Virus record (IMG/VR): IMGVR_UViG_3300032401_000006
Coordinates: 4,848-68,847 of that record
Direction: 5' to 3' (one strand)
Length of the DNA stretch: 64,000 nt
Source of the DNA: a virus
Part shown: one piece after another, positions 1 to 64,000 of the stretch
Position numbering within the stretch: position 1 is the stretch's first letter
Layout: every line of letters starts with the position of its first letter
The notes under the pieces: generated by a model
The model's database searches: none
Told to the model about the DNA's origin: nothing
Seen by the model: only the letters and a program-made list of their open reading frames with translations
Translations under genes and position numbers: made by a program

Positions 1-3000
1 AGACTTGATCTCGTCCGTGACGATTGCTTCCAAACTTGCAAAATCTTCCTGGATGCCTTCGACTTCTTTCGTGACCTTCTCGACCGAACCATCGACGGCC
101 GTCTTCACAGCATCCTGAAAGTAAGAACTCGAGGCCAGCAACTTGTTCACGTCCACGCTGACCGCTTTCGTGATGTCCATCTGGCCGATTCGCTCGACGA
201 CCGCGGCGGTGATCTTCTCGATCACGGCGGCCTCGAACTTCTCTTCGGCAGGAACGGGCTTGGGATTCTCAGGTACCTTACAATCCGCCCCGAGATCACA
301 GGCGTGGTCGTGCATGGCCTGGATCTTTGCCTGATCAGCAGCATTGTTCCGGCGGCCTATCTTCTCCAGGTCTGTCCCTTCAACCTTCTTGGCCGTCTCT
401 TCCTCCATCTTTTTCTTCTGTTCTGCGGTGAGGTTCGAGAAGTCCGGGGTCAGTTTCTTGGAGCCTTTCTCTTGATCATACCCGGTCAGGTTTATGTTGG
501 TGGTAATTCCTTCTGCTTTCTCGACCTTCTCTTCAGCACCGTGAACCGTTCCACCTTCCTCGGTCAGCTCCTCGGAGATTTCGACCAAGAACTCATCCCA
601 TGACTTCTGCATGAGATCTTTCTTCTCGGTGGCCGTGAGTGATTCCGACTGGAGGGCGTTCAGGAGGATGCGGGCGAGCGTGGAAGTCCACATGGGAAAC
701 AGGATGACCTCTTCGGTCTCTTCCCAAACCTCACCAAAGGACTTCGGGATGAATCGGATCTCACCACCTTCGGACAAAGCCGGAGATGATTCGGTGGGCC
801 AGGGCACATCCTCTCCCTGCTTGTTGATGGCGGAGAATTCCTTCTCGGTGAACTTCCGGACGTCGGAGGATTCAGACTTCTCCTTCTTGTCTTCCTTCGC
901 CTCCTCTTCCGGTTTCTCCTTCGCCTCCTCTTCCTTGCTGCCCTCTTCGCCAGGCTTCTTGCCCGTGGCTTCCGCCTCTTCCTTCTTTTTCTTCGCGTCG
1001 ATCTTGTCCTGGATGAATGCCGGGAGAGCTTTCTCGACCTCGGCCACAGGTTCGATCTTCTCGACTAGCGGAGGTGCCGGAGCCAGCCCGACCTCGACGG
1101 CTTTCTTGAAAGCAGGGGTCATCTCAGGAGCCTCCAGGATCCCTACAGCCTCCGTGGTCACCAAGCCACCATCGGCCGACTTCACCAGATACACCGTTGC
1201 CTTGGCATTGGCTGGGTTGTCAACCAGTGAGGCCTCCGAGAACGTGTCGCAGAAGAGACGGTTTGCCTTGACAAGCTCGGCGCCCTTCTGAACTTCGCAA
1301 GGTTCACGACGATACCTGCCGTGGGGCACACCAATCGAAAAGCCCTTCAGCGTCCCATCCAGCAATTTCTCCCACGTCGACTGCGCCCCCTTCGAGATGT
1401 AGACGCCGATGTCGATCTTGCGTTGGGCGTCATTCGGCATGATCTCAACAGCAGATCCGACGGCCTTGGTCGTGTCATGCATCTCGCGGATGTTCTTCGG
1501 CCAGATCTCGACGGCCTTCTTGGCGGCGTCGTAGTCGACGATGTCACCCTGCTTGTCGAGGTCCTCCGTAGTCATGGTTCCATAAACCATTCGACGTTCC
1601 TGGTCAACCTTTGAGATGGGAAGGGTCAAGAACACCGATCCCTCCGTGGCTGCTTTTTCTACTTGCATTTCCTGACCCTCCTGGGTTGATTTGATAATTG
1701 CGTCCTTACCGATCTCCGTGTCTTCGTCCTTGCGGAGTTTGACACCGGTAACTCGAATTTTCATCTTTCCACCGAGATCATATTCAGTCTTGGTGTAGTC
1801 CTTGATCCCGTAGTCTTTCAAAAGCTTGTCCGTCTTATTCTGCCCCATATCGAAGTGCTTCTGGAGAAACGCGTCGAACGGATCATGCTTGATCGTCACC
1901 GCCAGTAAGTCACCCTCTTTGTCAATCTTGGTCACATGCCCAGCCAGGACACCGAGAGTGAACTTTGGCGTCATATAGTTCAACTCTTTCACGGAGGCTT
2001 TCAAGTCCCGCTTCAGCGCCGTACTCAGATTAGAACTGTCGATCTTCTTGCTCAGACCGTCACGGAGCTTATCGAACTTGGCAAAGTCCTTCTCCGCGGC
2101 AGCCTGCCCCATCTGAGTCAGGTGAAGCTCTCCGCCCTTGACGTAATGAAACATCCCGGGCAGCTTCTCACTAGTGAACAACGACAGGTTATCAGATACT
2201 CTGGTCGAGGTACCAAGCAGATCTCCCTTGAAATCTATAGTCGTATCGTCATGTGTTTTGATTACGTTACAGATCTGATCGTACTTTGCTTTAGAGAATA
2301 TCTTGCCCTCGTTCCACTGCGCCCGTTGCTCTTCTGCTATGGCTGCACTGAAAATCTTATGATCACCCGATACCATGATGCCACGCAGGCCACCCTCTCT
2401 CACTAGCGGCGACGTATAGCCGATGTCATGATTGACCATTATGAATTGCTGAGCCAGCCGATCCTCTGCAGATACCTGCCCGTCAGACATCTTCACCATG
2501 ATGTCATCAGCCCTGAGTGCATTACCAACCAGGTGCCTGATACCATGATCGGTGAACTGCTGGCGGTTAGATTCGACTTCTTGATATACCAGCTTCTGAA
2601 CCGAGTCCTGCATCATGGCGTCTACGGATCCGGCATCCAAGTCCTTTAGTGACGGATCACGCAATATGGTACCGACGCGATCGACATAGTCCCGGGCCCG
2701 AAACGTAGTATCTCCCGCCAGATATCCGGTATAGTTATGAAGCTGCTCGTTCGCGTTGAAGATAATCCTGCCCGCATTCTCTTCCGACATCTTTCCGACA
2801 ACCGGCACGAGCTTGGCCCGATCTTCCGAGATGACTCTCAGATTCTTACTCATATTTGAGCGTATGTCGGAATACTTCGCCTGAGCCATCCTCATCTCAG
2901 GTGTGATTTCCTTCGCATCGGCCGGATAGTCCTTTATACTGATTCGTCCCCCAGTTTTTACAGACGGTGTCTTTTCTCCACCACCACTACCGCTATCTTC

Positions 3001-3303
3001 TGAACTAACAAACTGTCCGCCGTCAGAACTACCCTCCTCTGCACGTGGGTGCTCGGACTCATCCCACTTCTGAAGTTTTGACTCTTCGATAGCCTTAGTA
3101 ATCTCCGCCTCGGACATCTTCAGTTTCTTTCCTACGACACCCCACGCCTGAGCAAACGCCTGCCCTTCACACTTCTTCGGATCTCCCCCCTTATCCGTAC
3201 AGCGACTAAAAACAGAATTCCATATGGCACGCCACTGTCTCTGCTTTTTCGGGAGCAGCTGCTTGACCGGATCCGGCAGAGACTCGATCGTAGGGTACGG
3301 CAT
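1..3303 (-). CDS. Polyprotein: ChaB-like N-terminus + HD-family phosphohydrolase + XkdF-type prohead serine protease + acidic/coiled scaffold-like C-terminus (3' end runs off window, >1101 aa)
   Basis: Not in ORF track (no stop in window). Manually translated without stops from ATG 3303 (RBS AGGAG): MPYPTIESLPDPVKQLLP..QWRAIWNS..AFAQAWGVV (ChaB-like); TDHGIRH..NHDIGY..DH..THD..SDN (HD); ISKVDQERRMVYG..DLDKQGDIVD..NIREMH..AVG..GTLKGFSIG..EASLVDNPAN (protease). Confidence 0.88.
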   Translation of the reverse strand, partial: MPYPTIESLPDPVKQLLPKKQRQWRAIWNSVFSRCTDKGGDPKKCEGQAFAQAWGVVGKKLKMSEAEITKAIEESKLQKWDESEHPRAEEGSSDGGQFVSSEDSGSGGGEKTPSVKTGGRISIKDYPADAKEITPEMRMAQAKYSDIRSNMSKNLRVISEDRAKLVPVVGKMSEENAGRIIFNANEQLHNYTGYLAGDTTFRARDYVDRVGTILRDPSLKDLDAGSVDAMMQDSVQKLVYQEVESNRQQFTDHGIRHLVGNALRADDIMVKMSDGQVSAEDRLAQQFIMVNHDIGYTSPLVREGGLRGIMVSGDHKIFSAAIAEEQRAQWNEGKIFSKAKYDQICNVIKTHDDTTIDFKGDLLGTSTRVSDNLSLFTSEKLPGMFHYVKGGELHLTQMGQAAAEKDFAKFDKLRDGLSKKIDSSNLSTALKRDLKASVKELNYMTPKFTLGVLAGHVTKIDKEGDLLAVTIKHDPFDAFLQKHFDMGQNKTDKLLKDYGIKDYTKTEYDLGGKMKIRVTGVKLRKDEDTEIGKDAIIKSTQEGQEMQVEKAATEGSVFLTLPISKVDQERRMVYGTMTTEDLDKQGDIVDYDAAKKAVEIWPKNIREMHDTTKAVGSAVEIMPNDAQRKIDIGVYISKGAQSTWEKLLDGTLKGFSIGVPHGRYRREPCEVQKGAELVKANRLFCDTFSEASLVDNPANAKATVYLVKSADGGLVTTEAVGILEAPEMTPAFKKAVEVGLAPAPPLVEKIEPVAEVEKALPAFIQDKIDAKKKKEEAEATGKKPGEEGSKEEEAKEKPEEEAKEDKKEKSESSDVRKFTEKEFSAINKQGEDVPWPTESSPALSEGGEIRFIPKSFGEVWEETEEVILFPMWTSTLARILLNALQSESLTATEKKDLMQKSWDEFLVEISEELTEEGGTVHGAEEKVEKAEGITTNINLTGYDQEKGSKKLTPDFSNLTAEQKKKMEEETAKKVEGTDLEKIGRRNNAADQAKIQAMHDHACDLGADCKVPENPKPVPAEEKFEAAVIEKITAAVVERIGQMDITKAVSVDVNKLLASSSYFQDAVKTAVDGSVEKVTKEVEGIQEDFASLEAIVTDEIKS

Positions 3304-3438
3304 TTCCAATCTCCTAATTTTACGCTTAACTGACGGAGCCGGGTCGGAAAACCGATCCGAATAGTAGCACGTGGGGGTACGTCCCAAAAACGTCTACCGA
3401 GCTGTAAGGACGAGTTCCGAGCTGTTTTTGCACGTTTG

Positions 3439-3627
3439 CTAGTCTCGTCCGACCCATTTGTCGTCTTTTATCAGCCCAGAACCGACTGCAAACCGGTAAA
3501 CGGGCCGTTTCCGGAATGCGTCCAGATCTTTCACGGCCGCCAGGAATGCTTCCGATTTATAAGGCGGGAGATCCCACGTCATCTTCAGCCAGTCTTGGTT
3601 ATCTGGCAGAGCATCTATGTTGATCAT
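3439..3627 (-). CDS. 62-aa protein coupled to the ART gene; candidate immunity/partner
   Basis: Start overlaps the ART stop (TGATG); INIDALPDNQDWLKMTWDLPPYKS. Function inferred from position only. Confidence 0.6.
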   Translation of the reverse strand: MINIDALPDNQDWLKMTWDLPPYKSEAFLAAVKDLDAFRKRPVYRFAVGSGLIKDDKWVGRD

Positions 3628-4856
3628 CAGTTTCCCTTCAACCGACGGACGATGTACTTCGGATCCATACTCTCTGTATCGTCAAAAAAGTTCTCCTGGT
3701 TATATGAGAATACGGCGTGCATTTTAGTAACGCCTCCGAGTACGACTACCTCTGATTCGTTTACACAACCAAATCCGGTTCTCGGAGTGGCGATAATCTT
3801 ACTGACCGGAATCTTGGCGGCAAGTATCATCGGGTACATATCGTCCTTACTGCCAACAAAATTAGCCGCCGTATTAACATTCGTAGAGAATGACGACATT
3901 GGTTGCATACGAAGCGTCAGCGTCTTGACAGCTACCCGCTCAGAATCTAGGGCACTTCGCATCTCTGCCGTTACAGATTCTTGTGGTAGTCCAAGTCCAC
4001 GAAATACGGTGACTTCAGTAACTCCGTTCTTCGCATAAAAGTCTTGCGTCTGGTTATACATCGTGCGAAGAAATACGCGTGCCCCTTTCATCTGAAGATC
4101 GGCTTCTGGCTTAACAACCCACTCTCCATACTGTTCACTAATATGCTCACCAGCGTGGTCTAGTGTAGCACCAGTAAGATTAAACTCCTTCTTAGCTGCA
4201 GCCTGAAGAACCATAGCCGTCGGATTATTATCCAGTGAAGTACTTGCCCATGAGTGAACAAGTTGTTCTTCTGGTGAAAGTGGTACTGGATAATCATCTG
4301 CGCGAAGTGTAAATACCTTCGTAAACGCATCATACGCAGCCCTGTCTTCTAGACTGAGCTTCGATAGCCGATCCTGGAGATCCTTCTCAACCTGCTGCTT
4401 TAGCCATACTGCTCGGTCAGATGCTGGACTGCCGACGGCCATCTGACGGATATAGTTATCATCCAGCTTCTTCCAATTATCTATATCACTTGAACTTGGG
4501 ATATCACCCTCTCCAATAAATTCTCCAGATCCACTACTACTGGCAAAGCGGCCTCGCTCGTCATGCACGTCGTTGAACTTCTTTACAGGCTCTTCAGAAA
4601 ACTCCAGCGGGTCGAAGCCGAGCATGGCAACCACTTCCGGTGGTGTCACGTCCAGCTCTTCGTCGTCATCGGGCTCATCGGCAAGAATAGCACGCCAATC
4701 TTCCGGCTCGTCAGCTCCGATAAACGTAGCTTGTGGGAAAGCTATGGCAGACTTCTCAACCTTCTCTTCACCCAGCTGCTTCCTAAGCCTGGCAAGGGTC
4801 GCCTCATCCACGGGCCTGCCAGATAGTGATACTACTGTAAAAGTATCAGCTGGCAT
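3627..4856 (-). CDS. Head-module protein with C-terminal ADP-ribosyltransferase (R-S-E type) domain
   Basis: TVFRG, SSFSTN, NESEVVV motifs; likely start ATG 4856 overlapping the MuF stop; tag VKK-FNDVHDERGRF precedes the cargo. Confidence 0.8.
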   Translation of the reverse strand: MPADTFTVVSLSGRPVDEATLARLRKQLGEEKVEKSAIAFPQATFIGADEPEDWRAILADEPDDDEELDVTPPEVVAMLGFDPLEFSEEPVKKFNDVHDERGRFASSSGSGEFIGEGDIPSSSDIDNWKKLDDNYIRQMAVGSPASDRAVWLKQQVEKDLQDRLSKLSLEDRAAYDAFTKVFTLRADDYPVPLSPEEQLVHSWASTSLDNNPTAMVLQAAAKKEFNLTGATLDHAGEHISEQYGEWVVKPEADLQMKGARVFLRTMYNQTQDFYAKNGVTEVTVFRGLGLPQESVTAEMRSALDSERVAVKTLTLRMQPMSSFSTNVNTAANFVGSKDDMYPMILAAKIPVSKIIATPRTGFGCVNESEVVVLGGVTKMHAVFSYNQENFFDDTESMDPKYIVRRLKGN

Positions 4857-7332
4857 CCCACGCACCCCATCTTCTAGTCTTTGACATCTGCTTATATACT
4901 TGCGCGACTGAGAATGACCGAGCATCCGTTATGGCATAATACTTGTAATACGCACCCTTGTCATAAAACTTATTAAATACCGGATCAAAGACTACGTTAT
5001 CCTTCTCAGCGAAACCGTGAAAGTAAACAGAATTCTCAAAATTGCCAATCTGAGGGTATAACGTAGCGTGAACCACTTTCCAGTCCGGGTTGTCGGTTAC
5101 AAACTTTGCAGCCATCTCATAGCACAGCCCTCTACGTTCACCGTAATCATTCACTACAATACCTTCAGGTGTGTCTACTTCCGTAGGCCCAGCAATAGCC
5201 GTAAAGATATCTACAGGGTTGCCATCCTCATTCAGATCGCGACGTAACACGTCTTCTGGCACGCCCTTCTCTATCCTGGCAGCGTCAGTCTCACAATATC
5301 TACCCTTATCCAGATATTTCGTACCCGGACCGTACTTGGTCGGGAATCGCATATCTCTCTGATGCTTGGGCACCCCACTTCCGCCTCCGATAAACTTCCC
5401 GTCCTCTCCACGCGGGTGGTCTTCTTCGTTCCAGTCCTTCTCCAAATCAGTATTCTCAAACTTGCCAATATGAGCACCTATGAGCCACTTCGAAAATACT
5501 ACCGGGTGTATATAGGACTGAAGAGCTACAGTCGGTGTATTCCCCAGCTTGGCAGAGACCGCTTTCGCCACATCCTTTACGGCCAGCTTGTATGTCTTCT
5601 CGTCAGACGGAGCAGGCATCCTGGCAACCACCTCCTGAGCCGTACGTGTGCCGAGTAAGGTCCTAAAGTCCTTCGTCTGAAATCCACCATGATCCTGCAC
5701 GTGCGTATAGTCGAGTACCTTCCCGGCTGTCGTGTTGAATATTCGTCCACTCGGGCCCGCAGCATCCCGCCTAGCCAAGAGATCCCTGGCTACCGCGCGG
5801 TCGTTTACCGGAATATCCAGCGCAACACCCTTCTTACCGACAAACACCAGCCGCACATTATTGGGACTGTCACCAACCACGTGCTTTCCCATAAGCGTCG
5901 TGGCCCCGTAGGCCTTTACCGCACCACCAGTATCGTTCTCACCTCCAGGACGAAGGCCGGTTCTCATAATTAAACGAAGTGCGCAGGCCTCTTCCTTATT
6001 ACGACCGAACTGTATGTCCCGGTTGACGTCTGACGAGATTCGCCCTTCTTCCTTGTCGAGCTCCTCTATACGGGCAAACTTTGCCGTCGCCTGTTGCTCT
6101 TTCCAGGGCTTGCTATATATGGTTTGCTGACGGCCCTTGCTGTCATCTCCAACAGCATGGATGTCATCATTGGGATCTTCACTATATCGTACGTTCTTCC
6201 AACCCGGAGGGATTCGTATGTGCTGAAAGTGCTCCGGCAGATCCTTTCCGCTCTTCTGCTTCCAGGTCTTGCTTTCCTTATCATAGATGGCATTCTGGCC
6301 ACCACCTTCGGATACCCACCGGCCGCTCTCGTCCCGCTCCTGGTTCTCATCAAACCTCTTCGCTAGAGCAGACTTCATCCGAACCGTGTATATGAACCAC
6401 CGCTTCGGTCCCGGCCCGAGGTGCATACTGTATTCCGGCACCAACCCCTTCTTACGCAGTATGGATACTGCGTGCTTCCACCCCTTTACGGGAGGGATGT
6501 CGGTGTGGTTCTCGGAATTAAAAATGATCTTCTTGCCAGTCTTCAAATCTCTGAGTGCCTGCTTAGCCTCGTCCGAGATCAGCTCGTCTTCTTCTCCGTG
6601 GCCACCACCATACGTATACTGGTTAATACCCTCCGGATTAGACTTCTCCAGCTTCTGAAGTATGGCAGTCTCAACCTTCTCTACCGCAGCTAGGAACTCA
6701 TCGTCGTCCAAGTCATCCGGCCCGAAGTCACCGGGCATCGGAAGGAAGCTACGTACACAATTTGGGTGTGAGAGTGGATACTGCCGCGCCACTTCCAGAC
6801 TGATGATCAAACCATCCACCGCAGCACAGTCCTCATCACCGTCACCGTCCGATACCATTACCGCTTGTAGACCCGCCTGAGCGTATCCCTCAACCTGCCC
6901 CCATTGAAGTGCGTAGCCAGTCTCGGTACGCGCGATCATCTTCGCACGCCAATCTTCCATACCCGAGAACGTATCTTTTAGCCCTTCCGTAATTCCTTGC
7001 AGACCAGACTTATCCGCCAGCGCCTGGTTGAAGACCCCCAGCAGCCGCGTCCGGGTGGTGTTATCTATTCCATTCACCAGCTGCTTGGAGAAGTCATCCA
7101 GGTCTCGGACTATCTTCTCGCCCAGCCGTCGACTGCGGATGAAGTCCTCGGTGTTCACGTCACGGATGTCGAAGTTGTCCTCAGGCAAGATCGTACCTAG
7201 TGCAGCCGAGCCACCTGCAGCAACTACGTCACGCCAGAGGTCAGCTATCTGCGGCGCATACTTCTGGCTTATCTTATCCAAGTCGATGTCATTGATAATG
7301 GCATGGATCTCGTCTTGGGACAATTCAGACAT
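4846..7332 (-). CDS. MuF/SPP1 gp7-like head protein fused to a small unknown domain, DNA topoisomerase IB and a Cys-His-Asp (transglutaminase/papain-like) domain
   Basis: RAKMIARTET, C..DG, HPNCVRSF (MuF); IPPGW, GDDSKGRQQTIY, TGLRPG, YGATTL, FVGKKG, KDFRT, LGNTPTVALQSYIHP (Topo IB); GLCYEMA..FHGFAE..VFDP. Confidence 0.88.
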   Translation of the reverse strand: MSELSQDEIHAIINDIDLDKISQKYAPQIADLWRDVVAAGGSAALGTILPEDNFDIRDVNTEDFIRSRRLGEKIVRDLDDFSKQLVNGIDNTTRTRLLGVFNQALADKSGLQGITEGLKDTFSGMEDWRAKMIARTETGYALQWGQVEGYAQAGLQAVMVSDGDGDEDCAAVDGLIISLEVARQYPLSHPNCVRSFLPMPGDFGPDDLDDDEFLAAVEKVETAILQKLEKSNPEGINQYTYGGGHGEEDELISDEAKQALRDLKTGKKIIFNSENHTDIPPVKGWKHAVSILRKKGLVPEYSMHLGPGPKRWFIYTVRMKSALAKRFDENQERDESGRWVSEGGGQNAIYDKESKTWKQKSGKDLPEHFQHIRIPPGWKNVRYSEDPNDDIHAVGDDSKGRQQTIYSKPWKEQQATAKFARIEELDKEEGRISSDVNRDIQFGRNKEEACALRLIMRTGLRPGGENDTGGAVKAYGATTLMGKHVVGDSPNNVRLVFVGKKGVALDIPVNDRAVARDLLARRDAAGPSGRIFNTTAGKVLDYTHVQDHGGFQTKDFRTLLGTRTAQEVVARMPAPSDEKTYKLAVKDVAKAVSAKLGNTPTVALQSYIHPVVFSKWLIGAHIGKFENTDLEKDWNEEDHPRGEDGKFIGGGSGVPKHQRDMRFPTKYGPGTKYLDKGRYCETDAARIEKGVPEDVLRRDLNEDGNPVDIFTAIAGPTEVDTPEGIVVNDYGERRGLCYEMAAKFVTDNPDWKVVHATLYPQIGNFENSVYFHGFAEKDNVVFDPVFNKFYDKGAYYKYYAITDARSFSVAQVYKQMSKTRRWGAWDAS

Positions 7333-9664
7333 TCGGCACCCTGGACTTGACCGTACTGATAACCACCTGAGCCTGCTCGGCGAACATGCGGGCGAAGATT
7401 TCCTTCATCCGCTCTTCAGACCGCTTACGTATAATTTCCAGCTTGGGATCTTTCTTGGGGTAGGTGACTTTTTTAATATCTTCACCCTTCTCGATAGCTT
7501 CCAACTGCTCCTGGATCTCCCGCGCCGTATCTAAAGGAATCTCTTTCGTCTCAAACTTGCGCAGCAGCTTTCCCTGCTTGATCCGGTTGCGGACAAACTT
7601 GCGCCACGTCTGAAGCTCAACGTCGCACTTATTTATGTCCACGCTATCACAATCATATTCAACCTCGGAGAACAGCTCGTCTACCTTCGCCAGCTTCTCT
7701 TCTCCGGTATCACGGACGACACCAACTGCACGGTCATCCCAAAGCTCAACCATGTCCCGGTCTTTTACGTTCGTTATCGGTAACGCTACGCCGATATGCT
7801 CCAGGCACCAGTCACGGATCAGTTTCTCTGTCTGCCAGTTCTGCGCCGAATCCGGGCTGCTGACTCTGGCCGTCAGGATGCGGACTTCCTTGCCCTCGCC
7901 AAGCCACTGCTGGACCCGCTCGACCATCTTCGGTACCGGATCACCTATGACCGATTTGTCTTTCGTATGCTCGGCCAGCGTGCCATCCAGATCAACTCCG
8001 TACCAACCACCCTCGGTGCCGTCACCTTTTTCGACTTTTGTCTTTGCAGCCAAAGCCTTGGACTCGGGCTTCGTGGCCGGGGGGCCTGCCTTACCGCCGG
8101 CCACTGGCTTAACGACAGGTTTTAATTGCGGCGCGGCCTTGACACCTATTGCGGGTGGCACGACCGGTTTAGTACTAAGCGGCGTTTCGGGCAAGGTTGG
8201 ATTTTGCATTGATGCGGTGGCTGCTGCGGTGGTCTCGGTCTGAGTATCCTGATTCGGGTGCTTCTCGAAATAACTCTTGTACTGCTGTTGATAATCCTTC
8301 GCCTCGCCCTCGATCGGTATGAAGCCAGTCGGCGACATGATACCATTCGGGATCCCGATGGGCTTCTTGCCGGCGTTCATCCGGGCCTCATCGATGGAAA
8401 TGATGCCGCTCTTGACGAGCATGACATCCTTCTCGGCCTGTGCCTTCTCGTCCGTCGTCCGCTCTTCAGTGAATATAAACCTAAGCTGTGGCATGCCCTG
8501 AACGGTCTGAATTTCGTTCGTTATGATATCCTCGATGAAGTTCCAGAGTGGTTCTGTGGCTTCGTCTTCCGCCGTGTCGGCTGTCTCCGCCGTGGACCGG
8601 TTCATCTGTGACACGTACGGAGTGGGGCTGGTGTGAAAGATGGCACAACACCTACGGACGATGAACTCGGATATCTTCGTGACCTTGATCGACATGTCAC
8701 GCTCGATCATTCGCTCCAGCTTGAACCCGTCGGGCATGAAGTGAAGGCGGTTGCGAAGATTCGGATCACCCACGATCGAAGCATTGAACTTGTCCGTGAA
8801 TTCCATGATCTGCGTCATCGACCATTCCTTCGGCAACGTGGCGAAACCAGCCGGTACATTTCCCTGTGTGAAGTAGTTCAAATCATAGATGTCCCGACGA
8901 AGAGCTATGTTTATGTTCAGCAGCAGCCACTCGACTTCAGACATGCCGTATGGACTGTCGTTCGACGGATTCCGAACGCAGTACAAAATCTGATCCTGGG
9001 TGAAGCCCTCATAGACAACACCTTTTATGATCTGCTGAAACGCCGGGTAGGGTGGAGCGGGCGGGCGACCAGTGACGTCGATCAGCGGTTTGATCGTCCT
9101 CCCCGACAAGACCTCGTGCGCGGCAACACCTTTGCCATCCCGGGTCGGCCAGCGGGCGATCGTCGCCGCGTCGTATAGATACGAGTCTTCAAGAAACGCC
9201 GCGATCCAGATAGCGAACGAATCCCTGCCGTTCGGCTTCATCCAATATTTAGTCAACGCCTCCATCTTGTCCTGATACTTGTCGATCTTGTCGCGTTCTG
9301 CCTCGATCGGCACGATGGCCCATTCACGTCCTCTGATCTTGTTCTTCTTCGCCTCGATGCAATACCTGACCGGATCCCAAGCAGCCATCGCCTGAAGAAC
9401 GTCGAAGCCCGTCAGTCCGGCCCGTGGCATGAACTGGATGTTGTACGACGATGGATAATCCCACTTGCGGGTGTTCGCCATGTCCCGCTCGTAAGGCGCC
9501 AACGGCTCACCCGGAGGCATGAAGCCCGTCGAGAAACCACCGAGGGCTTGCGCGGCCTGACCCGCCAAGGACTGACTGCGGGCGGTCAGATATGCTCCTG
9601 GATTCTTGGCGATCTCCGACATGTCCGTTCTACGAACCAGATTGGTGTTGATGCTGGCAGCCAT
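7325..9664 (-). CDS. Portal protein with inserted HAD-family phosphatase domain
   Basis: YGMSEVE, YFTQGNVPAG, ISIDEAR portal motifs, located between terminase and MuF; WYGVDLDGTLAE..ILTAR..LWDDRAV HAD motifs at ~7690-8010. Confidence 0.88.
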   Translation of the reverse strand: MAASINTNLVRRTDMSEIAKNPGAYLTARSQSLAGQAAQALGGFSTGFMPPGEPLAPYERDMANTRKWDYPSSYNIQFMPRAGLTGFDVLQAMAAWDPVRYCIEAKKNKIRGREWAIVPIEAERDKIDKYQDKMEALTKYWMKPNGRDSFAIWIAAFLEDSYLYDAATIARWPTRDGKGVAAHEVLSGRTIKPLIDVTGRPPAPPYPAFQQIIKGVVYEGFTQDQILYCVRNPSNDSPYGMSEVEWLLLNINIALRRDIYDLNYFTQGNVPAGFATLPKEWSMTQIMEFTDKFNASIVGDPNLRNRLHFMPDGFKLERMIERDMSIKVTKISEFIVRRCCAIFHTSPTPYVSQMNRSTAETADTAEDEATEPLWNFIEDIITNEIQTVQGMPQLRFIFTEERTTDEKAQAEKDVMLVKSGIISIDEARMNAGKKPIGIPNGIMSPTGFIPIEGEAKDYQQQYKSYFEKHPNQDTQTETTAAATASMQNPTLPETPLSTKPVVPPAIGVKAAPQLKPVVKPVAGGKAGPPATKPESKALAAKTKVEKGDGTEGGWYGVDLDGTLAEHTKDKSVIGDPVPKMVERVQQWLGEGKEVRILTARVSSPDSAQNWQTEKLIRDWCLEHIGVALPITNVKDRDMVELWDDRAVGVVRDTGEEKLAKVDELFSEVEYDCDSVDINKCDVELQTWRKFVRNRIKQGKLLRKFETKEIPLDTAREIQEQLEAIEKGEDIKKVTYPKKDPKLEIIRKRSEERMKEIFARMFAEQAQVVISTVKSRVPNV

Positions 9665-9668
9665 CGGG

Positions 9669-9863
9669 TCAGTTCCTTCTCATCCAAAGCGATTTATAAA
9701 TCCGCTCCATGCGTTTTATCTCCTCGACCGGTATCACCAAGATCAATCCATCCGTCTGACACCGGATGCGCAACATACCATCCGGGCGCTTCTGCTCATC
9801 AGTGATCGCCCAAGCCCAATCATGCTGTTGGACTACGGGTACTTTTTCAGATTCCATGATCAT
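9669..9863 (-). CDS. Hypothetical protein
   Basis: 64-aa ORF tightly packed in the operon. Confidence 0.5.
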   Translation of the reverse strand: MIMESEKVPVVQQHDWAWAITDEQKRPDGMLRIRCQTDGLILVIPVEEIKRMERIYKSLWMRRN

Positions 9864-10120
9864 TCTTGAATTACAGGTTCCCGTGGTGGTGTGAATTGAT
9901 CCTGCGTGTCTTTGTACAGCTGTTTCAGCGATGCCTCGGCGACCTGCAAGGCCATCCGCTTGTCGATGTTGTGGTGGCCAGCAAGGTGATTGTCTTCATA
10001 GATCTGCCGGACGTGATCAGCGCAAGTCTTGATGGTCCGTATCTCGACTTCATGCCTGACGGCGCGGATCAGCCTGCGCTGCAGCGCGTCGGTCGTTATC
10101 CAAAGTCCGAAGAGTTTCAT
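9860..10120 (-). CDS. Hypothetical protein
   Basis: 86-aa ORF with ATGA overlap to the next gene. Confidence 0.55.
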   Translation of the reverse strand: MKLFGLWITTDALQRRLIRAVRHEVEIRTIKTCADHVRQIYEDNHLAGHHNIDKRMALQVAEASLKQLYKDTQDQFTPPREPVIQE

Positions 10121-10124
10121 TTCG

Positions 10125-11732
10125 TTATTTCTTTGCCACCAGATAGATCGCTGTGTCCCGCGCCGAGCGATCGGTGGAGAACTCGTGGTGCTCCAACCTG
10201 GCGCCGAGCTTGTCCTTGTACTCGACGACGAAGCCCGTCGGAATCCGGTAGGTCTGAATCACGCCGTCGTTCTTGGTCTTGAACAGGCGGGGCTTTTCAG
10301 GTGAAGTGAAGACTTCTTCCGCGGGAGCGGTGTCGAGGATGTTCTTGTCCGTCAACTCCTGTGTAGTCACGATGACCTCACCCGTCTTGCCCGAGTTGCC
10401 CTGCGTGGAGAGGGCGGCTTCGGACATATCCGTCTCAGCTTTACCTTCGGGGATCAGTGACGCTAAATCCGCAGTAGCAGGAATTACGTCAACACCAGGA
10501 GGGAGGTAGAAGTCATCCTTGTAGAGGTCGGAGGATTCAGATTTCTTTGTGGATAGATACCATTGAAGACTCTTGTCACCCCCTTTTCCACTCGATACCG
10601 AAACCGTTCGAAGATATGAAGTACTGCTGCCAACGGCAGTTGAGTCTGGATTGGATGTTTTTATCTTAAAGTCATGATTCCAATTGCCTGTCTCTTTATC
10701 AACTGAAATTTGATGCATCCCACTAACGGTCTTACCACGATATTCCATTTGCCCCGGCTTGTCATAATAAGCCATATCCGGGCGAGCAGGAACACTGCGC
10801 TGCTTGTAGCCCGCCTCAGTCAAAGCTGGACCGCGTGCAGTATCACCTTCCTTTTTATCTCCATCACCAGAACTGCCTTCTCCTCCTCCCGATCCGCCCT
10901 GTTCGCCTGGCCTGCCTTCATGTCCGAAGTTTCCCGAGCCTGGCCCGCCCTTCATGATCAGCCCCTTGAAGACGTTCGTCTCGGGAGCGAGTCTGATGCC
11001 GGTAAACATCGAGGAGTGATCGGAAGCCTGGACGGCCGGGGCGAGATCGTGAAACGTCTGCGCCAGGGGAACAGCAGCGGGAAAGTCCCCGTGGGTCGCG
11101 CCGCACTGGGCCGAGGCTTCGGGCAGGGGCTGGTGGCCGGCAAACATCTGGTCGTGCTCGTGGAGGTCGGAGGATTCGGACTTATTTTTATTTTCAATAC
11201 GACGATTGATAACTTCCCGAACGGCACCTTCCCTGTCCGGATATTTGACACCAGTGATAGGGTTGCCATTTGGACCGTGGGCAACCCAGCCCTTCGTTCC
11301 TTTATTCTTGTCCTCCTTGAAACGGGCATATCCAGCTTTCTCACCTCCCACCTTCACCATGCGGTTGTCTTCATGCCCTTTATCGTGGTGATCAGGGTGA
11401 AGTTCATGCTCTCGAATCGGAAATAGATGTGACCATTCTCCCGCTCCTCCACCGCCGGACCCGCTTCCGGACCCACCCTGCTCGCCTGGCCGCCCCTCAT
11501 GCCCGAAGTTTCCAGACCCAGGGCCGCCCTTCGTCAAATCCTGCCTGGCCGCAATCTCGCCCTCAAACTTCTGAGCCATCTCGGTATGGTGTTTGGCCAG
11601 GCGGGTCGAGCCCAGCGCCAGATACCTGTCCGCTCGCTGGCGGTGGAAGACCAGCTTCTCCTCGGCAGATCCCTCCTCGACGTCGACTTTGCCCTCGGGC
11701 TCCTCTTCCTGCTTCTTCAGTTCGGTCACCAT
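10125..11732 (-). CDS. Putative internal head polyprotein with two tagged cargo cassettes
   Basis: 535 aa, RBS AAGGAG; two copies of KGGPGSGNFGHEGRPGEQGGSG and two of KSESSDL bracket unrelated domains. Confidence 0.8.
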   Translation of the reverse strand: MVTELKKQEEEPEGKVDVEEGSAEEKLVFHRQRADRYLALGSTRLAKHHTEMAQKFEGEIAARQDLTKGGPGSGNFGHEGRPGEQGGSGSGSGGGGAGEWSHLFPIREHELHPDHHDKGHEDNRMVKVGGEKAGYARFKEDKNKGTKGWVAHGPNGNPITGVKYPDREGAVREVINRRIENKNKSESSDLHEHDQMFAGHQPLPEASAQCGATHGDFPAAVPLAQTFHDLAPAVQASDHSSMFTGIRLAPETNVFKGLIMKGGPGSGNFGHEGRPGEQGGSGGGEGSSGDGDKKEGDTARGPALTEAGYKQRSVPARPDMAYYDKPGQMEYRGKTVSGMHQISVDKETGNWNHDFKIKTSNPDSTAVGSSTSYLRTVSVSSGKGGDKSLQWYLSTKKSESSDLYKDDFYLPPGVDVIPATADLASLIPEGKAETDMSEAALSTQGNSGKTGEVIVTTQELTDKNILDTAPAEEVFTSPEKPRLFKTKNDGVIQTYRIPTGFVVEYKDKLGARLEHHEFSTDRSARDTAIYLVAKK

Positions 11733-11763
11733 GACGACTCCTTTCTCAATTCAGTGAGATCTT

Positions 11764-12324
11764 TCATCTTGTTTGCCTTGCCTCCAGGATTTCCTTCAGC
11801 CGAAGTCGTGCTTCCAAGAGCAGTTGACTCACCCAGCTGTTGCACACCCCCAAAACACGGGCGATCTCGTGCATGGGCATGTCGTCGAAATAATACATCG
11901 TGACGACCCTGCGCAGAAGCCGAGGCAAACGAGCGACGGCAGCGCGCAGATCTATTTGCAGTTCGATCTGGTGAGCCGACGAGGCGACCGGGAGATCAAC
12001 GGTGTGGTCCGAATCGTCGAGATGGATGAACGACGGGGATCGATCAATCCCAGCCCTGACTCGCTTTCGATGATTGCGTTCGAGCACGTCTGTCCTTCGA
12101 GCACCATCCAGGATGGATCCCGATACGCGACGGTTGGCGAAGGACGCGAACTTGGTCCCTCGCCGCGGATCAAACTTCACCAAAGCTTGCAACATCCCCA
12201 CCATCCCGTCTTGCCGGATGTCGTCGAGTTCAACGTGAGACTTGCCGCGAACGTACATGCGGGAGACGATGGCGACCTCCCGCATCCCCTCCTCGATGCA
12301 ATGCTCGCGTTGGGAATCAGTCAC
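11764..12324 (-). CDS. Sigma-70 family sigma factor (FliA/WhiG-like), probable late sigma
   Basis: DDIRQDGMVGMLQALVKFDPRRGTKFASFANRRVSGSILD (region 2); PMHEIARVLGVCNSWVSQL (region 4 HTH). Confidence 0.9.
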   Translation of the reverse strand: MTDSQREHCIEEGMREVAIVSRMYVRGKSHVELDDIRQDGMVGMLQALVKFDPRRGTKFASFANRRVSGSILDGARRTDVLERNHRKRVRAGIDRSPSFIHLDDSDHTVDLPVASSAHQIELQIDLRAAVARLPRLLRRVVTMYYFDDMPMHEIARVLGVCNSWVSQLLLEARLRLKEILEARQTR

Positions 12325-12769
12325 GTCGATGCTCCGTCATGTCCCGCGTCAGGTTGATCAACTCCTGCAGCAGGCACTTCACGTGGTGGGCGTCCCAATC
12401 CTTGAACGGCGTTCCTGGCTCCACGATCCTGGTCGTGTGCACGCCGCCGTCAGGCAACTCGTTCAACTCGATCGTGATCCGACGGTGTGCACATCCAGCA
12501 GAAGAATCTTCCACCGCCGTCGGTTGAGCACTGCAATCGACGGCGACGACATCCGCAGGTTCCCGCTCGGGCCAGTGCCAGGTCCCGACCGCGTCTCCAA
12601 AGCGAACGCCTGACTGGCTGTGATGACTGTGTATACTGCCATGATGATAAGGAAAAAATTCGACCAGCTCGATCTCTTCTTGATTGTCGTGGATGGCGGT
12701 CACTACCGCAGCCAGACAAACACCGCTCTCTCCTTTGAAATGCACGATCCTGCCGATGGTGGGTTTCAC
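12317..12769 (-). CDS. Hypothetical phage protein
   Basis: KPTIGRIVHF..AAVVT..GTWHWPER, a pattern typical of small phage proteins. Confidence 0.65.
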   Translation of the reverse strand: MKPTIGRIVHFKGESGVCLAAVVTAIHDNQEEIELVEFFPYHHGSIHSHHSQSGVRFGDAVGTWHWPEREPADVVAVDCSAQPTAVEDSSAGCAHRRITIELNELPDGGVHTTRIVEPGTPFKDWDAHHVKCLLQELINLTRDMTEHRRD

Positions 12770-13008
12770 GATTCTTCCTCCTGCAAGCGTATCAGGTTGC
12801 CACGGGGACCGACCTTGTAGGTCCGGCCGGTCGGGAATTCTATCCTGTCTCCTGGCTTGGATTTGCGGGGCGTGCCAGAGATAGGGAGCATTGCCTTGAA
12901 GAGCTGCTCCGGCGACATCTGATCAACAGACTTCTCTGCTTTTTCGATTTCGTGAAGCTCCTTCAACAACAGGTTCTTGTCTTCGATCGATCTTCCGAGG
13001 CGGGTCAT
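12766..13008 (-). CDS. Hypothetical protein
   Basis: 80-aa ORF overlapping both neighbours. Confidence 0.55.
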   Translation of the reverse strand: MTRLGRSIEDKNLLLKELHEIEKAEKSVDQMSPEQLFKAMLPISGTPRKSKPGDRIEFPTGRTYKVGPRGNLIRLQEEES

Positions 13009-13463
13009 ACTGTTCCATCCTCCATCTGCTGCAAGAGTCCTTTGAGGGCACCCTGCATCCGTTCATAGTGATCTGCCGGCCACATGTGATATGGATTGTC
13101 AGGCTCGAAGAAAGTCTCAATCATCATTTGAGAAGGCCCCTGCTTGGTCAATGTCAGTGTGATTTGACACTGAGCATCACCGAAGACCGCCTTGTCGATG
13201 GGTGTGTTCGTATCTACTTCAGGGATCTTCACGCTGCCAGTGGGTGGATCCGTGCGCAGTGTGGCCCGCGCGCTGTTCTCTGTCTTGGGCGTGTCAGGAT
13301 CGCAGACGTGAGGGTGCCACTCGGTATTCGGATAAATCGGACCATCGGGATAATCGAATGCGTTTCCACCGTTCTCCAAGGCCATCTTGCAGATCATTCG
13401 CCCACACCGCTCACAGGCATGGGGCCCGTAGTAAATGATTCGTGAACTTCTGAATGTCATCAT
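13005..13463 (-). CDS. Hypothetical protein with CxxC/HxC zinc-binding motif
   Basis: ACERCG..PHVC; RBS AAGGAG. Confidence 0.6.
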   Translation of the reverse strand: MMTFRSSRIIYYGPHACERCGRMICKMALENGGNAFDYPDGPIYPNTEWHPHVCDPDTPKTENSARATLRTDPPTGSVKIPEVDTNTPIDKAVFGDAQCQITLTLTKQGPSQMMIETFFEPDNPYHMWPADHYERMQGALKGLLQQMEDGTV

Positions 13464-14309
13464 CTCAGTTTCTCCTTTTCCAGCGTAAGTAAAGAAATCA
13501 ATTTCACTTCAATCCTCACCATCCGGCCCGAACGAAAACGAATCCGATGGGCTCATGCTCGGGCTGAACGAAAGTCCGTCCTCGTCGATGGGCGGGTCAA
13601 CCTGCGTACTCACCGGAGAGATGGTGGTCGCGGCCTTCAAGCCAATCTTTACCCCCGACCGCGATACCTGCTACTGTTCCGATAAACCCATGTCTTCCTA
13701 ACTTCATGTTCTTCATATCAGCTCCTCATATGATCTATTTCACCGTTTCACCGTCACGGCCGCTCACCGGAGAGCAAATCATGGAAGGTCAAAGTGCAAA
13801 CCACAGAGAACGACTCAACAACAAAGAACAAAGCAACAACAAGATGTGCAAAGGTGTATACAGCAGCATCAAAGACGCAAAGCAGACTCACTCCGATGCA
13901 TTTCATCAACTTCATCACGTGTGACAGAACCAAAGTCCGTTTGTCGCCCTCGAACATCATGCTGCAGAGTCGAGACACGTGCTTCCCTGCACCGCGCCAT
14001 ATGTATGACAGAACGAGGGTTCATTTGACACCACCAAACCTTCGGACCCAAGGACTGCTATACCGAATCGGTGGCTGGTTATAGGCAGCAGGGGGGTGAG
14101 GTGTCGCGTCACAGGTCACCAGACTCTGCCTGGTGGAGGTGTGTGTGCGACAGAACGGACTGTGGTCACACACTGTATACAGTCCGTGGCTGACTGCAAC
14201 GCGGGCGAGACGTATAAACCCACGGACTATCTCCCAACAACCGCACCCAGGCGAGCCTCCAAGAGTTGTTGGGTGTATGACAGCCCCCTGAATACACGTG
14301 TTCTTCGTT

Positions 14310-15665
14310 TTAGGCACTGATTTGCTCCCTTGCCTGCTCTTTGCCCATGCGCTCAGCTCTCTGACTGTAGTAGTCCAGAAAGCCCGAGCACGCGTTCTCT
14401 ATGAGCAGGTGCGTCGCCAAGTACACGAGTGCATCCATTCTGTTCGGAGATGGCTGCCCTGGCACCCACAGACACTGCTCGTCCTCCAGTTCGGGGAACG
14501 AGCCCACGTGGTGCATCTTGCCGTTCTCATAGAGTGCACTGACCGGATCTGCCCTGACTTGTTTGCCCCTGCTGGCATGCACCAGCGTGACTGGCACGTT
14601 GCCGTCGACTATGTGTATCGTGGTCTCGACCATCTCGCCGCCTTGATTGCTCTCCGCCACGATGAAGTCCGCCTTGTGTCGTTTGAAGACGTGCACGGCC
14701 TTGGTGGCCCAATCAAGCGGACTGCCCTGCATGGACGCGTCCTCCACCAAGTACCCGTGATCGGCCGTCTTGCCACCGCACATGATGCCGGCCTCGTTTC
14801 CACCCGACGTGGTGGAAGGGTCTATGGCCACCGCCACGCGGTCGAACTCAGGCGGTGCGACGGGCAATCTGTATCTTTCTATTATGTCGCGTGTCCAGAG
14901 CGCTCCCGGTGCCTCGGTCACGTCTTCGGCGTCGAGCTCCATGCGCTTTGCTATCGACGTCATGTCTTTGGATATCTCTTTGAGTGCTTCCGCACTGATG
15001 TAGCCATTTTCGCTCGACTTCCAGTGAAACGCCCTCCATCTGCTTTCTCGCCCTTCGGTCGACGCTCTGAGCTCTTCTTGTTTCGCAGCAGCAAACATCT
15101 TGGCAGCGTGTTGTGGGTCTCTCGCCTTGCTCGTGAACTTTCGTCTCGTCCACAGACTGGGTGGAGTGTAGATGAAGACTGCATCACCGTTCGTGTCCAG
15201 GAGCATCGGAGCGCCCACCAACTCCCACGCGTCCTCGCACATCAACTGCCACTCGTCCAGTATGAGCAAGTCCGCGAAATCGCCCCTCAACGTGTCCGCG
15301 TTCCACGCAGTCTTCGCCCTGATGCGCTGCAGTGTTCCAGGGCGCTCTATCGTGTGCTCGGATTCGTTCTTCTTGAACACGCCCGCGTCTATCAGTGGCA
15401 GCAGTATCGACGTGACCCTGAACCAGAAGGCCTCGACTTGCTCTTGAGTGGGCGCCGCGTACAGAACTCTGTTGAACTTCGGCTGCAGGAAGCGCTTCAC
15501 GGCTTTCTCCGACACACCTCTCGTCTTGCCGCCCCGTCTGCCTGCCCTGACCACCGTTCGCTTGGCCGTGCAGTCTATGAAGAGCTTCTGTTGCGGGTTC
15601 AGCGCGCAATCACTGAGCTCCACCTTGTACTTGCGCTCTTGCTGCGTGTTGTAGCCTCTGCGCAC
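14310..15665 (-). CDS. terL: Terminase large subunit
   Basis: Walker A AGRRGGKT, Walker B LILDE, nuclease VAIDPS..SPNRMDALV. Confidence 0.95.
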   Translation of the reverse strand: MRRGYNTQQERKYKVELSDCALNPQQKLFIDCTAKRTVVRAGRRGGKTRGVSEKAVKRFLQPKFNRVLYAAPTQEQVEAFWFRVTSILLPLIDAGVFKKNESEHTIERPGTLQRIRAKTAWNADTLRGDFADLLILDEWQLMCEDAWELVGAPMLLDTNGDAVFIYTPPSLWTRRKFTSKARDPQHAAKMFAAAKQEELRASTEGRESRWRAFHWKSSENGYISAEALKEISKDMTSIAKRMELDAEDVTEAPGALWTRDIIERYRLPVAPPEFDRVAVAIDPSTTSGGNEAGIMCGGKTADHGYLVEDASMQGSPLDWATKAVHVFKRHKADFIVAESNQGGEMVETTIHIVDGNVPVTLVHASRGKQVRADPVSALYENGKMHHVGSFPELEDEQCLWVPGQPSPNRMDALVYLATHLLIENACSGFLDYYSQRAERMGKEQAREQISA

Positions 15666-15848
15666 CTTGTTCTGCTCTCCCTCTTTATGAGTGCTCTGCT
15701 TGGTTGAGTATATGACTACGGTGTATGGATAGATGACGGCTTCTGCTGTGTGGATGTGTGGCTGGTGTCGGGTGAAATACCTCTGTCTGACTTGAGTGTC
15801 TCTTTTGGTGTCTCTGATCGGCTGGTCATACGTATGGCGCGAATGATG

Positions 15849-16655
15849 TCAACGTGACCGATGGCCCTGCCCAATGATTGAGGAGGCATTGGTGGTTGTA
15901 GGAGCGGCACCAAGCCCCACTCCACCATCTTGTCTCACTCCTCTCTGGTGATCTTTGTTGCTTCGTCTACGATGATCGTTTCCCTCACTCTTCTTGAAAT
16001 ACGCGCTCTTGACCGCCGCCCTCACTGCCTTCTCGAACTCGGCTGGATGCTTGTCCACCGAATCTTTCATCGGACCTGAAAGATTGGCCGAGTACAGCAA
16101 CTTGCCGGAGCGCCCCAAAGATTCCACCGTGGCGTGATCCACCATGTGCTCCAGATCATCCTGAAGGACCTTCCCGTCGTCTCTGTCCCTCAGCAGCGAC
16201 TCCCTTGCGTTCTTGTACGCGCGGTCGTATTGCTCTCCCATCTGCTTGGCGTTGAACTTCCCGCCCCTCTCCGCCAGAAACGAGGCCCCGTGATGAGACA
16301 CCGCCTCGATGGACTTGACCCCGGGGTGCTCCGCCAGATACCGCACGTCGCCACCAGAGAGTGATCGGCCCGCCGGGTGGTTGTGGACCACGGACAATTG
16401 ATTTGTGGGATCCTTCATCTTTGCTTCCACTTCTTGCGAGACGGTGGCTCCAAAGAAGTGGCCTTTTTGATCACCCACCACGCCACCATGCTGATCCAGC
16501 ACGATCACGCGCTCGTTGCCTGTCTCTTTTCCGTGCGCAACAACCGTGCTTCTTGCACTCTCCACTCCCGCGGTGTACTGATTCCCGCGGAACTCGTGCC
16601 CCTCGACGTCGCCTTTGACTATGGCTGGCCAGGACGTTGGATTCCAGTTGTTCAT
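15849..16655 (-). CDS. Tagged JAB/MPN-like metalloenzyme
   Basis: IVK-GDVEGHEFRGNQYT tag; E..HNHPAGRSLSGGD metal motif. Confidence 0.7.
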   Translation of the reverse strand: MNNWNPTSWPAIVKGDVEGHEFRGNQYTAGVESARSTVVAHGKETGNERVIVLDQHGGVVGDQKGHFFGATVSQEVEAKMKDPTNQLSVVHNHPAGRSLSGGDVRYLAEHPGVKSIEAVSHHGASFLAERGGKFNAKQMGEQYDRAYKNARESLLRDRDDGKVLQDDLEHMVDHATVESLGRSGKLLYSANLSGPMKDSVDKHPAEFEKAVRAAVKSAYFKKSEGNDHRRRSNKDHQRGVRQDGGVGLGAAPTTTNASSIIGQGHRSR

Positions 16656-16921
16656 TCTGACAGGCCCTTCGGTGCGTCGCGTATTTGATAATCCTGTTTG
16701 TCGATGTCGATCACTCCCAAGGCCTTTTTCATTGCTGCTGTCTTGCCTGCACCGCGCCCGCTGGGTAAGATGATGTTGATCACGGTCCTGTTGGTGCGGT
16801 CAATTTTGCCGAGCAGCGCGTCGCCCATCCTCCTCGTCTCCATGATCGAGTCTGCGGTGGGCTCGGACCACACCCCGCAGATCCCCTCCTCGGTCAGGTC
16901 CGTCATGCGATCTCTGCTCAT
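16652..16921 (-). CDS. Hypothetical protein with isolated Walker-A-like segment
   Basis: 89 aa, SGRGAGKT. Confidence 0.45.
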   Translation of the reverse strand: MSRDRMTDLTEEGICGVWSEPTADSIMETRRMGDALLGKIDRTNRTVINIILPSGRGAGKTAAMKKALGVIDIDKQDYQIRDAPKGLSE

Positions 16922-17146
16922 GATCCTACGCGAACCCCCTCCTTATCGACCCTCCCACCACGCACACGACGGACAGCGTGGTGTGGTTGTGCGGTGGCTC
17001 GGCCAGACCCTCGTGGTAGGTCTCTTTGGACTCCTCGACGATCTTGAGGCACTCACGACAGTATCTGGCCGGCTGGTCCCGCCTGAAGCCGCGCATCTCC
17101 GCCACCCTGAAGTGCCCAGGCCTGCGGCACATCGAGCACCTCGGCG

Positions 17147-17782
17147 TCAATTCCCACCTCCCGTGTCCTTGTAGACGATGTTGATCTCGACCGGCCCGCC
17201 TGCTCCAGGCAGAAAGACGTTCTCTCTGAACTTCTCCGGTCTGTTGCCCTTCAGCAGGAATATGAGCAGCGTGTCCGAGAACTCCCGCGTGAAGCCGCAC
17301 ACCTTGCCTTGATGATACTGGGGCTTCATCGTGCCTTCGGTCGCCCTCCGCCACGCCTCTTTTTCAAGATAGTCGCACGCTGCCTCTTTGGCATCGTTCT
17401 CGAAGATGGCCTTGAACTCGAGATCATTGATGGCCCAGCCACGCGCCGTGTTGCGGGTCACACCGGACATCTTGCACGCGAACGTCATGTTGCCCGTGCG
17501 TCCGTAGATGGCCAGGAAGGCACGCTTGCCCGGGTGCTTGATCTTGCCGAGCCAGGGAAACTCGACCTTCGGAGAGGTGTTGCCCTCGGCCTCCATCGCT
17601 TTGATCAAGACCTCGTTGATGCGGCGTTGTCGTTCGGCGTTCAGTGCGAAGGCTTCGTTCAGATCGAGGGGACCACCGTTCTTGCCACTGTCCTTTCCAT
17701 TTCCATTGTGCCCGTTGCCGTTCTTGGGCACCGTGGCCACGGCGGTCTTCGGCTCGAGATCGAACGGGTACTTTTTTCTCAC
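17147..17782 (-). CDS. terS: Terminase small subunit
   Basis: N-terminal HTH, LEKEAWRRATEG, FSDTLLIFLLKGNRPEKFRE; upstream of terL. Confidence 0.85.
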   Translation of the reverse strand: MRKKYPFDLEPKTAVATVPKNGNGHNGNGKDSGKNGGPLDLNEAFALNAERQRRINEVLIKAMEAEGNTSPKVEFPWLGKIKHPGKRAFLAIYGRTGNMTFACKMSGVTRNTARGWAINDLEFKAIFENDAKEAACDYLEKEAWRRATEGTMKPQYHQGKVCGFTREFSDTLLIFLLKGNRPEKFRENVFLPGAGGPVEINIVYKDTGGGN

Positions 17783-18294
17783 CTGTATTTCCTCTTGGCG
17801 GTCAACTCTCTGACCAGCTTGTCACTGAGTCGGGGATCTACGTTTCTGTTGCGGGTTCCTTGCTGCGGAAGTGGTGTGTCGTCGTCTGGTTGATGCTGCT
17901 CTCGACACGTCTTGCAGGTGCACTTGCACTCGGCCGGGCCAGAGAGATCCGGCCCCAACACTAGCATTATGTTGCGACCCTCTTTGTCTATCAGCAACGC
18001 GTGTTGCTCGTAGTCATCGAATATCAAGAGGATGATGGGAAGCAACGTGGCTTTGTTGTCCATGAGGCATCCGGCGTGATTGAGAACCGGGAACACGAAC
18101 TGTGGCACCCTGATCTCGCGCCCCGTGTCCCATATTTTCAATGGGTGACCCCAAAGCAGTTTGGTTTCTGATTTGATCTCGATCATAGCAAAAGCTGAGC
18201 ACCTTCGATTTTTGAGAGTTTGAAAAGGTTTTCTCTCTTCCTCGTGATCGTCCTGTACTTCAGACAAAAAGCTGTCGATGCTTTTGTTCATCAA
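17779..18294 (-). CDS. Hypothetical protein
   Basis: 171-aa ORF overlapping the terS start. Confidence 0.55.
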   Translation of the reverse strand: MMNKSIDSFLSEVQDDHEEERKPFQTLKNRRCSAFAMIEIKSETKLLWGHPLKIWDTGREIRVPQFVFPVLNHAGCLMDNKATLLPIILLIFDDYEQHALLIDKEGRNIMLVLGPDLSGPAECKCTCKTCREQHQPDDDTPLPQQGTRNRNVDPRLSDKLVRELTAKRKYR

Positions 18295-18439
18295 AAGGAA
18301 GTCGTGTTGTTCGACGTGATCTCATCAGTATCTCATGCTTTCACCAGCCTTGTGCGACACAGTCTCGAACAAGTGCAAAAAGTCGGTAATAACTATAAAC
18401 CCTCGGTCGACTACAAGTAAAGCGCTTTTAATAATTCAA

Positions 18440-18688
18440 CTATTCACTTTTGAGCTTACCATTGTGAATTACGATGAATTCAGCCTCGGCATCGTCCGCC
18501 TTGCGGCGCAAACTTGCAGCCAACTCCCTGGCCTGATTCGGCGAGAAGATAATGTGTCCATCTCCACTCTCGTCAACCAACATGGCTGGATGATTGAAAA
18601 CAACTTCACCCTTTCCGTTGGTCCCTATTTCAACGTGCCCACCGATTCTGTCTGCCATTTTATTATCACTCTCCTGAACCTTTTCCAC
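18440..18688 (-). CDS. Hypothetical protein
   Basis: 82-aa ORF. Confidence 0.55.
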   Translation of the reverse strand: MEKVQESDNKMADRIGGHVEIGTNGKGEVVFNHPAMLVDESGDGHIIFSPNQARELAASLRRKADDAEAEFIVIHNGKLKSE

Positions 18689-19016
18689 AATTCAAACAAG
18701 TCCAAGCTCCGCCCTCTTCATTCTTGCACATCTCTCCTCCGCAGCCAGCGCAGGATGGCGGATCAAGTTCTGGCTGCGAAGCATCGTATTCAGGCATGAA
18801 CTTGCTGGGATCGGCGAACAGTCCAATCATTCTTTGAACATCCATCGGACTGAGACGGATCGCTTTTGACTTCCACTCCTCGATGACACTTTTGCGAGTC
18901 ATCTTTTCGATCTGAACCCAACCATCATTGTGGATGATGACTCTGGCCACACACTTTGGATTGTCTTGAATCGTCCGCATGGCAACAATGGCGTATGCAT
19001 TATTTTCAGGCAACAT
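18666..19016 (-). CDS. Hypothetical protein with C-terminal zinc ribbon
   Basis: CAGCG..WTCLNCG. Confidence 0.6.
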   Translation of the reverse strand: MLPENNAYAIVAMRTIQDNPKCVARVIIHNDGWVQIEKMTRKSVIEEWKSKAIRLSPMDVQRMIGLFADPSKFMPEYDASQPELDPPSCAGCGGEMCKNEEGGAWTCLNCGKGSGE

Positions 19017-19052
19017 AGATTTCCCCCCCTATAAAAATATCGCACTTGCTGT

Positions 19053-19436
19053 CTACAAGTCACAACAGACGGCGCTGCACCAAGCGGCTGCCACCACGCG
19101 GGCGAGTTCGTAGAAATCTGGATGCAGCGTGGACTCTCCGGCACCGACGATTCCTATTTTTCCATACGGAGACAGCTCGGCGATGATGTTCATGGTGACA
19201 CGCCACGTCTCCATCGACACGAAGCGCCAATCATTCCTCTTGAAAAGCCGCATACCACAGAAGACACACGCGAGATTGCACCCGTGAACGGGCTCAAGCC
19301 ACCACCACCATGAATTCACCTTGCCAAGTGGACGCTTGGGATTCTTGCCGAGACTCTCAACCGCCGTTCTCATCTCTCCAACCAGCAGTTTGTCAGCCAA
19401 GAGGCACTTCTTTATCTCCAACAACTGCTCCACCAT
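19053..19436 (-). pseudogene. Truncated radical SAM protein
   Basis: GCNLACVFC (CxxxCxxC) and GAGESTLHP, but stops at 127 aa. Confidence 0.6.
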
Positions 19437-19453
19437 TTATATCTTCTCCTCTA

Positions 19454-20065
19454 TCAACACGTCACCTGACTCACACCCTTGCGCTTGGTGACTCGAAACA
19501 CCTTGTCTGCCTCGTCCATCAGATAATCTGAATGCGTGACGATTATCAACTGAAGCTCGAGTTTCTTGCTGATCTGTCGCAGCATCTCAGAAGCCTTAGG
19601 CACCAAGTCGGCTGATAGATTGACAAAAGGCTCGTCCAAGATTATCACACTCCTGGATCTCGGACGCTGCATCGACCACGATGCTATGCGGAGAGCAAAC
19701 GAGGCAATGTTGACTGCACCACCACCAGACGCCGACATGGGGTCGATCTTGTTTCCATCGCGCTCAAACGTCAGGTCGCACTCCGTCTTGTTGCGTCTCT
19801 GCACGAACTCAACAGACAGTTTGTACGGTTCCCGGTATATCGCCTCCAAAGCCAGCGTGGTGATGTCAGAGATGTGGAAAGTGAGTTGTTGCTGCGTCGC
19901 CAAACCCACGGTGCGTATGACTTCGCGAGCCTCTTCGTGCTTGTGGAGGCTTTTCTTGTTTGCTTCTATGTCTCGTTTGGTGCGAGCAAGGTCATCTTCG
20001 ATCTGACGGGCGCGCCCCTTTTGCTGCTCCAGATGATTGCGCAACGTCTCTACAGTACACGGCAT
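19454..20065 (-). CDS. Rad50/SbcC-like ABC ATPase, C-terminal half
   Basis: Coiled coil, ASGGG signature, IILDEP Walker B, IIVTH; no Walker A. Confidence 0.85.
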   Translation of the reverse strand: MPCTVETLRNHLEQQKGRARQIEDDLARTKRDIEANKKSLHKHEEAREVIRTVGLATQQQLTFHISDITTLALEAIYREPYKLSVEFVQRRNKTECDLTFERDGNKIDPMSASGGGAVNIASFALRIASWSMQRPRSRSVIILDEPFVNLSADLVPKASEMLRQISKKLELQLIIVTHSDYLMDEADKVFRVTKRKGVSQVTC

Positions 20066-20291
20066 TGTAGCGCTCCTCTATGTCGGCCATCTTCTTGTCG
20101 ATCTTCTTTTGAGTCCCGGCCGCGTCCTTGGCCAGCTCTTCCGCTTTGTCCTGAGCTTGAGCGACGGTCTTGCAGTCGTACTCGGTGCGGAGTGCGTCCA
20201 TCATGTACTGCCGCTTTCCGTTCAGCTCCGACACCTTCGCCTTGGCTTTCTCGATGTTTGCCTTTATGTCCAGCAACTCCCTCTCTGTCAT
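19992..20291 (-). CDS. Small coiled-coil protein
   Basis: MTERELLDIKANIEKAKAKVSEL; start overlaps the Mre11 stop. Confidence 0.65.
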   Translation of the reverse strand: MTERELLDIKANIEKAKAKVSELNGKRQYMMDALRTEYDCKTVAQAQDKAEELAKDAAGTQKKIDKKMADIEERYNAVYCRDVAQSSGAAKGARPSDRR

Positions 20292-21178
20292 ACAGACTCC
20301 TTGTCTATCGCCTTCCACACGATGTCCATCACGCCTTGCCTGACCCTGTTCTTCTTCGCCCACTCACGCAGGTTGTCCTCGAACGACAATCCAGCGTCGT
20401 GATCCTCCACCAACTTGGACACGAATGCGTCGATGCGGTGGTCGCGCTCCTCTTTCCTCTCCAAGTGTTCTCTGCTGATCACGTCGTCCATGATCGGCAA
20501 GTACACCGGCTCGGCAGTGTTCATATCCGCGTGCCACAGAAACACACACGGGTGGTGCCCGATCTGATCGGTGGTTGTGCGCATGAGACTTCCGGCGTTC
20601 ACCAGCAACCGTCCCTTGTACTCCTCCACGAACGTCTGATGATTGTCACCGGTCACGATCAGATCAGCTTTGGGGTACATCTTCAACAACTCCAAAGCTG
20701 ACAAATCTTCGCACCCGGGCCAAGGGCGAGTACCCGACCACGTCAGCGTGTGCCACACCATGATCTGACGACCACCACGCTCCAGGTAAGGACAAACGTA
20801 CGGCTCCATGCCAAAGTGCCCACCTGACAACAACTCAATATGCTTTCCCACAGCAAGCACGTTGATGCCGCTCTTGTCCATCAGCTCCAAACTGTGCTGT
20901 GGCATGTCGTGCTGTCCAGCTACGGTATAAAATCTGGCCGGCAAATACTGAATCGCCTTGCTGAGGAGATACGGAGACGGCTTCCAGTGATCGAACAGAT
21001 CGCCGGCGTGGATCACAGGGCAGTCGTGCTTGATCTGGAGCTGCGCCACGAACGACACCTTTTCCCACTGTGCTTTATCAAAGTCGTCCGTGCGACACAC
21101 CGGGCGGTCATCCCGCAAATGCCAGTCATCAGTGAGAATCGCGTCGGCTTTTCTGAGCATGCTGTTGTTTCTTCTCAT
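20288..21178 (-). CDS. Mre11/SbcD-like metallophosphoesterase nuclease
   Basis: DWH, AGDLFD, GQHD, GDNH, NAGSLMR. Confidence 0.9.
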   Translation of the reverse strand: MRRNNSMLRKADAILTDDWHLRDDRPVCRTDDFDKAQWEKVSFVAQLQIKHDCPVIHAGDLFDHWKPSPYLLSKAIQYLPARFYTVAGQHDMPQHSLELMDKSGINVLAVGKHIELLSGGHFGMEPYVCPYLERGGRQIMVWHTLTWSGTRPWPGCEDLSALELLKMYPKADLIVTGDNHQTFVEEYKGRLLVNAGSLMRTTTDQIGHHPCVFLWHADMNTAEPVYLPIMDDVISREHLERKEERDHRIDAFVSKLVEDHDAGLSFEDNLREWAKKNRVRQGVMDIVWKAIDKESV

Positions 21179-22353
21179 TGTGACTTCCCACACAGCGGAC
21201 AAACAGCCATGTTGTCGTGGAATATCTTCTCAAACCTGTTTTGCATTTCCAAGGTCGCTTTCGACTGCCTGTTGTTATCGTCTACCTCGTCCAGGAGTGT
21301 TTTCAGAGCGCCGAGCCGTGTGTTACTATTCCTGCCTGACTCAACGAGCTGTAGAAGCGAGCCTACATCGAATTCCAAGTCCACCAACTTGTTCAGATCT
21401 TCAACTTGCTCATCCAGTCGATTGATCCTCAGTACCGAATCGCACAGAGCGGCCCACCTTGTTTCAGTTTCCTTGTGTTGCTTTATGGAGTCAAGCGTGC
21501 TGCTCACAGAATCAGAGAGATCGACCAACTTTTGCTGGCTGTCAATTACCGTCTCTGTTTCTTCCAGCGCGTTCAGGGTGTTGTTCAAGGATGCACACTT
21601 CGCTTTTACTTCATCACGCTGCTTCATCAAGTCGAAGGTGAGATCCACGGAATCAGAAAGATCGAGCAATACTTGCTGATCGGCGATCTCTGCATCAACT
21701 GCTTTCAATTCATACAGAGCAGTGTCCAGACGTGACCAACTCACCATCAAAGCGACACGCTGCTTCTCCATGCCCTCGACAAGCGTGACGTCAGTCTCCA
21801 TGTCCTTTAGATAGTCGTAGCCGCTGAGCTGCTTCTCCAGATCAACCGCACGCGCAGATCCAGACACGATGGATGCATCCAACTGACGTATCTGCTGCTG
21901 AATGTTTTTCAACCCCAAATCTATGGCGTCGAGGTGCGCGATGGAGTTGAAGTGCTGTGCCACGGCACCGGAGCTGTCGGTCAACAGGAATGGCTGGTCA
22001 AACTGAGATTGAAAATTGAGCTCGGACATGTTCAGGGTCTTGAACACCTCCTCCGGCACGTCGGTTCTTATTGCAGCCAGCGGTGTCTTGCCCACGATGT
22101 ATCGGTCCGACTCATCCTTGACGCGCTCAACTTTGTCACCCTCTGCAGTCTCTATCACCACAGCCGTCGGACCGCCCCACGTGCTCACGAACGCGTGTCC
22201 CTGAGGGCGATTCCATGTGAGCCACCGCAGCGCGCGGAGGATGGCTGTCTTCCCCACGTCGGAGGAACCCACGATGACGTTGATGCCGCGGCTGAACTCC
22301 AGCGTGGTGTCTTCGTGCGATTGAAAGTTACGAAGCGTGAGTTTATAAATCAC
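21175..22353 (-). CDS. Rad50/SbcC-like ATPase, N-terminal half ending in a zinc hook
   Basis: LRNFQSH, Walker A GSSDVGKT, long coiled coil, terminal CPLCG. Confidence 0.88.
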   Translation of the reverse strand: MIYKLTLRNFQSHEDTTLEFSRGINVIVGSSDVGKTAILRALRWLTWNRPQGHAFVSTWGGPTAVVIETAEGDKVERVKDESDRYIVGKTPLAAIRTDVPEEVFKTLNMSELNFQSQFDQPFLLTDSSGAVAQHFNSIAHLDAIDLGLKNIQQQIRQLDASIVSGSARAVDLEKQLSGYDYLKDMETDVTLVEGMEKQRVALMVSWSRLDTALYELKAVDAEIADQQVLLDLSDSVDLTFDLMKQRDEVKAKCASLNNTLNALEETETVIDSQQKLVDLSDSVSSTLDSIKQHKETETRWAALCDSVLRINRLDEQVEDLNKLVDLEFDVGSLLQLVESGRNSNTRLGALKTLLDEVDDNNRQSKATLEMQNRFEKIFHDNMAVCPLCGKSQ

Positions 22354-22415
22354 TTTGTCTTCTCTTTTCTCTTAACTTCGTACACGATGAAGTGAGCACA
22401 ATCCATCTGCATTAA

Positions 22416-22658
22416 TTATAGCCCGATGAGTTTCTTCACCAGCTCGTGTCCTGCATGACCCCACCATTTTAGGACTACAGCGCTCATTGCTTTCTTGCCG
22501 GACTTAATTACCTCGTTGTCAAACTTTGTGATGTCGAATCCGAGAGACAGCCCGAGTGGTGTTCGGACATCCCAAAAGTCACTCAACTCCCGACCAAATA
22601 TGTCTCTGAACTGGAGTCTGCACTGCTTGAAGCGTTCACGTGCCACTATGATGTCCAT
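22416..22658 (-). CDS. Hypothetical protein
   Basis: 80 aa, RBS GGAGGAG. Confidence 0.55.
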   Translation of the reverse strand: MDIIVARERFKQCRLQFRDIFGRELSDFWDVRTPLGLSLGFDITKFDNEVIKSGKKAMSAVVLKWWGHAGHELVKKLIGL

Positions 22659-22662
22659 TTAC

Positions 22663-22962
22663 CTACTCCTCCCAATTCACGCAACCATCTTCGGTGCACT
22701 GTCCACGCAAGTGCCCGCTGTAGGATGACACGAGATACACCAACACACCGTCTCTGCCAACTGTTCTGCAAATCGGACACGGAATCCTGCCCTTCCCGCC
22801 GTGACCCTTGCCGTACTTGCGTGCTTGAGAGTCCTTGAACGCGGCTGCATAGGCGACGATGAAGTCTGTGTCTGGTGCAGGCTTTGATTTGCTGGATGCC
22901 AAGAACGGCAATGGATATCGGTGTCTCACGACTACCTCATGTTTTTCACGACAGATTCCCAT
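22663..22962 (-). CDS. Zinc-finger hypothetical protein
   Basis: CPIC..SYSGHLRGQC..GCVNWEE. Confidence 0.6.
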   Translation of the reverse strand: MGICREKHEVVVRHRYPLPFLASSKSKPAPDTDFIVAYAAAFKDSQARKYGKGHGGKGRIPCPICRTVGRDGVLVYLVSSYSGHLRGQCTEDGCVNWEE

Positions 22963-23528
22963 TCCACCTTCTTGAGTGACTCACGCTGAGCCTTGGTAGC
23001 CGTCTCTCTCTTGAGAAGCACCTGACCGATCTTCATTAGTCCGAAGGCATCGGCCAGATTGTCACTGTCGAGATTCATGTTCCACACTCGGTAGACTTCT
23101 TTCAGCATCAGGTTTTTCTTGATGTTTCCTTTTCCTGACACGAACTTCTTCAGCGTGGACGGAGGCACCTCCACGAACGGCACATCACGTGTAAACAAGT
23201 CCATGCGGACGATGCCGCCGATCTCTGCCCCGCAGATCACGTTGTTGCCCTGTCCACCAAATGCGTATCCTTCGATGATCACCACTGTGTCTGGAGCGGA
23301 CGTGGCCTGACGAATGACACCACGTATCTTCGCCCACTTCTCGTGCCGCGGTGTGACACTCTTGAACGTGATCTCACGAAATAGGAATCCCGCTGTTATA
23401 GTGAACAAACACTTACCACCTTCAGATCCTTCGGACTGAAGAGCATCACTGCAGATGCCTGTACCGTTCAGGGACAGGTCGATCCCCACGATCGTGGTTT
23501 CCGTTGCTGATGACTTTTGCCTTCTCAT
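22932..23528 (-). CDS. RuvC-like Holliday junction resolvase
   Basis: VGIDLSLNGTG, IIEGY, PSTLKKFVSGKGN, DNLADA. Confidence 0.88.
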   Translation of the reverse strand: MRRQKSSATETTIVGIDLSLNGTGICSDALQSEGSEGGKCLFTITAGFLFREITFKSVTPRHEKWAKIRGVIRQATSAPDTVVIIEGYAFGGQGNNVICGAEIGGIVRMDLFTRDVPFVEVPPSTLKKFVSGKGNIKKNLMLKEVYRVWNMNLDSDNLADAFGLMKIGQVLLKRETATKAQRESLKKVEWESVVKNMR

Positions 23529-23981
23529 GATTCCCTCGGTACGAATGGAATGGGTGTGAAAAGATCTTTACTCGGGCCATAATTCTCATCGATGTATCTC
23601 TGCGCCGCACGCTTCGTCGGAAATGCTCGAAAGAAGTCAATCACGAAACTGTCTTTGTTGGTACAAAGTCCGACTTGCCCAGCCAGACTGAAAAGTTGAA
23701 CTGTGTATAGCTTGCGGCGGATCAGTCACACGGTAGTTTGCCTCATCGCACTGCCTCTCGAAAGTGGAAGGGGGCTTTGCCGCATTGGAATATCGTGACT
23801 GGAATGGACAACGAGGCTTGTTTTGGTATCGCGCCCTGCACGTTCCCCCCCATGATCCTTTGCCCCCTATAAATTTTTTTGCCCGCCGTGGCCGTGGCCA
23901 GTGTACCGTGAATGTCCTTAGACCCCCACGGAATAAATCTACGTCAGTGGTGTACCTCCACTGCACGGCGGGCAATCTCGT

Positions 23982-25040
23982 TCAATCTCGCTCCTTGATT
24001 TGTCGTTTCACCATAAACTTTTCCTCGACCTCGTGCCACAACTCGATCACCTCATCGCGGAGTTTCTTGACCAGGCCGCTCTCGACCTCTTCGATCGCGT
24101 CGTCTAATGCTAGACTGAGTTTGTCATTGCCCACCACGTAGGTGCTGCTCTGCGTGACCGTCTTTACATACTGTAGATTGGCGCGGATGTCGTCGACGCC
24201 GTAGTCAAATATTATGACGACCGGTGCAGTGTGGTATGGTGCCCACACGCTGCTCTTGAAGACCTCCACCGTAACTTCGACTCCGTATGTTCGAGTGAAC
24301 TCGGTGCCTCGGATCTTTTTCTTGCGCCGCAGCTTCTCAGGGTTCATGCAGCGAAGCCGCAAACTCGAATAGAAGGAGATGGCTTCGCCACCCGGGCTCT
24401 TGTACTTCAACCCGTATGGACCAGCATCCATGTTTTGTCTGACCTGATTCGAGGCCACCATCAGGAAATTCTTGTCCGTCAAGATGCGACACGTCTTGCG
24501 CAGCTCCTGACTGAATTCCTTGGCGCGGCGCATTCCCATCTTATCCTCGTCCTCCATCTCCATCTCAGTAGAGAGTGCAGCGAGTGAGTCAGCAAAGACG
24601 CCGTGAACGATTTTCTTGTTCGAGGACTTGGGCTCCCACTTTCGTATGGGACGAAACACGGACGGTATCGTGTCTGGTTTCTCGTACTCCATCTTGGACG
24701 TATTCAGACCCATCACCTGTCCGAACTCTTTGTTGAGCCTCGCCTCAGGGTCGAAAAACAGCACGCTGCCGCCCTGTCTCTGTACGTTTCCAGCTATCTC
24801 GCAGAGCATCACCGTCTTGCCAGACGAAGGCGGACCGAAGATCTCCACCAGGATGCCACCCGGCAGCCCCCCACGTGAAAATCTACCACCGCTTATTGCT
24901 AGGTCAAGCAGCGTGCTACCAGTACTGATCACCATGTCATCACTGCCATCATAGACACGCTCCGGCTTGACTTCCTCACGGGTGTGCTCGCGCAGCTGCG
25001 TGCTCAACTTGTCTTCAGACTTGAACTGTCTTCTTGGCAT
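23982..25040 (-). CDS. recA: RecA-like recombinase
   Basis: ISTGSTLLD, GPPSSGKT, DSLAAL, NQVR, PGGEAISFYSSLRL. Confidence 0.95.
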   Translation of the reverse strand: MPRRQFKSEDKLSTQLREHTREEVKPERVYDGSDDMVISTGSTLLDLAISGGRFSRGGLPGGILVEIFGPPSSGKTVMLCEIAGNVQRQGGSVLFFDPEARLNKEFGQVMGLNTSKMEYEKPDTIPSVFRPIRKWEPKSSNKKIVHGVFADSLAALSTEMEMEDEDKMGMRRAKEFSQELRKTCRILTDKNFLMVASNQVRQNMDAGPYGLKYKSPGGEAISFYSSLRLRCMNPEKLRRKKKIRGTEFTRTYGVEVTVEVFKSSVWAPYHTAPVVIIFDYGVDDIRANLQYVKTVTQSSTYVVGNDKLSLALDDAIEEVESGLVKKLRDEVIELWHEVEEKFMVKRQIKERD

Positions 25041-25380
25041 ATATTTTTTTCATCCTGTTGATGATCTTACCAGCGTACGCGGGACCAATCGCTCTGTTGT
25101 GTAGCCACACCGCAGTGTCCTTGAGGTAGTGAGCAAACGTGAGCCGGTTCCTGCCGAACTGAATGACCTTCCACCAGTGCTCGACGCGCGCGCCAGCCAC
25201 GTAGTTTACGAGCTCATCGGCAGATTGACGGTGTGTCACGTACTCATCGACTAATCTGCGGATTGTCTTCGACCGCGTCGTGTCCTCGCTCAGCACCGCG
25301 AGACTGAATAATTCGGATGCCGAGCGGGAGACGTACCCCCCAACCAACACGTTCTCCCGCTCAAACATGCCCGTGCTCAT
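25015..25380 (-). CDS. Hypothetical protein, possible ribbon-helix-helix regulator
   Basis: TTRSKTIRRLVDEY pattern. Confidence 0.5.
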   Translation of the reverse strand: MSTGMFERENVLVGGYVSRSASELFSLAVLSEDTTRSKTIRRLVDEYVTHRQSADELVNYVAGARVEHWWKVIQFGRNRLTFAHYLKDTAVWLHNRAIGPAYAGKIINRMKKIYAKKTVQV

Positions 25381-25390
25381 TTACAAACCC

Positions 25391-26749
25391 TCACTTTCCA
25401 GCTTTTCTGGCGGCCTTCTTGACGTCATAGCATGCTTCCCAGACCTTGCATGCGTCACACTCATCCTTCTTGTCGGTGTCGACGCCGAACTTGTGTCCAC
25501 TCGGACACTCGTCCTTGCTCTTGCGCGTGGACTCTTTGCCAGACTTCTCGGTGGGCTTGTCGTCCTCGTCCTCTTCCTTCTCGGCCTTCTTGCCGGTACC
25601 GTGGCAAGGCGCACAAACGCGACCTTTGCTGTTCTCGCCACTTCCGTCGCATGCGACGCAAGCGTCATCGTCCTTTCGCGAAGACTTCTTGGGCGGCTCG
25701 TCCTCGTCGTCAGAGAGCTTTTTTGATTTGGCAGGGGGCTCATCCTCGTCATCATTCTTTGTGGCCCGCTTGGATTTCACCGGTGGTTCATCCTCGTCAT
25801 CATCGGCAGGCTTTTTGGTCTTCTTGGGCGGCTCGTCCTCGTCCTCTTCTTTCTTGACACGACGAGCGGGCTTGTCGTCCTCTTCCTCTTCCTTCTCATC
25901 GCGGCGAGAGCGTGATTCAGTCTTGCCACGTCGAGCCGGAGCAGCATCGGCATCAAACGGCGGATCATCATCATCCACCTCATCAGCTTCCTTCCCGGCA
26001 CCGTAGAACATCTGGCGGATCTTCTCGTACGGGTGAATGATCAAGATCTTGTCGAGATCCGGCACGCCCTCCAGGAACTTGTCGTCGTAGCCCTCCTTGC
26101 GTGGCTCAAAGTCAATCCTGGATGCATCGGCAAACTTGTTCTTGCCGAGCTGCTCTTCGCTGAAACGGATCGCAACCGTGAAGCCATCCTCCGACGGATC
26201 AAAGAACGCCCTGAACTCCGGCTTCTCGTCTGTCTCTTCTCTGAGTTTGTCCTGGAAGCACCTGCGGCTGATGTCGAAGAGATGAACTTCCTCCTCGTAC
26301 TCCTTGTGACCGATCGGCACGACGGCGTAGAGATTTCTCTCGCTCGGCTTGACGGCCTTCACCTCCTCGTCATCGAACTGCTTCCCTTGTTTGAGCAGCT
26401 TCGACCGGTACTCACACACGGGACACTTCTTCTCCACGCTGGTCGGGCAGACGATGACGCTGTTGTTGACACCGATGTTGCGGTGCATCCTGTACGGTCT
26501 GCGGTACCAGACATCCCCTGGTGTAGCCACACCCTTCTCGTCGTTGCGGCAAGGGTGGTTTTCATCCGACACGACATAGGGCAAAAAGTCGAACTTCACC
26601 TTGTCACCGCCGGCCACCTTCAGCATAGTGATGTCGCGTGGAATAGCGAGGTGTCCACTGCTTCCCCTGCTCTTCTCGCGCTCGTTATCGGCGCCCACTC
26701 TGTCCTTGAAGCTCATCTTCGGTTTCATCCGTTGTCTCCTTTGCATCAA
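25391..26749 (-). CDS. gp32-like ssDNA-binding protein with long acidic repeat tail and Cys-rich C-terminus
   Basis: H..VCP..CPVCE core; DEDEPPxK repeats; adjacent to recA and a UvsY-like gene. Confidence 0.75.
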   Translation of the reverse strand: MMQRRQRMKPKMSFKDRVGADNEREKSRGSSGHLAIPRDITMLKVAGGDKVKFDFLPYVVSDENHPCRNDEKGVATPGDVWYRRPYRMHRNIGVNNSVIVCPTSVEKKCPVCEYRSKLLKQGKQFDDEEVKAVKPSERNLYAVVPIGHKEYEEEVHLFDISRRCFQDKLREETDEKPEFRAFFDPSEDGFTVAIRFSEEQLGKNKFADASRIDFEPRKEGYDDKFLEGVPDLDKILIIHPYEKIRQMFYGAGKEADEVDDDDPPFDADAAPARRGKTESRSRRDEKEEEEDDKPARRVKKEEDEDEPPKKTKKPADDDEDEPPVKSKRATKNDDEDEPPAKSKKLSDDEDEPPKKSSRKDDDACVACDGSGENSKGRVCAPCHGTGKKAEKEEDEDDKPTEKSGKESTRKSKDECPSGHKFGVDTDKKDECDACKVWEACYDVKKAARKAGK

Positions 26750-26761
26750 ATGAAAAGTTGA

Positions 26762-27280
26762 TCAAGACCGACGACGCCGCACCGCTGCGGCCACCTCGGC
26801 ATCATTGTTCTCTTGGCTTTTGTTCTTCTGCCACTCCTTCGTCAAGTCGCGCGGAACTCTGGGCCCGGCGAAGTACAGAAGTCCGTGGAGCTTGACCAGG
26901 TGCTCCAAGGCATCGCGGCGGTGGTCGAACGACTTTACCACTGCCCTGGCTACGTTGAGCTCATAACGAGCTTCTATCAAAGCATCGTTCGCCTGCTTCC
27001 ACTCCGGGACCAGCTTTATGGCCTGCTTGACTCTCTCCTCGCTGATCCGATCTATCCCGTACGCCTCGGGTGTCTTCCGAATGATCGCGTCGAGATCCGC
27101 CACGCAAAGTTCCAGCTTCTCCTCGGCCTTGTCGTAGAGACGCTGCATCTGAGCCGCGTTGCGTCCATACTTCTGCATCAGATCAGGCTGCTTGAGCCAG
27201 CACACGTCCAGTGCGGACTCGTCGATGTTCACTTCATCCTTGTATCTCAACTTCTCGCTCTCCGGCTCGCTCGTCTTCAT
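26762..27280 (-). CDS. UvsY-like recombination mediator (helical)
   Basis: Helical 172-aa protein, IDESALD..QPDLMQKY; position next to SSB/RecA. Confidence 0.6.
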   Translation of the reverse strand: MKTSEPESEKLRYKDEVNIDESALDVCWLKQPDLMQKYGRNAAQMQRLYDKAEEKLELCVADLDAIIRKTPEAYGIDRISEERVKQAIKLVPEWKQANDALIEARYELNVARAVVKSFDHRRDALEHLVKLHGLLYFAGPRVPRDLTKEWQKNKSQENNDAEVAAAVRRRRS

Positions 27281-27283
27281 GAT

Positions 27284-28207
27284 TCACCTCTTCGTGACAC
27301 TGTAGCAATGAAAAACAAGACCTGCAGCCCCACATGAATACAGCGGGGCCATGAACTCCTCGATTATGATCGCAGCTACATCTCTCTTCGACTCATCGGA
27401 GCTGTTGAGAACAACAACTTGACAATATCCCAGAATGGCGTAGCGCACCTTCTCGGGGTCCTCGTCCTTCAGTCCACCAAGTACCGAGCTCACTTTCTTC
27501 CAGTGTGCCCGGTCGATCAGCACACGGCACAACTCGATGGTCTTGTTCTGCTGCTCGGCCGAGTGCTTGGCGACTTCCAATTGCTGCGCTTCGTCCACGG
27601 CGAGCACTTGATCCAGGATCTGTAGAGCGTTGCGAGGGTGGCCCATGCTGTCCATCACGATCTGATCGTACACCGAGTCATCCAACTTCCGCTCCTCTGA
27701 TTTCACCACACGCCTAAGCAGACGAAACATCTGCTTCTCATCCAACCGCTTGACCTCGTACTGACTGCAGCGACTTAGAATCGTCGGCAACAGCTTCTGC
27801 GGATCAGTGGTGGCCAGGATGAAGTACACGTGTGCCGGAGAGTCTTCGAGTATCTTCAAGAGCGCTGATTGGGCATCAGGTGTGGCACGGTGCACTTCGT
27901 CCAGCAACCACACCGTGCACTTGCTCTCCATGGGCTTGAACTGACTTCGCTGCCTGATCTCTCTTATATTGTCGATGCCGCGGAGGTCCGTGATGTCGAT
28001 CTCGTTGAAGTCTCTGCCCTTGGAGTCCAGCACGCTGGCTGTGATCCTGCCTAGCGTGGTTTTCCCGCAGCCCGTCGGTCCGTGAAGCAGCATGGCATGC
28101 GGTCGGTCCTTCTTCTCCAGGTCGGCTTGCAGCGTGTTCACGGTCTGCTGGTTGCCAACCACGTCATCAAAAACTTGAGGGCGGTATCTGTGATAAAGCG
28201 ACATCAT
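27284..28207 (-). CDS. Clamp-loader AAA+ (DnaX gamma/tau-like)
   Basis: LYHRYRPQVFDDVVG, GPTGCGKTT, LDEVH, TILSRC. Confidence 0.92.
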   Translation of the reverse strand: MMSLYHRYRPQVFDDVVGNQQTVNTLQADLEKKDRPHAMLLHGPTGCGKTTLGRITASVLDSKGRDFNEIDITDLRGIDNIREIRQRSQFKPMESKCTVWLLDEVHRATPDAQSALLKILEDSPAHVYFILATTDPQKLLPTILSRCSQYEVKRLDEKQMFRLLRRVVKSEERKLDDSVYDQIVMDSMGHPRNALQILDQVLAVDEAQQLEVAKHSAEQQNKTIELCRVLIDRAHWKKVSSVLGGLKDEDPEKVRYAILGYCQVVVLNSSDESKRDVAAIIIEEFMAPLYSCGAAGLVFHCYSVTKR

Positions 28208-28271
28208 GATCTCCAGTTCACTTTATTATTCTCAAGAGCGGTGTTGACTTTCAACAAAAGTTCAACAATAA

Positions 28272-28490
28272 TCAATCGTCATCGTCATCTCGGAGACGTG
28301 GTGACCGATACGAAGACTTGTACTTGCTCTTCATCATGCGTCCGGCGGTCTTGTCTGACAGCCGCGTCATGTTCATCGGACGCCATCCATAAGCATTACC
28401 AATGTACGTCCACACATCACCATCCTCGTCCAACGCTGTGAGCAGTCCATCGTTGGCCACGAGCTGAACAAACTTGCTCTCTCGCTCCAT
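28272..28490 (-). CDS. Hypothetical protein
   Basis: 72 aa with RBS. Confidence 0.5.
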   Translation of the reverse strand: MERESKFVQLVANDGLLTALDEDGDVWTYIGNAYGWRPMNMTRLSDKTAGRMMKSKYKSSYRSPRLRDDDDD

Positions 28491-28662
28491 GTGATTCCTT
28501 CCTTTTCCGTCAAATACTAGAACGGTGGATCGTCATCAGCAATACTCGGTTTCTCAATAAACTCTTTAACTCGGGCCAATGCAACTTTTAATTCATTTCG
28601 GAACTTACAGAATATTCTGATCCTGATGTCCCTGCTCTTGGCAATTAATGGGAGCTTGTCGC

Positions 28663-29010
28663 TCAGGTCTTCAGAAGTGTAGTCGTGGTCACCCATATCC
28701 AGAACTCTTCATCGGAGTGCATGATGAGAATATTGTAGACCTTTCCATTTTGAGTGTGAATATAGAAACTTCGCTTGTAATCAGGCTCCATGTCGATAGC
28801 AGCTCCAGAAGCACCAACGGCATACTCACTCAAATCATCTTCAGATATGAATTTGTGAGGCACAATCAAATCAATATCAGATGTGCCCTCGATGAAACCG
28901 CCCAGAACCTTAGAGCCGGTGATCACCGAATTCTTATAAATATCCCGAAACAGCTTCTCTGGTACTGCGGGTACTTCTTTCAACAATTGCAACATCTCTG
29001 GATCCAGCAT
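28663..29010 (-). CDS. Minimal nucleotidyltransferase-like protein
   Basis: ITGSKVLG..SDIDLIV (GS..DxD). Confidence 0.65.
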   Translation of the reverse strand: MLDPEMLQLLKEVPAVPEKLFRDIYKNSVITGSKVLGGFIEGTSDIDLIVPHKFISEDDLSEYAVGASGAAIDMEPDYKRSFYIHTQNGKVYNILIMHSDEEFWIWVTTTTLLKT

Positions 29011-29020
29011 TACACACCCC

Positions 29021-30466
29021 CTACGCTACCACTTTATATGCTTTCTTCTCACTCCAGGGACGGTCGACGTCACACAGCTCGATCTCCACGTCGAGCGGTA
29101 CCGTGATCCAGCTCCACGCCTTCCGCAAATCTTTGCACATCACGCGACGGACAGTCTTCAGCACGTGATCTCTCTCATCCGGATGTATGTCGAGCACGAT
29201 CGAGTCGTGGATTTGTCCCACCAAACGGCTTCGCCACTTCTCCTCTGTTTGTATGGCATCCAAACGAATGAATGCCCACAAGAGACAATGAAACGCCGCC
29301 CCCTGAACAGGCAGGTTGATGACCTCATTCTTGCGCATCACGCCGGAGCACCTGAAGCCAGTCAATAGATCGAAATATCCCTTCTTCTGATACTGTGACC
29401 ACCACCTGTCCTTCCAAGCCTGGTACACCTTGAAGCGGCGGTTCCAGAAGTCATCTTCGACCTGCCGCACGTGCTCCTCAAACACCTCGTACGAGTCGAT
29501 CGGGATCTCCTCCTTTATTCTCCTCCCGCTGCTGGTCGTGCGTTCGACCTCGATCGTCTGCTTCATCAAGTGATCCGATATCGTGCCCTGTGGCATGGAA
29601 ATTCCTTGCCCGGATTTCCACTTACCCTTCGGAAGCTTGCACCAGCCACAGGCCATGTTCTCGGCGCAGTGGATGAAATAGTCGCCGTAAAACTCCGGAA
29701 ACACGAAACCATTCTTGGAGGCCTGCCTCAGAACGTAGTGCTCAGGTGTTTTCTTGTTGAAGTCCTTCACCTTGAAGATCTGCTTGGCCATGTCACCGTG
29801 CATGTCCGTCGTGGGATCCTCGATGTACTTCCTTAGATTGGGATCTTGACAATAACAACAAGCACCCCGCACTTCAATGGAACCGTAATCAGCCTGGCCT
29901 ATCTGGTGTCCCGGTCTTGGAAATATGGCGTCCCGAATTATGCGCATCGCCGCTTCATCGCGAGCTGGAAAGTTGTGGTAATTCGGTCGGTCTGATGAGC
30001 TCCTGTATGACTTCGCAGTGTGAAGGTTAAAGAACGAGTGAACATATCCCTCGACCTGCTCACGCATGAGCGACTCAAGATACGTGTCCTTCAGCTTTCC
30101 AAACTGTCGTATCTGGATCAGACCCGCGAGTTCGGGGATGTCAAGTTGCACCAGCGTCTCTTCATCCACTGACCCCTTGCCAGATGTCGTGAAGTTGATC
30201 GGTTCGATCTTCCGCACGTCATAGAGCAGGTGCGCCAACTGAGCGTTGGCGTGGATGTTTGTCTTGAGTCCGTAGACGTGTTGCCAGTGCTGATAGAATT
30301 TTGTCTGTCGGAAGTCCTCTTCGAGCAGTTCTATCTTGTGACCCAGTTGCTTGTACTTGCGCCCGCAGTACACCAAGTCGATCCGTATCCCGCATTGCTC
30401 TGCACGTGAGAACGCCAGTATGCCATCGTGAAAAAGTCTGTATGCGTCCGCCCGCGTCAGCGCCAT
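29021..30466 (-). CDS. Family A DNA polymerase, polymerase domain only
   Basis: ADYGSIEVR (A), RQASKNGFVFPEFYG (B), NLPVQG, QIHDSIV (C). Confidence 0.92.
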   Translation of the reverse strand: MALTRADAYRLFHDGILAFSRAEQCGIRIDLVYCGRKYKQLGHKIELLEEDFRQTKFYQHWQHVYGLKTNIHANAQLAHLLYDVRKIEPINFTTSGKGSVDEETLVQLDIPELAGLIQIRQFGKLKDTYLESLMREQVEGYVHSFFNLHTAKSYRSSSDRPNYHNFPARDEAAMRIIRDAIFPRPGHQIGQADYGSIEVRGACCYCQDPNLRKYIEDPTTDMHGDMAKQIFKVKDFNKKTPEHYVLRQASKNGFVFPEFYGDYFIHCAENMACGWCKLPKGKWKSGQGISMPQGTISDHLMKQTIEVERTTSSGRRIKEEIPIDSYEVFEEHVRQVEDDFWNRRFKVYQAWKDRWWSQYQKKGYFDLLTGFRCSGVMRKNEVINLPVQGAAFHCLLWAFIRLDAIQTEEKWRSRLVGQIHDSIVLDIHPDERDHVLKTVRRVMCKDLRKAWSWITVPLDVEIELCDVDRPWSEKKAYKVVA

Positions 30467-30662
30467 GGCGTGCTCTTATTTGTTCTGCGAACCACACTGT
30501 TTTCAATTTTGACCATCTCCATCTACTCCAGATTCTTCATGACAGAATCAAATTCTAAATGTTCTGAATGTGAATACGGATCTGAACAGCACGAATGATA
30601 CAATGATTCGGTTTGTATTCTACGACCATAAGCTGGAATCTTTTCCAATACAGTGGCTGATC

Positions 30663-31868
30663 TCATATTCTCATCTCCTTCATCTGAGCCATCGCCAAGC
30701 GGTACTCCAGCAGGCTGTCTATTCCACAGTAGATCAGCAACTTTCTGCGCCCTGCCTCGGTCTTGATCAAGTCTGTGATACGGTTCACCGCGTTGCCGTT
30801 CTTGTTGTCGGTGGCTTTCAGAAACGGTGAAACCTCATCGTCATAGCCCAACACGCCGAACCGCACAAACGACTGAAACTTCAATCCACAGATGCCTGGG
30901 CGGTTGTCGAGGACGTGACTCGCCAGCATCGTGTCCCAAATCCAGTTATTTGGTCGATAGCCCAAAATATTGAACGACCACGTGTCCTCGAACTTGATGT
31001 TGGACGCGATCTTTCCCCGCTTTGACTTGAGCATCCGCCGCACCTTGGCCAGCCCGATAGAGTCTCCAGGCAGCATAAAGGCGAACGTCTTCGCGCCGTC
31101 GCTGACCGACATGCACGGTATGAAGTGTTTTGTTGTATCATGCGGTTTCAATCCGGTAGTCTCGTAGTCGAATGCGATGGGATCACCAAGCGCCTCCAGC
31201 CTGTTCAAATCCGTGATGATCTCGATCTGCGTGGATTCATCTTTGAACTTGGAGAATGGTTTATCAACCATAGACAGAGCAGCCTTGAGATCCGACTTCC
31301 ATATGGTGGCTATCTCTGGCTGCTTGCTGCTTCGCTCTATGTAGCTCGGGTGAAACGTCGTGCAGATCCAGCACCCGAACTCCCTGTCTGGAATCGTCCA
31401 CCCACGCCACTTGCTGACCGTGCCGATGTCCTTAGTCCACCGAGCACCTATGAGGCTGGTCACGGCGCAGCCTCCGAGCAAGATCACCACCTTGGGTTTG
31501 TACCCTTTGATGGCGTTGAAGACCAGTGGACGGCAATAGCTGATTTCCTTGTCAGTGGGTGCACGATTGTTGCCCTCCGAGTTCGTGGGGCGGCAGTTGA
31601 TGGAGTTGATGCTTGCGCAGTCTTCGAACAGATCTACCCCGAGCTTGGCAAGGGCATCTTCGAGCACGTGCCCCATCCGTCCCTGCCATTGCTTGCCATT
31701 TTCATCCTCGGTGGCTCCTGGCGCCTCCCCGACGAACAGGATCTCTTTTTCAAATCGGCCGTGTGGCTTCATGCGCGGACTCTTCACACCCTCACACAGT
31801 CTACACTTGGAGCACTGCGGCGACGTGCTCACCGCGCCAGTCTTGATGTCACCGAAAAAGCCACCCAT
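30663..31868 (-). CDS. Family-4 uracil-DNA glycosylase fused to 3'-5' exonuclease (PolA N-terminal part)
   Basis: CSKCRLC, VGEAPG, NCRP, TFHPSY; FDYETTGL, WDTMLASH, YCGIDS. Confidence 0.9.
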   Translation of the reverse strand: MGGFFGDIKTGAVSTSPQCSKCRLCEGVKSPRMKPHGRFEKEILFVGEAPGATEDENGKQWQGRMGHVLEDALAKLGVDLFEDCASINSINCRPTNSEGNNRAPTDKEISYCRPLVFNAIKGYKPKVVILLGGCAVTSLIGARWTKDIGTVSKWRGWTIPDREFGCWICTTFHPSYIERSSKQPEIATIWKSDLKAALSMVDKPFSKFKDESTQIEIITDLNRLEALGDPIAFDYETTGLKPHDTTKHFIPCMSVSDGAKTFAFMLPGDSIGLAKVRRMLKSKRGKIASNIKFEDTWSFNILGYRPNNWIWDTMLASHVLDNRPGICGLKFQSFVRFGVLGYDDEVSPFLKATDNKNGNAVNRITDLIKTEAGRRKLLIYCGIDSLLEYRLAMAQMKEMRI

Positions 31869-31869
31869 T

Positions 31870-32061
31870 TCACTTCCTCATCCTGTGCAGCTTCGTCTCG
31901 TCTTCACAAAACTGTGCGATGTCTCTCAAGCACACCTTCTCAAACACTGTCTCAGTCTCGGGAAAGAACGCATATCCTCTCCACCTGCCCCACCACTTGA
32001 CTTCGCCCAGCTTTCTATGACTTTCACCCAGGGTGAGGACAGACTATATCTTTGTCTGTGC
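31870..32061 (-). pseudogene. Relic of a small phage gene with an internal TAG
   Basis: Frame reads QTKI*SVLTLGESHRKLGEVKWWGRWRGYAFFPETETVFEKVCLRDIAQFC..*; TAG at 32044-32046; no ATG start found. Confidence 0.5.
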
Positions 32062-32063
32062 AT

Positions 32064-32948
32064 CTAAACATCTCTCAGCATCATTCCGTAATCATTCACC
32101 CCGGACTGCGGTACCACACCCGATTTAAGAACCAATCTGTTATACCTGAATCTTCGATAATTGACCTCGTGATGCCATCTATGAAACTTCCAAGTGAGGC
32201 GGGCAACATCTGGATGCATCTCGGTCAATATCACCGATTTGGGCATCGTGCCTTCCTGAGAGTAGAACACCTCGTCACATCCACCCTTGACTGTTTGAGT
32301 GGACATTTTGTACTGCAGCAAAACATTGAACTGTACCGTGCACCATTTGTAATCTTTGCCAGGCACGTTGCTCTTCAAGGCCTGCAACGACAGATCCGTG
32401 TCCTCGTTGTAGCGGCCTCGCCATCGGAATGGAATATCGTTTCTAATCAGGTTGCACGAGTAGATCCGCGTGTTCAACGTAAAAGCCGGGAGTGCGTGAA
32501 AGTTCGAGATGAACATGTAATACTGCGGTCCCGAGATCGCCACGTTCTCATACCGATCAACGAAGTCCTCGCAGGCCCGAAACATCGAGCCCGTGTCGAC
32601 TGGAATCCTCAATCCACGATTGAAGCGGTAGAATCTACGGATGTTGTCGTCCATCACCCAGTGGCTCTTCGCCCCGATCGAGATCGAGTGATCCCAAGCG
32701 AAATTCCGCGCTGCACCCGGACCCTTGCTCTTGCTGTCACCCAGGTCGTCACAGGTGTCATACTCATCCTGATATCGTGGATCCAATACAAGCACCTTCT
32801 TTTTCGAGATCACATCGGTGTACTGCTTGTATTGCTGCTGCTCGACCACGATGCGATATGGCACCCCCATCATCTCCAGTGCCTTGCTTGTCATCCGTGT
32901 GTCCCACCTGCTCTTCGACACGATGTAGATCGGATATCGCGGATTCAT
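32064..32948 (-). CDS. GREB1/TAGT-like GT-A glycosyltransferase (probable DNA base glycosylation)
   Basis: PIYIVSKSR, GPGAARNF, HWVMDDNI, NTRIYSC, RGRYNEDTDL; alternative start 32969. Confidence 0.8.
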   Translation of the reverse strand: MNPRYPIYIVSKSRWDTRMTSKALEMMGVPYRIVVEQQQYKQYTDVISKKKVLVLDPRYQDEYDTCDDLGDSKSKGPGAARNFAWDHSISIGAKSHWVMDDNIRRFYRFNRGLRIPVDTGSMFRACEDFVDRYENVAISGPQYYMFISNFHALPAFTLNTRIYSCNLIRNDIPFRWRGRYNEDTDLSLQALKSNVPGKDYKWCTVQFNVLLQYKMSTQTVKGGCDEVFYSQEGTMPKSVILTEMHPDVARLTWKFHRWHHEVNYRRFRYNRLVLKSGVVPQSGVNDYGMMLRDV

Positions 32949-32949
32949 G

Positions 32950-33270
32950 TCACTCTTCCCCTTCAGCATCCACGTAGTGCTTGGTGGTGTCGGTTTGACA
33001 GTGCAACCCGCGCTCTGGATACCAGATGCTCCGTGTCGACTTTGTCAGGTTTTGTTTTATCCGCGCGGCGAAGTCTTTTAGGTCCTCCTCCGACCGAAAG
33101 TGAACCACGATGGAGGTGAAGACACTCTGCACCCCCTGAACATACTCAGGCATCCCTTTCCAGTGCTCTTCCCAAACCGTCTCCGGATAGAGCAGCGGCC
33201 TTGGCTTTGGTCCCTCCTGCTTCTTCACTTTCAACTCTTGTTCCTGCTTCTTCGGTGTAGACTTGCGCAT
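32950..33270 (-). CDS. Small partner of the glycosyltransferase
   Basis: WKGMPEY..VHFRSEEDLKDF..RSIWYP; abuts the GT gene. Confidence 0.65.
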   Translation of the reverse strand: MRKSTPKKQEQELKVKKQEGPKPRPLLYPETVWEEHWKGMPEYVQGVQSVFTSIVVHFRSEEDLKDFAARIKQNLTKSTRSIWYPERGLHCQTDTTKHYVDAEGEE

Positions 33271-33274
33271 ACGC

Positions 33275-34279
33275 CTACTCCTCCACCAAGGCAACCACGT
33301 GCTGCCAACTGTCACCAGTGAACTTGAGACAATTCTCACCCACCGTGCAGGCCAGCGTCTGTTCCAGGATGAACTTCAGCAGTGATGGATTGATGACGAA
33401 CTTCACGTGCTTTCCGTCATACGCCATCCGCTTGTCCTCCTCGAACCACGCCGTCTCGATCTCGACGCGGAGCTTGATCACCTTGTCTTTTATGGTGATG
33501 GTTGCACGCTGCTCCAGCTTGGGCATTCCAACACAGAACACGACGGCCCGCTCCAAGACCTCCAGCACGGATACCGGAAACTCGACGTCTGTTCCAGACA
33601 CCTTCAAGAGCTTGTCAAGCAGTGGAAACTTCTCGGAGAACACACGGCACCCTATCACGGTGCCAGCAGTAGTCTTGAAGTGAATCCAGCTGTTGCCCTC
33701 CGCGATCTTCTCGATCTCGCACCCGACTATCACCTCTGCCGCGGCGGACGGCAGCAGAAACGTCTTAACACCAAACGGCTCGGACTCGTAGATACTGATC
33801 CGGTAGTTGTCTGACGACTCCAGCCTACCATCTTCTCTGACGTTTATACACGTGAGCTCCGGTCGGGCCATGCTCGAAGCACACGTCATCATGGTGAACT
33901 CCAGCGCCTCCTTGAAAGTCTTTGGCAATGGCTTCCACTTGCCGTGGTCGGATACCTCATCAGAGAGAGGCTTGACGTCTTCCTGCAGCGTGAACCCAGC
34001 TTCCACCTTGTCTGACGAGAGGCGCACTTCATTACCATTCACCGACAGCTCAACATCGTCACCGGACAGGCGCGCGATCAGGCCGTGAAACTCCTCCGCC
34101 TGTATGGATCCGGACAATTCAAGACCAACGACCGGGTGTCTCAGAAACAATGAGTCGTTGTACGCCATCACGAATCCCGGCTCGAACATGAACACCCGGT
34201 CGTCGCTCATGTTCTTACTGGTCGACCTCAACCCTGGTTTTATGATCTCCAGGGCCTTCAGCACATCTGCACGCTTCAT
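33275..34279 (-). CDS. Sliding clamp (DNA pol III beta-like)
   Basis: 334 aa, RPELTCINV..SSDNYRI, KFP; clamp loader nearby. Confidence 0.75.
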   Translation of the reverse strand: MKRADVLKALEIIKPGLRSTSKNMSDDRVFMFEPGFVMAYNDSLFLRHPVVGLELSGSIQAEEFHGLIARLSGDDVELSVNGNEVRLSSDKVEAGFTLQEDVKPLSDEVSDHGKWKPLPKTFKEALEFTMMTCASSMARPELTCINVREDGRLESSDNYRISIYESEPFGVKTFLLPSAAAEVIVGCEIEKIAEGNSWIHFKTTAGTVIGCRVFSEKFPLLDKLLKVSGTDVEFPVSVLEVLERAVVFCVGMPKLEQRATITIKDKVIKLRVEIETAWFEEDKRMAYDGKHVKFVINPSLLKFILEQTLACTVGENCLKFTGDSWQHVVALVEE

Positions 34280-34402
34280 ATCCGCCTCGAAAGTAGTGTT
34301 GAATAATCACGAGAGGGCTGGCTGACCCCTTCGCCTTCTATGAGGAGCTATCAGTCACGGTGCTTTCCACCGACTGCCGTTCACAACCAGCCCATGCTGA
34401 AA

Positions 34403-35029
34403 CTACTTCTTCAACTCGATGAACTTGTGACTCACGTCCCACCAGATGTCCTGGTGTGTCACGCCGGCAGCCAAAGCATCGCCCACGGACATCCCCGACT
34501 TGTAGAGCTCGAATCTCGCATGCGATGCCGCCCCGACTTTCTTGGGATTGGTCTTGACGAGAAGTCGGATCTTCAAACCGTCGGTCTTGCGAGCCCTGGG
34601 CGTCGAGGGACTCTTGGTCTTCGGGTGATCTTTGTTCGCGGATTTTGCATCCGCCGCGGGTGCAGCAGGCTCGTCGAACTTGATACAGCTCAGCTTCTTC
34701 AGCACGACGTTCGTGGCATCGCTGAACACATCATCCGGCACGATCTCCTTGGCCTCCTTGATGATGTTGGCCCGGAGCTTGTCGTCCGGCTGGGTGGTGT
34801 CGATGACCGGATCCAGATCCATGAGCTCGTTCATCTCGTCGGCGGCCTTGATCATCTCCTTGCGGCTGGGGCCTTCTGGGGCAGCAGTGGTCTTGGCAGC
34901 TGCCTTTTTGGCTGCGGGTTTTACTGCGGTTGGTTTCTTCTCTTCTTTCTTGGGCGCAACGGACTTCTCCTCCGTTTTCTTTGCGTCCTTCTTTGCGTCC
35001 TTCTTTGCGTCCTTCTCCTTCGGTGCCAT
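34403..35029 (-). CDS. Lys/Ala-rich histone-like DNA-binding protein
   Basis: KKDA repeats, PAAKKAAAK; C-terminal NPKKVG..RFELYKSGMSV domain; RBS AAGGAG. Confidence 0.65.
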   Translation of the reverse strand: MAPKEKDAKKDAKKDAKKTEEKSVAPKKEEKKPTAVKPAAKKAAAKTTAAPEGPSRKEMIKAADEMNELMDLDPVIDTTQPDDKLRANIIKEAKEIVPDDVFSDATNVVLKKLSCIKFDEPAAPAADAKSANKDHPKTKSPSTPRARKTDGLKIRLLVKTNPKKVGAASHARFELYKSGMSVGDALAAGVTHQDIWWDVSHKFIELKK

Positions 35030-35087
35030 GTTGTCACTCCTTTTCTGTTCAGGTTGGATAATGCACGATTCAATCCTAATCAACCAT

Positions 35088-35116
35088 ATTATACTGAGTC
35101 ATCTGATGATTTGGAA
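35088..35116 (-). promoter_or_regulatory. Sigma70-like promoter
   Basis: TTCCAA-N17-TATAAT upstream of the histone-like gene. Confidence 0.45.
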
Positions 35117-36660
35117 AAATAATTTTTCGAGTATGACCCAAGCAGCGGTCTTCCCATCTGCAGACGCTGAAGTACATACGTCACGTGCTTTCTGTCGAAA
35201 TCACCCTCCCTGACGACAATCTCGTTCACCCGCATGATTCCGATGCGTTTTTCATCGGAAGTTTGATTCAATCCGTACATTGCCGTCACGTGGGCGAATT
35301 TTGTCTTCGTCTCGCTGAAGTTTTTCATGCCAAGCAAGTGCTCGCTGTAACTGTCCGCGTCGGTCTGCGTGGCCGTAACCACCAAACACCTCCGCTGCTG
35401 ACTCAGGGCGCGGAGCCGCTGCCACTTGTAGTTCTCCTTGTGTCTGAAGTCCATGCGAGAGACGTCGGGGTCGTGTGCCAGGATGTCCGCGTAGTCGATC
35501 ACCACGACGTCGGGCACGAAACCCTCCTGCCGCTCCCACGTGGCGAGCAAGCTTTTGATCTCGGCCACCGTCAGAGTCTCGTTCGGGTACGTGGCAAGTT
35601 TGAACGACTTCGGGAACTTGCCCTTGAACTTGTGTATTGCTCTCCTGGCATCGTGCTTGGTGAGCGGGGCAACTGCCTTGCGTTCCGTGAGCCACACCAT
35701 CGGGCGCCTGGACGGGCACGAGTTGTTCTTGCAGTACCGGTAGTCAGGGTTCCGCGTGAACGCTTCGAGCAGCTCCGCGTGTGTTTTATCCATGCCATCG
35801 TCATCAAAGACCTTAAAACCGGGTGCCTCGTCGCAGCAAGCATTGCCGGTCTGGTTGATCTCACAGTCCACGACCGGCACGTACATCTTGGTGCAGTACT
35901 TCGGATCGTTGCTTCGCTGAGCCAGGTAGATGCAGATGCGCATGACCTGCTGACGCTCGCTCATGTCGCCAGCCTGAAACATGGCAACATTGCAGTCGGT
36001 CATGAGTGCCCGCATGGCGATCTCCAAAAGCATGAAGCTCTTGCCACGCTTCTCGGGACCCATCAGTGCGACGAAACCCTCCCTGACAAACTGACTGTCC
36101 CACATATAGCCGAGCGCGCGGCCGAAGGTCATCAAGGGTTGAGCCGTGTCACTGAACGCCCGCTCCACCGCCTCGGAGGTGAACGGGTTCACCACGTTGT
36201 TCAAGTCTGAGGGAATCTGAGAGAACTGAGTCGCCAACTGCTCCGCTTCAACCACGCTGCCCGAGTCCAGCTCGCCCTCGATCTGCTCGCAGTGAAGTCT
36301 CAACCGACGCTCTGCGAAATACTTGCGGGATTCATCCAGAAGATAGTCAACGTTGAACTTCTCTCGATCGTAGTCCTCACTCAAGCTGGCGAGAACTTCT
36401 TCCACGCTTGCCGCCTTGTCCTTGTCCATGCCTGCCGCGAGATGCTGCATGTAGATGCCTTCGATATCCTTACCCGGTGCCCGGCTGTACTTCTCCCAGT
36501 AGTCAAGCACCCACCCGACGACCGTGCGTGCCGTCGCCGACTCTAAGTACTCGGGCTTGAAGATCGAGATCACTCCGCGCACGTAGTCGGTCGACACCAC
36601 AAACCCGATCGCTATCCTCCGCTCCACCCAGTGTTCGTCTTCCAGATCATCTTGCTCCAC
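35089..36660 (-). CDS. DnaB-like replicative helicase
   Basis: GPEKRGKS, VVIDYADIL, TATQ. Confidence 0.88.
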   Translation of the reverse strand: MEQDDLEDEHWVERRIAIGFVVSTDYVRGVISIFKPEYLESATARTVVGWVLDYWEKYSRAPGKDIEGIYMQHLAAGMDKDKAASVEEVLASLSEDYDREKFNVDYLLDESRKYFAERRLRLHCEQIEGELDSGSVVEAEQLATQFSQIPSDLNNVVNPFTSEAVERAFSDTAQPLMTFGRALGYMWDSQFVREGFVALMGPEKRGKSFMLLEIAMRALMTDCNVAMFQAGDMSERQQVMRICIYLAQRSNDPKYCTKMYVPVVDCEINQTGNACCDEAPGFKVFDDDGMDKTHAELLEAFTRNPDYRYCKNNSCPSRRPMVWLTERKAVAPLTKHDARRAIHKFKGKFPKSFKLATYPNETLTVAEIKSLLATWERQEGFVPDVVVIDYADILAHDPDVSRMDFRHKENYKWQRLRALSQQRRCLVVTATQTDADSYSEHLLGMKNFSETKTKFAHVTAMYGLNQTSDEKRIGIMRVNEIVVREGDFDRKHVTYVLQRLQMGRPLLGSYSKNYFSKSSDDSV

Positions 36661-36767
36661 GGTTACCTCTCAGCAATGAATTATCGCAGGATCGTTTGCC
36701 TTCGTCTTTACAGTTGATTCGAGTAGTTTCCCACGGCTTGATACCCATAAAATCACCTTCGGCCCGC

Positions 36768-37256
36768 CTAGACGAGTTGGCCGACGTTTTGACCGGCTTT
36801 CAAACCCGGAAACAGCTCAGACAGGAACTTTCGGGCTGTTTCCACGTTATTGAAGTCGTTCCACCATCTGTTGATCCCGGACGGGTGTGGCACGACGTAC
36901 ATCGTGGTGTGGTTGCAAAAGTCCACACGCTCGAAATACCGTGTCCTGATCCCGAACGCCCTGGCCACGTTGTAACCTGCCAGCAGAAATATAGTTCGCC
37001 GACGATTCATCAGCTGACACGCCCTCAGGTTAGCCCATCCAAGGTCGAACGCATCACCCTTCCCACACTTCCCACTGAACCGCTCCAGTAGATTCACGGT
37101 CTCGACTCTGTTCAGAAACTCCACCCTGGTGACACCGAGCAGCTTGGGAAACCTCTCACCGCTCAAGCCCGGACCGTCGAACGCCCTGGCGCCCGGCTTG
37201 GCGCTGCGCCCCGGACCCTGACCAACCAGCAGCACTCCCATCGTGGTGATCTTCAC
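36768..37256 (-). CDS. Second UDG-superfamily protein
   Basis: LLVGQGPG, SGERF, TVNLL, VPHPSGINRWWN. Confidence 0.75.
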   Translation of the reverse strand: MKITTMGVLLVGQGPGRSAKPGARAFDGPGLSGERFPKLLGVTRVEFLNRVETVNLLERFSGKCGKGDAFDLGWANLRACQLMNRRRTIFLLAGYNVARAFGIRTRYFERVDFCNHTTMYVVPHPSGINRWWNDFNNVETARKFLSELFPGLKAGQNVGQLV

Positions 37257-37888
37257 AGTGTCACCCGCATGTCCTTGTAGTCGAACAGTCGCACCTCGCA
37301 CATCTGGCAGATGCGCGACGAGATCCGATTGTCTCCCAACTTCGCGGCCAGCTGATCGAGATCGATATTCGACGTAAAGATGGTAGACTTAAGGCGCCCA
37401 TAGCGTTGTGAGACGATCGAGTTTAGGATATTGTACGACCAATCAGTCGTGCGCTCCACGCCCAAGTCGTCCATCACCAGCAGATCCGCAGAGCAGTATT
37501 TTTGAATGATCTCACCTTCGGTACCTTCCAAACCACCCCGCCCATTGTACGTGTACTTGATCGAGTCAAGCAGATCCGGGAGCGCCATGAAAAATTTCTG
37601 TCCCCCAATTTTTGCCACGTCAAAACTGGCCATCAGCAGGGCCGCCGCATACAGCGTCTTGCCCGAGCCGGTCGGACCGCAAAAATACAGACCCCGGCCC
37701 TTGAGGGGCTCGTGGATGATGTCCAGATCTGCCTTTATTGCTTCTTCCGGGTGGTGAATCTTCCTCAGGTCGGCACGTATGCGCGCCGAGAGCGAGTGCC
37801 AAGCAACCTGACGACTTCGACAAAACCTGCACTCATCCTCTCCCATGAGGTCCCTACCACAACCGCACTTGCTTTCATGCGTCGGCAT
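37253..37888 (-). CDS. DnaC/IstB-like helicase loader
   Basis: GPTGSGKT, LLVMDDLG, TIFTSN, RISSRI. Confidence 0.9.
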   Translation of the reverse strand: MPTHESKCGCGRDLMGEDECRFCRSRQVAWHSLSARIRADLRKIHHPEEAIKADLDIIHEPLKGRGLYFCGPTGSGKTLYAAALLMASFDVAKIGGQKFFMALPDLLDSIKYTYNGRGGLEGTEGEIIQKYCSADLLVMDDLGVERTTDWSYNILNSIVSQRYGRLKSTIFTSNIDLDQLAAKLGDNRISSRICQMCEVRLFDYKDMRVTL

Positions 37889-37901
37889 GACTTGCTCCTT
37901 T

Positions 37902-38858
37902 CTAGGAATAGAAATTTGGATTCAACTCGGTGTTGCTCTTGCCAGCGGGATATATCGGGTTCGCCACCTTGGGCACCTGACTGCGGTTGGACGTAGGGAG
38001 TGGGTGGTGACCGTTGCCATTTCCATTGCTGTTGACTGACTCAGGGAACACATCCGTCCAGCCGCGCCGTATGGACGTATCTATTGACTTCAGAATGACG
38101 TCGAGCGGGTGCTTGCTCCAATCATTGGCAAACCGATGGCAGGCAATTTCAGTCAGGGGCTTTGCTTTCTTCAGCTTGGTCAACTCTGCGCGGTGCTGTA
38201 TGAATGCCTTGATTATTTTGTGAAGTGAGTGCTCCTTCTGCCAGGCTTCAGGGAGTCCTTCGAAGATCAATTCAAGCGGTGTGGCTGGATCAGGTGCGGT
38301 CTTTGTTTTTAAAGAATTTGAATTATTAGCACTTAAAGAATTTATACTAAGAGCACTTAAAGAATTTGGGTGCTCGTTTTCAACAGTGTCCGGTTGTCTA
38401 CCCTGTAGAAAATCGTCAGGGTAGGTTCCTCCGTTATTTTTGTTGCAGTTACCGTCCTTCTGCCTGATTTTATTCACCGCATCCCTGCCCCACACAAAAC
38501 TGACGTGCACGTACCACCCTGCCGCGAATTTGTTGTTCGTGGTCCTGCGCATCACATCCTTGATCAGCCCCATGGATTTGAGCTTGCTCTTCGTCCGGCG
38601 AATGCGTGCCTCGGACCACTTCAAGCCGACGGCGGCGAAGTTTGTCGTTGCCCGTGGCGAGTTCGTCTTCTGCCACTTCGAGGTGTAATAGTAGAAAGTG
38701 TAGAGCGCGATCAAGTCGGACGGGTGCTCGTCTTCGAGGAACAAATCGAGCAGTGATTTCGACAGGACTATGGGCTCCTGTTCGACGTCGTATTGTTGCA
38801 GCGGTTCCGATTCTGATTCTAATTGAGGCAAGGGTGATTCAGGCAGTTTTCTTCTCAT
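37902..38858 (-). CDS. Replication initiator (N-terminal wHTH)
   Basis: HTH-like N-terminus, low-complexity linker, SIRRGWTDVF C-terminal motif; adjacent to the loader. Confidence 0.7.
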   Translation of the reverse strand: MRRKLPESPLPQLESESEPLQQYDVEQEPIVLSKSLLDLFLEDEHPSDLIALYTFYYYTSKWQKTNSPRATTNFAAVGLKWSEARIRRTKSKLKSMGLIKDVMRRTTNNKFAAGWYVHVSFVWGRDAVNKIRQKDGNCNKNNGGTYPDDFLQGRQPDTVENEHPNSLSALSINSLSANNSNSLKTKTAPDPATPLELIFEGLPEAWQKEHSLHKIIKAFIQHRAELTKLKKAKPLTEIACHRFANDWSKHPLDVILKSIDTSIRRGWTDVFPESVNSNGNGNGHHPLPTSNRSQVPKVANPIYPAGKSNTELNPNFYS

Positions 38859-39075
38859 CGCAGTGATCTCCAGCGTGGGTGGAAAATAAAATTGGTTTGG
38901 AGGTGCATATAGTGGCTCCTAGACATAAGGGGCGGGGCGGTGTCTAGTTCCGCCCCTCCCGAGCACATTGAGTCAACCTGGCCGGGCTGACCATTCGGTG
39001 AGGTCAAAGCATGGGATCTTTGACCTCTTCGAACAGCTATTATACACAGAAAAAAGCAAAGTGGTAGATTATTTT

Positions 39076-39384
39076 TTATATTTTTTGTTTGCCCAGCTGT
39101 ATCTTCTCCGTGGCGGCGTGAAGTTCATCTTCCATCCTGGGGTCCAGCCAATACGTAGACTTGGCGAACAGCCCGGCGTCCTGCATCCTGATGATGAGAT
39201 GCTTCATGGTGGTTGAGAAGTGCGCTTGCTTGTAGTCTCGGTTGTTCACGTGCCAGTCATACCAAAACTCACGGTGCTTCAGCAACCAAGTTACTCGCTG
39301 GTCGAACGTCGACAATTTACTGCGGCTGTTTGTTCTTGACATTTTGTTTCTCCCATCGCTTGATGATTTCATATGGTATGCCAT
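39076..39384 (-). CDS. Hypothetical protein
   Basis: 102-aa ORF. Confidence 0.5.
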   Translation of the reverse strand: MAYHMKSSSDGRNKMSRTNSRSKLSTFDQRVTWLLKHREFWYDWHVNNRDYKQAHFSTTMKHLIIRMQDAGLFAKSTYWLDPRMEDELHAATEKIQLGKQKI

Positions 39385-39724
39385 AAGTTATCGCCTTCTG
39401 CACGGTGTCGATCGAGCCGTGCGACTTGAATATGTCTTCGTGAAAGCACAGAACCAGATCTGGATCCATGTCAAGCATCTTGCTGTTGCGTATCGGACCC
39501 GCCATCCTGCCGTGTTTCTCCCACTCTGCGTGCACCACAACGACGGCGAAGCCCAGGGACTCGGCGATCTTTCCTCCAAGCTGATCCGCCCCTTTGCAGT
39601 TGCCGTGAATCACGGTTGACCCGGCTGGAAGTTGTCTGAGCCTCAGCCGTATCGGTCGGGGGTCAAACCAATCTCGACTACCACAGACCACCACACGAAG
39701 AGGTTTGTCACTATTCATGATCAT
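39317..39724 (-). CDS. SLOG/YspA-like (DUF2493-type) protein
   Basis: VVVCGSRDW, IHGNCKGAD, AGPIRNSKML. Confidence 0.85.
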   Translation of the reverse strand: MIMNSDKPLRVVVCGSRDWFDPRPIRLRLRQLPAGSTVIHGNCKGADQLGGKIAESLGFAVVVVHAEWEKHGRMAGPIRNSKMLDMDPDLVLCFHEDIFKSHGSIDTVQKAITYGIPYEIIKRWEKQNVKNKQPQ

Positions 39725-40629
39725 GATGTGAGCTCCTTCACCAAATGATCAGCGGCGCGCTGCCGCATGTCTCCAGGATCACCGGCTATCCTGTAGACGT
39801 CCGCCACCACTTTCCTGGCGCACAGGTCAGCCGCCAGCTGTCTGGCTTGTTTCTGAGCTGGCTTCTCGTTGTCAAATATCACGAACACGCGTTTGAAATG
39901 TTTTGCGATCTCCCGCACCTGCGTCTCTGTGTACTTCGTACCAAACGTGGCACACGCTCTGGGACCGAGCCGCCACACGTCCGTGATCCCCTCGACTATT
40001 ATGCCAGTCTCACGCCACTCGTCCTGAAGTCCGTAGAGGATTTTTTTGTGAAAGACCACCTCCCGCTCCTTCGGGCAGGTGATGTAACGGAGCTGATGTT
40101 GTCCTGTCACGTCGCGTGCCTGAAAGCTCACCTCCGCGCCGTTCCAGAATATCGGAGCGATCACCCTGAACTTGAAGTTCAGCCCGTCCAGCAGCGCCAC
40201 CGGCCCCGTGCCGAGCAGCCTCCACGTGCGCTCAAGCTCGTCGGGATCGAACCGGCGTGATTCCAGGTAGCGGCGGTGAATCCCAGTCATCGGACCGGTG
40301 CTGCTCGGGTGCTTGAATTTCTTTGTTCCGATGCGCACGGGTTCTTCCGTGCCGTCCTCTGCCCTCCGCGGTGCACCACCGTACTGCTTGACGACCGCCC
40401 AAGCCTCGTCTTTGGAAATTCGGAGCAGCCCTGCCACGGTGTCTGCGGTCGAGTGCCCGCCGCAACGCCAGCAGTTGACTTCACCGTTCGGGCCAAAACC
40501 CAAATGATTGCTTGTGTCGTTGCAGAAGCAACACTTGAGTCCGATCCACCCAGGCTTGATGTTCTTGCCAGTCGTGCTGAACTCAATCCCGTTGTTCTGG
40601 CACAGTTTGACTATGTCGAACATACCCAC
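39721..40629 (-). CDS. DNA primase (zinc finger + TOPRIM)
   Basis: CCFC..H..CWRC; IVEGITD; IFDNE. Confidence 0.88.
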   Translation of the reverse strand: MGMFDIVKLCQNNGIEFSTTGKNIKPGWIGLKCCFCNDTSNHLGFGPNGEVNCWRCGGHSTADTVAGLLRISKDEAWAVVKQYGGAPRRAEDGTEEPVRIGTKKFKHPSSTGPMTGIHRRYLESRRFDPDELERTWRLLGTGPVALLDGLNFKFRVIAPIFWNGAEVSFQARDVTGQHQLRYITCPKEREVVFHKKILYGLQDEWRETGIIVEGITDVWRLGPRACATFGTKYTETQVREIAKHFKRVFVIFDNEKPAQKQARQLAADLCARKVVADVYRIAGDPGDMRQRAADHLVKELTS

Positions 40630-40858
40630 CGAATCCCTTCTTCTGCTCGTGCGACATTTTTTTGATCTGGATCTCTAGCTTGAGCGCTTGAGAGTGTGTC
40701 ATGCGGTCGGACTGCCAATAGATGTAGCTCGGTCTGTGGCTGCGGGTGTACTTGCTTGCCGTGCCACGCAGGTGTTCACAGAATCTGCGTACGACGTCGA
40801 GCGCTATTCCCGTGTAAAAGCGCCCGTCGACGCACTTCAAGATGTAAACTTTCCACAT
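40583..40858 (-). CDS. Small GIY-YIG nuclease (copy 1)
   Basis: VYILKC..FYTG..RR..H..SKYTR..ALKLE. Confidence 0.85.
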   Translation of the reverse strand: MWKVYILKCVDGRFYTGIALDVVRRFCEHLRGTASKYTRSHRPSYIYWQSDRMTHSQALKLEIQIKKMSHEQKKGFGGYVRHSQTVPEQRD

Positions 40859-40868
40859 GTCATCCTCC

Positions 40869-41348
40869 TCAACAGGCTCTGAGTGCCTCTCGGATCTGCC
40901 CGACGCTGGACTTGATGTCTCGCCATTTCCAACCCATGTCACGCAGGTGCTTGGACAGATCACCCAGCTCGATGCCGTCGAAGCGGTTTGGGTCGTCAAG
41001 AATCATCTGACACACTGCTCTCGGCTTTGGAGGCAGCGTGTCGATCTGACTCCTGAACTCTACGTCGTGTTCAGTGCTGCTCCAGTATGGAATCTGCACG
41101 CTTGGCTCGACGCGGCTGCGCGTGGCTTTGATCTCACGCTGCGCGAAACTCTCCATCTTGCGGTACGCGACCACGCACACGAACGTGGACACCTTGGCCT
41201 TCCCGGCATCATAGCCGGGCATGGCCTTGACCATCGCCAGACTGCCCTCCGAAAACAGATCCTGCTCTGGAACACCGGTGCGGTTGTGGCATCTGTTCGC
41301 CAACCAGTGCAGCATTGTCAAATAATCAATCATCGTCTTGTGTCTCAT
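40869..41348 (-). CDS. Divergent sigma-70-like factor
   Basis: EQDLFSEGSLAMVKAMPGYDAGKAKVSTF (region 2). Confidence 0.7.
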   Translation of the reverse strand: MRHKTMIDYLTMLHWLANRCHNRTGVPEQDLFSEGSLAMVKAMPGYDAGKAKVSTFVCVVAYRKMESFAQREIKATRSRVEPSVQIPYWSSTEHDVEFRSQIDTLPPKPRAVCQMILDDPNRFDGIELGDLSKHLRDMGWKWRDIKSSVGQIREALRAC

Positions 41349-41375
41349 CGTGTTGCGCTCCTTTTGTTTTCATCG

Positions 41376-41597
41376 TTAAGATAATGGATCAAAGCCAGTC
41401 TTGGCTTTTTCCAACATTTGGATGTAGCGATCGCGTATTGCTCTGAGACCGCGACCATTTTCTCCGTACGGATTGTCTTTCACGTCCTGCTCTGCATCTT
41501 TGAGATAGTGCTCCCAAATTCTTATTTCTCGCTTTTGCTCCGGGGGAGACAGCCGGTGCATAGGTAATGAGAGCCGTTTCATACAGATCTCGTCCAC
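41376..41597 (-). CDS. Hypothetical protein
   Basis: 73-aa ORF. Confidence 0.45.
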   Translation of the reverse strand: MDEICMKRLSLPMHRLSPPEQKREIRIWEHYLKDAEQDVKDNPYGENGRGLRAIRDRYIQMLEKAKTGFDPLS

Positions 41598-42097
41598 AAA
41601 TTGTTCAGTTTGAGCAGCACTTCACCCCGCGGCAGTGGGCAATCTTTTATCCATTCGACCAACTTGACTGCGAACTGCATCGGTATGAGAATGAATTTCG
41701 GTTCTCTGAACGCCTCCCCAAATATGTTCAACCGCAGTGACCCTTTGTATCGTTGCAGCCATTTTCTGCTTGCGTCTTCCCGAGTCCATGCTGCAAACGC
41801 TCTGGCATCCTCTGCAGTGTGCAGCGTCAACGTCATGCCGTCTGTCTCATCGGCGATTTGGATGAAGTCCGTCACCATCGCGGTGTAGACGAATATCTTG
41901 GCGGTCGAACGCCAGCGCAGCCAATGGACCAAGTCAATCACCCGATCTGGAAACAGCAATGGCTCACCACCAGTGATCATGATCTCTTCGTATTTACAAT
42001 GCGTGATCGGTCGGGGTGGTTCATATTTCCAACCCTTGTTGCAGCAACCCATGCAGTTCTTTTCACACTCATATGTGACTATCAACCGCGCTCGCAT
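41579..42097 (-). CDS. Small radical SAM protein
   Basis: CEKNCMGC, ITGGEPLL, VYT. Confidence 0.8.
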   Translation of the reverse strand: MRARLIVTYECEKNCMGCCNKGWKYEPPRPITHCKYEEIMITGGEPLLFPDRVIDLVHWLRWRSTAKIFVYTAMVTDFIQIADETDGMTLTLHTAEDARAFAAWTREDASRKWLQRYKGSLRLNIFGEAFREPKFILIPMQFAVKLVEWIKDCPLPRGEVLLKLNNLWTRSV

Positions 42098-42099
42098 AT

Positions 42100-42849
42100 C
42101 TACTCCTTCTCGCTCTTGATGTGGTAAACAACGGCGGTGGCGTTGTCAGACTTGGCCGGCCGGTTTACCAACAACTCGCTTGCCTCTTTTCCAGCGTCGA
42201 GCTGTTCGATGACCCACCCCAAAGCCAGCGGCAGGCTTTGCCAAGGTTGCGTCGCGTCGATCAGTCCGTCGGTACACACGAGCGCCCAGCTGTCTTTGTC
42301 GAGCGGGACGGAGGCCATGAATGGTTCGTAACTTATGAAGCCTGCCCACGTGTCTCCGATCGCCCGCGTGAGCTGAATTCCATGCTCTCCGCCCTCGGAG
42401 TACATATATCCGCCGACATATCGTTCACCGCGTGTCTCTGCAGCCACGCGCTCCGCCAGGTTGGATCGGGCGTTGTGAATCTCGGATACGAACAACTTCC
42501 CGCCGCGGCCTTTGATCAGCACCGGGGAATCACCAATCGTTCCAACCAAGGCCGTTTTGGACTGTGCAACCACGATCGACAGCGTGGAACCACTATCATC
42601 TATGATATCGTGAGATAGGTCACAGATTAGTTTCCTAAGTGATTGGAGAGTGGTCGATTTCTTGATCTCATTTACTGATTTAAAAACACGATCTCTGATA
42701 CCGATTGCCACTTGTTTTCCGCCGTGGCCGTGTCCATCCATCACGGCAAGGACTTGCTGATACCCGTGGCTGAAGATGATGAATTCGTCTTGCTGTTCGT
42801 AGCGTCCACCGATGACTGAATCTCCGGTGATGGAATATTCTGTCTTCAT
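42100..42849 (-). CDS. PP2C-family Ser/Thr phosphatase
   Basis: QQD, VMDGHG, GSTL, IGDS, LTRAIGD, CTDGL, DNATAV. Confidence 0.92.
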   Translation of the reverse strand: MKTEYSITGDSVIGGRYEQQDEFIIFSHGYQQVLAVMDGHGHGGKQVAIGIRDRVFKSVNEIKKSTTLQSLRKLICDLSHDIIDDSGSTLSIVVAQSKTALVGTIGDSPVLIKGRGGKLFVSEIHNARSNLAERVAAETRGERYVGGYMYSEGGEHGIQLTRAIGDTWAGFISYEPFMASVPLDKDSWALVCTDGLIDATQPWQSLPLALGWVIEQLDAGKEASELLVNRPAKSDNATAVVYHIKSEKE

Positions 42850-42869
42850 TTTGTTGCACTCCTTTTTGG

Positions 42870-44399
42870 TTAGATTTCTTTGATTGTCACCACCTGCTTC
42901 AACTTCTTGCAGTGTCCGACGCGACTCGCAGAGTGCCGCTCCAGCCAGTCATGTGACTCGTCGTAGAAATCAATGTACGTAAGGTGACTCTTCCCCTCAC
43001 TGATGCGCAGTCCGCGACCGAACATCTGCGTGAAGGTGATCACCGACTGACCACCGGCCAGGCTGATCAGCGCATCCACGGCCGGGATGTCCACGCCCTC
43101 GCCAAAGAGTTTTCTGGTCACGATCAGGATGTCGAGTCTCTTCTCCTTTGCCAACTGCTTGATCTCGGAAACGTACCGAAGCTGATCCAACCCTGACAGG
43201 AAATAAATCCTGGTTGCAGGCGCGGTCTTTCGCAGTAGATCAACCATCGTCTGCCCGTGTTCTATCAACTCCACAAACATCAGCACCAGCTTGCCCGTGC
43301 CCGCCTGCTCCAGCGCGAGTCGACACCCCAACTGATTCCTCTTCTCACACTCCACGATCCCTGTCCTGTAAACCTCCAGCCACGAATAGCCCGGGTCGAG
43401 CAGCCGGCGTCGGTCATACTTGTAGAAAGTCACTTCGGACTCGGATATGTACCCCTCGTCCTGGAGCTCGCTCATGGGGATGTTGACGATCAGTGGTCCG
43501 GTGGCCCCTATCAAGAGCATTCCGCGCTTGCGCAGCACCGGCGTGGCAGACAGTCCGAATCGGATCCACGCGTTTCTGAATTGCCTGGCCGCGACGTACC
43601 ACCCGACACGCTTGCCACTGGCCACGTGGTGGCACTCGTCACACATCAGCACCTTGTAGTCATCGAACGGTGTGGTTTGCTTCTTCTCGATCAGCTTGAC
43701 GAGTGTCTGAACCATGCAGATGGTGATCTTTCGCCACTTCTTCTCGCCTGCACCCACGACTCCCACGTCACCCGGGAAGATCTTTTCGAAGACTTCCAGC
43801 GTCTGCTTGAGTAGCGTGCTCGTGTGGACGATGTAGACCGCTGGCTGATCAAAGGCCTTGAGAGCGGCCGCTGCGATCAGCGTCTTGCCGCCCGCTGTTG
43901 GTACTTTTATGACGCCTCGCTTGTGGCGGAGCATCGCCAGTACACACTTCTGCTGATATGGTCTGAGCTCCACGCCAGGTATTTCATACGAATGAAGATC
44001 CACCGATTCTCTGCGCTTGTTCACCGCGTGTGTGAGTCTGTGCAGATTCAGAAGACTCTGAACGGTTGACAGCAGGCCGGTCGGGAACACCTCTTTTTTG
44101 GTCGAGAACAGATGAACCCATCCGTCCCAGCGGCCGCTTCTGTAGTGCGGCTCATACCGGTATCCGGTCGGGTGGTACGACAGCAGTCTGTCCAGCTCGG
44201 CGATCGGGTATGGACCGGCGATCTTCGAGTCGATCGTGCCGACCGTGATAACTGTCTTTTTTGGCACTTTGATCGTTCCTTTCGAGACAAATTTCGAGTG
44301 GGTGGTTGTGGGTGCTTGAAATCGCCTGAAAACACGTGGAGGATCGTCGTGGCTGAGTTTTTGGATAGTGGAGTATAGAGACCTACGTACTTCATCCAA
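42870..44399 (-). CDS. SF2 helicase (UvsW/XPB-like)
   Basis: LRPYQ, PTAGGKT, DECHH, LSATP, QMFGRGLR; true start may be ~44267. Confidence 0.9.
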   Translation of the reverse strand: MDEVRRSLYSTIQKLSHDDPPRVFRRFQAPTTTHSKFVSKGTIKVPKKTVITVGTIDSKIAGPYPIAELDRLLSYHPTGYRYEPHYRSGRWDGWVHLFSTKKEVFPTGLLSTVQSLLNLHRLTHAVNKRRESVDLHSYEIPGVELRPYQQKCVLAMLRHKRGVIKVPTAGGKTLIAAAALKAFDQPAVYIVHTSTLLKQTLEVFEKIFPGDVGVVGAGEKKWRKITICMVQTLVKLIEKKQTTPFDDYKVLMCDECHHVASGKRVGWYVAARQFRNAWIRFGLSATPVLRKRGMLLIGATGPLIVNIPMSELQDEGYISESEVTFYKYDRRRLLDPGYSWLEVYRTGIVECEKRNQLGCRLALEQAGTGKLVLMFVELIEHGQTMVDLLRKTAPATRIYFLSGLDQLRYVSEIKQLAKEKRLDILIVTRKLFGEGVDIPAVDALISLAGGQSVITFTQMFGRGLRISEGKSHLTYIDFYDESHDWLERHSASRVGHCKKLKQVVTIKEI

Positions 44400-44424
44400 A
44401 ACTACGCTCCTCGACGATCCTCCG

Positions 44425-45558
44425 CTAATTTTCTCTCTCTTTTTCGGACAGTACTTTCTTGATGTTCACTTCGACTGCCTTCGGCAGGCACGACAGGTCA
44501 TTCATGTGATGGAGATATGCTTGGATGAGGATGTTCGCGTACTCTGGTGGATTCTTCACGGCACTCTTTTCACTGCTGAGCAGTCTCTGGAAAAACTCCG
44601 CCGTCCAGCCCAGCCACAGATCATCACTCTGCGCGTCGGCCAGCTTCTTCCACTGCTCTCGCATCATCGTGCGCCCCTGGATGCCCATGAAGAGCTGACC
44701 GAGCATGACGGAGTCGTTCCAGCACACAACGCGGTGATTCGGTATCAATCCACGCGTGATGTATCGAAGTGGAAGAACGGTGTTGAAGTAGGTGTTCTCT
44801 CCGTCAGACTGCCAGATATCATAGAACGCGTGGTCGAATTCTCCCTTGCGGACGCTGTGCTGAATGAAGTCGAACAGATCGGCGTGAACTACACTGACCG
44901 GTAGAGGCAGGTGCGGAGCCACCAAGTTGATCACGTCCTGACTTTTCTCCACCACGGTGATCTGTTTTACGTCTGGATTGTTGCAGAGTATATCGTATAC
45001 GACTCCGAGTCCAAGACCACCGATCAAGATATTGCCCCGGAAGCCACGCACGGCTTGCTCCATCTGAAATTGCTCGATCGGTAAATCCGACATCAACGTC
45101 CCATGTTCATAGATGAGCTTGTGCCAGTGCCCGGCTTTTGGAAATCGCACGGCCTTGCCGCGTGGTGCGCCGAAGGTCGATCCACGCGGCGTGGTCAAGT
45201 CGAACGACGCGCCGGCCGCGTAGTGCTCGTGGATGACTTCATGGGTGCCCGATTTCCCCTCGGGGATGTTGAGCAGATTGTAAAACTTTTTCCACGTGTT
45301 GTTGGTTTTCATTTCTCGCTCCTCTTGGTTGGCTGCTCGTTCGATCCGACCGCAAGTCGTGTGTACCTGGTTGCCGCGAGCCATGAAGATCACCCTCTCG
45401 CCCTTGGCAAACGAGTTGCCGCACAGTCTGCAGTGTCCAGAAAACCTGGCTGTCATCGTGGATGGCATCTTATCGCTCCTTTTCAGTGCAGTGAATGTAT
45501 TTCCTCCAGATCCGGCGCTGATTCCAGTAATAGAACCAGCACTCGATTGACCAAACAA
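44425..45558 (-). CDS. SAM-binding Rossmann protein (spermidine-synthase/methyltransferase-like)
   Basis: ILIGGLGLG, VVEKSQDVI, HAD, YDIW; start uncertain (45468 likely). Confidence 0.75.
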   Translation of the reverse strand: MFGQSSAGSITGISAGSGGNTFTALKRSDKMPSTMTARFSGHCRLCGNSFAKGERVIFMARGNQVHTTCGRIERAANQEEREMKTNNTWKKFYNLLNIPEGKSGTHEVIHEHYAAGASFDLTTPRGSTFGAPRGKAVRFPKAGHWHKLIYEHGTLMSDLPIEQFQMEQAVRGFRGNILIGGLGLGVVYDILCNNPDVKQITVVEKSQDVINLVAPHLPLPVSVVHADLFDFIQHSVRKGEFDHAFYDIWQSDGENTYFNTVLPLRYITRGLIPNHRVVCWNDSVMLGQLFMGIQGRTMMREQWKKLADAQSDDLWLGWTAEFFQRLLSSEKSAVKNPPEYANILIQAYLHHMNDLSCLPKAVEVNIKKVLSEKEREN

Positions 45559-45630
45559 TCTTGGCCAGGACGATCACCACCAAGATGCCCGCACTGAAGA
45601 TCAGAATAACGAACGTTGCATAACTAGACA

Positions 45631-45987
45631 TCACTTCACCTCCGTCCAGAGTTTTGCGAGCCCGATGGCTGTGAACTTTTCGTGTGTTTTGAGCACGGTG
45701 GACATGTCGACCTGAACTCCCAATTGCGCGGTGGACAAAGCAGCACTGAATCTGCTGATGTTTCCCATCTCCCACTTCAAACGTGCAAACTCTTCCGAGT
45801 CTTCACCGAAGTGGAGCATGACGGCTCCGACCGCGGCACCGAACTGGTCATCTTCATCCGTGCAGACCCAATGCCCCTTCGTGATGGACATCGCTTTGCG
45901 GAGGAGTTTCTCGATCGATCCTTTCATGTCCTCTATCGCCAGCACGGCTTCCGTGAGTGCGATGTTGAATGTCGTTGGATTATTCAT
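45631..45987 (-). CDS. Hypothetical protein
   Basis: 118 aa, RBS AAAAGGAGCG. Confidence 0.6.
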   Translation of the reverse strand: MNNPTTFNIALTEAVLAIEDMKGSIEKLLRKAMSITKGHWVCTDEDDQFGAAVGAVMLHFGEDSEEFARLKWEMGNISRFSAALSTAQLGVQVDMSTVLKTHEKFTAIGLAKLWTEVK

Positions 45988-46223
45988 TTCATTCGCTCCT
46001 TTTTATTGTGTGAGAGTTGTTTGATCCGGCACTCCATCCGGAGGGCTTCCGAATGGGTCATTGGTTCTGAGAGATGATAAATGCAGGCCGGGCGGTGGCT
46101 CCTGGTGTACTTGCTCGCCCGGCCTGACAGGTGCTGCCGCCACCTCCTTTCTATGTCTGTGGTGATTCCGGTGTAGAACGACCCGTCCTGGCACTTCAGG
46201 ATGTAGACTCGCCACATCCTCAC
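45984..46223 (-). CDS. Small GIY-YIG nuclease (copy 2)
   Basis: VYILKCQDGSFYTG..SKYTRSHRP..ALRME. Confidence 0.85.
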   Translation of the reverse strand: MRMWRVYILKCQDGSFYTGITTDIERRWRQHLSGRASKYTRSHRPACIYHLSEPMTHSEALRMECRIKQLSHNKKERMK

Positions 46224-46660
46224 TCCTTCCTGGCCACGACCGAAAAGCCACCGTAGTACCCGTTGTGCTCAACATGAGTGACCATTGTAAATACACCCTT
46301 GCTAGTCGTGATCTTCAAAAACTGAGTTTGATGTTCTTCTGAACTTGGAATATCAGGTCCGTCTTGTACCCTGATGTCTTGTAGAAATGTCCCGACATAA
46401 TATGGGAGATCGTCGTCAGTGGACATCCAGCGGGATTCACAGCACGACTGGCCGGCGTCAAGAATTCCCATCTTATATCCGTCCGCAAAGACGAAGTGCA
46501 AGACGAAATCCTCACCCAAGAATAGGGCGGCGATTTCCTTGCCCATTCCATTTCTCAAAGCCTCAATGGATTCTTCATTTCCACCGAGCATATTTATCAT
46601 CACACCTAAACCAAGCTGAGGCATATCATCTCCTTTTCTTTTGGCACAGGCCGGGCACAT
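46220..46660 (-). CDS. Conserved-looking phage protein
   Basis: QSCCE..TTSKGVF..HNGYYG. Confidence 0.65.
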   Translation of the reverse strand: MCPACAKRKGDDMPQLGLGVMINMLGGNEESIEALRNGMGKEIAALFLGEDFVLHFVFADGYKMGILDAGQSCCESRWMSTDDDLPYYVGTFLQDIRVQDGPDIPSSEEHQTQFLKITTSKGVFTMVTHVEHNGYYGGFSVVARKE

Positions 46661-46870
46661 GTCCAGGCTTCACCAGTACCCTCCCACATGGGCAGCTAAT
46701 CAACAGCGCAAGCGAATATGGCAGGCACCGAATAACAGCCGGGTTCTCAGGCTGATCTAACCAGCCTGTGCCAAGATTAAACTGGGGTAGGGGTCCCGGC
46801 GGACATTATCTTGACTCTGGCTCACCCTGTTTAGTCCCTGCGGCGGTCACCCCGCACGGCCCCAACTATT

Positions 46871-48289
46871 TTAGATATTGAAAACCGCACTGAAAGCAGC
46901 TCCCTCATTCTCGTCCAGCTGGTCGAGTAACATGGTAACGCTATCGGAAAATTTCTCAGCGTCCTTTTTCATTGTCTCGCACCCGCCGATCATGATGGTG
47001 TAGACGTTCACCTCCTTCTCCTTTCGGACGGTGTTGTACTTCTTCAGGTACTCGGCGGAGCAACAGCAGTCGCCGTCTGTGATGAAGATGACGTCGGCCT
47101 TCTTAAACTCCGTGACTTCGAGCAATTCAATTGCCCGGGTCAGCGGGGCCTCAAACGACGTGCCCCCACCTGTCCCGGCCGACAACATCGACATGAGATC
47201 TTCCGCCTTGTGCTCTCCTTTCAAAATGGTGATCTCGCGGATGCAAACGGTGTTAAAGAGTACCATAACGAAGTCCCGCTTCTGTTTGCGGGCAATCGAG
47301 TAGAGTGCCAAAGCACAAGCCTTCGACCAGGTATCAGGTGCTCCAGTCATCGAACTCGAACAGTCAATCTCCACGATAACCGGCCCCTGGGCTTTTGGTT
47401 CCTTACTCGACATTTCATATTGCACAAGTTCCTGTTGCGAAAGCCGCTTCAGGAAAAGTGTATGAAGGGATTTCCGCTTCGAAACGAAATAAGCAAACTC
47501 CGATGGGACAACCGACGTCAAGTCATCCCCTTGCTCTATGCCAGTAATCTCGGTGCGGAAGTAATTGATCTTCTGACGCTGCTTCTTTTGGGCAATGTTT
47601 GTCATCCGTCCGGCAAGACGGATGATTTCTTTCAGCTGCGGATTATGCTTCAATGCCGAAGCGACCCTAAGCTTGTCATCCGCTGAACCTGCTTCTATTG
47701 AGGAGCCCGATCGCCCCCAGCCTAACGCGGCCATGCCAAGTTCTGAATCCGCGGCATCGCCTTCGGCCTCAGCACAGGCCCGTCGGACTGCCCCGCGGAT
47801 GTCATCGGCATACTCTTCGATTTGAGTGTTTAAGGCTTGTTCGGCCTTTTCCAACTGTTTGAATAGGTCAGGCACGTCAGCCGGATCACCATCCCCGTTC
47901 AAAGCCGCATCCAATTGCTGGGCGATCTGTTCCGCTTTTTCCTGCTCCTCTTTCACCTCTTCGGGCAAGTTCGTCCAGCACTGCTTGACAGCTCCGAGAG
48001 CCCCGATGGAATTCTCTTTGTCCCCTTTGGTATAGTTCCGAAGCTGTTCAAATTCCTTCAGCTGCATTATTTCCGAGATGACCCGAGCATTCAATTTCCG
48101 CTCCGCCGGAATGTCCGGCTTGATCTCGGGTGCATATTTGATGAAGCTCGAGTACCCATCGAGGAGGAGATCAGCCATAGCGGCCGACTTATTCCCGGCC
48201 TCCAACTGTCGGACCAGCCCCGACCTATCTTTCATCGAGACATAGGATTCAACATCCATTGAATCCGCGTTCGTCACTAGGTTTGGCAT
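46871..48289 (-). CDS. VWA-domain protein (ViaA-like)
   Basis: MIDAS DCSSSM, GGTSF, ITDG. Confidence 0.9.
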   Translation of the reverse strand: MPNLVTNADSMDVESYVSMKDRSGLVRQLEAGNKSAAMADLLLDGYSSFIKYAPEIKPDIPAERKLNARVISEIMQLKEFEQLRNYTKGDKENSIGALGAVKQCWTNLPEEVKEEQEKAEQIAQQLDAALNGDGDPADVPDLFKQLEKAEQALNTQIEEYADDIRGAVRRACAEAEGDAADSELGMAALGWGRSGSSIEAGSADDKLRVASALKHNPQLKEIIRLAGRMTNIAQKKQRQKINYFRTEITGIEQGDDLTSVVPSEFAYFVSKRKSLHTLFLKRLSQQELVQYEMSSKEPKAQGPVIVEIDCSSSMTGAPDTWSKACALALYSIARKQKRDFVMVLFNTVCIREITILKGEHKAEDLMSMLSAGTGGGTSFEAPLTRAIELLEVTEFKKADVIFITDGDCCCSAEYLKKYNTVRKEKEVNVYTIMIGGCETMKKDAEKFSDSVTMLLDQLDENEGAAFSAVFNI

Positions 48290-48445
48290 AACACTCCTTC
48301 CATTTCTGTATTTCCCGTGATTTCCTGGGCGGCGAGCAGGCCGAAAAACTCTTCGGGAAGCCCCTTCCCGTCAATTTTCTGGCCTGCTCTCATATAATGA
48401 CCTCAGTTTTTGGCAAAAACACTGCACAAAGCAGATTTGACCGGT

Positions 48446-49609
48446 TTACGAGTCCATCCCACAGCAACGGGCCATAATGGTCCGATTCTTCGCCTTGACT
48501 TCGGTAATGATCTCATCTCGACGAGCTGATCGCATGAGGGAGTTCAGTTTGGCAATGATCTCCTTCATCTTCTTGTTGGCCTCGATGCCGGCGGCTTCCT
48601 GGTTCTGCGCCTTCATGGCATTCGAGTAGATTTCAACTGCCTGATCGAACAATTCCAACGCCACCTTCAAGTCCGGGTTGGAGAACGAAAGGATGACCTT
48701 CTTCACTTCACGCTTCTGTTCCGGGCGATCCCAGAAGATCGCGATCAGCTGCTCGGTGTCCTCACGCTCGACTTTGGAAGATCCACGGAGCCACGCACTG
48801 GCGCGGAGCACCTTGTTCGCCGCCCGCCACCGCCTGTCCGAGAACGTCATGCCGACCTGGCCGAAAGATGCTCTCAGCTCGGCCAGGATGTCCGGCACGT
48901 CATTCATGTCTATCTGCTTCACTTCGGCCTGCGCCTCGGCGAGCTCGGTCAGCGTGATCTGATTCCGCAGCGGCTGGTCGTCGTCCATTCCGACGAGCTT
49001 TTTGAAGTTGGCCTCGTCCTGGATGTACCCGACTTCATAGCGGAGCAGGAACCTGTCATACAGGGCATCCAGCGATGCATCCTCGGGCAGCTCGTTCGAT
49101 GCCGAAAAGCAAGTCTGTAATGGAATACTTTCAACCACACCATCCTGCACGAACTCGTGCTCGTTCAGAGCCTTCAGCAAGGCGTTCAAGATGGCCGAGC
49201 AGCTCTTCCAGATCTCGTCCAAGAAAGCGATCGTTGCCGTGGGCAACCGGTTGGTAGTGTTGAAGACGTACCGGTCCTGATCCAAGAGAGACAGACGCAA
49301 CGCCCCGAATATCTCCTCCAGCTTCGTGCCCTTCGTCATGAGGTACTCAAAGTAACCAGCACCGGTGATCGCAGCGCAGACCAGTTTGGTCAAATACGAC
49401 TTGGCCGTTCCGGGCAAGCCAAGCAAGAAGATGTTCAACCGGCACAACAGGGCAATGAAAACACCCTTGATGACCTCATCACGCTCCAGGACCCTGTCTT
49501 TCAGTTCAATCTGGAGGGCTTGAAATTTCATCCGCAACTGGTGGGATGCAGGAACTGGCACTTCATCTTTTACTGCTCGCAACTTCTTGTTCTTTTCGTT
49601 GAAGTTCAT
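48446..49609 (-). CDS. MoxR-family AAA+ ATPase (RavA-like)
   Basis: GLPGTAKS, FLDEIWK, ASNELP, ALYDRF, SDRRW. Confidence 0.92.
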   Translation of the reverse strand: MNFNEKNKKLRAVKDEVPVPASHQLRMKFQALQIELKDRVLERDEVIKGVFIALLCRLNIFLLGLPGTAKSYLTKLVCAAITGAGYFEYLMTKGTKLEEIFGALRLSLLDQDRYVFNTTNRLPTATIAFLDEIWKSCSAILNALLKALNEHEFVQDGVVESIPLQTCFSASNELPEDASLDALYDRFLLRYEVGYIQDEANFKKLVGMDDDQPLRNQITLTELAEAQAEVKQIDMNDVPDILAELRASFGQVGMTFSDRRWRAANKVLRASAWLRGSSKVEREDTEQLIAIFWDRPEQKREVKKVILSFSNPDLKVALELFDQAVEIYSNAMKAQNQEAAGIEANKKMKEIIAKLNSLMRSARRDEIITEVKAKNRTIMARCCGMDS

Positions 49610-49693
49610 GTTCGCTCCTTTTGGTTAATAAAATGATCTGAAAGCTAACAATCCCAGGCCCGATGAAAACTGGGCCAAGGTTGAAAACTCAGT

Positions 49694-50017
49694 CTAGCCG
49701 TGACCGTAATATCGATTGATATAATTTTGAAGCGCCTGACCGGTCAGCCCGCCGCTTTCGATCCGGCAATGTTCGTAGAGACTGATCGGGGCTTCCCGTT
49801 CAATATTGAGACCCCCTGTCCTAGAAACTCTGGCGCGTAGGGCATCACCGATCAACTGGGTTTCCTTGTGAACTTCTACGCACTTCCCACATGTTGCACC
49901 GGCACTGGTATGTCCGGTGATCTCCGGGGCCCAAGTGTAAGAAGCATTGTGTTTTTGAATCTGCCCGCAGATCTGACAGATCCAGGTGTCGTTTCCATCT
50001 TCATCAAAATGTGGCAT
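49694..50017 (-). CDS. Zinc-binding hypothetical protein
   Basis: CQIC..CGKC; strong RBS. Confidence 0.6.
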   Translation of the reverse strand: MPHFDEDGNDTWICQICGQIQKHNASYTWAPEITGHTSAGATCGKCVEVHKETQLIGDALRARVSRTGGLNIEREAPISLYEHCRIESGGLTGQALQNYINRYYGHG

Positions 50018-50020
50018 AGT

Positions 50021-50107
50021 CGCTCCTTTTTGGTTAAAAGTTCGTTACTTCAGTCAGGGGGCCGAACTGATCTGCTCGGCCCGCCTCAGAAGCTTGCGAA
50101 CTAGTTG
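50021..50107 (-). repeat. Conserved intergenic hairpin + RBS element, copy A
   Basis: Shares ccgcctcagaagcttgcgaactagttg and ttcgtYacttcagt with 51191..51278. Confidence 0.8.
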
Positions 50108-51183
50108 ACCAACTTGACCTGTTTGACTGTCACCGTGGTGATCTTCCCGGTCTTGTCGAAGAGTACCTTCACGTTGTCGCCACCGTCGTTGGAAACGTAA
50201 CCAACCACGACACCGAGCTCGCCGTATGTTTCCTTCATCTTCCCGGAGTACTGGATGCGGGACTGATAGGGAAAGTCCTTCGCCTGCTTGTAGCTTTCCA
50301 GCTCGCCGGTGAGGGCTTTCAGCACCTCGCCGCTCAAGCCCTGGAGTTTGGAGGTGAGTCCCTCGATGTCTGCGGCCAGCAGATCCCGGTACATCTCCGT
50401 TTTGTTGCGGAGCAGCTTGAAGCGCTCGATGCGTGTCTGAAGTACGTCGGTGCGGATGTCTTTCTTGGACGTCTGCTCCTTCACGTCTTCCGCTGCCAGC
50501 TCCAAGTCACGCTCCAGCTCGGTCTTGATCACCTCGTACATCGTCGCTTTGGCGGCTTCGACGTCCGGCACCGGGACGCTGTAGAATTTGCACCCGGCCG
50601 CCTGGATGTAAGACTTCAACGCGTCATGCGCTTCCTGCTCGCGGACGAAGTAAATGCCGCCTGTGTCGCGCATCGTAACCGCGCCGACCGAGTTCAGGTA
50701 CCGGAGAGCGATCTTGCGAATCATGTCCTCGGTGTAGAGGTTGCGGTACTTGTCGAACAGTTTGATGATCTCGTCTTTCTTGTGCGCCATCCTGACGTCC
50801 AGCGTGCCCTTCACGGTGTCAAAGACGATGATGTTCTCTTTGACCAGGTCGAGGTCGATGTTCTTGCGGTCGGTCTCTTCCCTGGCCAAGATGTAGGCGA
50901 TCACGCCGGCGTCGTTACGGATCTGGCGAATGAGTCCCTCGCGCTCCACGGCTTCAAGGGCGGTGCGGAGTGCCCGACGCTTCGACGGCTCGGGCGGCAT
51001 GAACTGCGCGCCGATCGTCTTGGTGAGTAGGTCGAGCAGCTGCTTGCCGTTGAGCTCGATCCCCATGTGAATCGTCCACCAAACGGCAAAACCGAGGAAC
51101 GGAAGCTTGGACTGAATAGTTCCGGCTGCGATCTTCTGAGCCTTGGCAGATGCCTCGGCTTTCGTGCCTTTTGCTTTTGTCAT
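50101..51183 (-). CDS. Hypothetical helical protein (DUF3150-like) upstream of the AAA/VWA pair
   Basis: 360 aa; LGFAVWW, MRDTGGIYFV motifs. Confidence 0.65.
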   Translation of the reverse strand: MTKAKGTKAEASAKAQKIAAGTIQSKLPFLGFAVWWTIHMGIELNGKQLLDLLTKTIGAQFMPPEPSKRRALRTALEAVEREGLIRQIRNDAGVIAYILAREETDRKNIDLDLVKENIIVFDTVKGTLDVRMAHKKDEIIKLFDKYRNLYTEDMIRKIALRYLNSVGAVTMRDTGGIYFVREQEAHDALKSYIQAAGCKFYSVPVPDVEAAKATMYEVIKTELERDLELAAEDVKEQTSKKDIRTDVLQTRIERFKLLRNKTEMYRDLLAADIEGLTSKLQGLSGEVLKALTGELESYKQAKDFPYQSRIQYSGKMKETYGELGVVVGYVSNDGGDNVKVLFDKTGKITTVTVKQVKLVN

Positions 51184-51190
51184 GACACTG

Positions 51191-51278
51191 CGCTCCTTTT
51201 GATTTAAGTTGGGTTCGTCACTTCAGTTAGGGGCTCGAAGCTGCCCTCGAGCCGCCTCAGAAGCTTGCGAACTAGTTG
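51191..51278 (-). repeat. Conserved intergenic hairpin + RBS element, copy B
   Basis: See copy A; inner stem covaries. Confidence 0.8.
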
Positions 51279-51460
51279 CCCGCGCGCCGCGAGATGATGC
51301 CGGCCGCGTCGTGGAGGTTCTTGGCGATCAGGTCGGCTCGGAAGTTCATCACCTCCTCCTCGGACCCTTCGAAGTAGATTGCCATCAGGGTCAGCAGATC
51401 CTGCACCTGCTGAGCGTCGAGCAGCTTGATGCGCTCCATTAAAGTTATGACTTCGTCCAT
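51272..51460 (-). CDS. Hypothetical protein, first gene of the leftward operon
   Basis: 62 aa, RBS AAAAGGAGCG. Confidence 0.65.
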   Translation of the reverse strand: MDEVITLMERIKLLDAQQVQDLLTLMAIYFEGSEEEVMNFRADLIAKNLHDAAGIISRRAGN

Positions 51461-51479
51461 TTTGTCCGCTCCTTTTCAG

Positions 51480-52025
51480 TGGTTGAAAAACCCAATCCTC
51501 AGCTGCACCATATAAGAAGATATGAAATGCGTCTGAGGATCGGGTCGAGCTTTCGCTCAGACCCAACCACCTGTTATCTAAAGTTGTCTCGATTTCGTCG
51601 GATGGTTTCGAGTCCGTCTCGTCCAGTTTTTGCCGCGCACGTTTGTGGCGTGCGTCAGGATCTCAGGATTGCCACGTTGGCCGCGCTCGCTTCAAATCCC
51701 CGTGGTGACAGATCTGATCGTCCGCTGCTGCCTGGTTGGCAACCCGTTAGTCCTTGCTGGATATTCCGGTCGTCGTTCATCGGGTACAGGGTACGCCCCC
51801 GCCCCTTCGCTGCGTGCCCGTTAGCATTGATCTCAGGATCACTGCGTCCGCCTGTTTCACGGCCTGTCGCCTACTCTGAGCTTTTGGATCCGGGTGTCCG
51901 GTCGGGATGTTCTGGTCTCTGCCCACTCCTGCCCGCTTCATCCCCAGCGGCTGTGGGTTTCGGTTGGGCTGCCGGCCTTTATCGGTTGCTCTTCCCCGAC
52001 CCGCCCGCTGTCAAAGATCTGATGC
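51480..52025 (-). ncRNA. Candidate ~550-nt structured leader/ncRNA
   Basis: No convincing minus-strand ORF between the promoter and the first RBS; boxA-like GATCTTTGACA at the 5' end; multiple stems and internal repeats. Confidence 0.5.
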
Positions 52026-52031
52026 AAGAAA

Positions 52032-52060
52032 ATAATACTCCACTATAAAAGTAGTGTAAA
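52032..52060 (-). promoter_or_regulatory. Sigma70-like promoter (leftward)
   Basis: TTTACA-N17-TATTAT with AT-rich upstream sequence. Confidence 0.7.
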
Positions 52061-52208
52061 GCTAATTTTAGAGTATTTTCGTGTCCATATCTGCTATCAA
52101 TCCAATCAGTTACAGCTATACTGGGCAAATAGCTGAATATTTTTCTGGACAGGATCACTGTTTTTCAGTGATTTTATGGTGGAGCGGTGTGAAAAGAAAA
52201 ACATCTTT

Positions 52209-52239
52209 TTGTCCAACGACCGGCGCCACGTGGTAGAAT
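52209..52239 (+). promoter_or_regulatory. Extended -10 promoter (rightward)
   Basis: TGn-TAGAAT at 52231-52239 upstream of the plus-strand block. Confidence 0.5.
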
Positions 52240-52271
52240 AAGTCAGACGAACATGTTTTCAAGGAGCGACC

Positions 52272-52532
52272 ATGAGAACTAAGTATCCACGATCGTCCGT
52301 GCAGAGCATCGAGAAAAATCTGCCGCCGGATCCGAAACAGGTCCGCGCATTCCTGACGTCATTCCGCTTTGATTACATCGAGCGATACCAAGTCATTCTA
52401 TCCGACCGAGAACAGAATCACCTACGCCACCTGCGCATCAAGTTCGATGATGATGGCAAGCTGTCTCAAAAAGATTTCATGCAGTTGGACGAGTACGCAT
52501 TCGAGCGTCCGGAAAAAGGAGCAAAACGATAG
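52272..52532 (+). CDS. Hypothetical protein
   Basis: RBS AAGGAGCG, 86 aa. Confidence 0.65.
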   Translation: MRTKYPRSSVQSIEKNLPPDPKQVRAFLTSFRFDYIERYQVILSDREQNHLRHLRIKFDDDGKLSQKDFMQLDEYAFERPEKGAKR

Positions 52533-52636
52533 GACGAATTTGGATGGGCACGAGCTGGTTGGATGTGCCTGTTCCAAGGGTGGTGGGTTTGGTCGCTCCT
52601 TCCCACCACTCTTCAAAAATATATCAAGAGGACGAG

Positions 52637-52972
52637 ATGAACAAAGTCGAGATCGGCAACACGAAGAAAGCAGCGATGGAAGCCCGGAGCATTTCTATCC
52701 GTGATTTGAGTTTACCGGTGTTCAAGGAAGTCATTCAACCCGTCATAGTTCAGCTGCGTCGAGTGTCGTCAGACCCGAACACGGCTGTCTCTACTGTCCT
52801 CAAAAGATTGGGCCGTCAAGACCAGGATGAAATCCAAATGCTTCTGGCCGCTGCAGGTGAAATCCATCACATGCAAGAGCAGGACGACAAACGCCTCCTG
52901 GCGATGAAGCAAGCAGGTGCCGAAGAGAAATATCCTGCCAAGAGAGGCCGCCGTGAAACAAACCTGGCGTAA
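52637..52972 (+). CDS. Hypothetical protein
   Basis: RBS GAGGA, ATG 52637. Confidence 0.55.
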   Translation: MNKVEIGNTKKAAMEARSISIRDLSLPVFKEVIQPVIVQLRRVSSDPNTAVSTVLKRLGRQDQDEIQMLLAAAGEIHHMQEQDDKRLLAMKQAGAEEKYPAKRGRRETNLA

Positions 52973-53213
52973 GAGCGCACTGCAGTATCACACACAGCGA
53001 TTCAATCTGTGGTATCACAAACATTCTGGTTGGGTGGTGTTCTTGATCGTTTACTTCGTGGTGCTGGTTACATTTTTAGTTACGTGGAAATCGATGCATG
53101 GAGCATGGAAATAATGGAACGCGTGATTGCAGTCATTGGTTATTTGTTGGTCGTCGCCGGGTTGATCGCTGTGTACGTGCATGACGTTTGGAGAATCAAA
53201 AGAAGGAGACAAA

Positions 53214-54242
53214 ATGGCAATTCGAGGTTACATTGAACGAGCAGGCAGTATCCTTACATTCCGTGACAACCACGGACCAATCAATGCAAGATCTATCTGT
53301 TCGTTTGTGCAGTGGCAACATGAATCCGGAATCGTCAACGGAAACGATTTCACGCCAGAAATCGTTGACATCAAGAATGGTGGTCTCGATCCAGACGGTC
53401 GTTGTCCTCCGCTGGCCACCGGAGCAATCTGCGGATTTACTCCCCAATGTGATGATGGGGAGAATGATGATACTAAACCTAACTTTGTTGGTGGGTGGGT
53501 GTTGCAATTTGAGCACCCAGGTTACGATCCTTATTGTGTCCAATTTGCTTATGTTCCCGTCAACGAATTTTTCGGCGGAGCGAACACAGACAAAGGGGAG
53601 GGGCTCGGTTATTCAATCTGCTACCGAGTTGATGAGTTCGGCAATGTCCAGGCTGATATTGCCGTGAGATGTGGGCGTCCTGGAGGGATAAAGGATTCTA
53701 TCCACAATCCTCACATGGTTGAAGTTACCGGGATGCCTTCGCTATTTGACTTCGATTTTCTCATGGGGAGGTACGTCGGACCTGGGGGCATCAGCATACT
53801 CAAGCTGCCTTCTGAGTTTTTCTTTCCGGATTGGCGAGCAGGTAAGTCCGCAATCTTGATGCAAGATCGACTTCCGAAGGAACACCCTTTCAACACACCA
53901 TATAGACTTGATCCAAACACATGGATGTACACGATGGCACGAGATGTTGAACTGTTAAGTCCAATCATCGGAGTCTCCCGCCGTAGTGATGGTGCAGGTA
54001 TTTTGATGGTTCACGGAAATCTGTCTGTGGAGTCACAACCGGTGATTTACAACATCTGGAGCGACAGCCAGGGTGTAGTTCCGATCTTGTCATCGTGGGC
54101 ATGTGACAAGTTCGATGACCGTTCAACCACGATCTATCGACTTTACTGGTTCCCATTCACCGCGCAGACGCGGGCACAGCAATTTGAACGGGCAATTGCA
54201 TTGTGCAATTACGAGAATCCAATCAGCGTGCAGAACTGGTGA
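53214..54242 (+). CDS. Hypothetical protein (aromatic/beta-rich)
   Basis: 342 aa from ATG 53214 with RBS AAGGAG; no recognised motif. Confidence 0.7.
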   Translation: MAIRGYIERAGSILTFRDNHGPINARSICSFVQWQHESGIVNGNDFTPEIVDIKNGGLDPDGRCPPLATGAICGFTPQCDDGENDDTKPNFVGGWVLQFEHPGYDPYCVQFAYVPVNEFFGGANTDKGEGLGYSICYRVDEFGNVQADIAVRCGRPGGIKDSIHNPHMVEVTGMPSLFDFDFLMGRYVGPGGISILKLPSEFFFPDWRAGKSAILMQDRLPKEHPFNTPYRLDPNTWMYTMARDVELLSPIIGVSRRSDGAGILMVHGNLSVESQPVIYNIWSDSQGVVPILSSWACDKFDDRSTTIYRLYWFPFTAQTRAQQFERAIALCNYENPISVQNW

Positions 54243-54249
54243 GGTTAGT

Positions 54250-54579
54250 ATGACTGACAATAAAGAAGCAGTAACAACCATTGGCAAATTCTATGAACCT
54301 CCGACCGTTCTGGAAATCCGAAAGTCGGACAACTCAATTTTGGTCAGTATTGGACCTAACGGAGTTCTCACATACGGGCCAGACTACACACCGGACGCAG
54401 CAGCAGTAGTATTCTGGGAGGCACTTGCTGAAATGGGTATTGGAATTGCAAGTGCCCGAATTGCAGAGTTGAAATCAGCTTTGCGGAAGTATGGGCGTCA
54501 TGCGGAAGACTGTATCAAGACGGCACGTCCATTAGGTAGGTGGTCTTGCGAATGTGGCCTTGATGATGCATTCAAATGA
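54250..54579 (+). CDS. Hypothetical protein
   Basis: RBS GAGG; ends H..DC..CECGL. Confidence 0.6.
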   Translation: MTDNKEAVTTIGKFYEPPTVLEIRKSDNSILVSIGPNGVLTYGPDYTPDAAAVVFWEALAEMGIGIASARIAELKSALRKYGRHAEDCIKTARPLGRWSCECGLDDAFK

Positions 54580-54733
54580 GAATGCCCTCACTCGGCATGG
54601 TAGTGAACCGACCTTTGCAAGGGTCATGCTTCAAGCCAGCCAGGGAGGGCAGAAGCGGGTTGCTGCTACGGACTGGGCATAGACGTACAGCCTGTACAAA
54701 GTGGGACCAGCAGCCCGCGGATGGAGGAGTGAG

Positions 54734-55039
54734 ATGTCTGAAATCAAAACATTAACGTTTGTGACTGAGGGAAGAGTCGGATTACCCAAAGGACTTCCAA
54801 ATCAAACCCTCCACATATCCACTCCACAGATGGATGTTGGCATAGTAGTCAAGGACGGGGCTTGTTCGCAGAACGCCAAAGCAGACTGTAGGCACTGTTG
54901 GCACGGAACCGGAGTAATGCTCGCAAGTAATCCACCGAAAGTCGAAGAGATTTGTTGTTGGTGCGGAGAGAAGCGATATTTGTTTAGTCGCGTTCTGGTT
55001 CTGGATGGAAAGCACGGGGAATTCGCCCCATTTAGGTAG
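54734..55039 (+). CDS. Cys/His-rich hypothetical protein
   Basis: CRHCWH..CCWCG; RBS GGAGGAG. Confidence 0.6.
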   Translation: MSEIKTLTFVTEGRVGLPKGLPNQTLHISTPQMDVGIVVKDGACSQNAKADCRHCWHGTGVMLASNPPKVEEICCWCGEKRYLFSRVLVLDGKHGEFAPFR

Positions 55040-55057
55040 CCCGCGAAGGGAGGAGAG

Positions 55058-55252
55058 ATGGAGAAACCAGAACTTAAACCGTGCCCATTTTGTGGTAAAG
55101 ATGCCTATTACAGTTGGGCTGTAAACGGCCTACTCATGGTCACTATTGGATGTGTCTACTGTGGCGTGCACGTTAAGGCCGCGAGGGATGGATATGGGGA
55201 TGACGCCAAACTGAGTAGGGACATAGTAACTGTTTGGAATGCGCGAGTGTAA
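55058..55252 (+). CDS. Lar-like restriction alleviation zinc-ribbon protein
   Basis: ELKPCPFCG..CVYCG..WNAR. Confidence 0.75.
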   Translation: MEKPELKPCPFCGKDAYYSWAVNGLLMVTIGCVYCGVHVKAARDGYGDDAKLSRDIVTVWNARV

Positions 55253-55362
55253 CCTTGCCTGAGGCAAGCGCCGTGCGGCGTGACGAAAGAAAGGCCGGTA
55301 GACGTTGCCGGAACGAGCCTATTAGCGGCTATCACGCCCCGGCCACAGCGAAAGAGGCCTAA

Positions 55363-55570
55363 AATGTACGAGACTTATATTCAAATCGTTCCACTTGTTC
55401 CTCAGGGCACTAACAGTACAATGTTCACCGCATGCTGTCACGTAGCCATATGCGACCGTGAAACTAAGTGTCCGCGATGCCGAAAGAAGGTAATCGGAGC
55501 AGATTGTGTAAGCGATTTTGCGCGCCGTGAACTTCGATGGAAGAATGCAACACGTTATTGGAAGCGATGA
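55363..55570 (+). CDS. Zinc-ribbon hypothetical protein
   Basis: TACCHVAIC..CPRC. Confidence 0.55.
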
Positions 55571-55589
55571 GGACCACGGCGAACTTTAT

Positions 55590-55664
55590 GGGCTGGCTGC
55601 ATACCCGTTCGAATCGGGCGTGCCGCAAGCACGAGATAGTTTGGCGACCCTATACAGCCAGCCC
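55590..55664 (+). ncRNA. Candidate tRNA-like (T-loop) structured RNA
   Basis: 10-bp closing stem, CCCG-TTCGAAT-CGGG T-arm, CGTGC-CGCAA-GCACG hairpin, AGTTTGG D-loop-like segment. Confidence 0.45.
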
Positions 55665-55679
55665 TCCAAGGAGATTGAG

Positions 55680-56114
55680 ATGAGCGAATTAACAGACATC
55701 CTACATGTGAGCGGCAATCCGCTTTGTTGGGAAGCGGCAAAGTGCATAGAAGCCCTTGAGGATGAACTCCAGGAGGCAAATCGTCAGACGCTTGAGGAGT
55801 CCACTACTGCGGATGATCTGCGAACAGCGGTGGGGTCGGCATACGAGGCAGCCATTCAGCAGCGTGACGCATCATATCAGGCTGAGGCCAAGCTGCGAAA
55901 GGAGAACACCCACCTGTCCGAAGAGCTTGGAACATATACGAGCTTCGGCTGGAAGCATCAATACAAAAAATCTCAGGAGCGGTTGGAGGAGGCCATCCCA
56001 TGGGTGGTCGATTACAGCGAAGGTAGGGCAATGATCGCACCGGACAGAACGCGAGTAACCGAGTGGATTGCCAAGGTGCGTTCGTATCGTTCCACAAAGG
56101 AGCCTCATGACTGA
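55680..56114 (+). CDS. Coiled-coil hypothetical protein
   Basis: RBS AAGGAG, ATG 55680. Confidence 0.6.
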   Translation: MSELTDILHVSGNPLCWEAAKCIEALEDELQEANRQTLEESTTADDLRTAVGSAYEAAIQQRDASYQAEAKLRKENTHLSEELGTYTSFGWKHQYKKSQERLEEAIPWVVDYSEGRAMIAPDRTRVTEWIAKVRSYRSTKEPHD

Positions 56115-56310
56115 GATCAAAGTATCCGAGATCCGCGAACGGTTGGAATATCTACGCCTTCATCCTAATCATCGTGCCAACTTCGGCATGAATGCGGAGG
56201 GGGACATCGCCAACCTGCTGGAGTTGGTGGAGGAGGCTGACTTTATTATTGGGTGCGATAAGCCGGATAATTTGATGAAGCAGAACTGGCTCGCCAAGGT
56301 GCGCTCATGA
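56107..56310 (+). CDS. Hypothetical protein
   Basis: RBS AAGGAG; overlaps upstream stop. Confidence 0.55.
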   Translation: MTEIKVSEIRERLEYLRLHPNHRANFGMNAEGDIANLLELVEEADFIIGCDKPDNLMKQNWLAKVRS

Positions 56311-56332
56311 CCCTTAACTGAAAGGAAACAAT

Positions 56333-56989
56333 ATGCAAATATACAAAAACGGGGAGCTTGTGAAAATCAGAATCAAATATATCATGTCGTTCATTTTCAT
56401 GGTTGCTGTGATTGGTGGCCTTCTGTTTGTAGGCCACAAAGCAACTCAATCGCCCGCATCAAAACCCCTTTCAGGAGCGGCGATTGAAATCACTCACATT
56501 CAAACTCAGCTTGATGCTCTCTCCCAACAAATAGCCCTAGCCAATGAATTTGGCTTCACTCCATCTATCGTTGACAAGGTGCAGAAGCTGTCCCAAGTCT
56601 ATGTCAACACCGATCCGAAGTGGCGGCTGATCCGGACCCCCGAGAACCTGACGTACATCATCTTGAGTTTGATAAAAGCGGAATCCGACGGCGTCGTGGA
56701 TGCGAAGGGAGATGGTGGCAAGGCAACCGGTCTGACACAAATGTGGATGGCCACGGCGCGCCGGTACGATCCCAAAGTCACCGAGAAGGATCTAAAGAAT
56801 CCCGACAAGCATTTAGACATAGCGTTTGCCCACTTCAATTTTCTGCTTGAGAAATACAAAGGCAACATGGCCTTGGCCCTCTATGCCTGGAACCGGGGCG
56901 AGGGCAAGGTCGATCTGTTGATCAACATTGGGCAGCGTGTAGACAATGGCTATGGTGCCCGTGTTTATCAAGCGACTACAAAGGAGTGA
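56333..56989 (+). CDS. Membrane-anchored lytic transglycosylase (SLT domain)
   Basis: N-terminal TM; IKAES, GLTQM, ALYAWNRG. Confidence 0.88.
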   Translation: MQIYKNGELVKIRIKYIMSFIFMVAVIGGLLFVGHKATQSPASKPLSGAAIEITHIQTQLDALSQQIALANEFGFTPSIVDKVQKLSQVYVNTDPKWRLIRTPENLTYIILSLIKAESDGVVDAKGDGGKATGLTQMWMATARRYDPKVTEKDLKNPDKHLDIAFAHFNFLLEKYKGNMALALYAWNRGEGKVDLLINIGQRVDNGYGARVYQATTKE

Positions 56990-56992
56990 GAG

Positions 56993-57175
56993 ATGGACTT
57001 AGAAACAAGACTGGTGCTTTTTGTTATTTACGTCATCACTACAATCGCGGTAGGCGTATATGTTGCAGTCCAGAAGGGAAGAAGTCCAAGTGAAGGATTA
57101 ACTCTAGGCCTGTTCTTTGGTCCAATTGGTTGGATCTTGGTAGGTCTTCTGCCAGAAAAGAAGAGGAAGTCATAA
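56993..57175 (+). CDS. Small membrane protein
   Basis: Two hydrophobic segments, KGRS..GLFFGPIG. Confidence 0.7.
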   Translation: MDLETRLVLFVIYVITTIAVGVYVAVQKGRSPSEGLTLGLFFGPIGWILVGLLPEKKRKS

Positions 57176-57176
57176 A

Positions 57177-57491
57177 ATGAAAGTAGACAATCCAACACCT
57201 GAAGTCATTGAGCTGGCCCGAGAACAGCAGCGTCTCCAGCACGCGCTCCAGACTGGCATCGCGATGAAGATGTCCATGATGCTGACGCGAGAGACTCAGG
57301 AGAAGCATTTGAGAGTCGGGGTCGACACCTGTCTGTGTTCTCATGCCGGCCTCTGTGCGCTTCTGATTGAGCGAGGTATGATAACACATGAGGAGCTTTT
57401 GCAGATGGAGAATGAATATCTCAAGCGGGATGTCACCAGGGCAGAATCAGAGCTTTCGAATGTGTTGGGCAGATCGGTGACATTGGTTTGA
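57177..57491 (+). CDS. Hypothetical protein
   Basis: KHLRVGV..LLIERGMITHEE. Confidence 0.65.
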   Translation: MKVDNPTPEVIELAREQQRLQHALQTGIAMKMSMMLTRETQEKHLRVGVDTCLCSHAGLCALLIERGMITHEELLQMENEYLKRDVTRAESELSNVLGRSVTLV

Positions 57492-57598
57492 GCGATCTTG
57501 CCCGCCGTGCGGTCAATTTGTTTGCCAGCTAGACGGCGCCGCGACCGCGGCTTTATGAAGCAAGTTGCATGGCGGGCAATGCAAAACAGGAGTAAGAT

Positions 57599-57823
57599 AT
57601 GGCTAAAACTGCAGAACAATACACTCAATTCATCAAGGCACTGTTTGAGTTGTGTGACAAGCACGAAATCGGAATACAGCCCGTGTGCGAGACTGAAGGA
57701 ATTCTCGGTGAGCTACTACTATACGACCCACTCGATCTGAAAAGTACGAGGTGGGATATCCCCACGGAACCTTTTCTCACTGAAATAAGCGATCATGGGA
57801 TTGTGTATTTGAGTAGAAGATAA
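57599..57823 (+). CDS. Hypothetical protein
   Basis: RBS AGGAG, 74 aa. Confidence 0.55.
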   Translation: MAKTAEQYTQFIKALFELCDKHEIGIQPVCETEGILGELLLYDPLDLKSTRWDIPTEPFLTEISDHGIVYLSRR

Positions 57824-57832
57824 GGAGCAATC

Positions 57833-58096
57833 ATGCCAGCAAGAATGCGACATCCAAAACTACCTGGTCAGAAATCCCGTAGAGTGATCCGACAAGAGGC
57901 AAAATACAAATGGGAGCAACGTGCCGTGGCGGCCTTTGGTCCCAGCGCCGTTCTTTATTGTGATCGAGCCGGCACGAAAATCGTGGGATTGTCGAAAGAT
58001 GGCGGTCCGGATCACATCATCGTCTTGGCAAAGGGTGAGTCCTACGGAGAAGCACTACAGCTGGCAGTAGAGACAAAAGCGGAGTTCATGATATGA
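57833..58096 (+). CDS. Hypothetical protein
   Basis: RBS AAGGAG, 87 aa. Confidence 0.55.
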   Translation: MPARMRHPKLPGQKSRRVIRQEAKYKWEQRAVAAFGPSAVLYCDRAGTKIVGLSKDGGPDHIIVLAKGESYGEALQLAVETKAEFMI

Positions 58097-58434
58097 CACC
58101 CAGCTGGTCATGCAAAATCCCGGACAAGTATAAAAAGCAAGTTCGCAGCTTTTTCACGGACCTGCAAGAGAGGATTAAATATCGTCGATTTCTCCGCAGC
58201 CTCAAAAGCGTACCGGTCAGAGGTGTCAAAGTCTTGACTTGGGATGAATGGGGAAAAGGTGAATATGTCTGGACCGACAACCCAGTTTGGATCTTGGCCG
58301 ATATCTGCCGCAGAGCAGGCCAGCCGCTTGACACAACATGTGAGGGTATACGATCGATCTACCGGGCAGCGATGGCATGTGAAGAGCTGGTCTGCAACAT
58401 ATCTATCACTGACAGAAAGATAGAGAAATATTGA
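58093..58434 (+). CDS. Small protein resembling an internal segment of tail-tip protein J
   Basis: VRGVKV..WTDNPVWILADI..AAMACEELV. Confidence 0.5.
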   Translation: MTPSWSCKIPDKYKKQVRSFFTDLQERIKYRRFLRSLKSVPVRGVKVLTWDEWGKGEYVWTDNPVWILADICRRAGQPLDTTCEGIRSIYRAAMACEELVCNISITDRKIEKY

Positions 58435-58595
58435 ATTTCACTGTCGTGGTGCAAATCAATAGGCATCAGTTGGCAAGACAATTACTCGTAACCGCTCTGA
58501 TCGCGTTCATGACCGCAGCCATTCCAATCACAATCATATTTGGCACGGTGAAATTGAGTCAGCTGTTCTACGACTGGTTCATCTGGTAGGTGTAT

Positions 58596-58796
58596 ATGCC
58601 GATCAAAGAGAACAAACCCGGAACAAGATTGTTTCAGATCAAGGCGCCACACTTCACGGCGGGCATCATACTGGAAGATGGAAAGACGATCAAGACTGCG
58701 CCGATAATCAGATACATGAAAGGGTGGTCGGTGCCGGAAGTCCTCCACTACTGCAGAAAGAACGCTTGGACTTGCATTGAAGTTGAAATGGAATGA
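58596..58796 (+). CDS. Hypothetical protein
   Basis: QIKAPHFTAG..APIIRYMKGW..YCRKNAW. Confidence 0.6.
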   Translation: MPIKENKPGTRLFQIKAPHFTAGIILEDGKTIKTAPIIRYMKGWSVPEVLHYCRKNAWTCIEVEME

Positions 58797-59001
58797 GCAA
58801 CACCACCTGAACTGAATAATTCAGTGAATTAACAGCAAAATCCGCAAAACGGTAAAAGCCACTCGAATACAGCTCCAATAACTCTCGGAGGATCGCTTGG
58901 GGGCGTTGTTTTTAGAGAAGTTCGTGGGTTTATACCTCTTTATACTCAAAAACGGAGGCAGAGCTGCGTGGAGCAGATAAACAGAAAAGCGGTATTGAAA
59001 T

Positions 59002-59043
59002 AAAAAAATGGCCCGGTGGGATGATGTTTTTACCCACCGGGCC
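59002..59043 (-). terminator. Rho-independent terminator at the convergence point
   Basis: GGCCCGGTGGG/CCCACCGGGCC stem followed by a T7 run on the minus strand. Confidence 0.75.
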
Positions 59044-59076
59044 TGATGTAGGGTCGGATGTACTACGGTTGGTTGT

Positions 59077-59487
59077 TCAAGCTCCGAGTCCGCATGCGAG
59101 TTGTCCACCGCGGGCCCACGCTATCGCCTGTCGCATATTTGTACTTGTGAAGATTTGCCACCGAGACTGAAGAAGTCGCCGGTCGTACTGGTCTTGCCGT
59201 GATCTCAAACTATCAAAGAGTGTGACGCCGTGCACAACGCGCCAGATGGCTGTGGGGGGCCCTTCGCCTTGGAGAATCGCTCGTACTGTTACCGCACACG
59301 CGAGAAACGCAATCACCAAGACGAAAGAAGCCAGCAAAGCCATGAGCAGCGCTGCAAGAACTGTCATCATGTTCTGTGTCTCCTTTCTTCTCATTTTTGA
59401 CTTGACTGTTTCATGGCCGGAGCCTTTCGACCCCGGCCACTTTTGGTTACGCTGCTTTAGGCAGTTCGTCTTTTGATGGTTTTCCAC
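59077..59487 (-). CDS. Hypothetical membrane protein
   Basis: Long hydrophobic segment; start uncertain. Confidence 0.45.
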   Translation of the reverse strand: MENHQKTNCLKQRNQKWPGSKGSGHETVKSKMRRKETQNMMTVLAALLMALLASFVLVIAFLACAVTVRAILQGEGPPTAIWRVVHGVTLFDSLRSRQDQYDRRLLQSRWQIFTSTNMRQAIAWARGGQLACGLGA

Positions 59488-59608
59488 TGTCCCAAAACCG
59501 TGAAACGCAACCGGTCAACAATCAGCATGACTTATTATACCCCACCACGGCTGAGGGCAATAAGAAATAATTTCCCGGCAGCGCCCTGGCGGGGAGCGGC
59601 CGCAGAGG

Positions 59609-59651
59609 GAGTGCGTGGGTCCGGACGCGGAAGAGACCCACGCACTCTTTT
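59609..59651. terminator. Strong hairpin, possible terminator
   Basis: GAGTGCGTGGGTC/GACCCACGCACTC followed by TTTT. Confidence 0.55.
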
Positions 59652-59674
59652 GTTCACTGCCGAGAAAGTCAAGG

Positions 59675-59965
59675 TCATCGATCCAGTAGCTCGTCCAACT
59701 TCTTGTCGATCGATCGGAGCAGTGTCAGAACTTCTCCAGCGCCCGACAGAGCTTCATGACGTCCCACCTCAGCCGGTTGGTCTAGACTTAGATCAGCGCC
59801 AGGCGGTATAGGGATCTCAGCTTCTTTTTGCGCCCTCGAAACGAATGCCTTGACGATAGACAGGCTAAGTCCGGAGCCCTCTGCCATCTCCTCAAAAGTG
59901 TAACCCATTCGAGTGACCGGATTGATCTGCCCGATAAATCTTGCTTTGAATTCCTCGTAGTCCAT
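59675..59965 (-). CDS. HTH-like protein
   Basis: GYTFEEMAEGSGLSLSIVKAFV. Confidence 0.6.
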   Translation of the reverse strand: MDYEEFKARFIGQINPVTRMGYTFEEMAEGSGLSLSIVKAFVSRAQKEAEIPIPPGADLSLDQPAEVGRHEALSGAGEVLTLLRSIDKKLDELLDR

Positions 59966-60010
59966 AAATCTCCTTTTCTTTCTTCTTTCTTCTTTCGGTT
60001 CGGTTATTGG

Positions 60011-60229
60011 TTATGCCGGGGTCGTGGCTGGCGGCGTCGTAGCTTTCAACTTGGCCTCAAGAATTGTCCTGATGATCTCCGCATTCAAATCTTTCGTCTC
60101 CTCGTTCAGCGGCAGTAGAACGATCGGCGTGGTGGTGCCATCTGCGTTCTTGTGCAGAACGAGGAGCAGGACAACGAGACCAAGATCAGTAATCATCTTG
60201 GCTATGGCAATGTAGTCACTGGCCTGCAT
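60011..60229 (-). CDS. Small hydrophobic lysis-region protein
   Basis: 72 aa, overlaps the lipoprotein gene end. Confidence 0.5.
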   Translation of the reverse strand: MQASDYIAIAKMITDLGLVVLLLVLHKNADGTTTPIVLLPLNEETKDLNAEIIRTILEAKLKATTPPATTPA

Positions 60230-60749
60230 AAGCTGCCTCCAGATTGGCTGGAATACTGCTCTGATTTACTTGGATGGCTTCCAGGAAAAGTGTCACGGCA
60301 TTGAGTGAGATCTCAATGATATTGGCGATGTCGGTGGCTTTCTTCTTCGCCTCGATATTTTTGATCCCCAACAGCCCGTTGTCAATATCCACCCTGGCCT
60401 TTTTGAATATCGGGATCAACGCATTGCGGATGCCTGCCGGCGTCGTCAGATCATTGGTCAGCAAAGCCTCTGTCGTATTGCGGGCGATCTCATTGTACTG
60501 AGTGATTTTCATGATGATGTCGAGTATCACCAGCTGGTCCGGGGTCGGGTTTGGGTACTGCTGAAGAATGTCCTGCGTGGCAGTCATGCAGGCCTTCGCG
60601 ATCGCGTTGGTGTATTTGTCGATCTGATTCGCCACCGCCACAACTTGCTGCTTGACGGTTGGTGGGGTAGGTGTATTTACTTTCACCGCGCAGCCCTGAA
60701 GCATCAGCACTAATGCCAGGACTGGTATTGCTGTTCTCATTGTTCTCAT
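60216..60749 (-). CDS. Lipoprotein (lysis region, spanin-like position)
   Basis: Signal peptide with lipobox LQGC; helical body. Confidence 0.65.
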   Translation of the reverse strand: MRTMRTAIPVLALVLMLQGCAVKVNTPTPPTVKQQVVAVANQIDKYTNAIAKACMTATQDILQQYPNPTPDQLVILDIIMKITQYNEIARNTTEALLTNDLTTPAGIRNALIPIFKKARVDIDNGLLGIKNIEAKKKATDIANIIEISLNAVTLFLEAIQVNQSSIPANLEAAYAGQ

Positions 60750-60776
60750 CGCGTCCCTCCCTTGAGGATCAAAAGT

Positions 60777-61142
60777 CTACGGTTTAGGTTCGTTCGTTGA
60801 CGTACTTGTAGATGTCGTCTTTGTTGTCTCGGTCATCTTTGAAGTAGTTTCAATGACTCCCGGCAACGGTGATTGTTTGAGGTAATAAAACAAAGCAAGC
60901 AAGGCGTTGATGACAAATACGGTTGCCATCAGCTCCAATGTTTTGTGAAGGCCCCCTCCTGCGTTGAAGGTCTCAGGGGCAATGATCACTGCACCTATGG
61001 TGCTCGTCACCGCGCTCGCCCCGCCCCCGATCGCAGAGAAGAACAGGTGATATAACCAGTCAGACCAAGCAAGTTGTTTCATTTGTTCCAACATAAATGA
61101 GCTCCTCAGTGCGATTACGCTGCTTTGTCCAGTTCGGCCCAC
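60777..61142 (-). CDS. Holin-like membrane protein
   Basis: Two to three TM segments, YLKQSPLP; follows the endolysin. Confidence 0.65.
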   Translation of the reverse strand: MGRTGQSSVIALRSSFMLEQMKQLAWSDWLYHLFFSAIGGGASAVTSTIGAVIIAPETFNAGGGLHKTLELMATVFVINALLALFYYLKQSPLPGVIETTSKMTETTKTTSTSTSTNEPKP

Positions 61143-61699
61143 ACCCTTGGCAGGCCTCCGATTTTATACAGACCTTGAGCTTGGGGCAGAGTCAGCCCGA
61201 ACGTGCACTGAACGTGTGGGGCTTCCTTAAACTCCTTCCACCACCATGCTGAATCCAACCCCATGTCGCGGGCGATCGTGGCCATCTGCACCCAATCATT
61301 ACGCTTGTTGTTGTCAGCATCTAAAAAGGCCTGCCATGACCATTGTATGGATGGCTTCTCAGCCATTCCATCTGGAACATAATCATCCGCCAGGCCATAT
61401 TGATGCCAGCTCTCGCCCGGGCGGGCCTTGGTAACGATCAAGCCGAAGGGATGTATCTGGCAGGACCCGATCGGGCGCGGCTTACTCTCACCCTTGTGCA
61501 TACATTCCGGGCCCGGCGCCATTCGCCCCTTGAGATATTCAACAGCCTGCTCCTCAAAAGAACGCAAGCCGCAGAAGGAGTAGAACGGTAATCTAACCGC
61601 CCACAACTTCATCTCAAATTGGCGCATCTTGTCGGCAAATCGTGGATACAGCAATTCTTTGTGATCTCGGGGGTTAGGTTTTGAAATAATGATGCTCAT
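61115..61699 (-). CDS. Endolysin, M15-family (L-Ala-D-Glu) peptidase
   Basis: GLRSFEEQ, SWHQYGLADD, EAPHVQ. Confidence 0.9.
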   Translation of the reverse strand: MSIIISKPNPRDHKELLYPRFADKMRQFEMKLWAVRLPFYSFCGLRSFEEQAVEYLKGRMAPGPECMHKGESKPRPIGSCQIHPFGLIVTKARPGESWHQYGLADDYVPDGMAEKPSIQWSWQAFLDADNNKRNDWVQMATIARDMGLDSAWWWKEFKEAPHVQCTFGLTLPQAQGLYKIGGLPRVWAELDKAA

Positions 61700-61709
61700 A
61701 GTACTCCTT

Positions 61710-62234
61710 CTATTTGAAGTGCTTTAGGAGCTCGGGAGCATGCATCCCGATAAGAATAGCCCCGATGGCGGCAAAGAGATAGATCACGGGCCAGATCCAC
61801 CGTAACCATTTTTCGCTAGTCTCTTTGGCGATAACTCGACCCTCCTCTTTTCTCTCGACATCATCAAGTCTTTGCCGAACTACAGTCGATCCGGCATATT
61901 GACCGGTGGCAAGCTGATTTTCGATGTGATTTATTTTCTCTCGAATTTCACACTGAAGGGGGTGTTCGACCAGCCTGATTTCAAGTTCATTGTTTTTTTC
62001 AAAAAGACTTGTAACGCTCCCATTTATCTTATCCAATCTGGCAATGATGTGTTCTTGCCCAGCTTCTAATCGAGCAAGCGCTCCCACAACTTGATCATGA
62101 AAAGGTCCAGAGTTATCGGGCATGGCGCAATCTCCACTGTGCGCGCGTCGGCGCGCTGGTTGCGTTTTTGATATCATGGTTCCTGCGCGGTGACTCTCAT
62201 CAAAACAACAAGCATCACCGCGCAGGAACCACAC
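61710..62234 (-). CDS. Coiled-coil protein with C-terminal TM (holin/lysis accessory)
   Basis: LDKINGSV coiled coil plus terminal hydrophobic helix; start probably ~62123. Confidence 0.6.
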   Translation of the reverse strand: MWFLRGDACCFDESHRAGTMISKTQPARRRAHSGDCAMPDNSGPFHDQVVGALARLEAGQEHIIARLDKINGSVTSLFEKNNELEIRLVEHPLQCEIREKINHIENQLATGQYAGSTVVRQRLDDVERKEEGRVIAKETSEKWLRWIWPVIYLFAAIGAILIGMHAPELLKHFK

Positions 62235-62246
62235 TAAACTGAATCA

Positions 62247-62723
62247 CTAAGAAGCCGGGGCAGGATCCCCCTGCTCGGCAACTTCTTCTTCATCGACCGG
62301 CTTCACTGCCTTCAAATAGTCAGCCAGCTGCTCGATCCACATCAGCCACTGCGTCGGCAGCTCAACGTCCTTGTCCAAGAGCTTGACCAGCCACTGGATG
62401 TCACCAAGGGTCATCTCTGCGGAGTATTCACCATTCTCGTCGATCTCGTTTGGTTGCGCGATCTCTTCCTGCCAGACCCGCCAGGAACGGGACTCACCAC
62501 GCTTCATCTTCGGCTGGATCGAGTTGACCGCTGTGGTGATCGTGACCTTGGCGCAGGCCACCCGGGCCATCAATTGCCGCTTCTCCTTGTTCTCGACGAG
62601 TTCACCATCGTCGTCACGGCCGAAACTGCGGATGTCTCCGGCGCTCAAGATCAGTGGAACCGCCGCCAGGTTGAAAACAACGCGCTTGCCTTCGTAAACA
62701 CTTCGTTTCGCTGCGTCTCCCAT
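62247..62723 (-). CDS. Hypothetical protein
   Basis: RBS AGGAG, 158 aa. Confidence 0.6.
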   Translation of the reverse strand: MGDAAKRSVYEGKRVVFNLAAVPLILSAGDIRSFGRDDDGELVENKEKRQLMARVACAKVTITTAVNSIQPKMKRGESRSWRVWQEEIAQPNEIDENGEYSAEMTLGDIQWLVKLLDKDVELPTQWLMWIEQLADYLKAVKPVDEEEVAEQGDPAPAS

Positions 62724-62845
62724 TGTGTTCGCTCCTAGTTTGAAATTGATTCAGTTAACCACGAAGAATACCCCACCAGCCGTAAGAACGACGACCAGAA
62801 GGAATATTTGCCATTATCACACCCGCCATAAAAAATCCGCACATA

Positions 62846-63136
62846 TTACTTATCCCTTCGCATAACGTTGAGAATCGTGTGGTTGTTTGCCAACCATGCC
62901 TGGAGATTGGTGTTCAGTGTGACGGCCATTTCATATACTTGATTGGCCGTCAACCCCATCGGGTTTGCCGTCTCGTCTGCGATCGGGTCGGTCCCAGCAT
63001 GATTCGGATCATACCCTCGGTCGGTGTAGATCGCAGAGAGATCTTTGATGTCAGATGTGGCTTCCAGCAATTTGGTGGCTGCTGCAGCAAGTCCGTGAAT
63101 GAACGCCTGCTTGTTCGCTGTGGTTTCTACCGCCAT
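62846..63136 (-). CDS. Hypothetical protein
   Basis: RBS GGAGG, 96 aa. Confidence 0.6.
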   Translation of the reverse strand: MAVETTANKQAFIHGLAAAATKLLEATSDIKDLSAIYTDRGYDPNHAGTDPIADETANPMGLTANQVYEMAVTLNTNLQAWLANNHTILNVMRRDK

Positions 63137-63145
63137 CGCTTCCTC

Positions 63146-64000
63146 CTAATTTGGATTGATTACGTTTAATTCCAATTCTGTCACACAAGCTTCGAGACGG
63201 GTGATTTTCTGCGCATCCGTTTCGTAGAGTTCGTGTAGAGCTTTTATGCTTTGCACGAGATACCCTGCGACGTTCACTTCATTTAAACACGGAATCTGAT
63301 CTCGATCACAGTTCTTCGCGTACCATTCGTTTTTGTTGTAGATGACAAGTCCTGTCATTATGGGGTCGATTCCACCTACGGAATATTGGTGGTCTTTGTA
63401 GGTGAACCGTTCTACTTGTGTGCGAAGAAGTTCAGAGAGGTAGTATTCAGGCGCATGTGCGGGGCCGAGGATGTTCTTAAGTTCGTGCCATGAAGTTTGA
63501 TCGCCTACTACTGCGCCTGCGGTATCGGCTACTGTTGGGGTGCCGGATGAACCTGTTGGTTGAGCGGTGTGATAGCGTAATTTATGGGCCGCATCGGTCC
63601 AGTAAACAGAGTTTGTTCCCCCGGCCTCAACCAGAAAAAGAACTCCCGCTGCTGGACCTTCTGCACCCGCACTAATATTATTCCCGGCGTAAAGATACGC
63701 CCCACCAAGATTATTTCCAAAATTACAGGCATTGGCTTCTATGCCAGCGGCCGTGGCATACGTTACTACTCCTACCCGTGAAGCACCATTGCATTTCCAG
63801 ATCGTATTGTAGCCACTATTAGACGCAGACGTATCAAATATTGCCGTGACACGATTCGTCGCGCCACTCAGCACGTCGAGTTGTGCGCCGGGGGCAGTCG
63901 TCCCGATGCCGACGTTGCCATCGGATTGTATTCTCATCCTTTCCGTACCTGTAACTGTAGTATTATTTGCCGCCGTATACCAACGAATCATAGTAGCAGT
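63146..64000 (-). CDS. Tail fibre with C-terminal intramolecular chaperone (S74-like); 5' part outside window
   Basis: ERMRIQSDGNVGIGTTAP repeat; TSWHELKNI cleavage-like motif; LVQSIKAL coiled tail; frame open to the window edge. Confidence 0.8.
   Translation of the reverse strand, partial: TATMIRWYTAANNTTVTGTERMRIQSDGNVGIGTTAPGAQLDVLSGATNRVTAIFDTSASNSGYNTIWKCNGASRVGVVTYATAAGIEANACNFGNNLGGAYLYAGNNISAGAEGPAAGVLFLVEAGGTNSVYWTDAAHKLRYHTAQPTGSSGTPTVADTAGAVVGDQTSWHELKNILGPAHAPEYYLSELLRTQVERFTYKDHQYSVGGIDPIMTGLVIYNKNEWYAKNCDRDQIPCLNEVNVAGYLVQSIKALHELYETDAQKITRLEACVTELELNVINPN

Follow-up and report, generated by a model that had tools for sequence, protein, structure and literature searches.

Background

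In phage T4, a short N-terminal leader brings cargo into the prohead, where the prohead protease gp21 removes the leader at a hydrophobic-x-P1 site, and the cargo (Alt and the internal proteins) is injected along with the DNA. Cleavage sites follow L/I-x-E in T4 and V/L/I-x-A↓S in herpesviruses, and the HK97 enzyme cuts after Lys103 (here and below, ↓ marks a cut, whether known or predicted). Flexibly linked, short linear peptides suffice to load foreign cargo into HK97-fold shells; examples are the C-terminal tail of the HK97 protease and the cargo-loading peptides of encapsulins. For phi12, which has an HK97-like system, cleavage after K or R has been described (PMC8569155).

Polyvalent proteins carry many unrelated effector domains per polypeptide, are encoded among virion late genes and include MuF and portal fusions (Iyer, Burroughs, Anand, de Souza, Aravind 2017, PMC5512222). 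Their domains comprise ART-PolyVal, PBECR, LPD3, Zeta-like kinase, 2H/2'-5' ligase, InPase, and RelA/SpoT, and release of such domains by embedded peptidases, assemblin-like ones included, has already been proposed (PMC5512222). MuF polymorphic toxins of temperate phages join an N-terminal MuF head domain to variable C-terminal toxin/effector domains (Jamet et al. 2017, PMC5576092).

Proteins of the head module

The window, i.e. the whole 64-kb stretch of viral DNA analysed, was claimed in its preliminary description to hold six head genes sharing a Lys-ending linker, a short tag, a spacer, and cargo. Inspection of the ORFs bears this out: all listed motifs are found where they had been located, in genuine minus-strand genes encoding Proteins A to F, and all features below are on that strand. 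The large terminase (14310..15665; Terminase_6C, 4.6e-12) marks the cluster as part of the packaging/head module.

Protein A (1..3303) extends 347 nt past the window start and has a 1,247-codon open frame, with 1,245 aa from a TTG start. A small N-terminal domain is followed by LQK with an HPR-class tag and a Gly/Ser spacer (LQK↓WDESEHPRAEEGSSDGGQF, 3010-3075), HD-like cargo, a QVEK site, the S78_2/XkdF protease, an LVK site, and a charged scaffold-like region. At the tag junction, AF2 with a 5-row alignment predicts a helix that ends at the Lys, with pLDDT of 21-34 for tag and spacer. The head maturation protease domain (1144..1668) passes the Pfam cut-off for PF14550 (24 bits) with a score of 27.8 bits, and matches the PHROG head maturation protease phrog_9427 at 4.5e-32; its His (REMH, 1477-1488) and Ser (GFSIG, 1330-1344) are invariant in 12 sequences. 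It is flanked by the candidate sites QVEK↓AATEGS (1636-1665) and LVK↓SADGG (1165-1191), and the hydrophobic-x-K behind the domain is kept in the 12-sequence alignment. As for the cargo, 5 sequences agree throughout in its H..H, HD, H, H, and D columns and its Atlas neighbours at 0.90-0.92 are HD/PDE proteins, while Foldseek gives no match at E<=0.001; the HD identity is a lead only.

Protein B (3627..4925) starts with an N-terminal part of 113 aa that includes a KVEK↓S site, followed by a degenerate HPR-like tag (VKK↓FNDVHDERGRF, 4545-4586) and ART-like cargo. The cargo has a weak Pfam DRAT match (2e-4, under the cut-off), and 20 ORFs homologous to it occur in other tagged proteins. By eye, the N-terminal part is similar to the C-terminal tail of the MuF-TopoIB protein of L001, a near-identical phage.

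Protein C (4846..7332) contains three junctions. LEK↓SNPEGINQYT (6613-6651) stands between a MuF-like anchor and an 80-aa cargo, LAKR↓FDENQERDESGRW (6316-6366), a degenerate HPR-class member, precedes a Topo IB domain (1.6e-20), and LEK↓DWNEEDHPRGEDGKF (5392-5445) precedes the C-terminal cargo, homologues of which follow NQ tags in the loci L032 and L104. Protein D (7325..9664) is a portal (1.7e-17) with a Pro/Ala-rich linker, the junction VEK↓GDGTEGG (8006-8035), HAD-like cargo with weak PHROG matches and a DLDGT motif at 7979-7996, and a C-terminal part; the junction has the site and lacks the tag, just as had been noted before. Protein E (10125..11732) has a 68-aa leader and two cargos, neither matching a Pfam or PHROG family, each preceded by a Lys and the same GRPG tag (LTK↓GGPGSGNFGHEGRPGEQGGS, 11469-11537, and IMK↓GGPGSGNFGHEGRPGEQGGS, 10890-10958). 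Protein F (15849..16655) starts with a 14-aa leader ending in IVK, followed by an NQ-class tag (IVK↓GDVEGHEFRGNQYT, 16572-16622) and cargo with an HNHP...S..D motif at 16347-16385.

Among the domain labels proposed earlier, those of XkdF protease, Topo IB, and portal thus hold. MuF is under the Pfam cut-off and is recovered by a PHROG head-morphogenesis match (2e-11), the ART and HAD labels have weak matches, and the folds behind the labels JAB (Protein F) and Cys-His-Asp (C-terminal cargo of Protein C) were not confirmed.

Distribution and conservation of the tags

Lys-anchored regular expressions, drawn up only once the motifs had been seen, give 7 matches in the six proteins, compared with a mean of 0.0035 after residue shuffling (0 of 2000 shuffles reach 7), and these are the sole matches in six frames of the 64 kb. 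Occurrence of the same motifs in hundreds of unrelated viral contigs provides an independent check on these post-hoc expressions. Scanned as DNA patterns, the four tag classes GD..GH.F.GNQ[WY]T (NQ), GG.GSGNFGH.GRPG..GGS, W[DN]E..HPR...G.F (HPR), and NP.G.NQYT match at least 117, 112, 107, and 116 IMG/VR stretches, respectively. Among the matches listed, the first three scans yield 718 tags from 326 loci, and the distinct cargos of at least 120 aa number 502; since loci were retrieved through the tags' own strict patterns, only listed matches were counted and many contigs are fragments, these counts describe a non-random sample. Searched against 1.84 billion cluster representatives, a profile of the NQ tag finds 2,382 at E<=1e-3, of which 94 reach E<=1e-30. 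A single protein has as many as 9 tags, and 8-tag proteins can be as long as 3,461 aa.

The NQ pattern occurs in only 8 stretches of 185,579 prokaryote genomes. HPR gives 3 weak-to-moderate matches in 7.3 Gb of plasmids vs 12 in 2.3 Gb of phages, and in a single case, a membrane protein of an actinomycete conjugative plasmid, the native N-terminus is the HPR tag, so this class cannot be tied strictly to the capsid. Among cultured phages, Sonali, Polewnik, and THSA-485A have related portals and no tags.

Third-codon-position identity at invariant tag codons is 0.51 within loci vs 0.44 between loci, and the two identical 21-aa GRPG tags of Protein E differ at 12 of 63 nt. Synonymous sites are thus about equally diverged within and between genomes and the peptide is what is kept: selection, not recent duplication, maintains the tags as peptides.

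Anchors, cargo, and cassette exchange

Tag-bearing junctions come after portal, MuF, or protease anchors, or after short leaders. According to Pfam, the 139 distinct regions of at least 150 aa directly upstream of a first tag include portal families (26, 6, 4, and 1), MuF (13), and proteases (5, 3, and 2), where one region may match two families. The commonest families among 150 neighbouring ORFs are MuF (7), DUF2213 (6), terminases (4 and 4), and capsid and portal families. The cargo behind the tags is varied, with ART, kinases, nucleases, TopoIB, and HD, as well as NUDIX, 2'-5' RNA ligase-like, and Acb1 domains. The expected association with head modules is therefore seen in the portal, MuF, and protease context; the tags, however, neither always follow Lys nor are specific to XkdF.

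The portal of L001 is identical to that of the window over its N-terminal 470 aa, and whole tag+cargo cassettes differ between the two phages, which agrees with the earlier view of the cargo as swappable. L001 lacks the ART, the tagged C-terminal cargo, and the tag+HD cassette, the last being missing from an otherwise present counterpart of Protein A. It carries other tag+cargo units instead, and its portal has an additional K↓SNPEGINQYT+cargo insertion. Before Topo IB, L001 has an NQ tag vs the HPR-like tag of the window; one cargo hence bears different tag classes in different phages, this near-identical relative included. No recognisable tag lies within 150 aa upstream in 10 of 17 ART and 5 of 8 Topo IB homologues. 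Tag, Gly/Ser spacer, and cargo form a real, swappable cassette tied to head modules.

Pre-tag residue and head protease

The residue before the tag is linked to the family of the head protease on the same contig: K/R with S78/XkdF, D with DUF2213, and L/A/H/N with divergent DUF2213. Among 48 records, S78_2 or S78 genes are found in 10 of 16 with pre-tag K and 0 of 32 others, vs DUF2213 in 16 of the 32 non-K and 0 of the 16 K records; all 7 strong DUF2213 matches belong to the D lineage. In-locus typing gives K in all 12 S78 loci, D in all 11 DUF2213 loci, and L, A, H, and N in 8, 3, 1, and 1 of 13 divergent DUF2213 loci, respectively. The 11 XkdF loci have K (9), R (1), and A (1), the last being a fixed-offset reading of a locus where Lys sits one residue nearer the tag. 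The match holds in 16 of 16 protease clusters (50% identity), which represent few independent changes, as protease and junction residue are inherited together in phage lineages. S78, S78_2, and DUF2213 matches span similar profile regions, and all, DUF2213 proteins included, match PHROG head maturation proteases.

One pre-tag residue is common to all NQ tags in 105 of the best-scoring 150 of the 2,382 representatives, each with at least two NQ tags (permutation maximum 42 in 2000). The HPR class, whose register was a matter of choice, is less regular at the upstream position. Five proteins natively begin with M-GD..GH.F.GNQ, which equals the predicted post-cut end. The head proteins, 4,867 aa in total, contain VEK 10 times, vs 3 times in 16,281 aa elsewhere, and the motif borders the protease domain.

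That the pre-tag residue tracks the protease family supports cutting just before the tags, and the head protease probably cuts at this residue; we infer the exact position of the cut from sequence comparison. The preliminary description had the XkdF-type protease cutting after Lys, which fits the tracking residue and the native M-GD starts but does not extend to phages elsewhere that pair D or L/A with DUF2213-type enzymes.

Proposed mechanism and alternatives

The head module would encode virion polyvalent proteins assembled from cassettes. Cargo enzymes would enter the procapsid joined to a portal, MuF, or protease-scaffold protein, or to a short N-terminal leader. Each junction would open with a short site whose last residue depends on the lineage (here hydrophobic-x-Lys), continue with a conserved tag of 10-21 residues from a small family, and close with a spacer rich in Gly/Ser. 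Within the procapsid, the S78/XkdF-type serine protease of the phage would cut after Lys and free about nine cargo proteins with a tag at each N-terminus. This reading as a whole, with protease-freed cargo each starting with a tag, seems to us somewhat favoured on balance. More tentative is what the freed tag would do, for which a shared role in the capsid or during ejection is the likeliest reading, though short of even odds. The three tag classes had been proposed to be separate routes, which the presence of different classes on the same cargo does not support; being the same across protease families and swapped on the same cargo, the tags look like one common handle.

The tags might instead act after delivery, binding a conserved host component or controlling how stable the injected protein is or where it is placed, with no capsid role. 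This is rather unlikely, even though tags are conserved across phages that differ in protease, portal, and capsid families, the plasmid-encoded membrane protein bears one, and the cargo (ART, NUDIX, 2'-5' RNA ligase-like, Acb1, nucleases) is typical of early anti-host/anti-defence enzymes. Near absence of the NQ tag from cellular genomes, and hence from most plasmids and integrative elements, speaks against it, as do the few HPR matches in plasmids, and tight coupling to head-protease sites would be superfluous for such a role. Slightly less probable still is that tags act before the cut, as docking elements that lie C-terminal to the site and recruit cargo junctions to the head protease. All the protease families found may have a common fold, as their similar profile spans and common PHROG matches would allow, which would explain the same tags across families; the tag region is also predicted to be flexible and always directly follows the lineage-specific site. 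Docking, however, does not account for the candidate sites that lack a tag (those of the scaffold, those flanking the protease, and the one between portal and HAD), nor for the five proteins and the plasmid protein that begin natively with a tag and need no cut, and three or four unlike tag sequences would need to fit one groove.

Polyproteins could also work uncut, with the pre-tag residue a lineage-specific helix end or linker. The case for cleavage is comparative throughout, and the virion RNA polymerase of phage N4 is reported to be packaged unprocessed. Some polyvalent cargo is likewise noted as packaged or transferred full length (PMC5512222). Absence of proteolysis is nevertheless improbable, as it leaves unexplained the residue-protease match across all clusters, the common pre-tag residue per protein, and the native M-GD starts, and the longest 8-tag proteins would have to exit uncut via the tail. 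Finally, swaps exactly at tags between near-identical phages would suit DNA-level recombination joints with no peptide role, but the synonymous divergence and the nucleotide differences between the identical tags of Protein E make this hardly credible.

Comparison with known systems

The 8-14-aa leaders ending in hydrophobic-x-K that precede tags in some proteins look like the T4 capsid targeting sequence. In T4, however, the leader itself serves as the address, and once it is removed the cargo keeps nothing conserved, whereas here the tag remains at the N-terminus predicted for the mature cargo and is common to unrelated phages. The junctions here also resemble the cleavage sites of HK97/assemblin-type systems: P3 is hydrophobic, P2 can be any residue, P1 depends on the lineage, and a small residue follows the predicted cut. 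The sites of those systems, however, lie in capsid and scaffold proteins, and a conserved post-cut peptide is not part of their rules. The HK97 tail and encapsulin peptides are C-terminal and serve one shell each, in contrast to the tags, which are predicted to be N-terminal. In comparison with MuF toxins, for which the main text of PMC5576092 does not mention a motif, linker, or cleavage, there are several cargos per protein, non-MuF anchors too, and proviruses are a minority of the contigs (2 of 48 records are classed as such).

The Pfam families of polyvalent proteins recur as tagged cargo here. PMC5512222 stresses zincin-like metallopeptidases, in contrast to the S78/XkdF- or DUF2213-type head proteases of these phages, and its main text describes neither conserved junction tags nor a junction residue tied to the head-protease family. 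The tags had been thought undescribed, and the searched literature, Pfam, NCBIfam, and PDB indeed gave no account of them. The junction tags are a new feature of already known polyvalent virion proteins, in a pattern common to thousands of uncultured phage proteins.

Tagged junctions and their recurrence

All eight junctions named in the preliminary description were found in place, and each leads from a hydrophobic-x-Lys site through a short motif and a Gly/Ser-rich stretch into a domain. Lys-anchored regular expressions, composed after the motifs were known, so that the real control is recurrence in other contigs, recover 7 junctions in six head-module proteins (A–F) and match nothing else across the six reading frames of the 64 kb. 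When the residues of these proteins are shuffled, 0.0035 matches result on average and 7 are reached in 0 of 2000 cases, by which a chance origin of the tags is rejected.

To follow recurrence, four motifs were back-translated into DNA patterns and IMG/VR was scanned. The patterns GH[PE]F[RH]GNQ[YW]T (NQ class), GSGNFGH.GRPG (GRPG class), W[DN]E..HPR...G.F (HPR class), and NP.G.NQYT occur in at least 117, 112, 107, and 116 stretches, respectively, with 2–9 copies per stretch in many of those listed. The tagged junctions of the preliminary description are confirmed and much extended. Among the matches listed for the first three scans there are 326 loci (2.76 Mb) with 718 tags (370 NQ, 209 GRPG, and 139 HPR) and 502 distinct segments of at least 120 aa downstream of tags (median 216 aa). 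The NQ logo reads aliphatic, x, K (62%; L 14, A 7), G, D, x, x, G, H, P/E, F, H/R, G, N, Q, W/Y, T, Gly-rich; the GRPG logo K/D/L/N, GG.GSGNFGH.GRPG[EQK][VRI]GGS, then Gly-rich; and the HPR logo W[DN]E..HPR...G[KQR]F, then Gly-rich. Single ORFs may hold all tag classes together (e.g., in loci L104, L116, and L078), and hybrid tags join a GG.GSG prefix to a GH.F.GNQ core.

The SNPEGINQYT variant of the window is not present in the first 326 loci, its own pattern NP.G.NQYT being found widespread later. This pattern also heads several small families with their own conserved continuations (loci L346–L461), such as NPNGANQYT with ..RQK.CW behind it and FNR-NPTG.NQYT with.GMRTAEEVQ behind it; some of these matches, those of the NPNGANQYT families for instance, may come from an unrelated motif at the N-terminus, or a related motif may be put to another use.

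When 1.84 billion cluster representatives are searched with a profile built from 140 NQ tags, 2,382 match at E<=1e-3, 494 at E<=1e-10, and 94 at E<=1e-30, and a single protein can have as many as 9 matched stretches; the ten representatives looked up come from metagenome sources only. The NQ profile has no match in the PDB, the 140 tag peptides have no real match in Pfam, and NCBIfam holds no tag family. Among cultured phages, the NQ tag has one weak match, in Xanthomonas phage Rb1, and tblastn with the GRPG tag finds none, for which the low-complexity filter is a possible cause.

Association with phage heads and cargo

The source is a single virus record of 68,847 bases, of which the window covers bases 4848-68847, and the head/packaging module takes up the first 16.7 kb of the window on the minus strand. 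It encodes, all on that strand, protein F (268 aa), the large terminase, a sigma-70-like factor (window:11764-12324; regions 2 and 4, E 1.6e-11 and 1.3e-9), protein E (535 aa), protein D, a portal fused to a HAD-like part (779 aa), protein C, a MuF-like/Topo IB multi-domain protein (828 aa), the ART-like protein B (432 aa), and protein A, a 1,247-codon open frame that extends beyond the window start. The sigma factor gene sits within the head module, with the terminase on one side and protein E on the other. Identical copies of proteins E, F, and C occur on contigs of up to 94,260 bases, so the record may be incomplete.

Protein A starts with a small domain, which is followed by an HD-like domain, then by an S78_2/XkdF head protease, and at the end by a charged tail that resembles a scaffold. 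That the head module encodes an XkdF-type protease, as proposed earlier, is borne out by PF14550 (27.8 bits against a curated cut-off of 24) and phrog_9427 (4.5e-32), and the residues H64 (REMH) and S111 (GFSIG), which we take to be catalytic in S78/XkdF-type proteases, are invariant in 12 of 12 aligned sequences. The MuF part of protein C scores 18.4 bits with Pfam PF04233, under the cut-off of 29.6, and 19.2 with NCBIfam SPP1 gp7 (cut-off 39.65), and matches PHROG head-morphogenesis families to 2e-11. Foldseek with the HD-region model gives no match at E<=0.001, HD/PDE-type entries appearing among the weak matches only, and phmmer against the PDB finds nothing useful for the HD, C-terminal cargo, and F segments. 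AF2 of protein F with no alignment has a mean pLDDT of 39, too low to judge its putative JAB fold. For protein F, as for the HPR region of protein C, homologous-protein searches return the query itself only, and no HEXXH peptidase family is among the Pfam matches of the window proteins.

In 139 distinct regions of at least 150 aa directly upstream of an ORF's first tag, Pfam finds portal families (26+6+4+1), MuF (13), and head proteases (5+3+2; one region can match two families). Of 513 tagged ORFs, 304 have their first tag no more than 80 aa from the first Met, and the commonest families among 150 sampled neighbouring ORFs are MuF (7), DUF2213 (6), terminases (4+4), capsid, and portal. In cultured phages the HPR class stands at the portal or adjoining it without exception (three phages): in a portal extension of Faecalibacterium phage FP_Brigit, gp4 of Pseudomonas phage Orisa03, and gp66 of Gordonia phage Phendrix. 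The NQ-like tag of Xanthomonas phage Rb1 is in an 'internal head protein'. Across 185,579 prokaryote species (one genome each), the NQ pattern occurs in 8 stretches, mostly on short MAG contigs. By gene context, the tags evidently belong to phage heads.

Most of the 150 sampled cargos have no Pfam family, and 22 families are matched in total. ART families (7+5+1; one cargo can match several) are accompanied by Zeta toxin, AAA_33, MuF, and PI3/PI4-kinase-like domains (3 each), PBECR nucleases (2+1), and GNAT (2+1), with single matches including Topo IB, LPD3, Ntox50, and 2'-5' RNA ligase-like. Anti-defence-type enzymes among the tagged proteins are Acb1 anti-CBASS (2), NUDIX (7), and 2'-5' RNA ligase-like (3+1), and an ADP-ribosylglycohydrolase is encoded as a neighbour at tag loci. 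Tagged proteins also include intein/Hint pieces (Hom_end_hint, Intein_splicing, and PT-HINT) and one rubrerythrin/ferritin-like protein.

Residue before the tag and head protease family

The residue before the tag is constant within a genome and varies between genomes. Among the 150 best-scoring of the 2,382 representatives, less than 50% identical to one another, 105 have one shared residue (K, L, F, E, etc.) before all their NQ tags, versus a maximum of 42 in 2000 permutations. Within a locus, the residue agrees across tag classes in 15 of 19 comparisons, several of these loci being on the same contigs.

This residue follows the protease family. Of 48 virus records, 16 have K before the tags; genes of S78_2 (4) or S78 (6, one below the cut-off) are present in 10 of these 16 and in 0 of the 32 others, and DUF2213 in 16 of the 32 non-K records and 0 of the 16 K records; its 7 strong full-length matches all belong to the D lineage (7 of 10 D records) and its 9 weak partial matches to the L/A/N lineages. 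When proteases within the fetched loci were typed by phmmer, the pre-tag residue was K (9), R (1), and one called A at 11 XkdF loci, K at all 12 S78 loci, D at all 11 DUF2213 loci, and L (8), A (3), H (1), and N (1) at 13 loci with divergent DUF2213. The XkdF locus called A has its Lys one residue closer to the tag. Over 16 clusters at 50% identity there are zero exceptions, in a link that rests on few deep lineages. The DUF2213 proteins, in which a protease is fused to a scaffold, match PHROG head maturation proteases at ~1e-50, and the divergent ones do so at ~1e-6. The divergent lineage has the consensus aliphatic, R/K, x, L/A, then G, and its member L340 repeats the layout of protein A (small domain, tag and cargo, protease, scaffold), with a ...LHL|VGATG junction (the bar marks the proposed cut) ahead of the protease.

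Several features of the proteins agree with cutting here. VEK occurs 10 times per 4,867 aa of head proteins versus 3 times per 16,281 aa elsewhere in the window (~11-fold enrichment), on both sides of the protease domain and at the portal-HAD junction, and hydrophobic-x-K directly after the protease domain is kept among K-lineage relatives. Five proteins start with M-GD..GH.F.GNQ, where Met removal yields the predicted post-cut end. AF2 (5-row alignment) places a helix up to the Lys, then the tag and spacer at pLDDT 21–34, then a fairly confident cargo core. A complex prediction of the protease domain (12-row alignment) with a junction peptide (140-row alignment) scores 0.03 against a mark of 0.32 and weighs neither way. 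The hydrophobic-x-P1 layout is that of T4 gp21 and herpesvirus assemblin sites. A precedent is the HK97-like system of phi12, which cuts after the basic residues R128 and K87 (PMC8569155). The junction as a putative head-protease cleavage site is well supported by comparison. The earlier proposal that an XkdF-type protease cuts after Lys is supported, by comparison, for K/R with XkdF and S78; other protease lineages have D or L/A/H/N instead.

Exchange of tags and cargo between phages

A related-locus search with the portal finds one locus, L001, a near-identical IMG/VR relative whose portal is identical to that of the window over the N-terminal 470 aa. In the L001 protease-scaffold protein, ...IQK runs directly into the stretch before QVEK|AATEGS, whereas in protein A the HPR tag and the entire HD-like domain are inserted directly after the Lys. 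The L001 portal has an additional K|SNPEGINQYT+cargo unit, and its MuF protein has a leader and QPR-type tag at the start and a further NQ tag with cargo inside. Before Topo IB, L001 has an NQ tag and the window FDENQERDESGRW. What changes as a unit is tag plus cargo.

Genes C and B share 80 nt, read in different frames (window:4846-4925, minus strand). L001 has a single MuF-TopoIB protein, the C-terminal tail of which is similar to the N-terminal 113 aa of B, so the arrangement in the window resembles one gene broken in two by an inserted cassette. Upstream of the window, the gene region of the major capsid protein (genome bases 1-4400; its counterpart is L001:9792-12916) appears interrupted. 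Two of its ORFs resemble homing endonucleases by eye, a repeated stretch lies on either side, and Rfam group I intron matches fall at L001 12063-12264 (45.6 bits, under the gathering score of 50, E 1.2e-9) and L001 10882-10966 (22.9 bits).

The preliminary description had three tag classes act as separate cargo routes. The HD-like cargo, however, has an HPR tag in the window and GRPG on other contigs; Topo IB has HPR-like versus NQ and GRPG, the C-terminal cargo of protein C HPR versus NQ, and ART HPR-like versus NQ, GRPG, and HPR. A tie of tag class to cargo type is rejected, since one cargo family carries differing classes across unrelated contigs. The classes are therefore interchangeable, which counts against three separate routes, and that claim is not supported as put forward.

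The two identical 21-residue GRPG tags of the window differ at 12 of 63 nucleotides, and third-position identity over seven invariant codons is 0.51 within loci (484 tag pairs) versus 0.44 between loci. Recent duplication or gene conversion is thus rejected. It is the tag peptide that is evidently under selection.

Possible role of the tags

How tailed phages choose, process, and deliver the proteins that accompany their DNA is understood in few model phages only. The tags probably do not serve the protease as its specificity element, since phages of four protease groups and with several families of portal and capsid have them in common, and candidate protease sites without tags also exist. 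We favour a common handle that would act once the cut has been made, either in the capsid or during ejection; alternatively, tags may dock to the protease before the cut or act in the host after delivery. A counter-example to a purely capsid role is the conjugative-type plasmid of Amycolatopsis sp. FU40 (NZ_CP091379.1), where a 189-aa protein (L465:7992-8561) has an HPR-class tag at residues 4–17. It starts with ML-A-WNEADHPRGADGRF and continues into a hydrophobic stretch that probably spans the membrane; relaxase and coupling-protein genes are present on the plasmid, and none of the 25 features of the 16-kb stretch covered is a phage gene.

Taken further, the shared-handle reading would make the small set of interchangeable N-terminal tags a common 'cargo handle' of tailed phages, protease-exposed and needed to retain proteins in the DNA-filled head or to initiate their passage out through the tail, across differing proteases, portals, and capsids, which we consider possible but rather doubtful. 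If true, the handle would act as a portable address by which phage particles could be loaded with chosen proteins and deliver them, and its sequence would mark injected effectors in metagenomes. In any case, the tags may be a general signal for packaging or ejection, which can be tested, and, if portable, could serve to load proteins into phage particles. They mark likely packaged effectors in uncultured phages, including ART, nucleases, kinases, NUDIX, and Acb1-like enzymes (in cargos and regions upstream of first tags), and for three or more groups of head protease they predict where cleavage would fall: hydrophobic-x-K/R, x-x-D, and hydrophobic-R/K-x-L/A.

Comparison with known systems

Published work (PMC5512222) covers polyvalent proteins, fusions of effectors to MuF or portal, and the release of domains by peptidases embedded in them. 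Junction tags are not mentioned in the parts consulted of that paper's main text or of the main text of the MuF toxin paper (PMC5576092), and a literature search on motif strings or topic, covering sources other than subscription journals and supplements, finds none. In agreement with the earlier expectation, the searched literature holds no prior description of the tag system, nor is the NQ tag in Pfam, NCBIfam, or the PDB; the junction tags are provisionally regarded as undescribed.

A MuF polymorphic toxin of a temperate phage has an N-terminal MuF domain, one toxin at the C-terminus, and an immunity gene beside it; the window has several cargos in place of the one toxin. In the T4-type system, packaging requires no more than an N-terminal leader, cannot do without it, and is accompanied by its removal by the head protease; here, leaders of 8–68 aa stand before the tags. 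The encapsulin cargo-loading peptide is terminal and binds the inner face of the shell protein.

Polyvalent proteins have at least two unrelated effector domains per polypeptide (Iyer et al. 2017), as do protein C (MuF, Topo IB, and two cargos) and protein A (HD-like domain, protease, and scaffold). Their virion or late gene setting with MuF or portal fusions is also found here, with the genes between the terminase and protease-scaffold genes, and likewise in other tag loci. Their embedded peptidases are mostly zincin-like, with assemblin-like ones at the C-termini of some, probably processing them (PMC5512222). In the window, an S78_2 protease is embedded in protein A with a scaffold-like region after it. 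The tagged cargo families are the domain set of polyvalent proteins (Iyer et al. 2017). The tags evidently add something new and general to a system of known kind, the polyvalent proteins.
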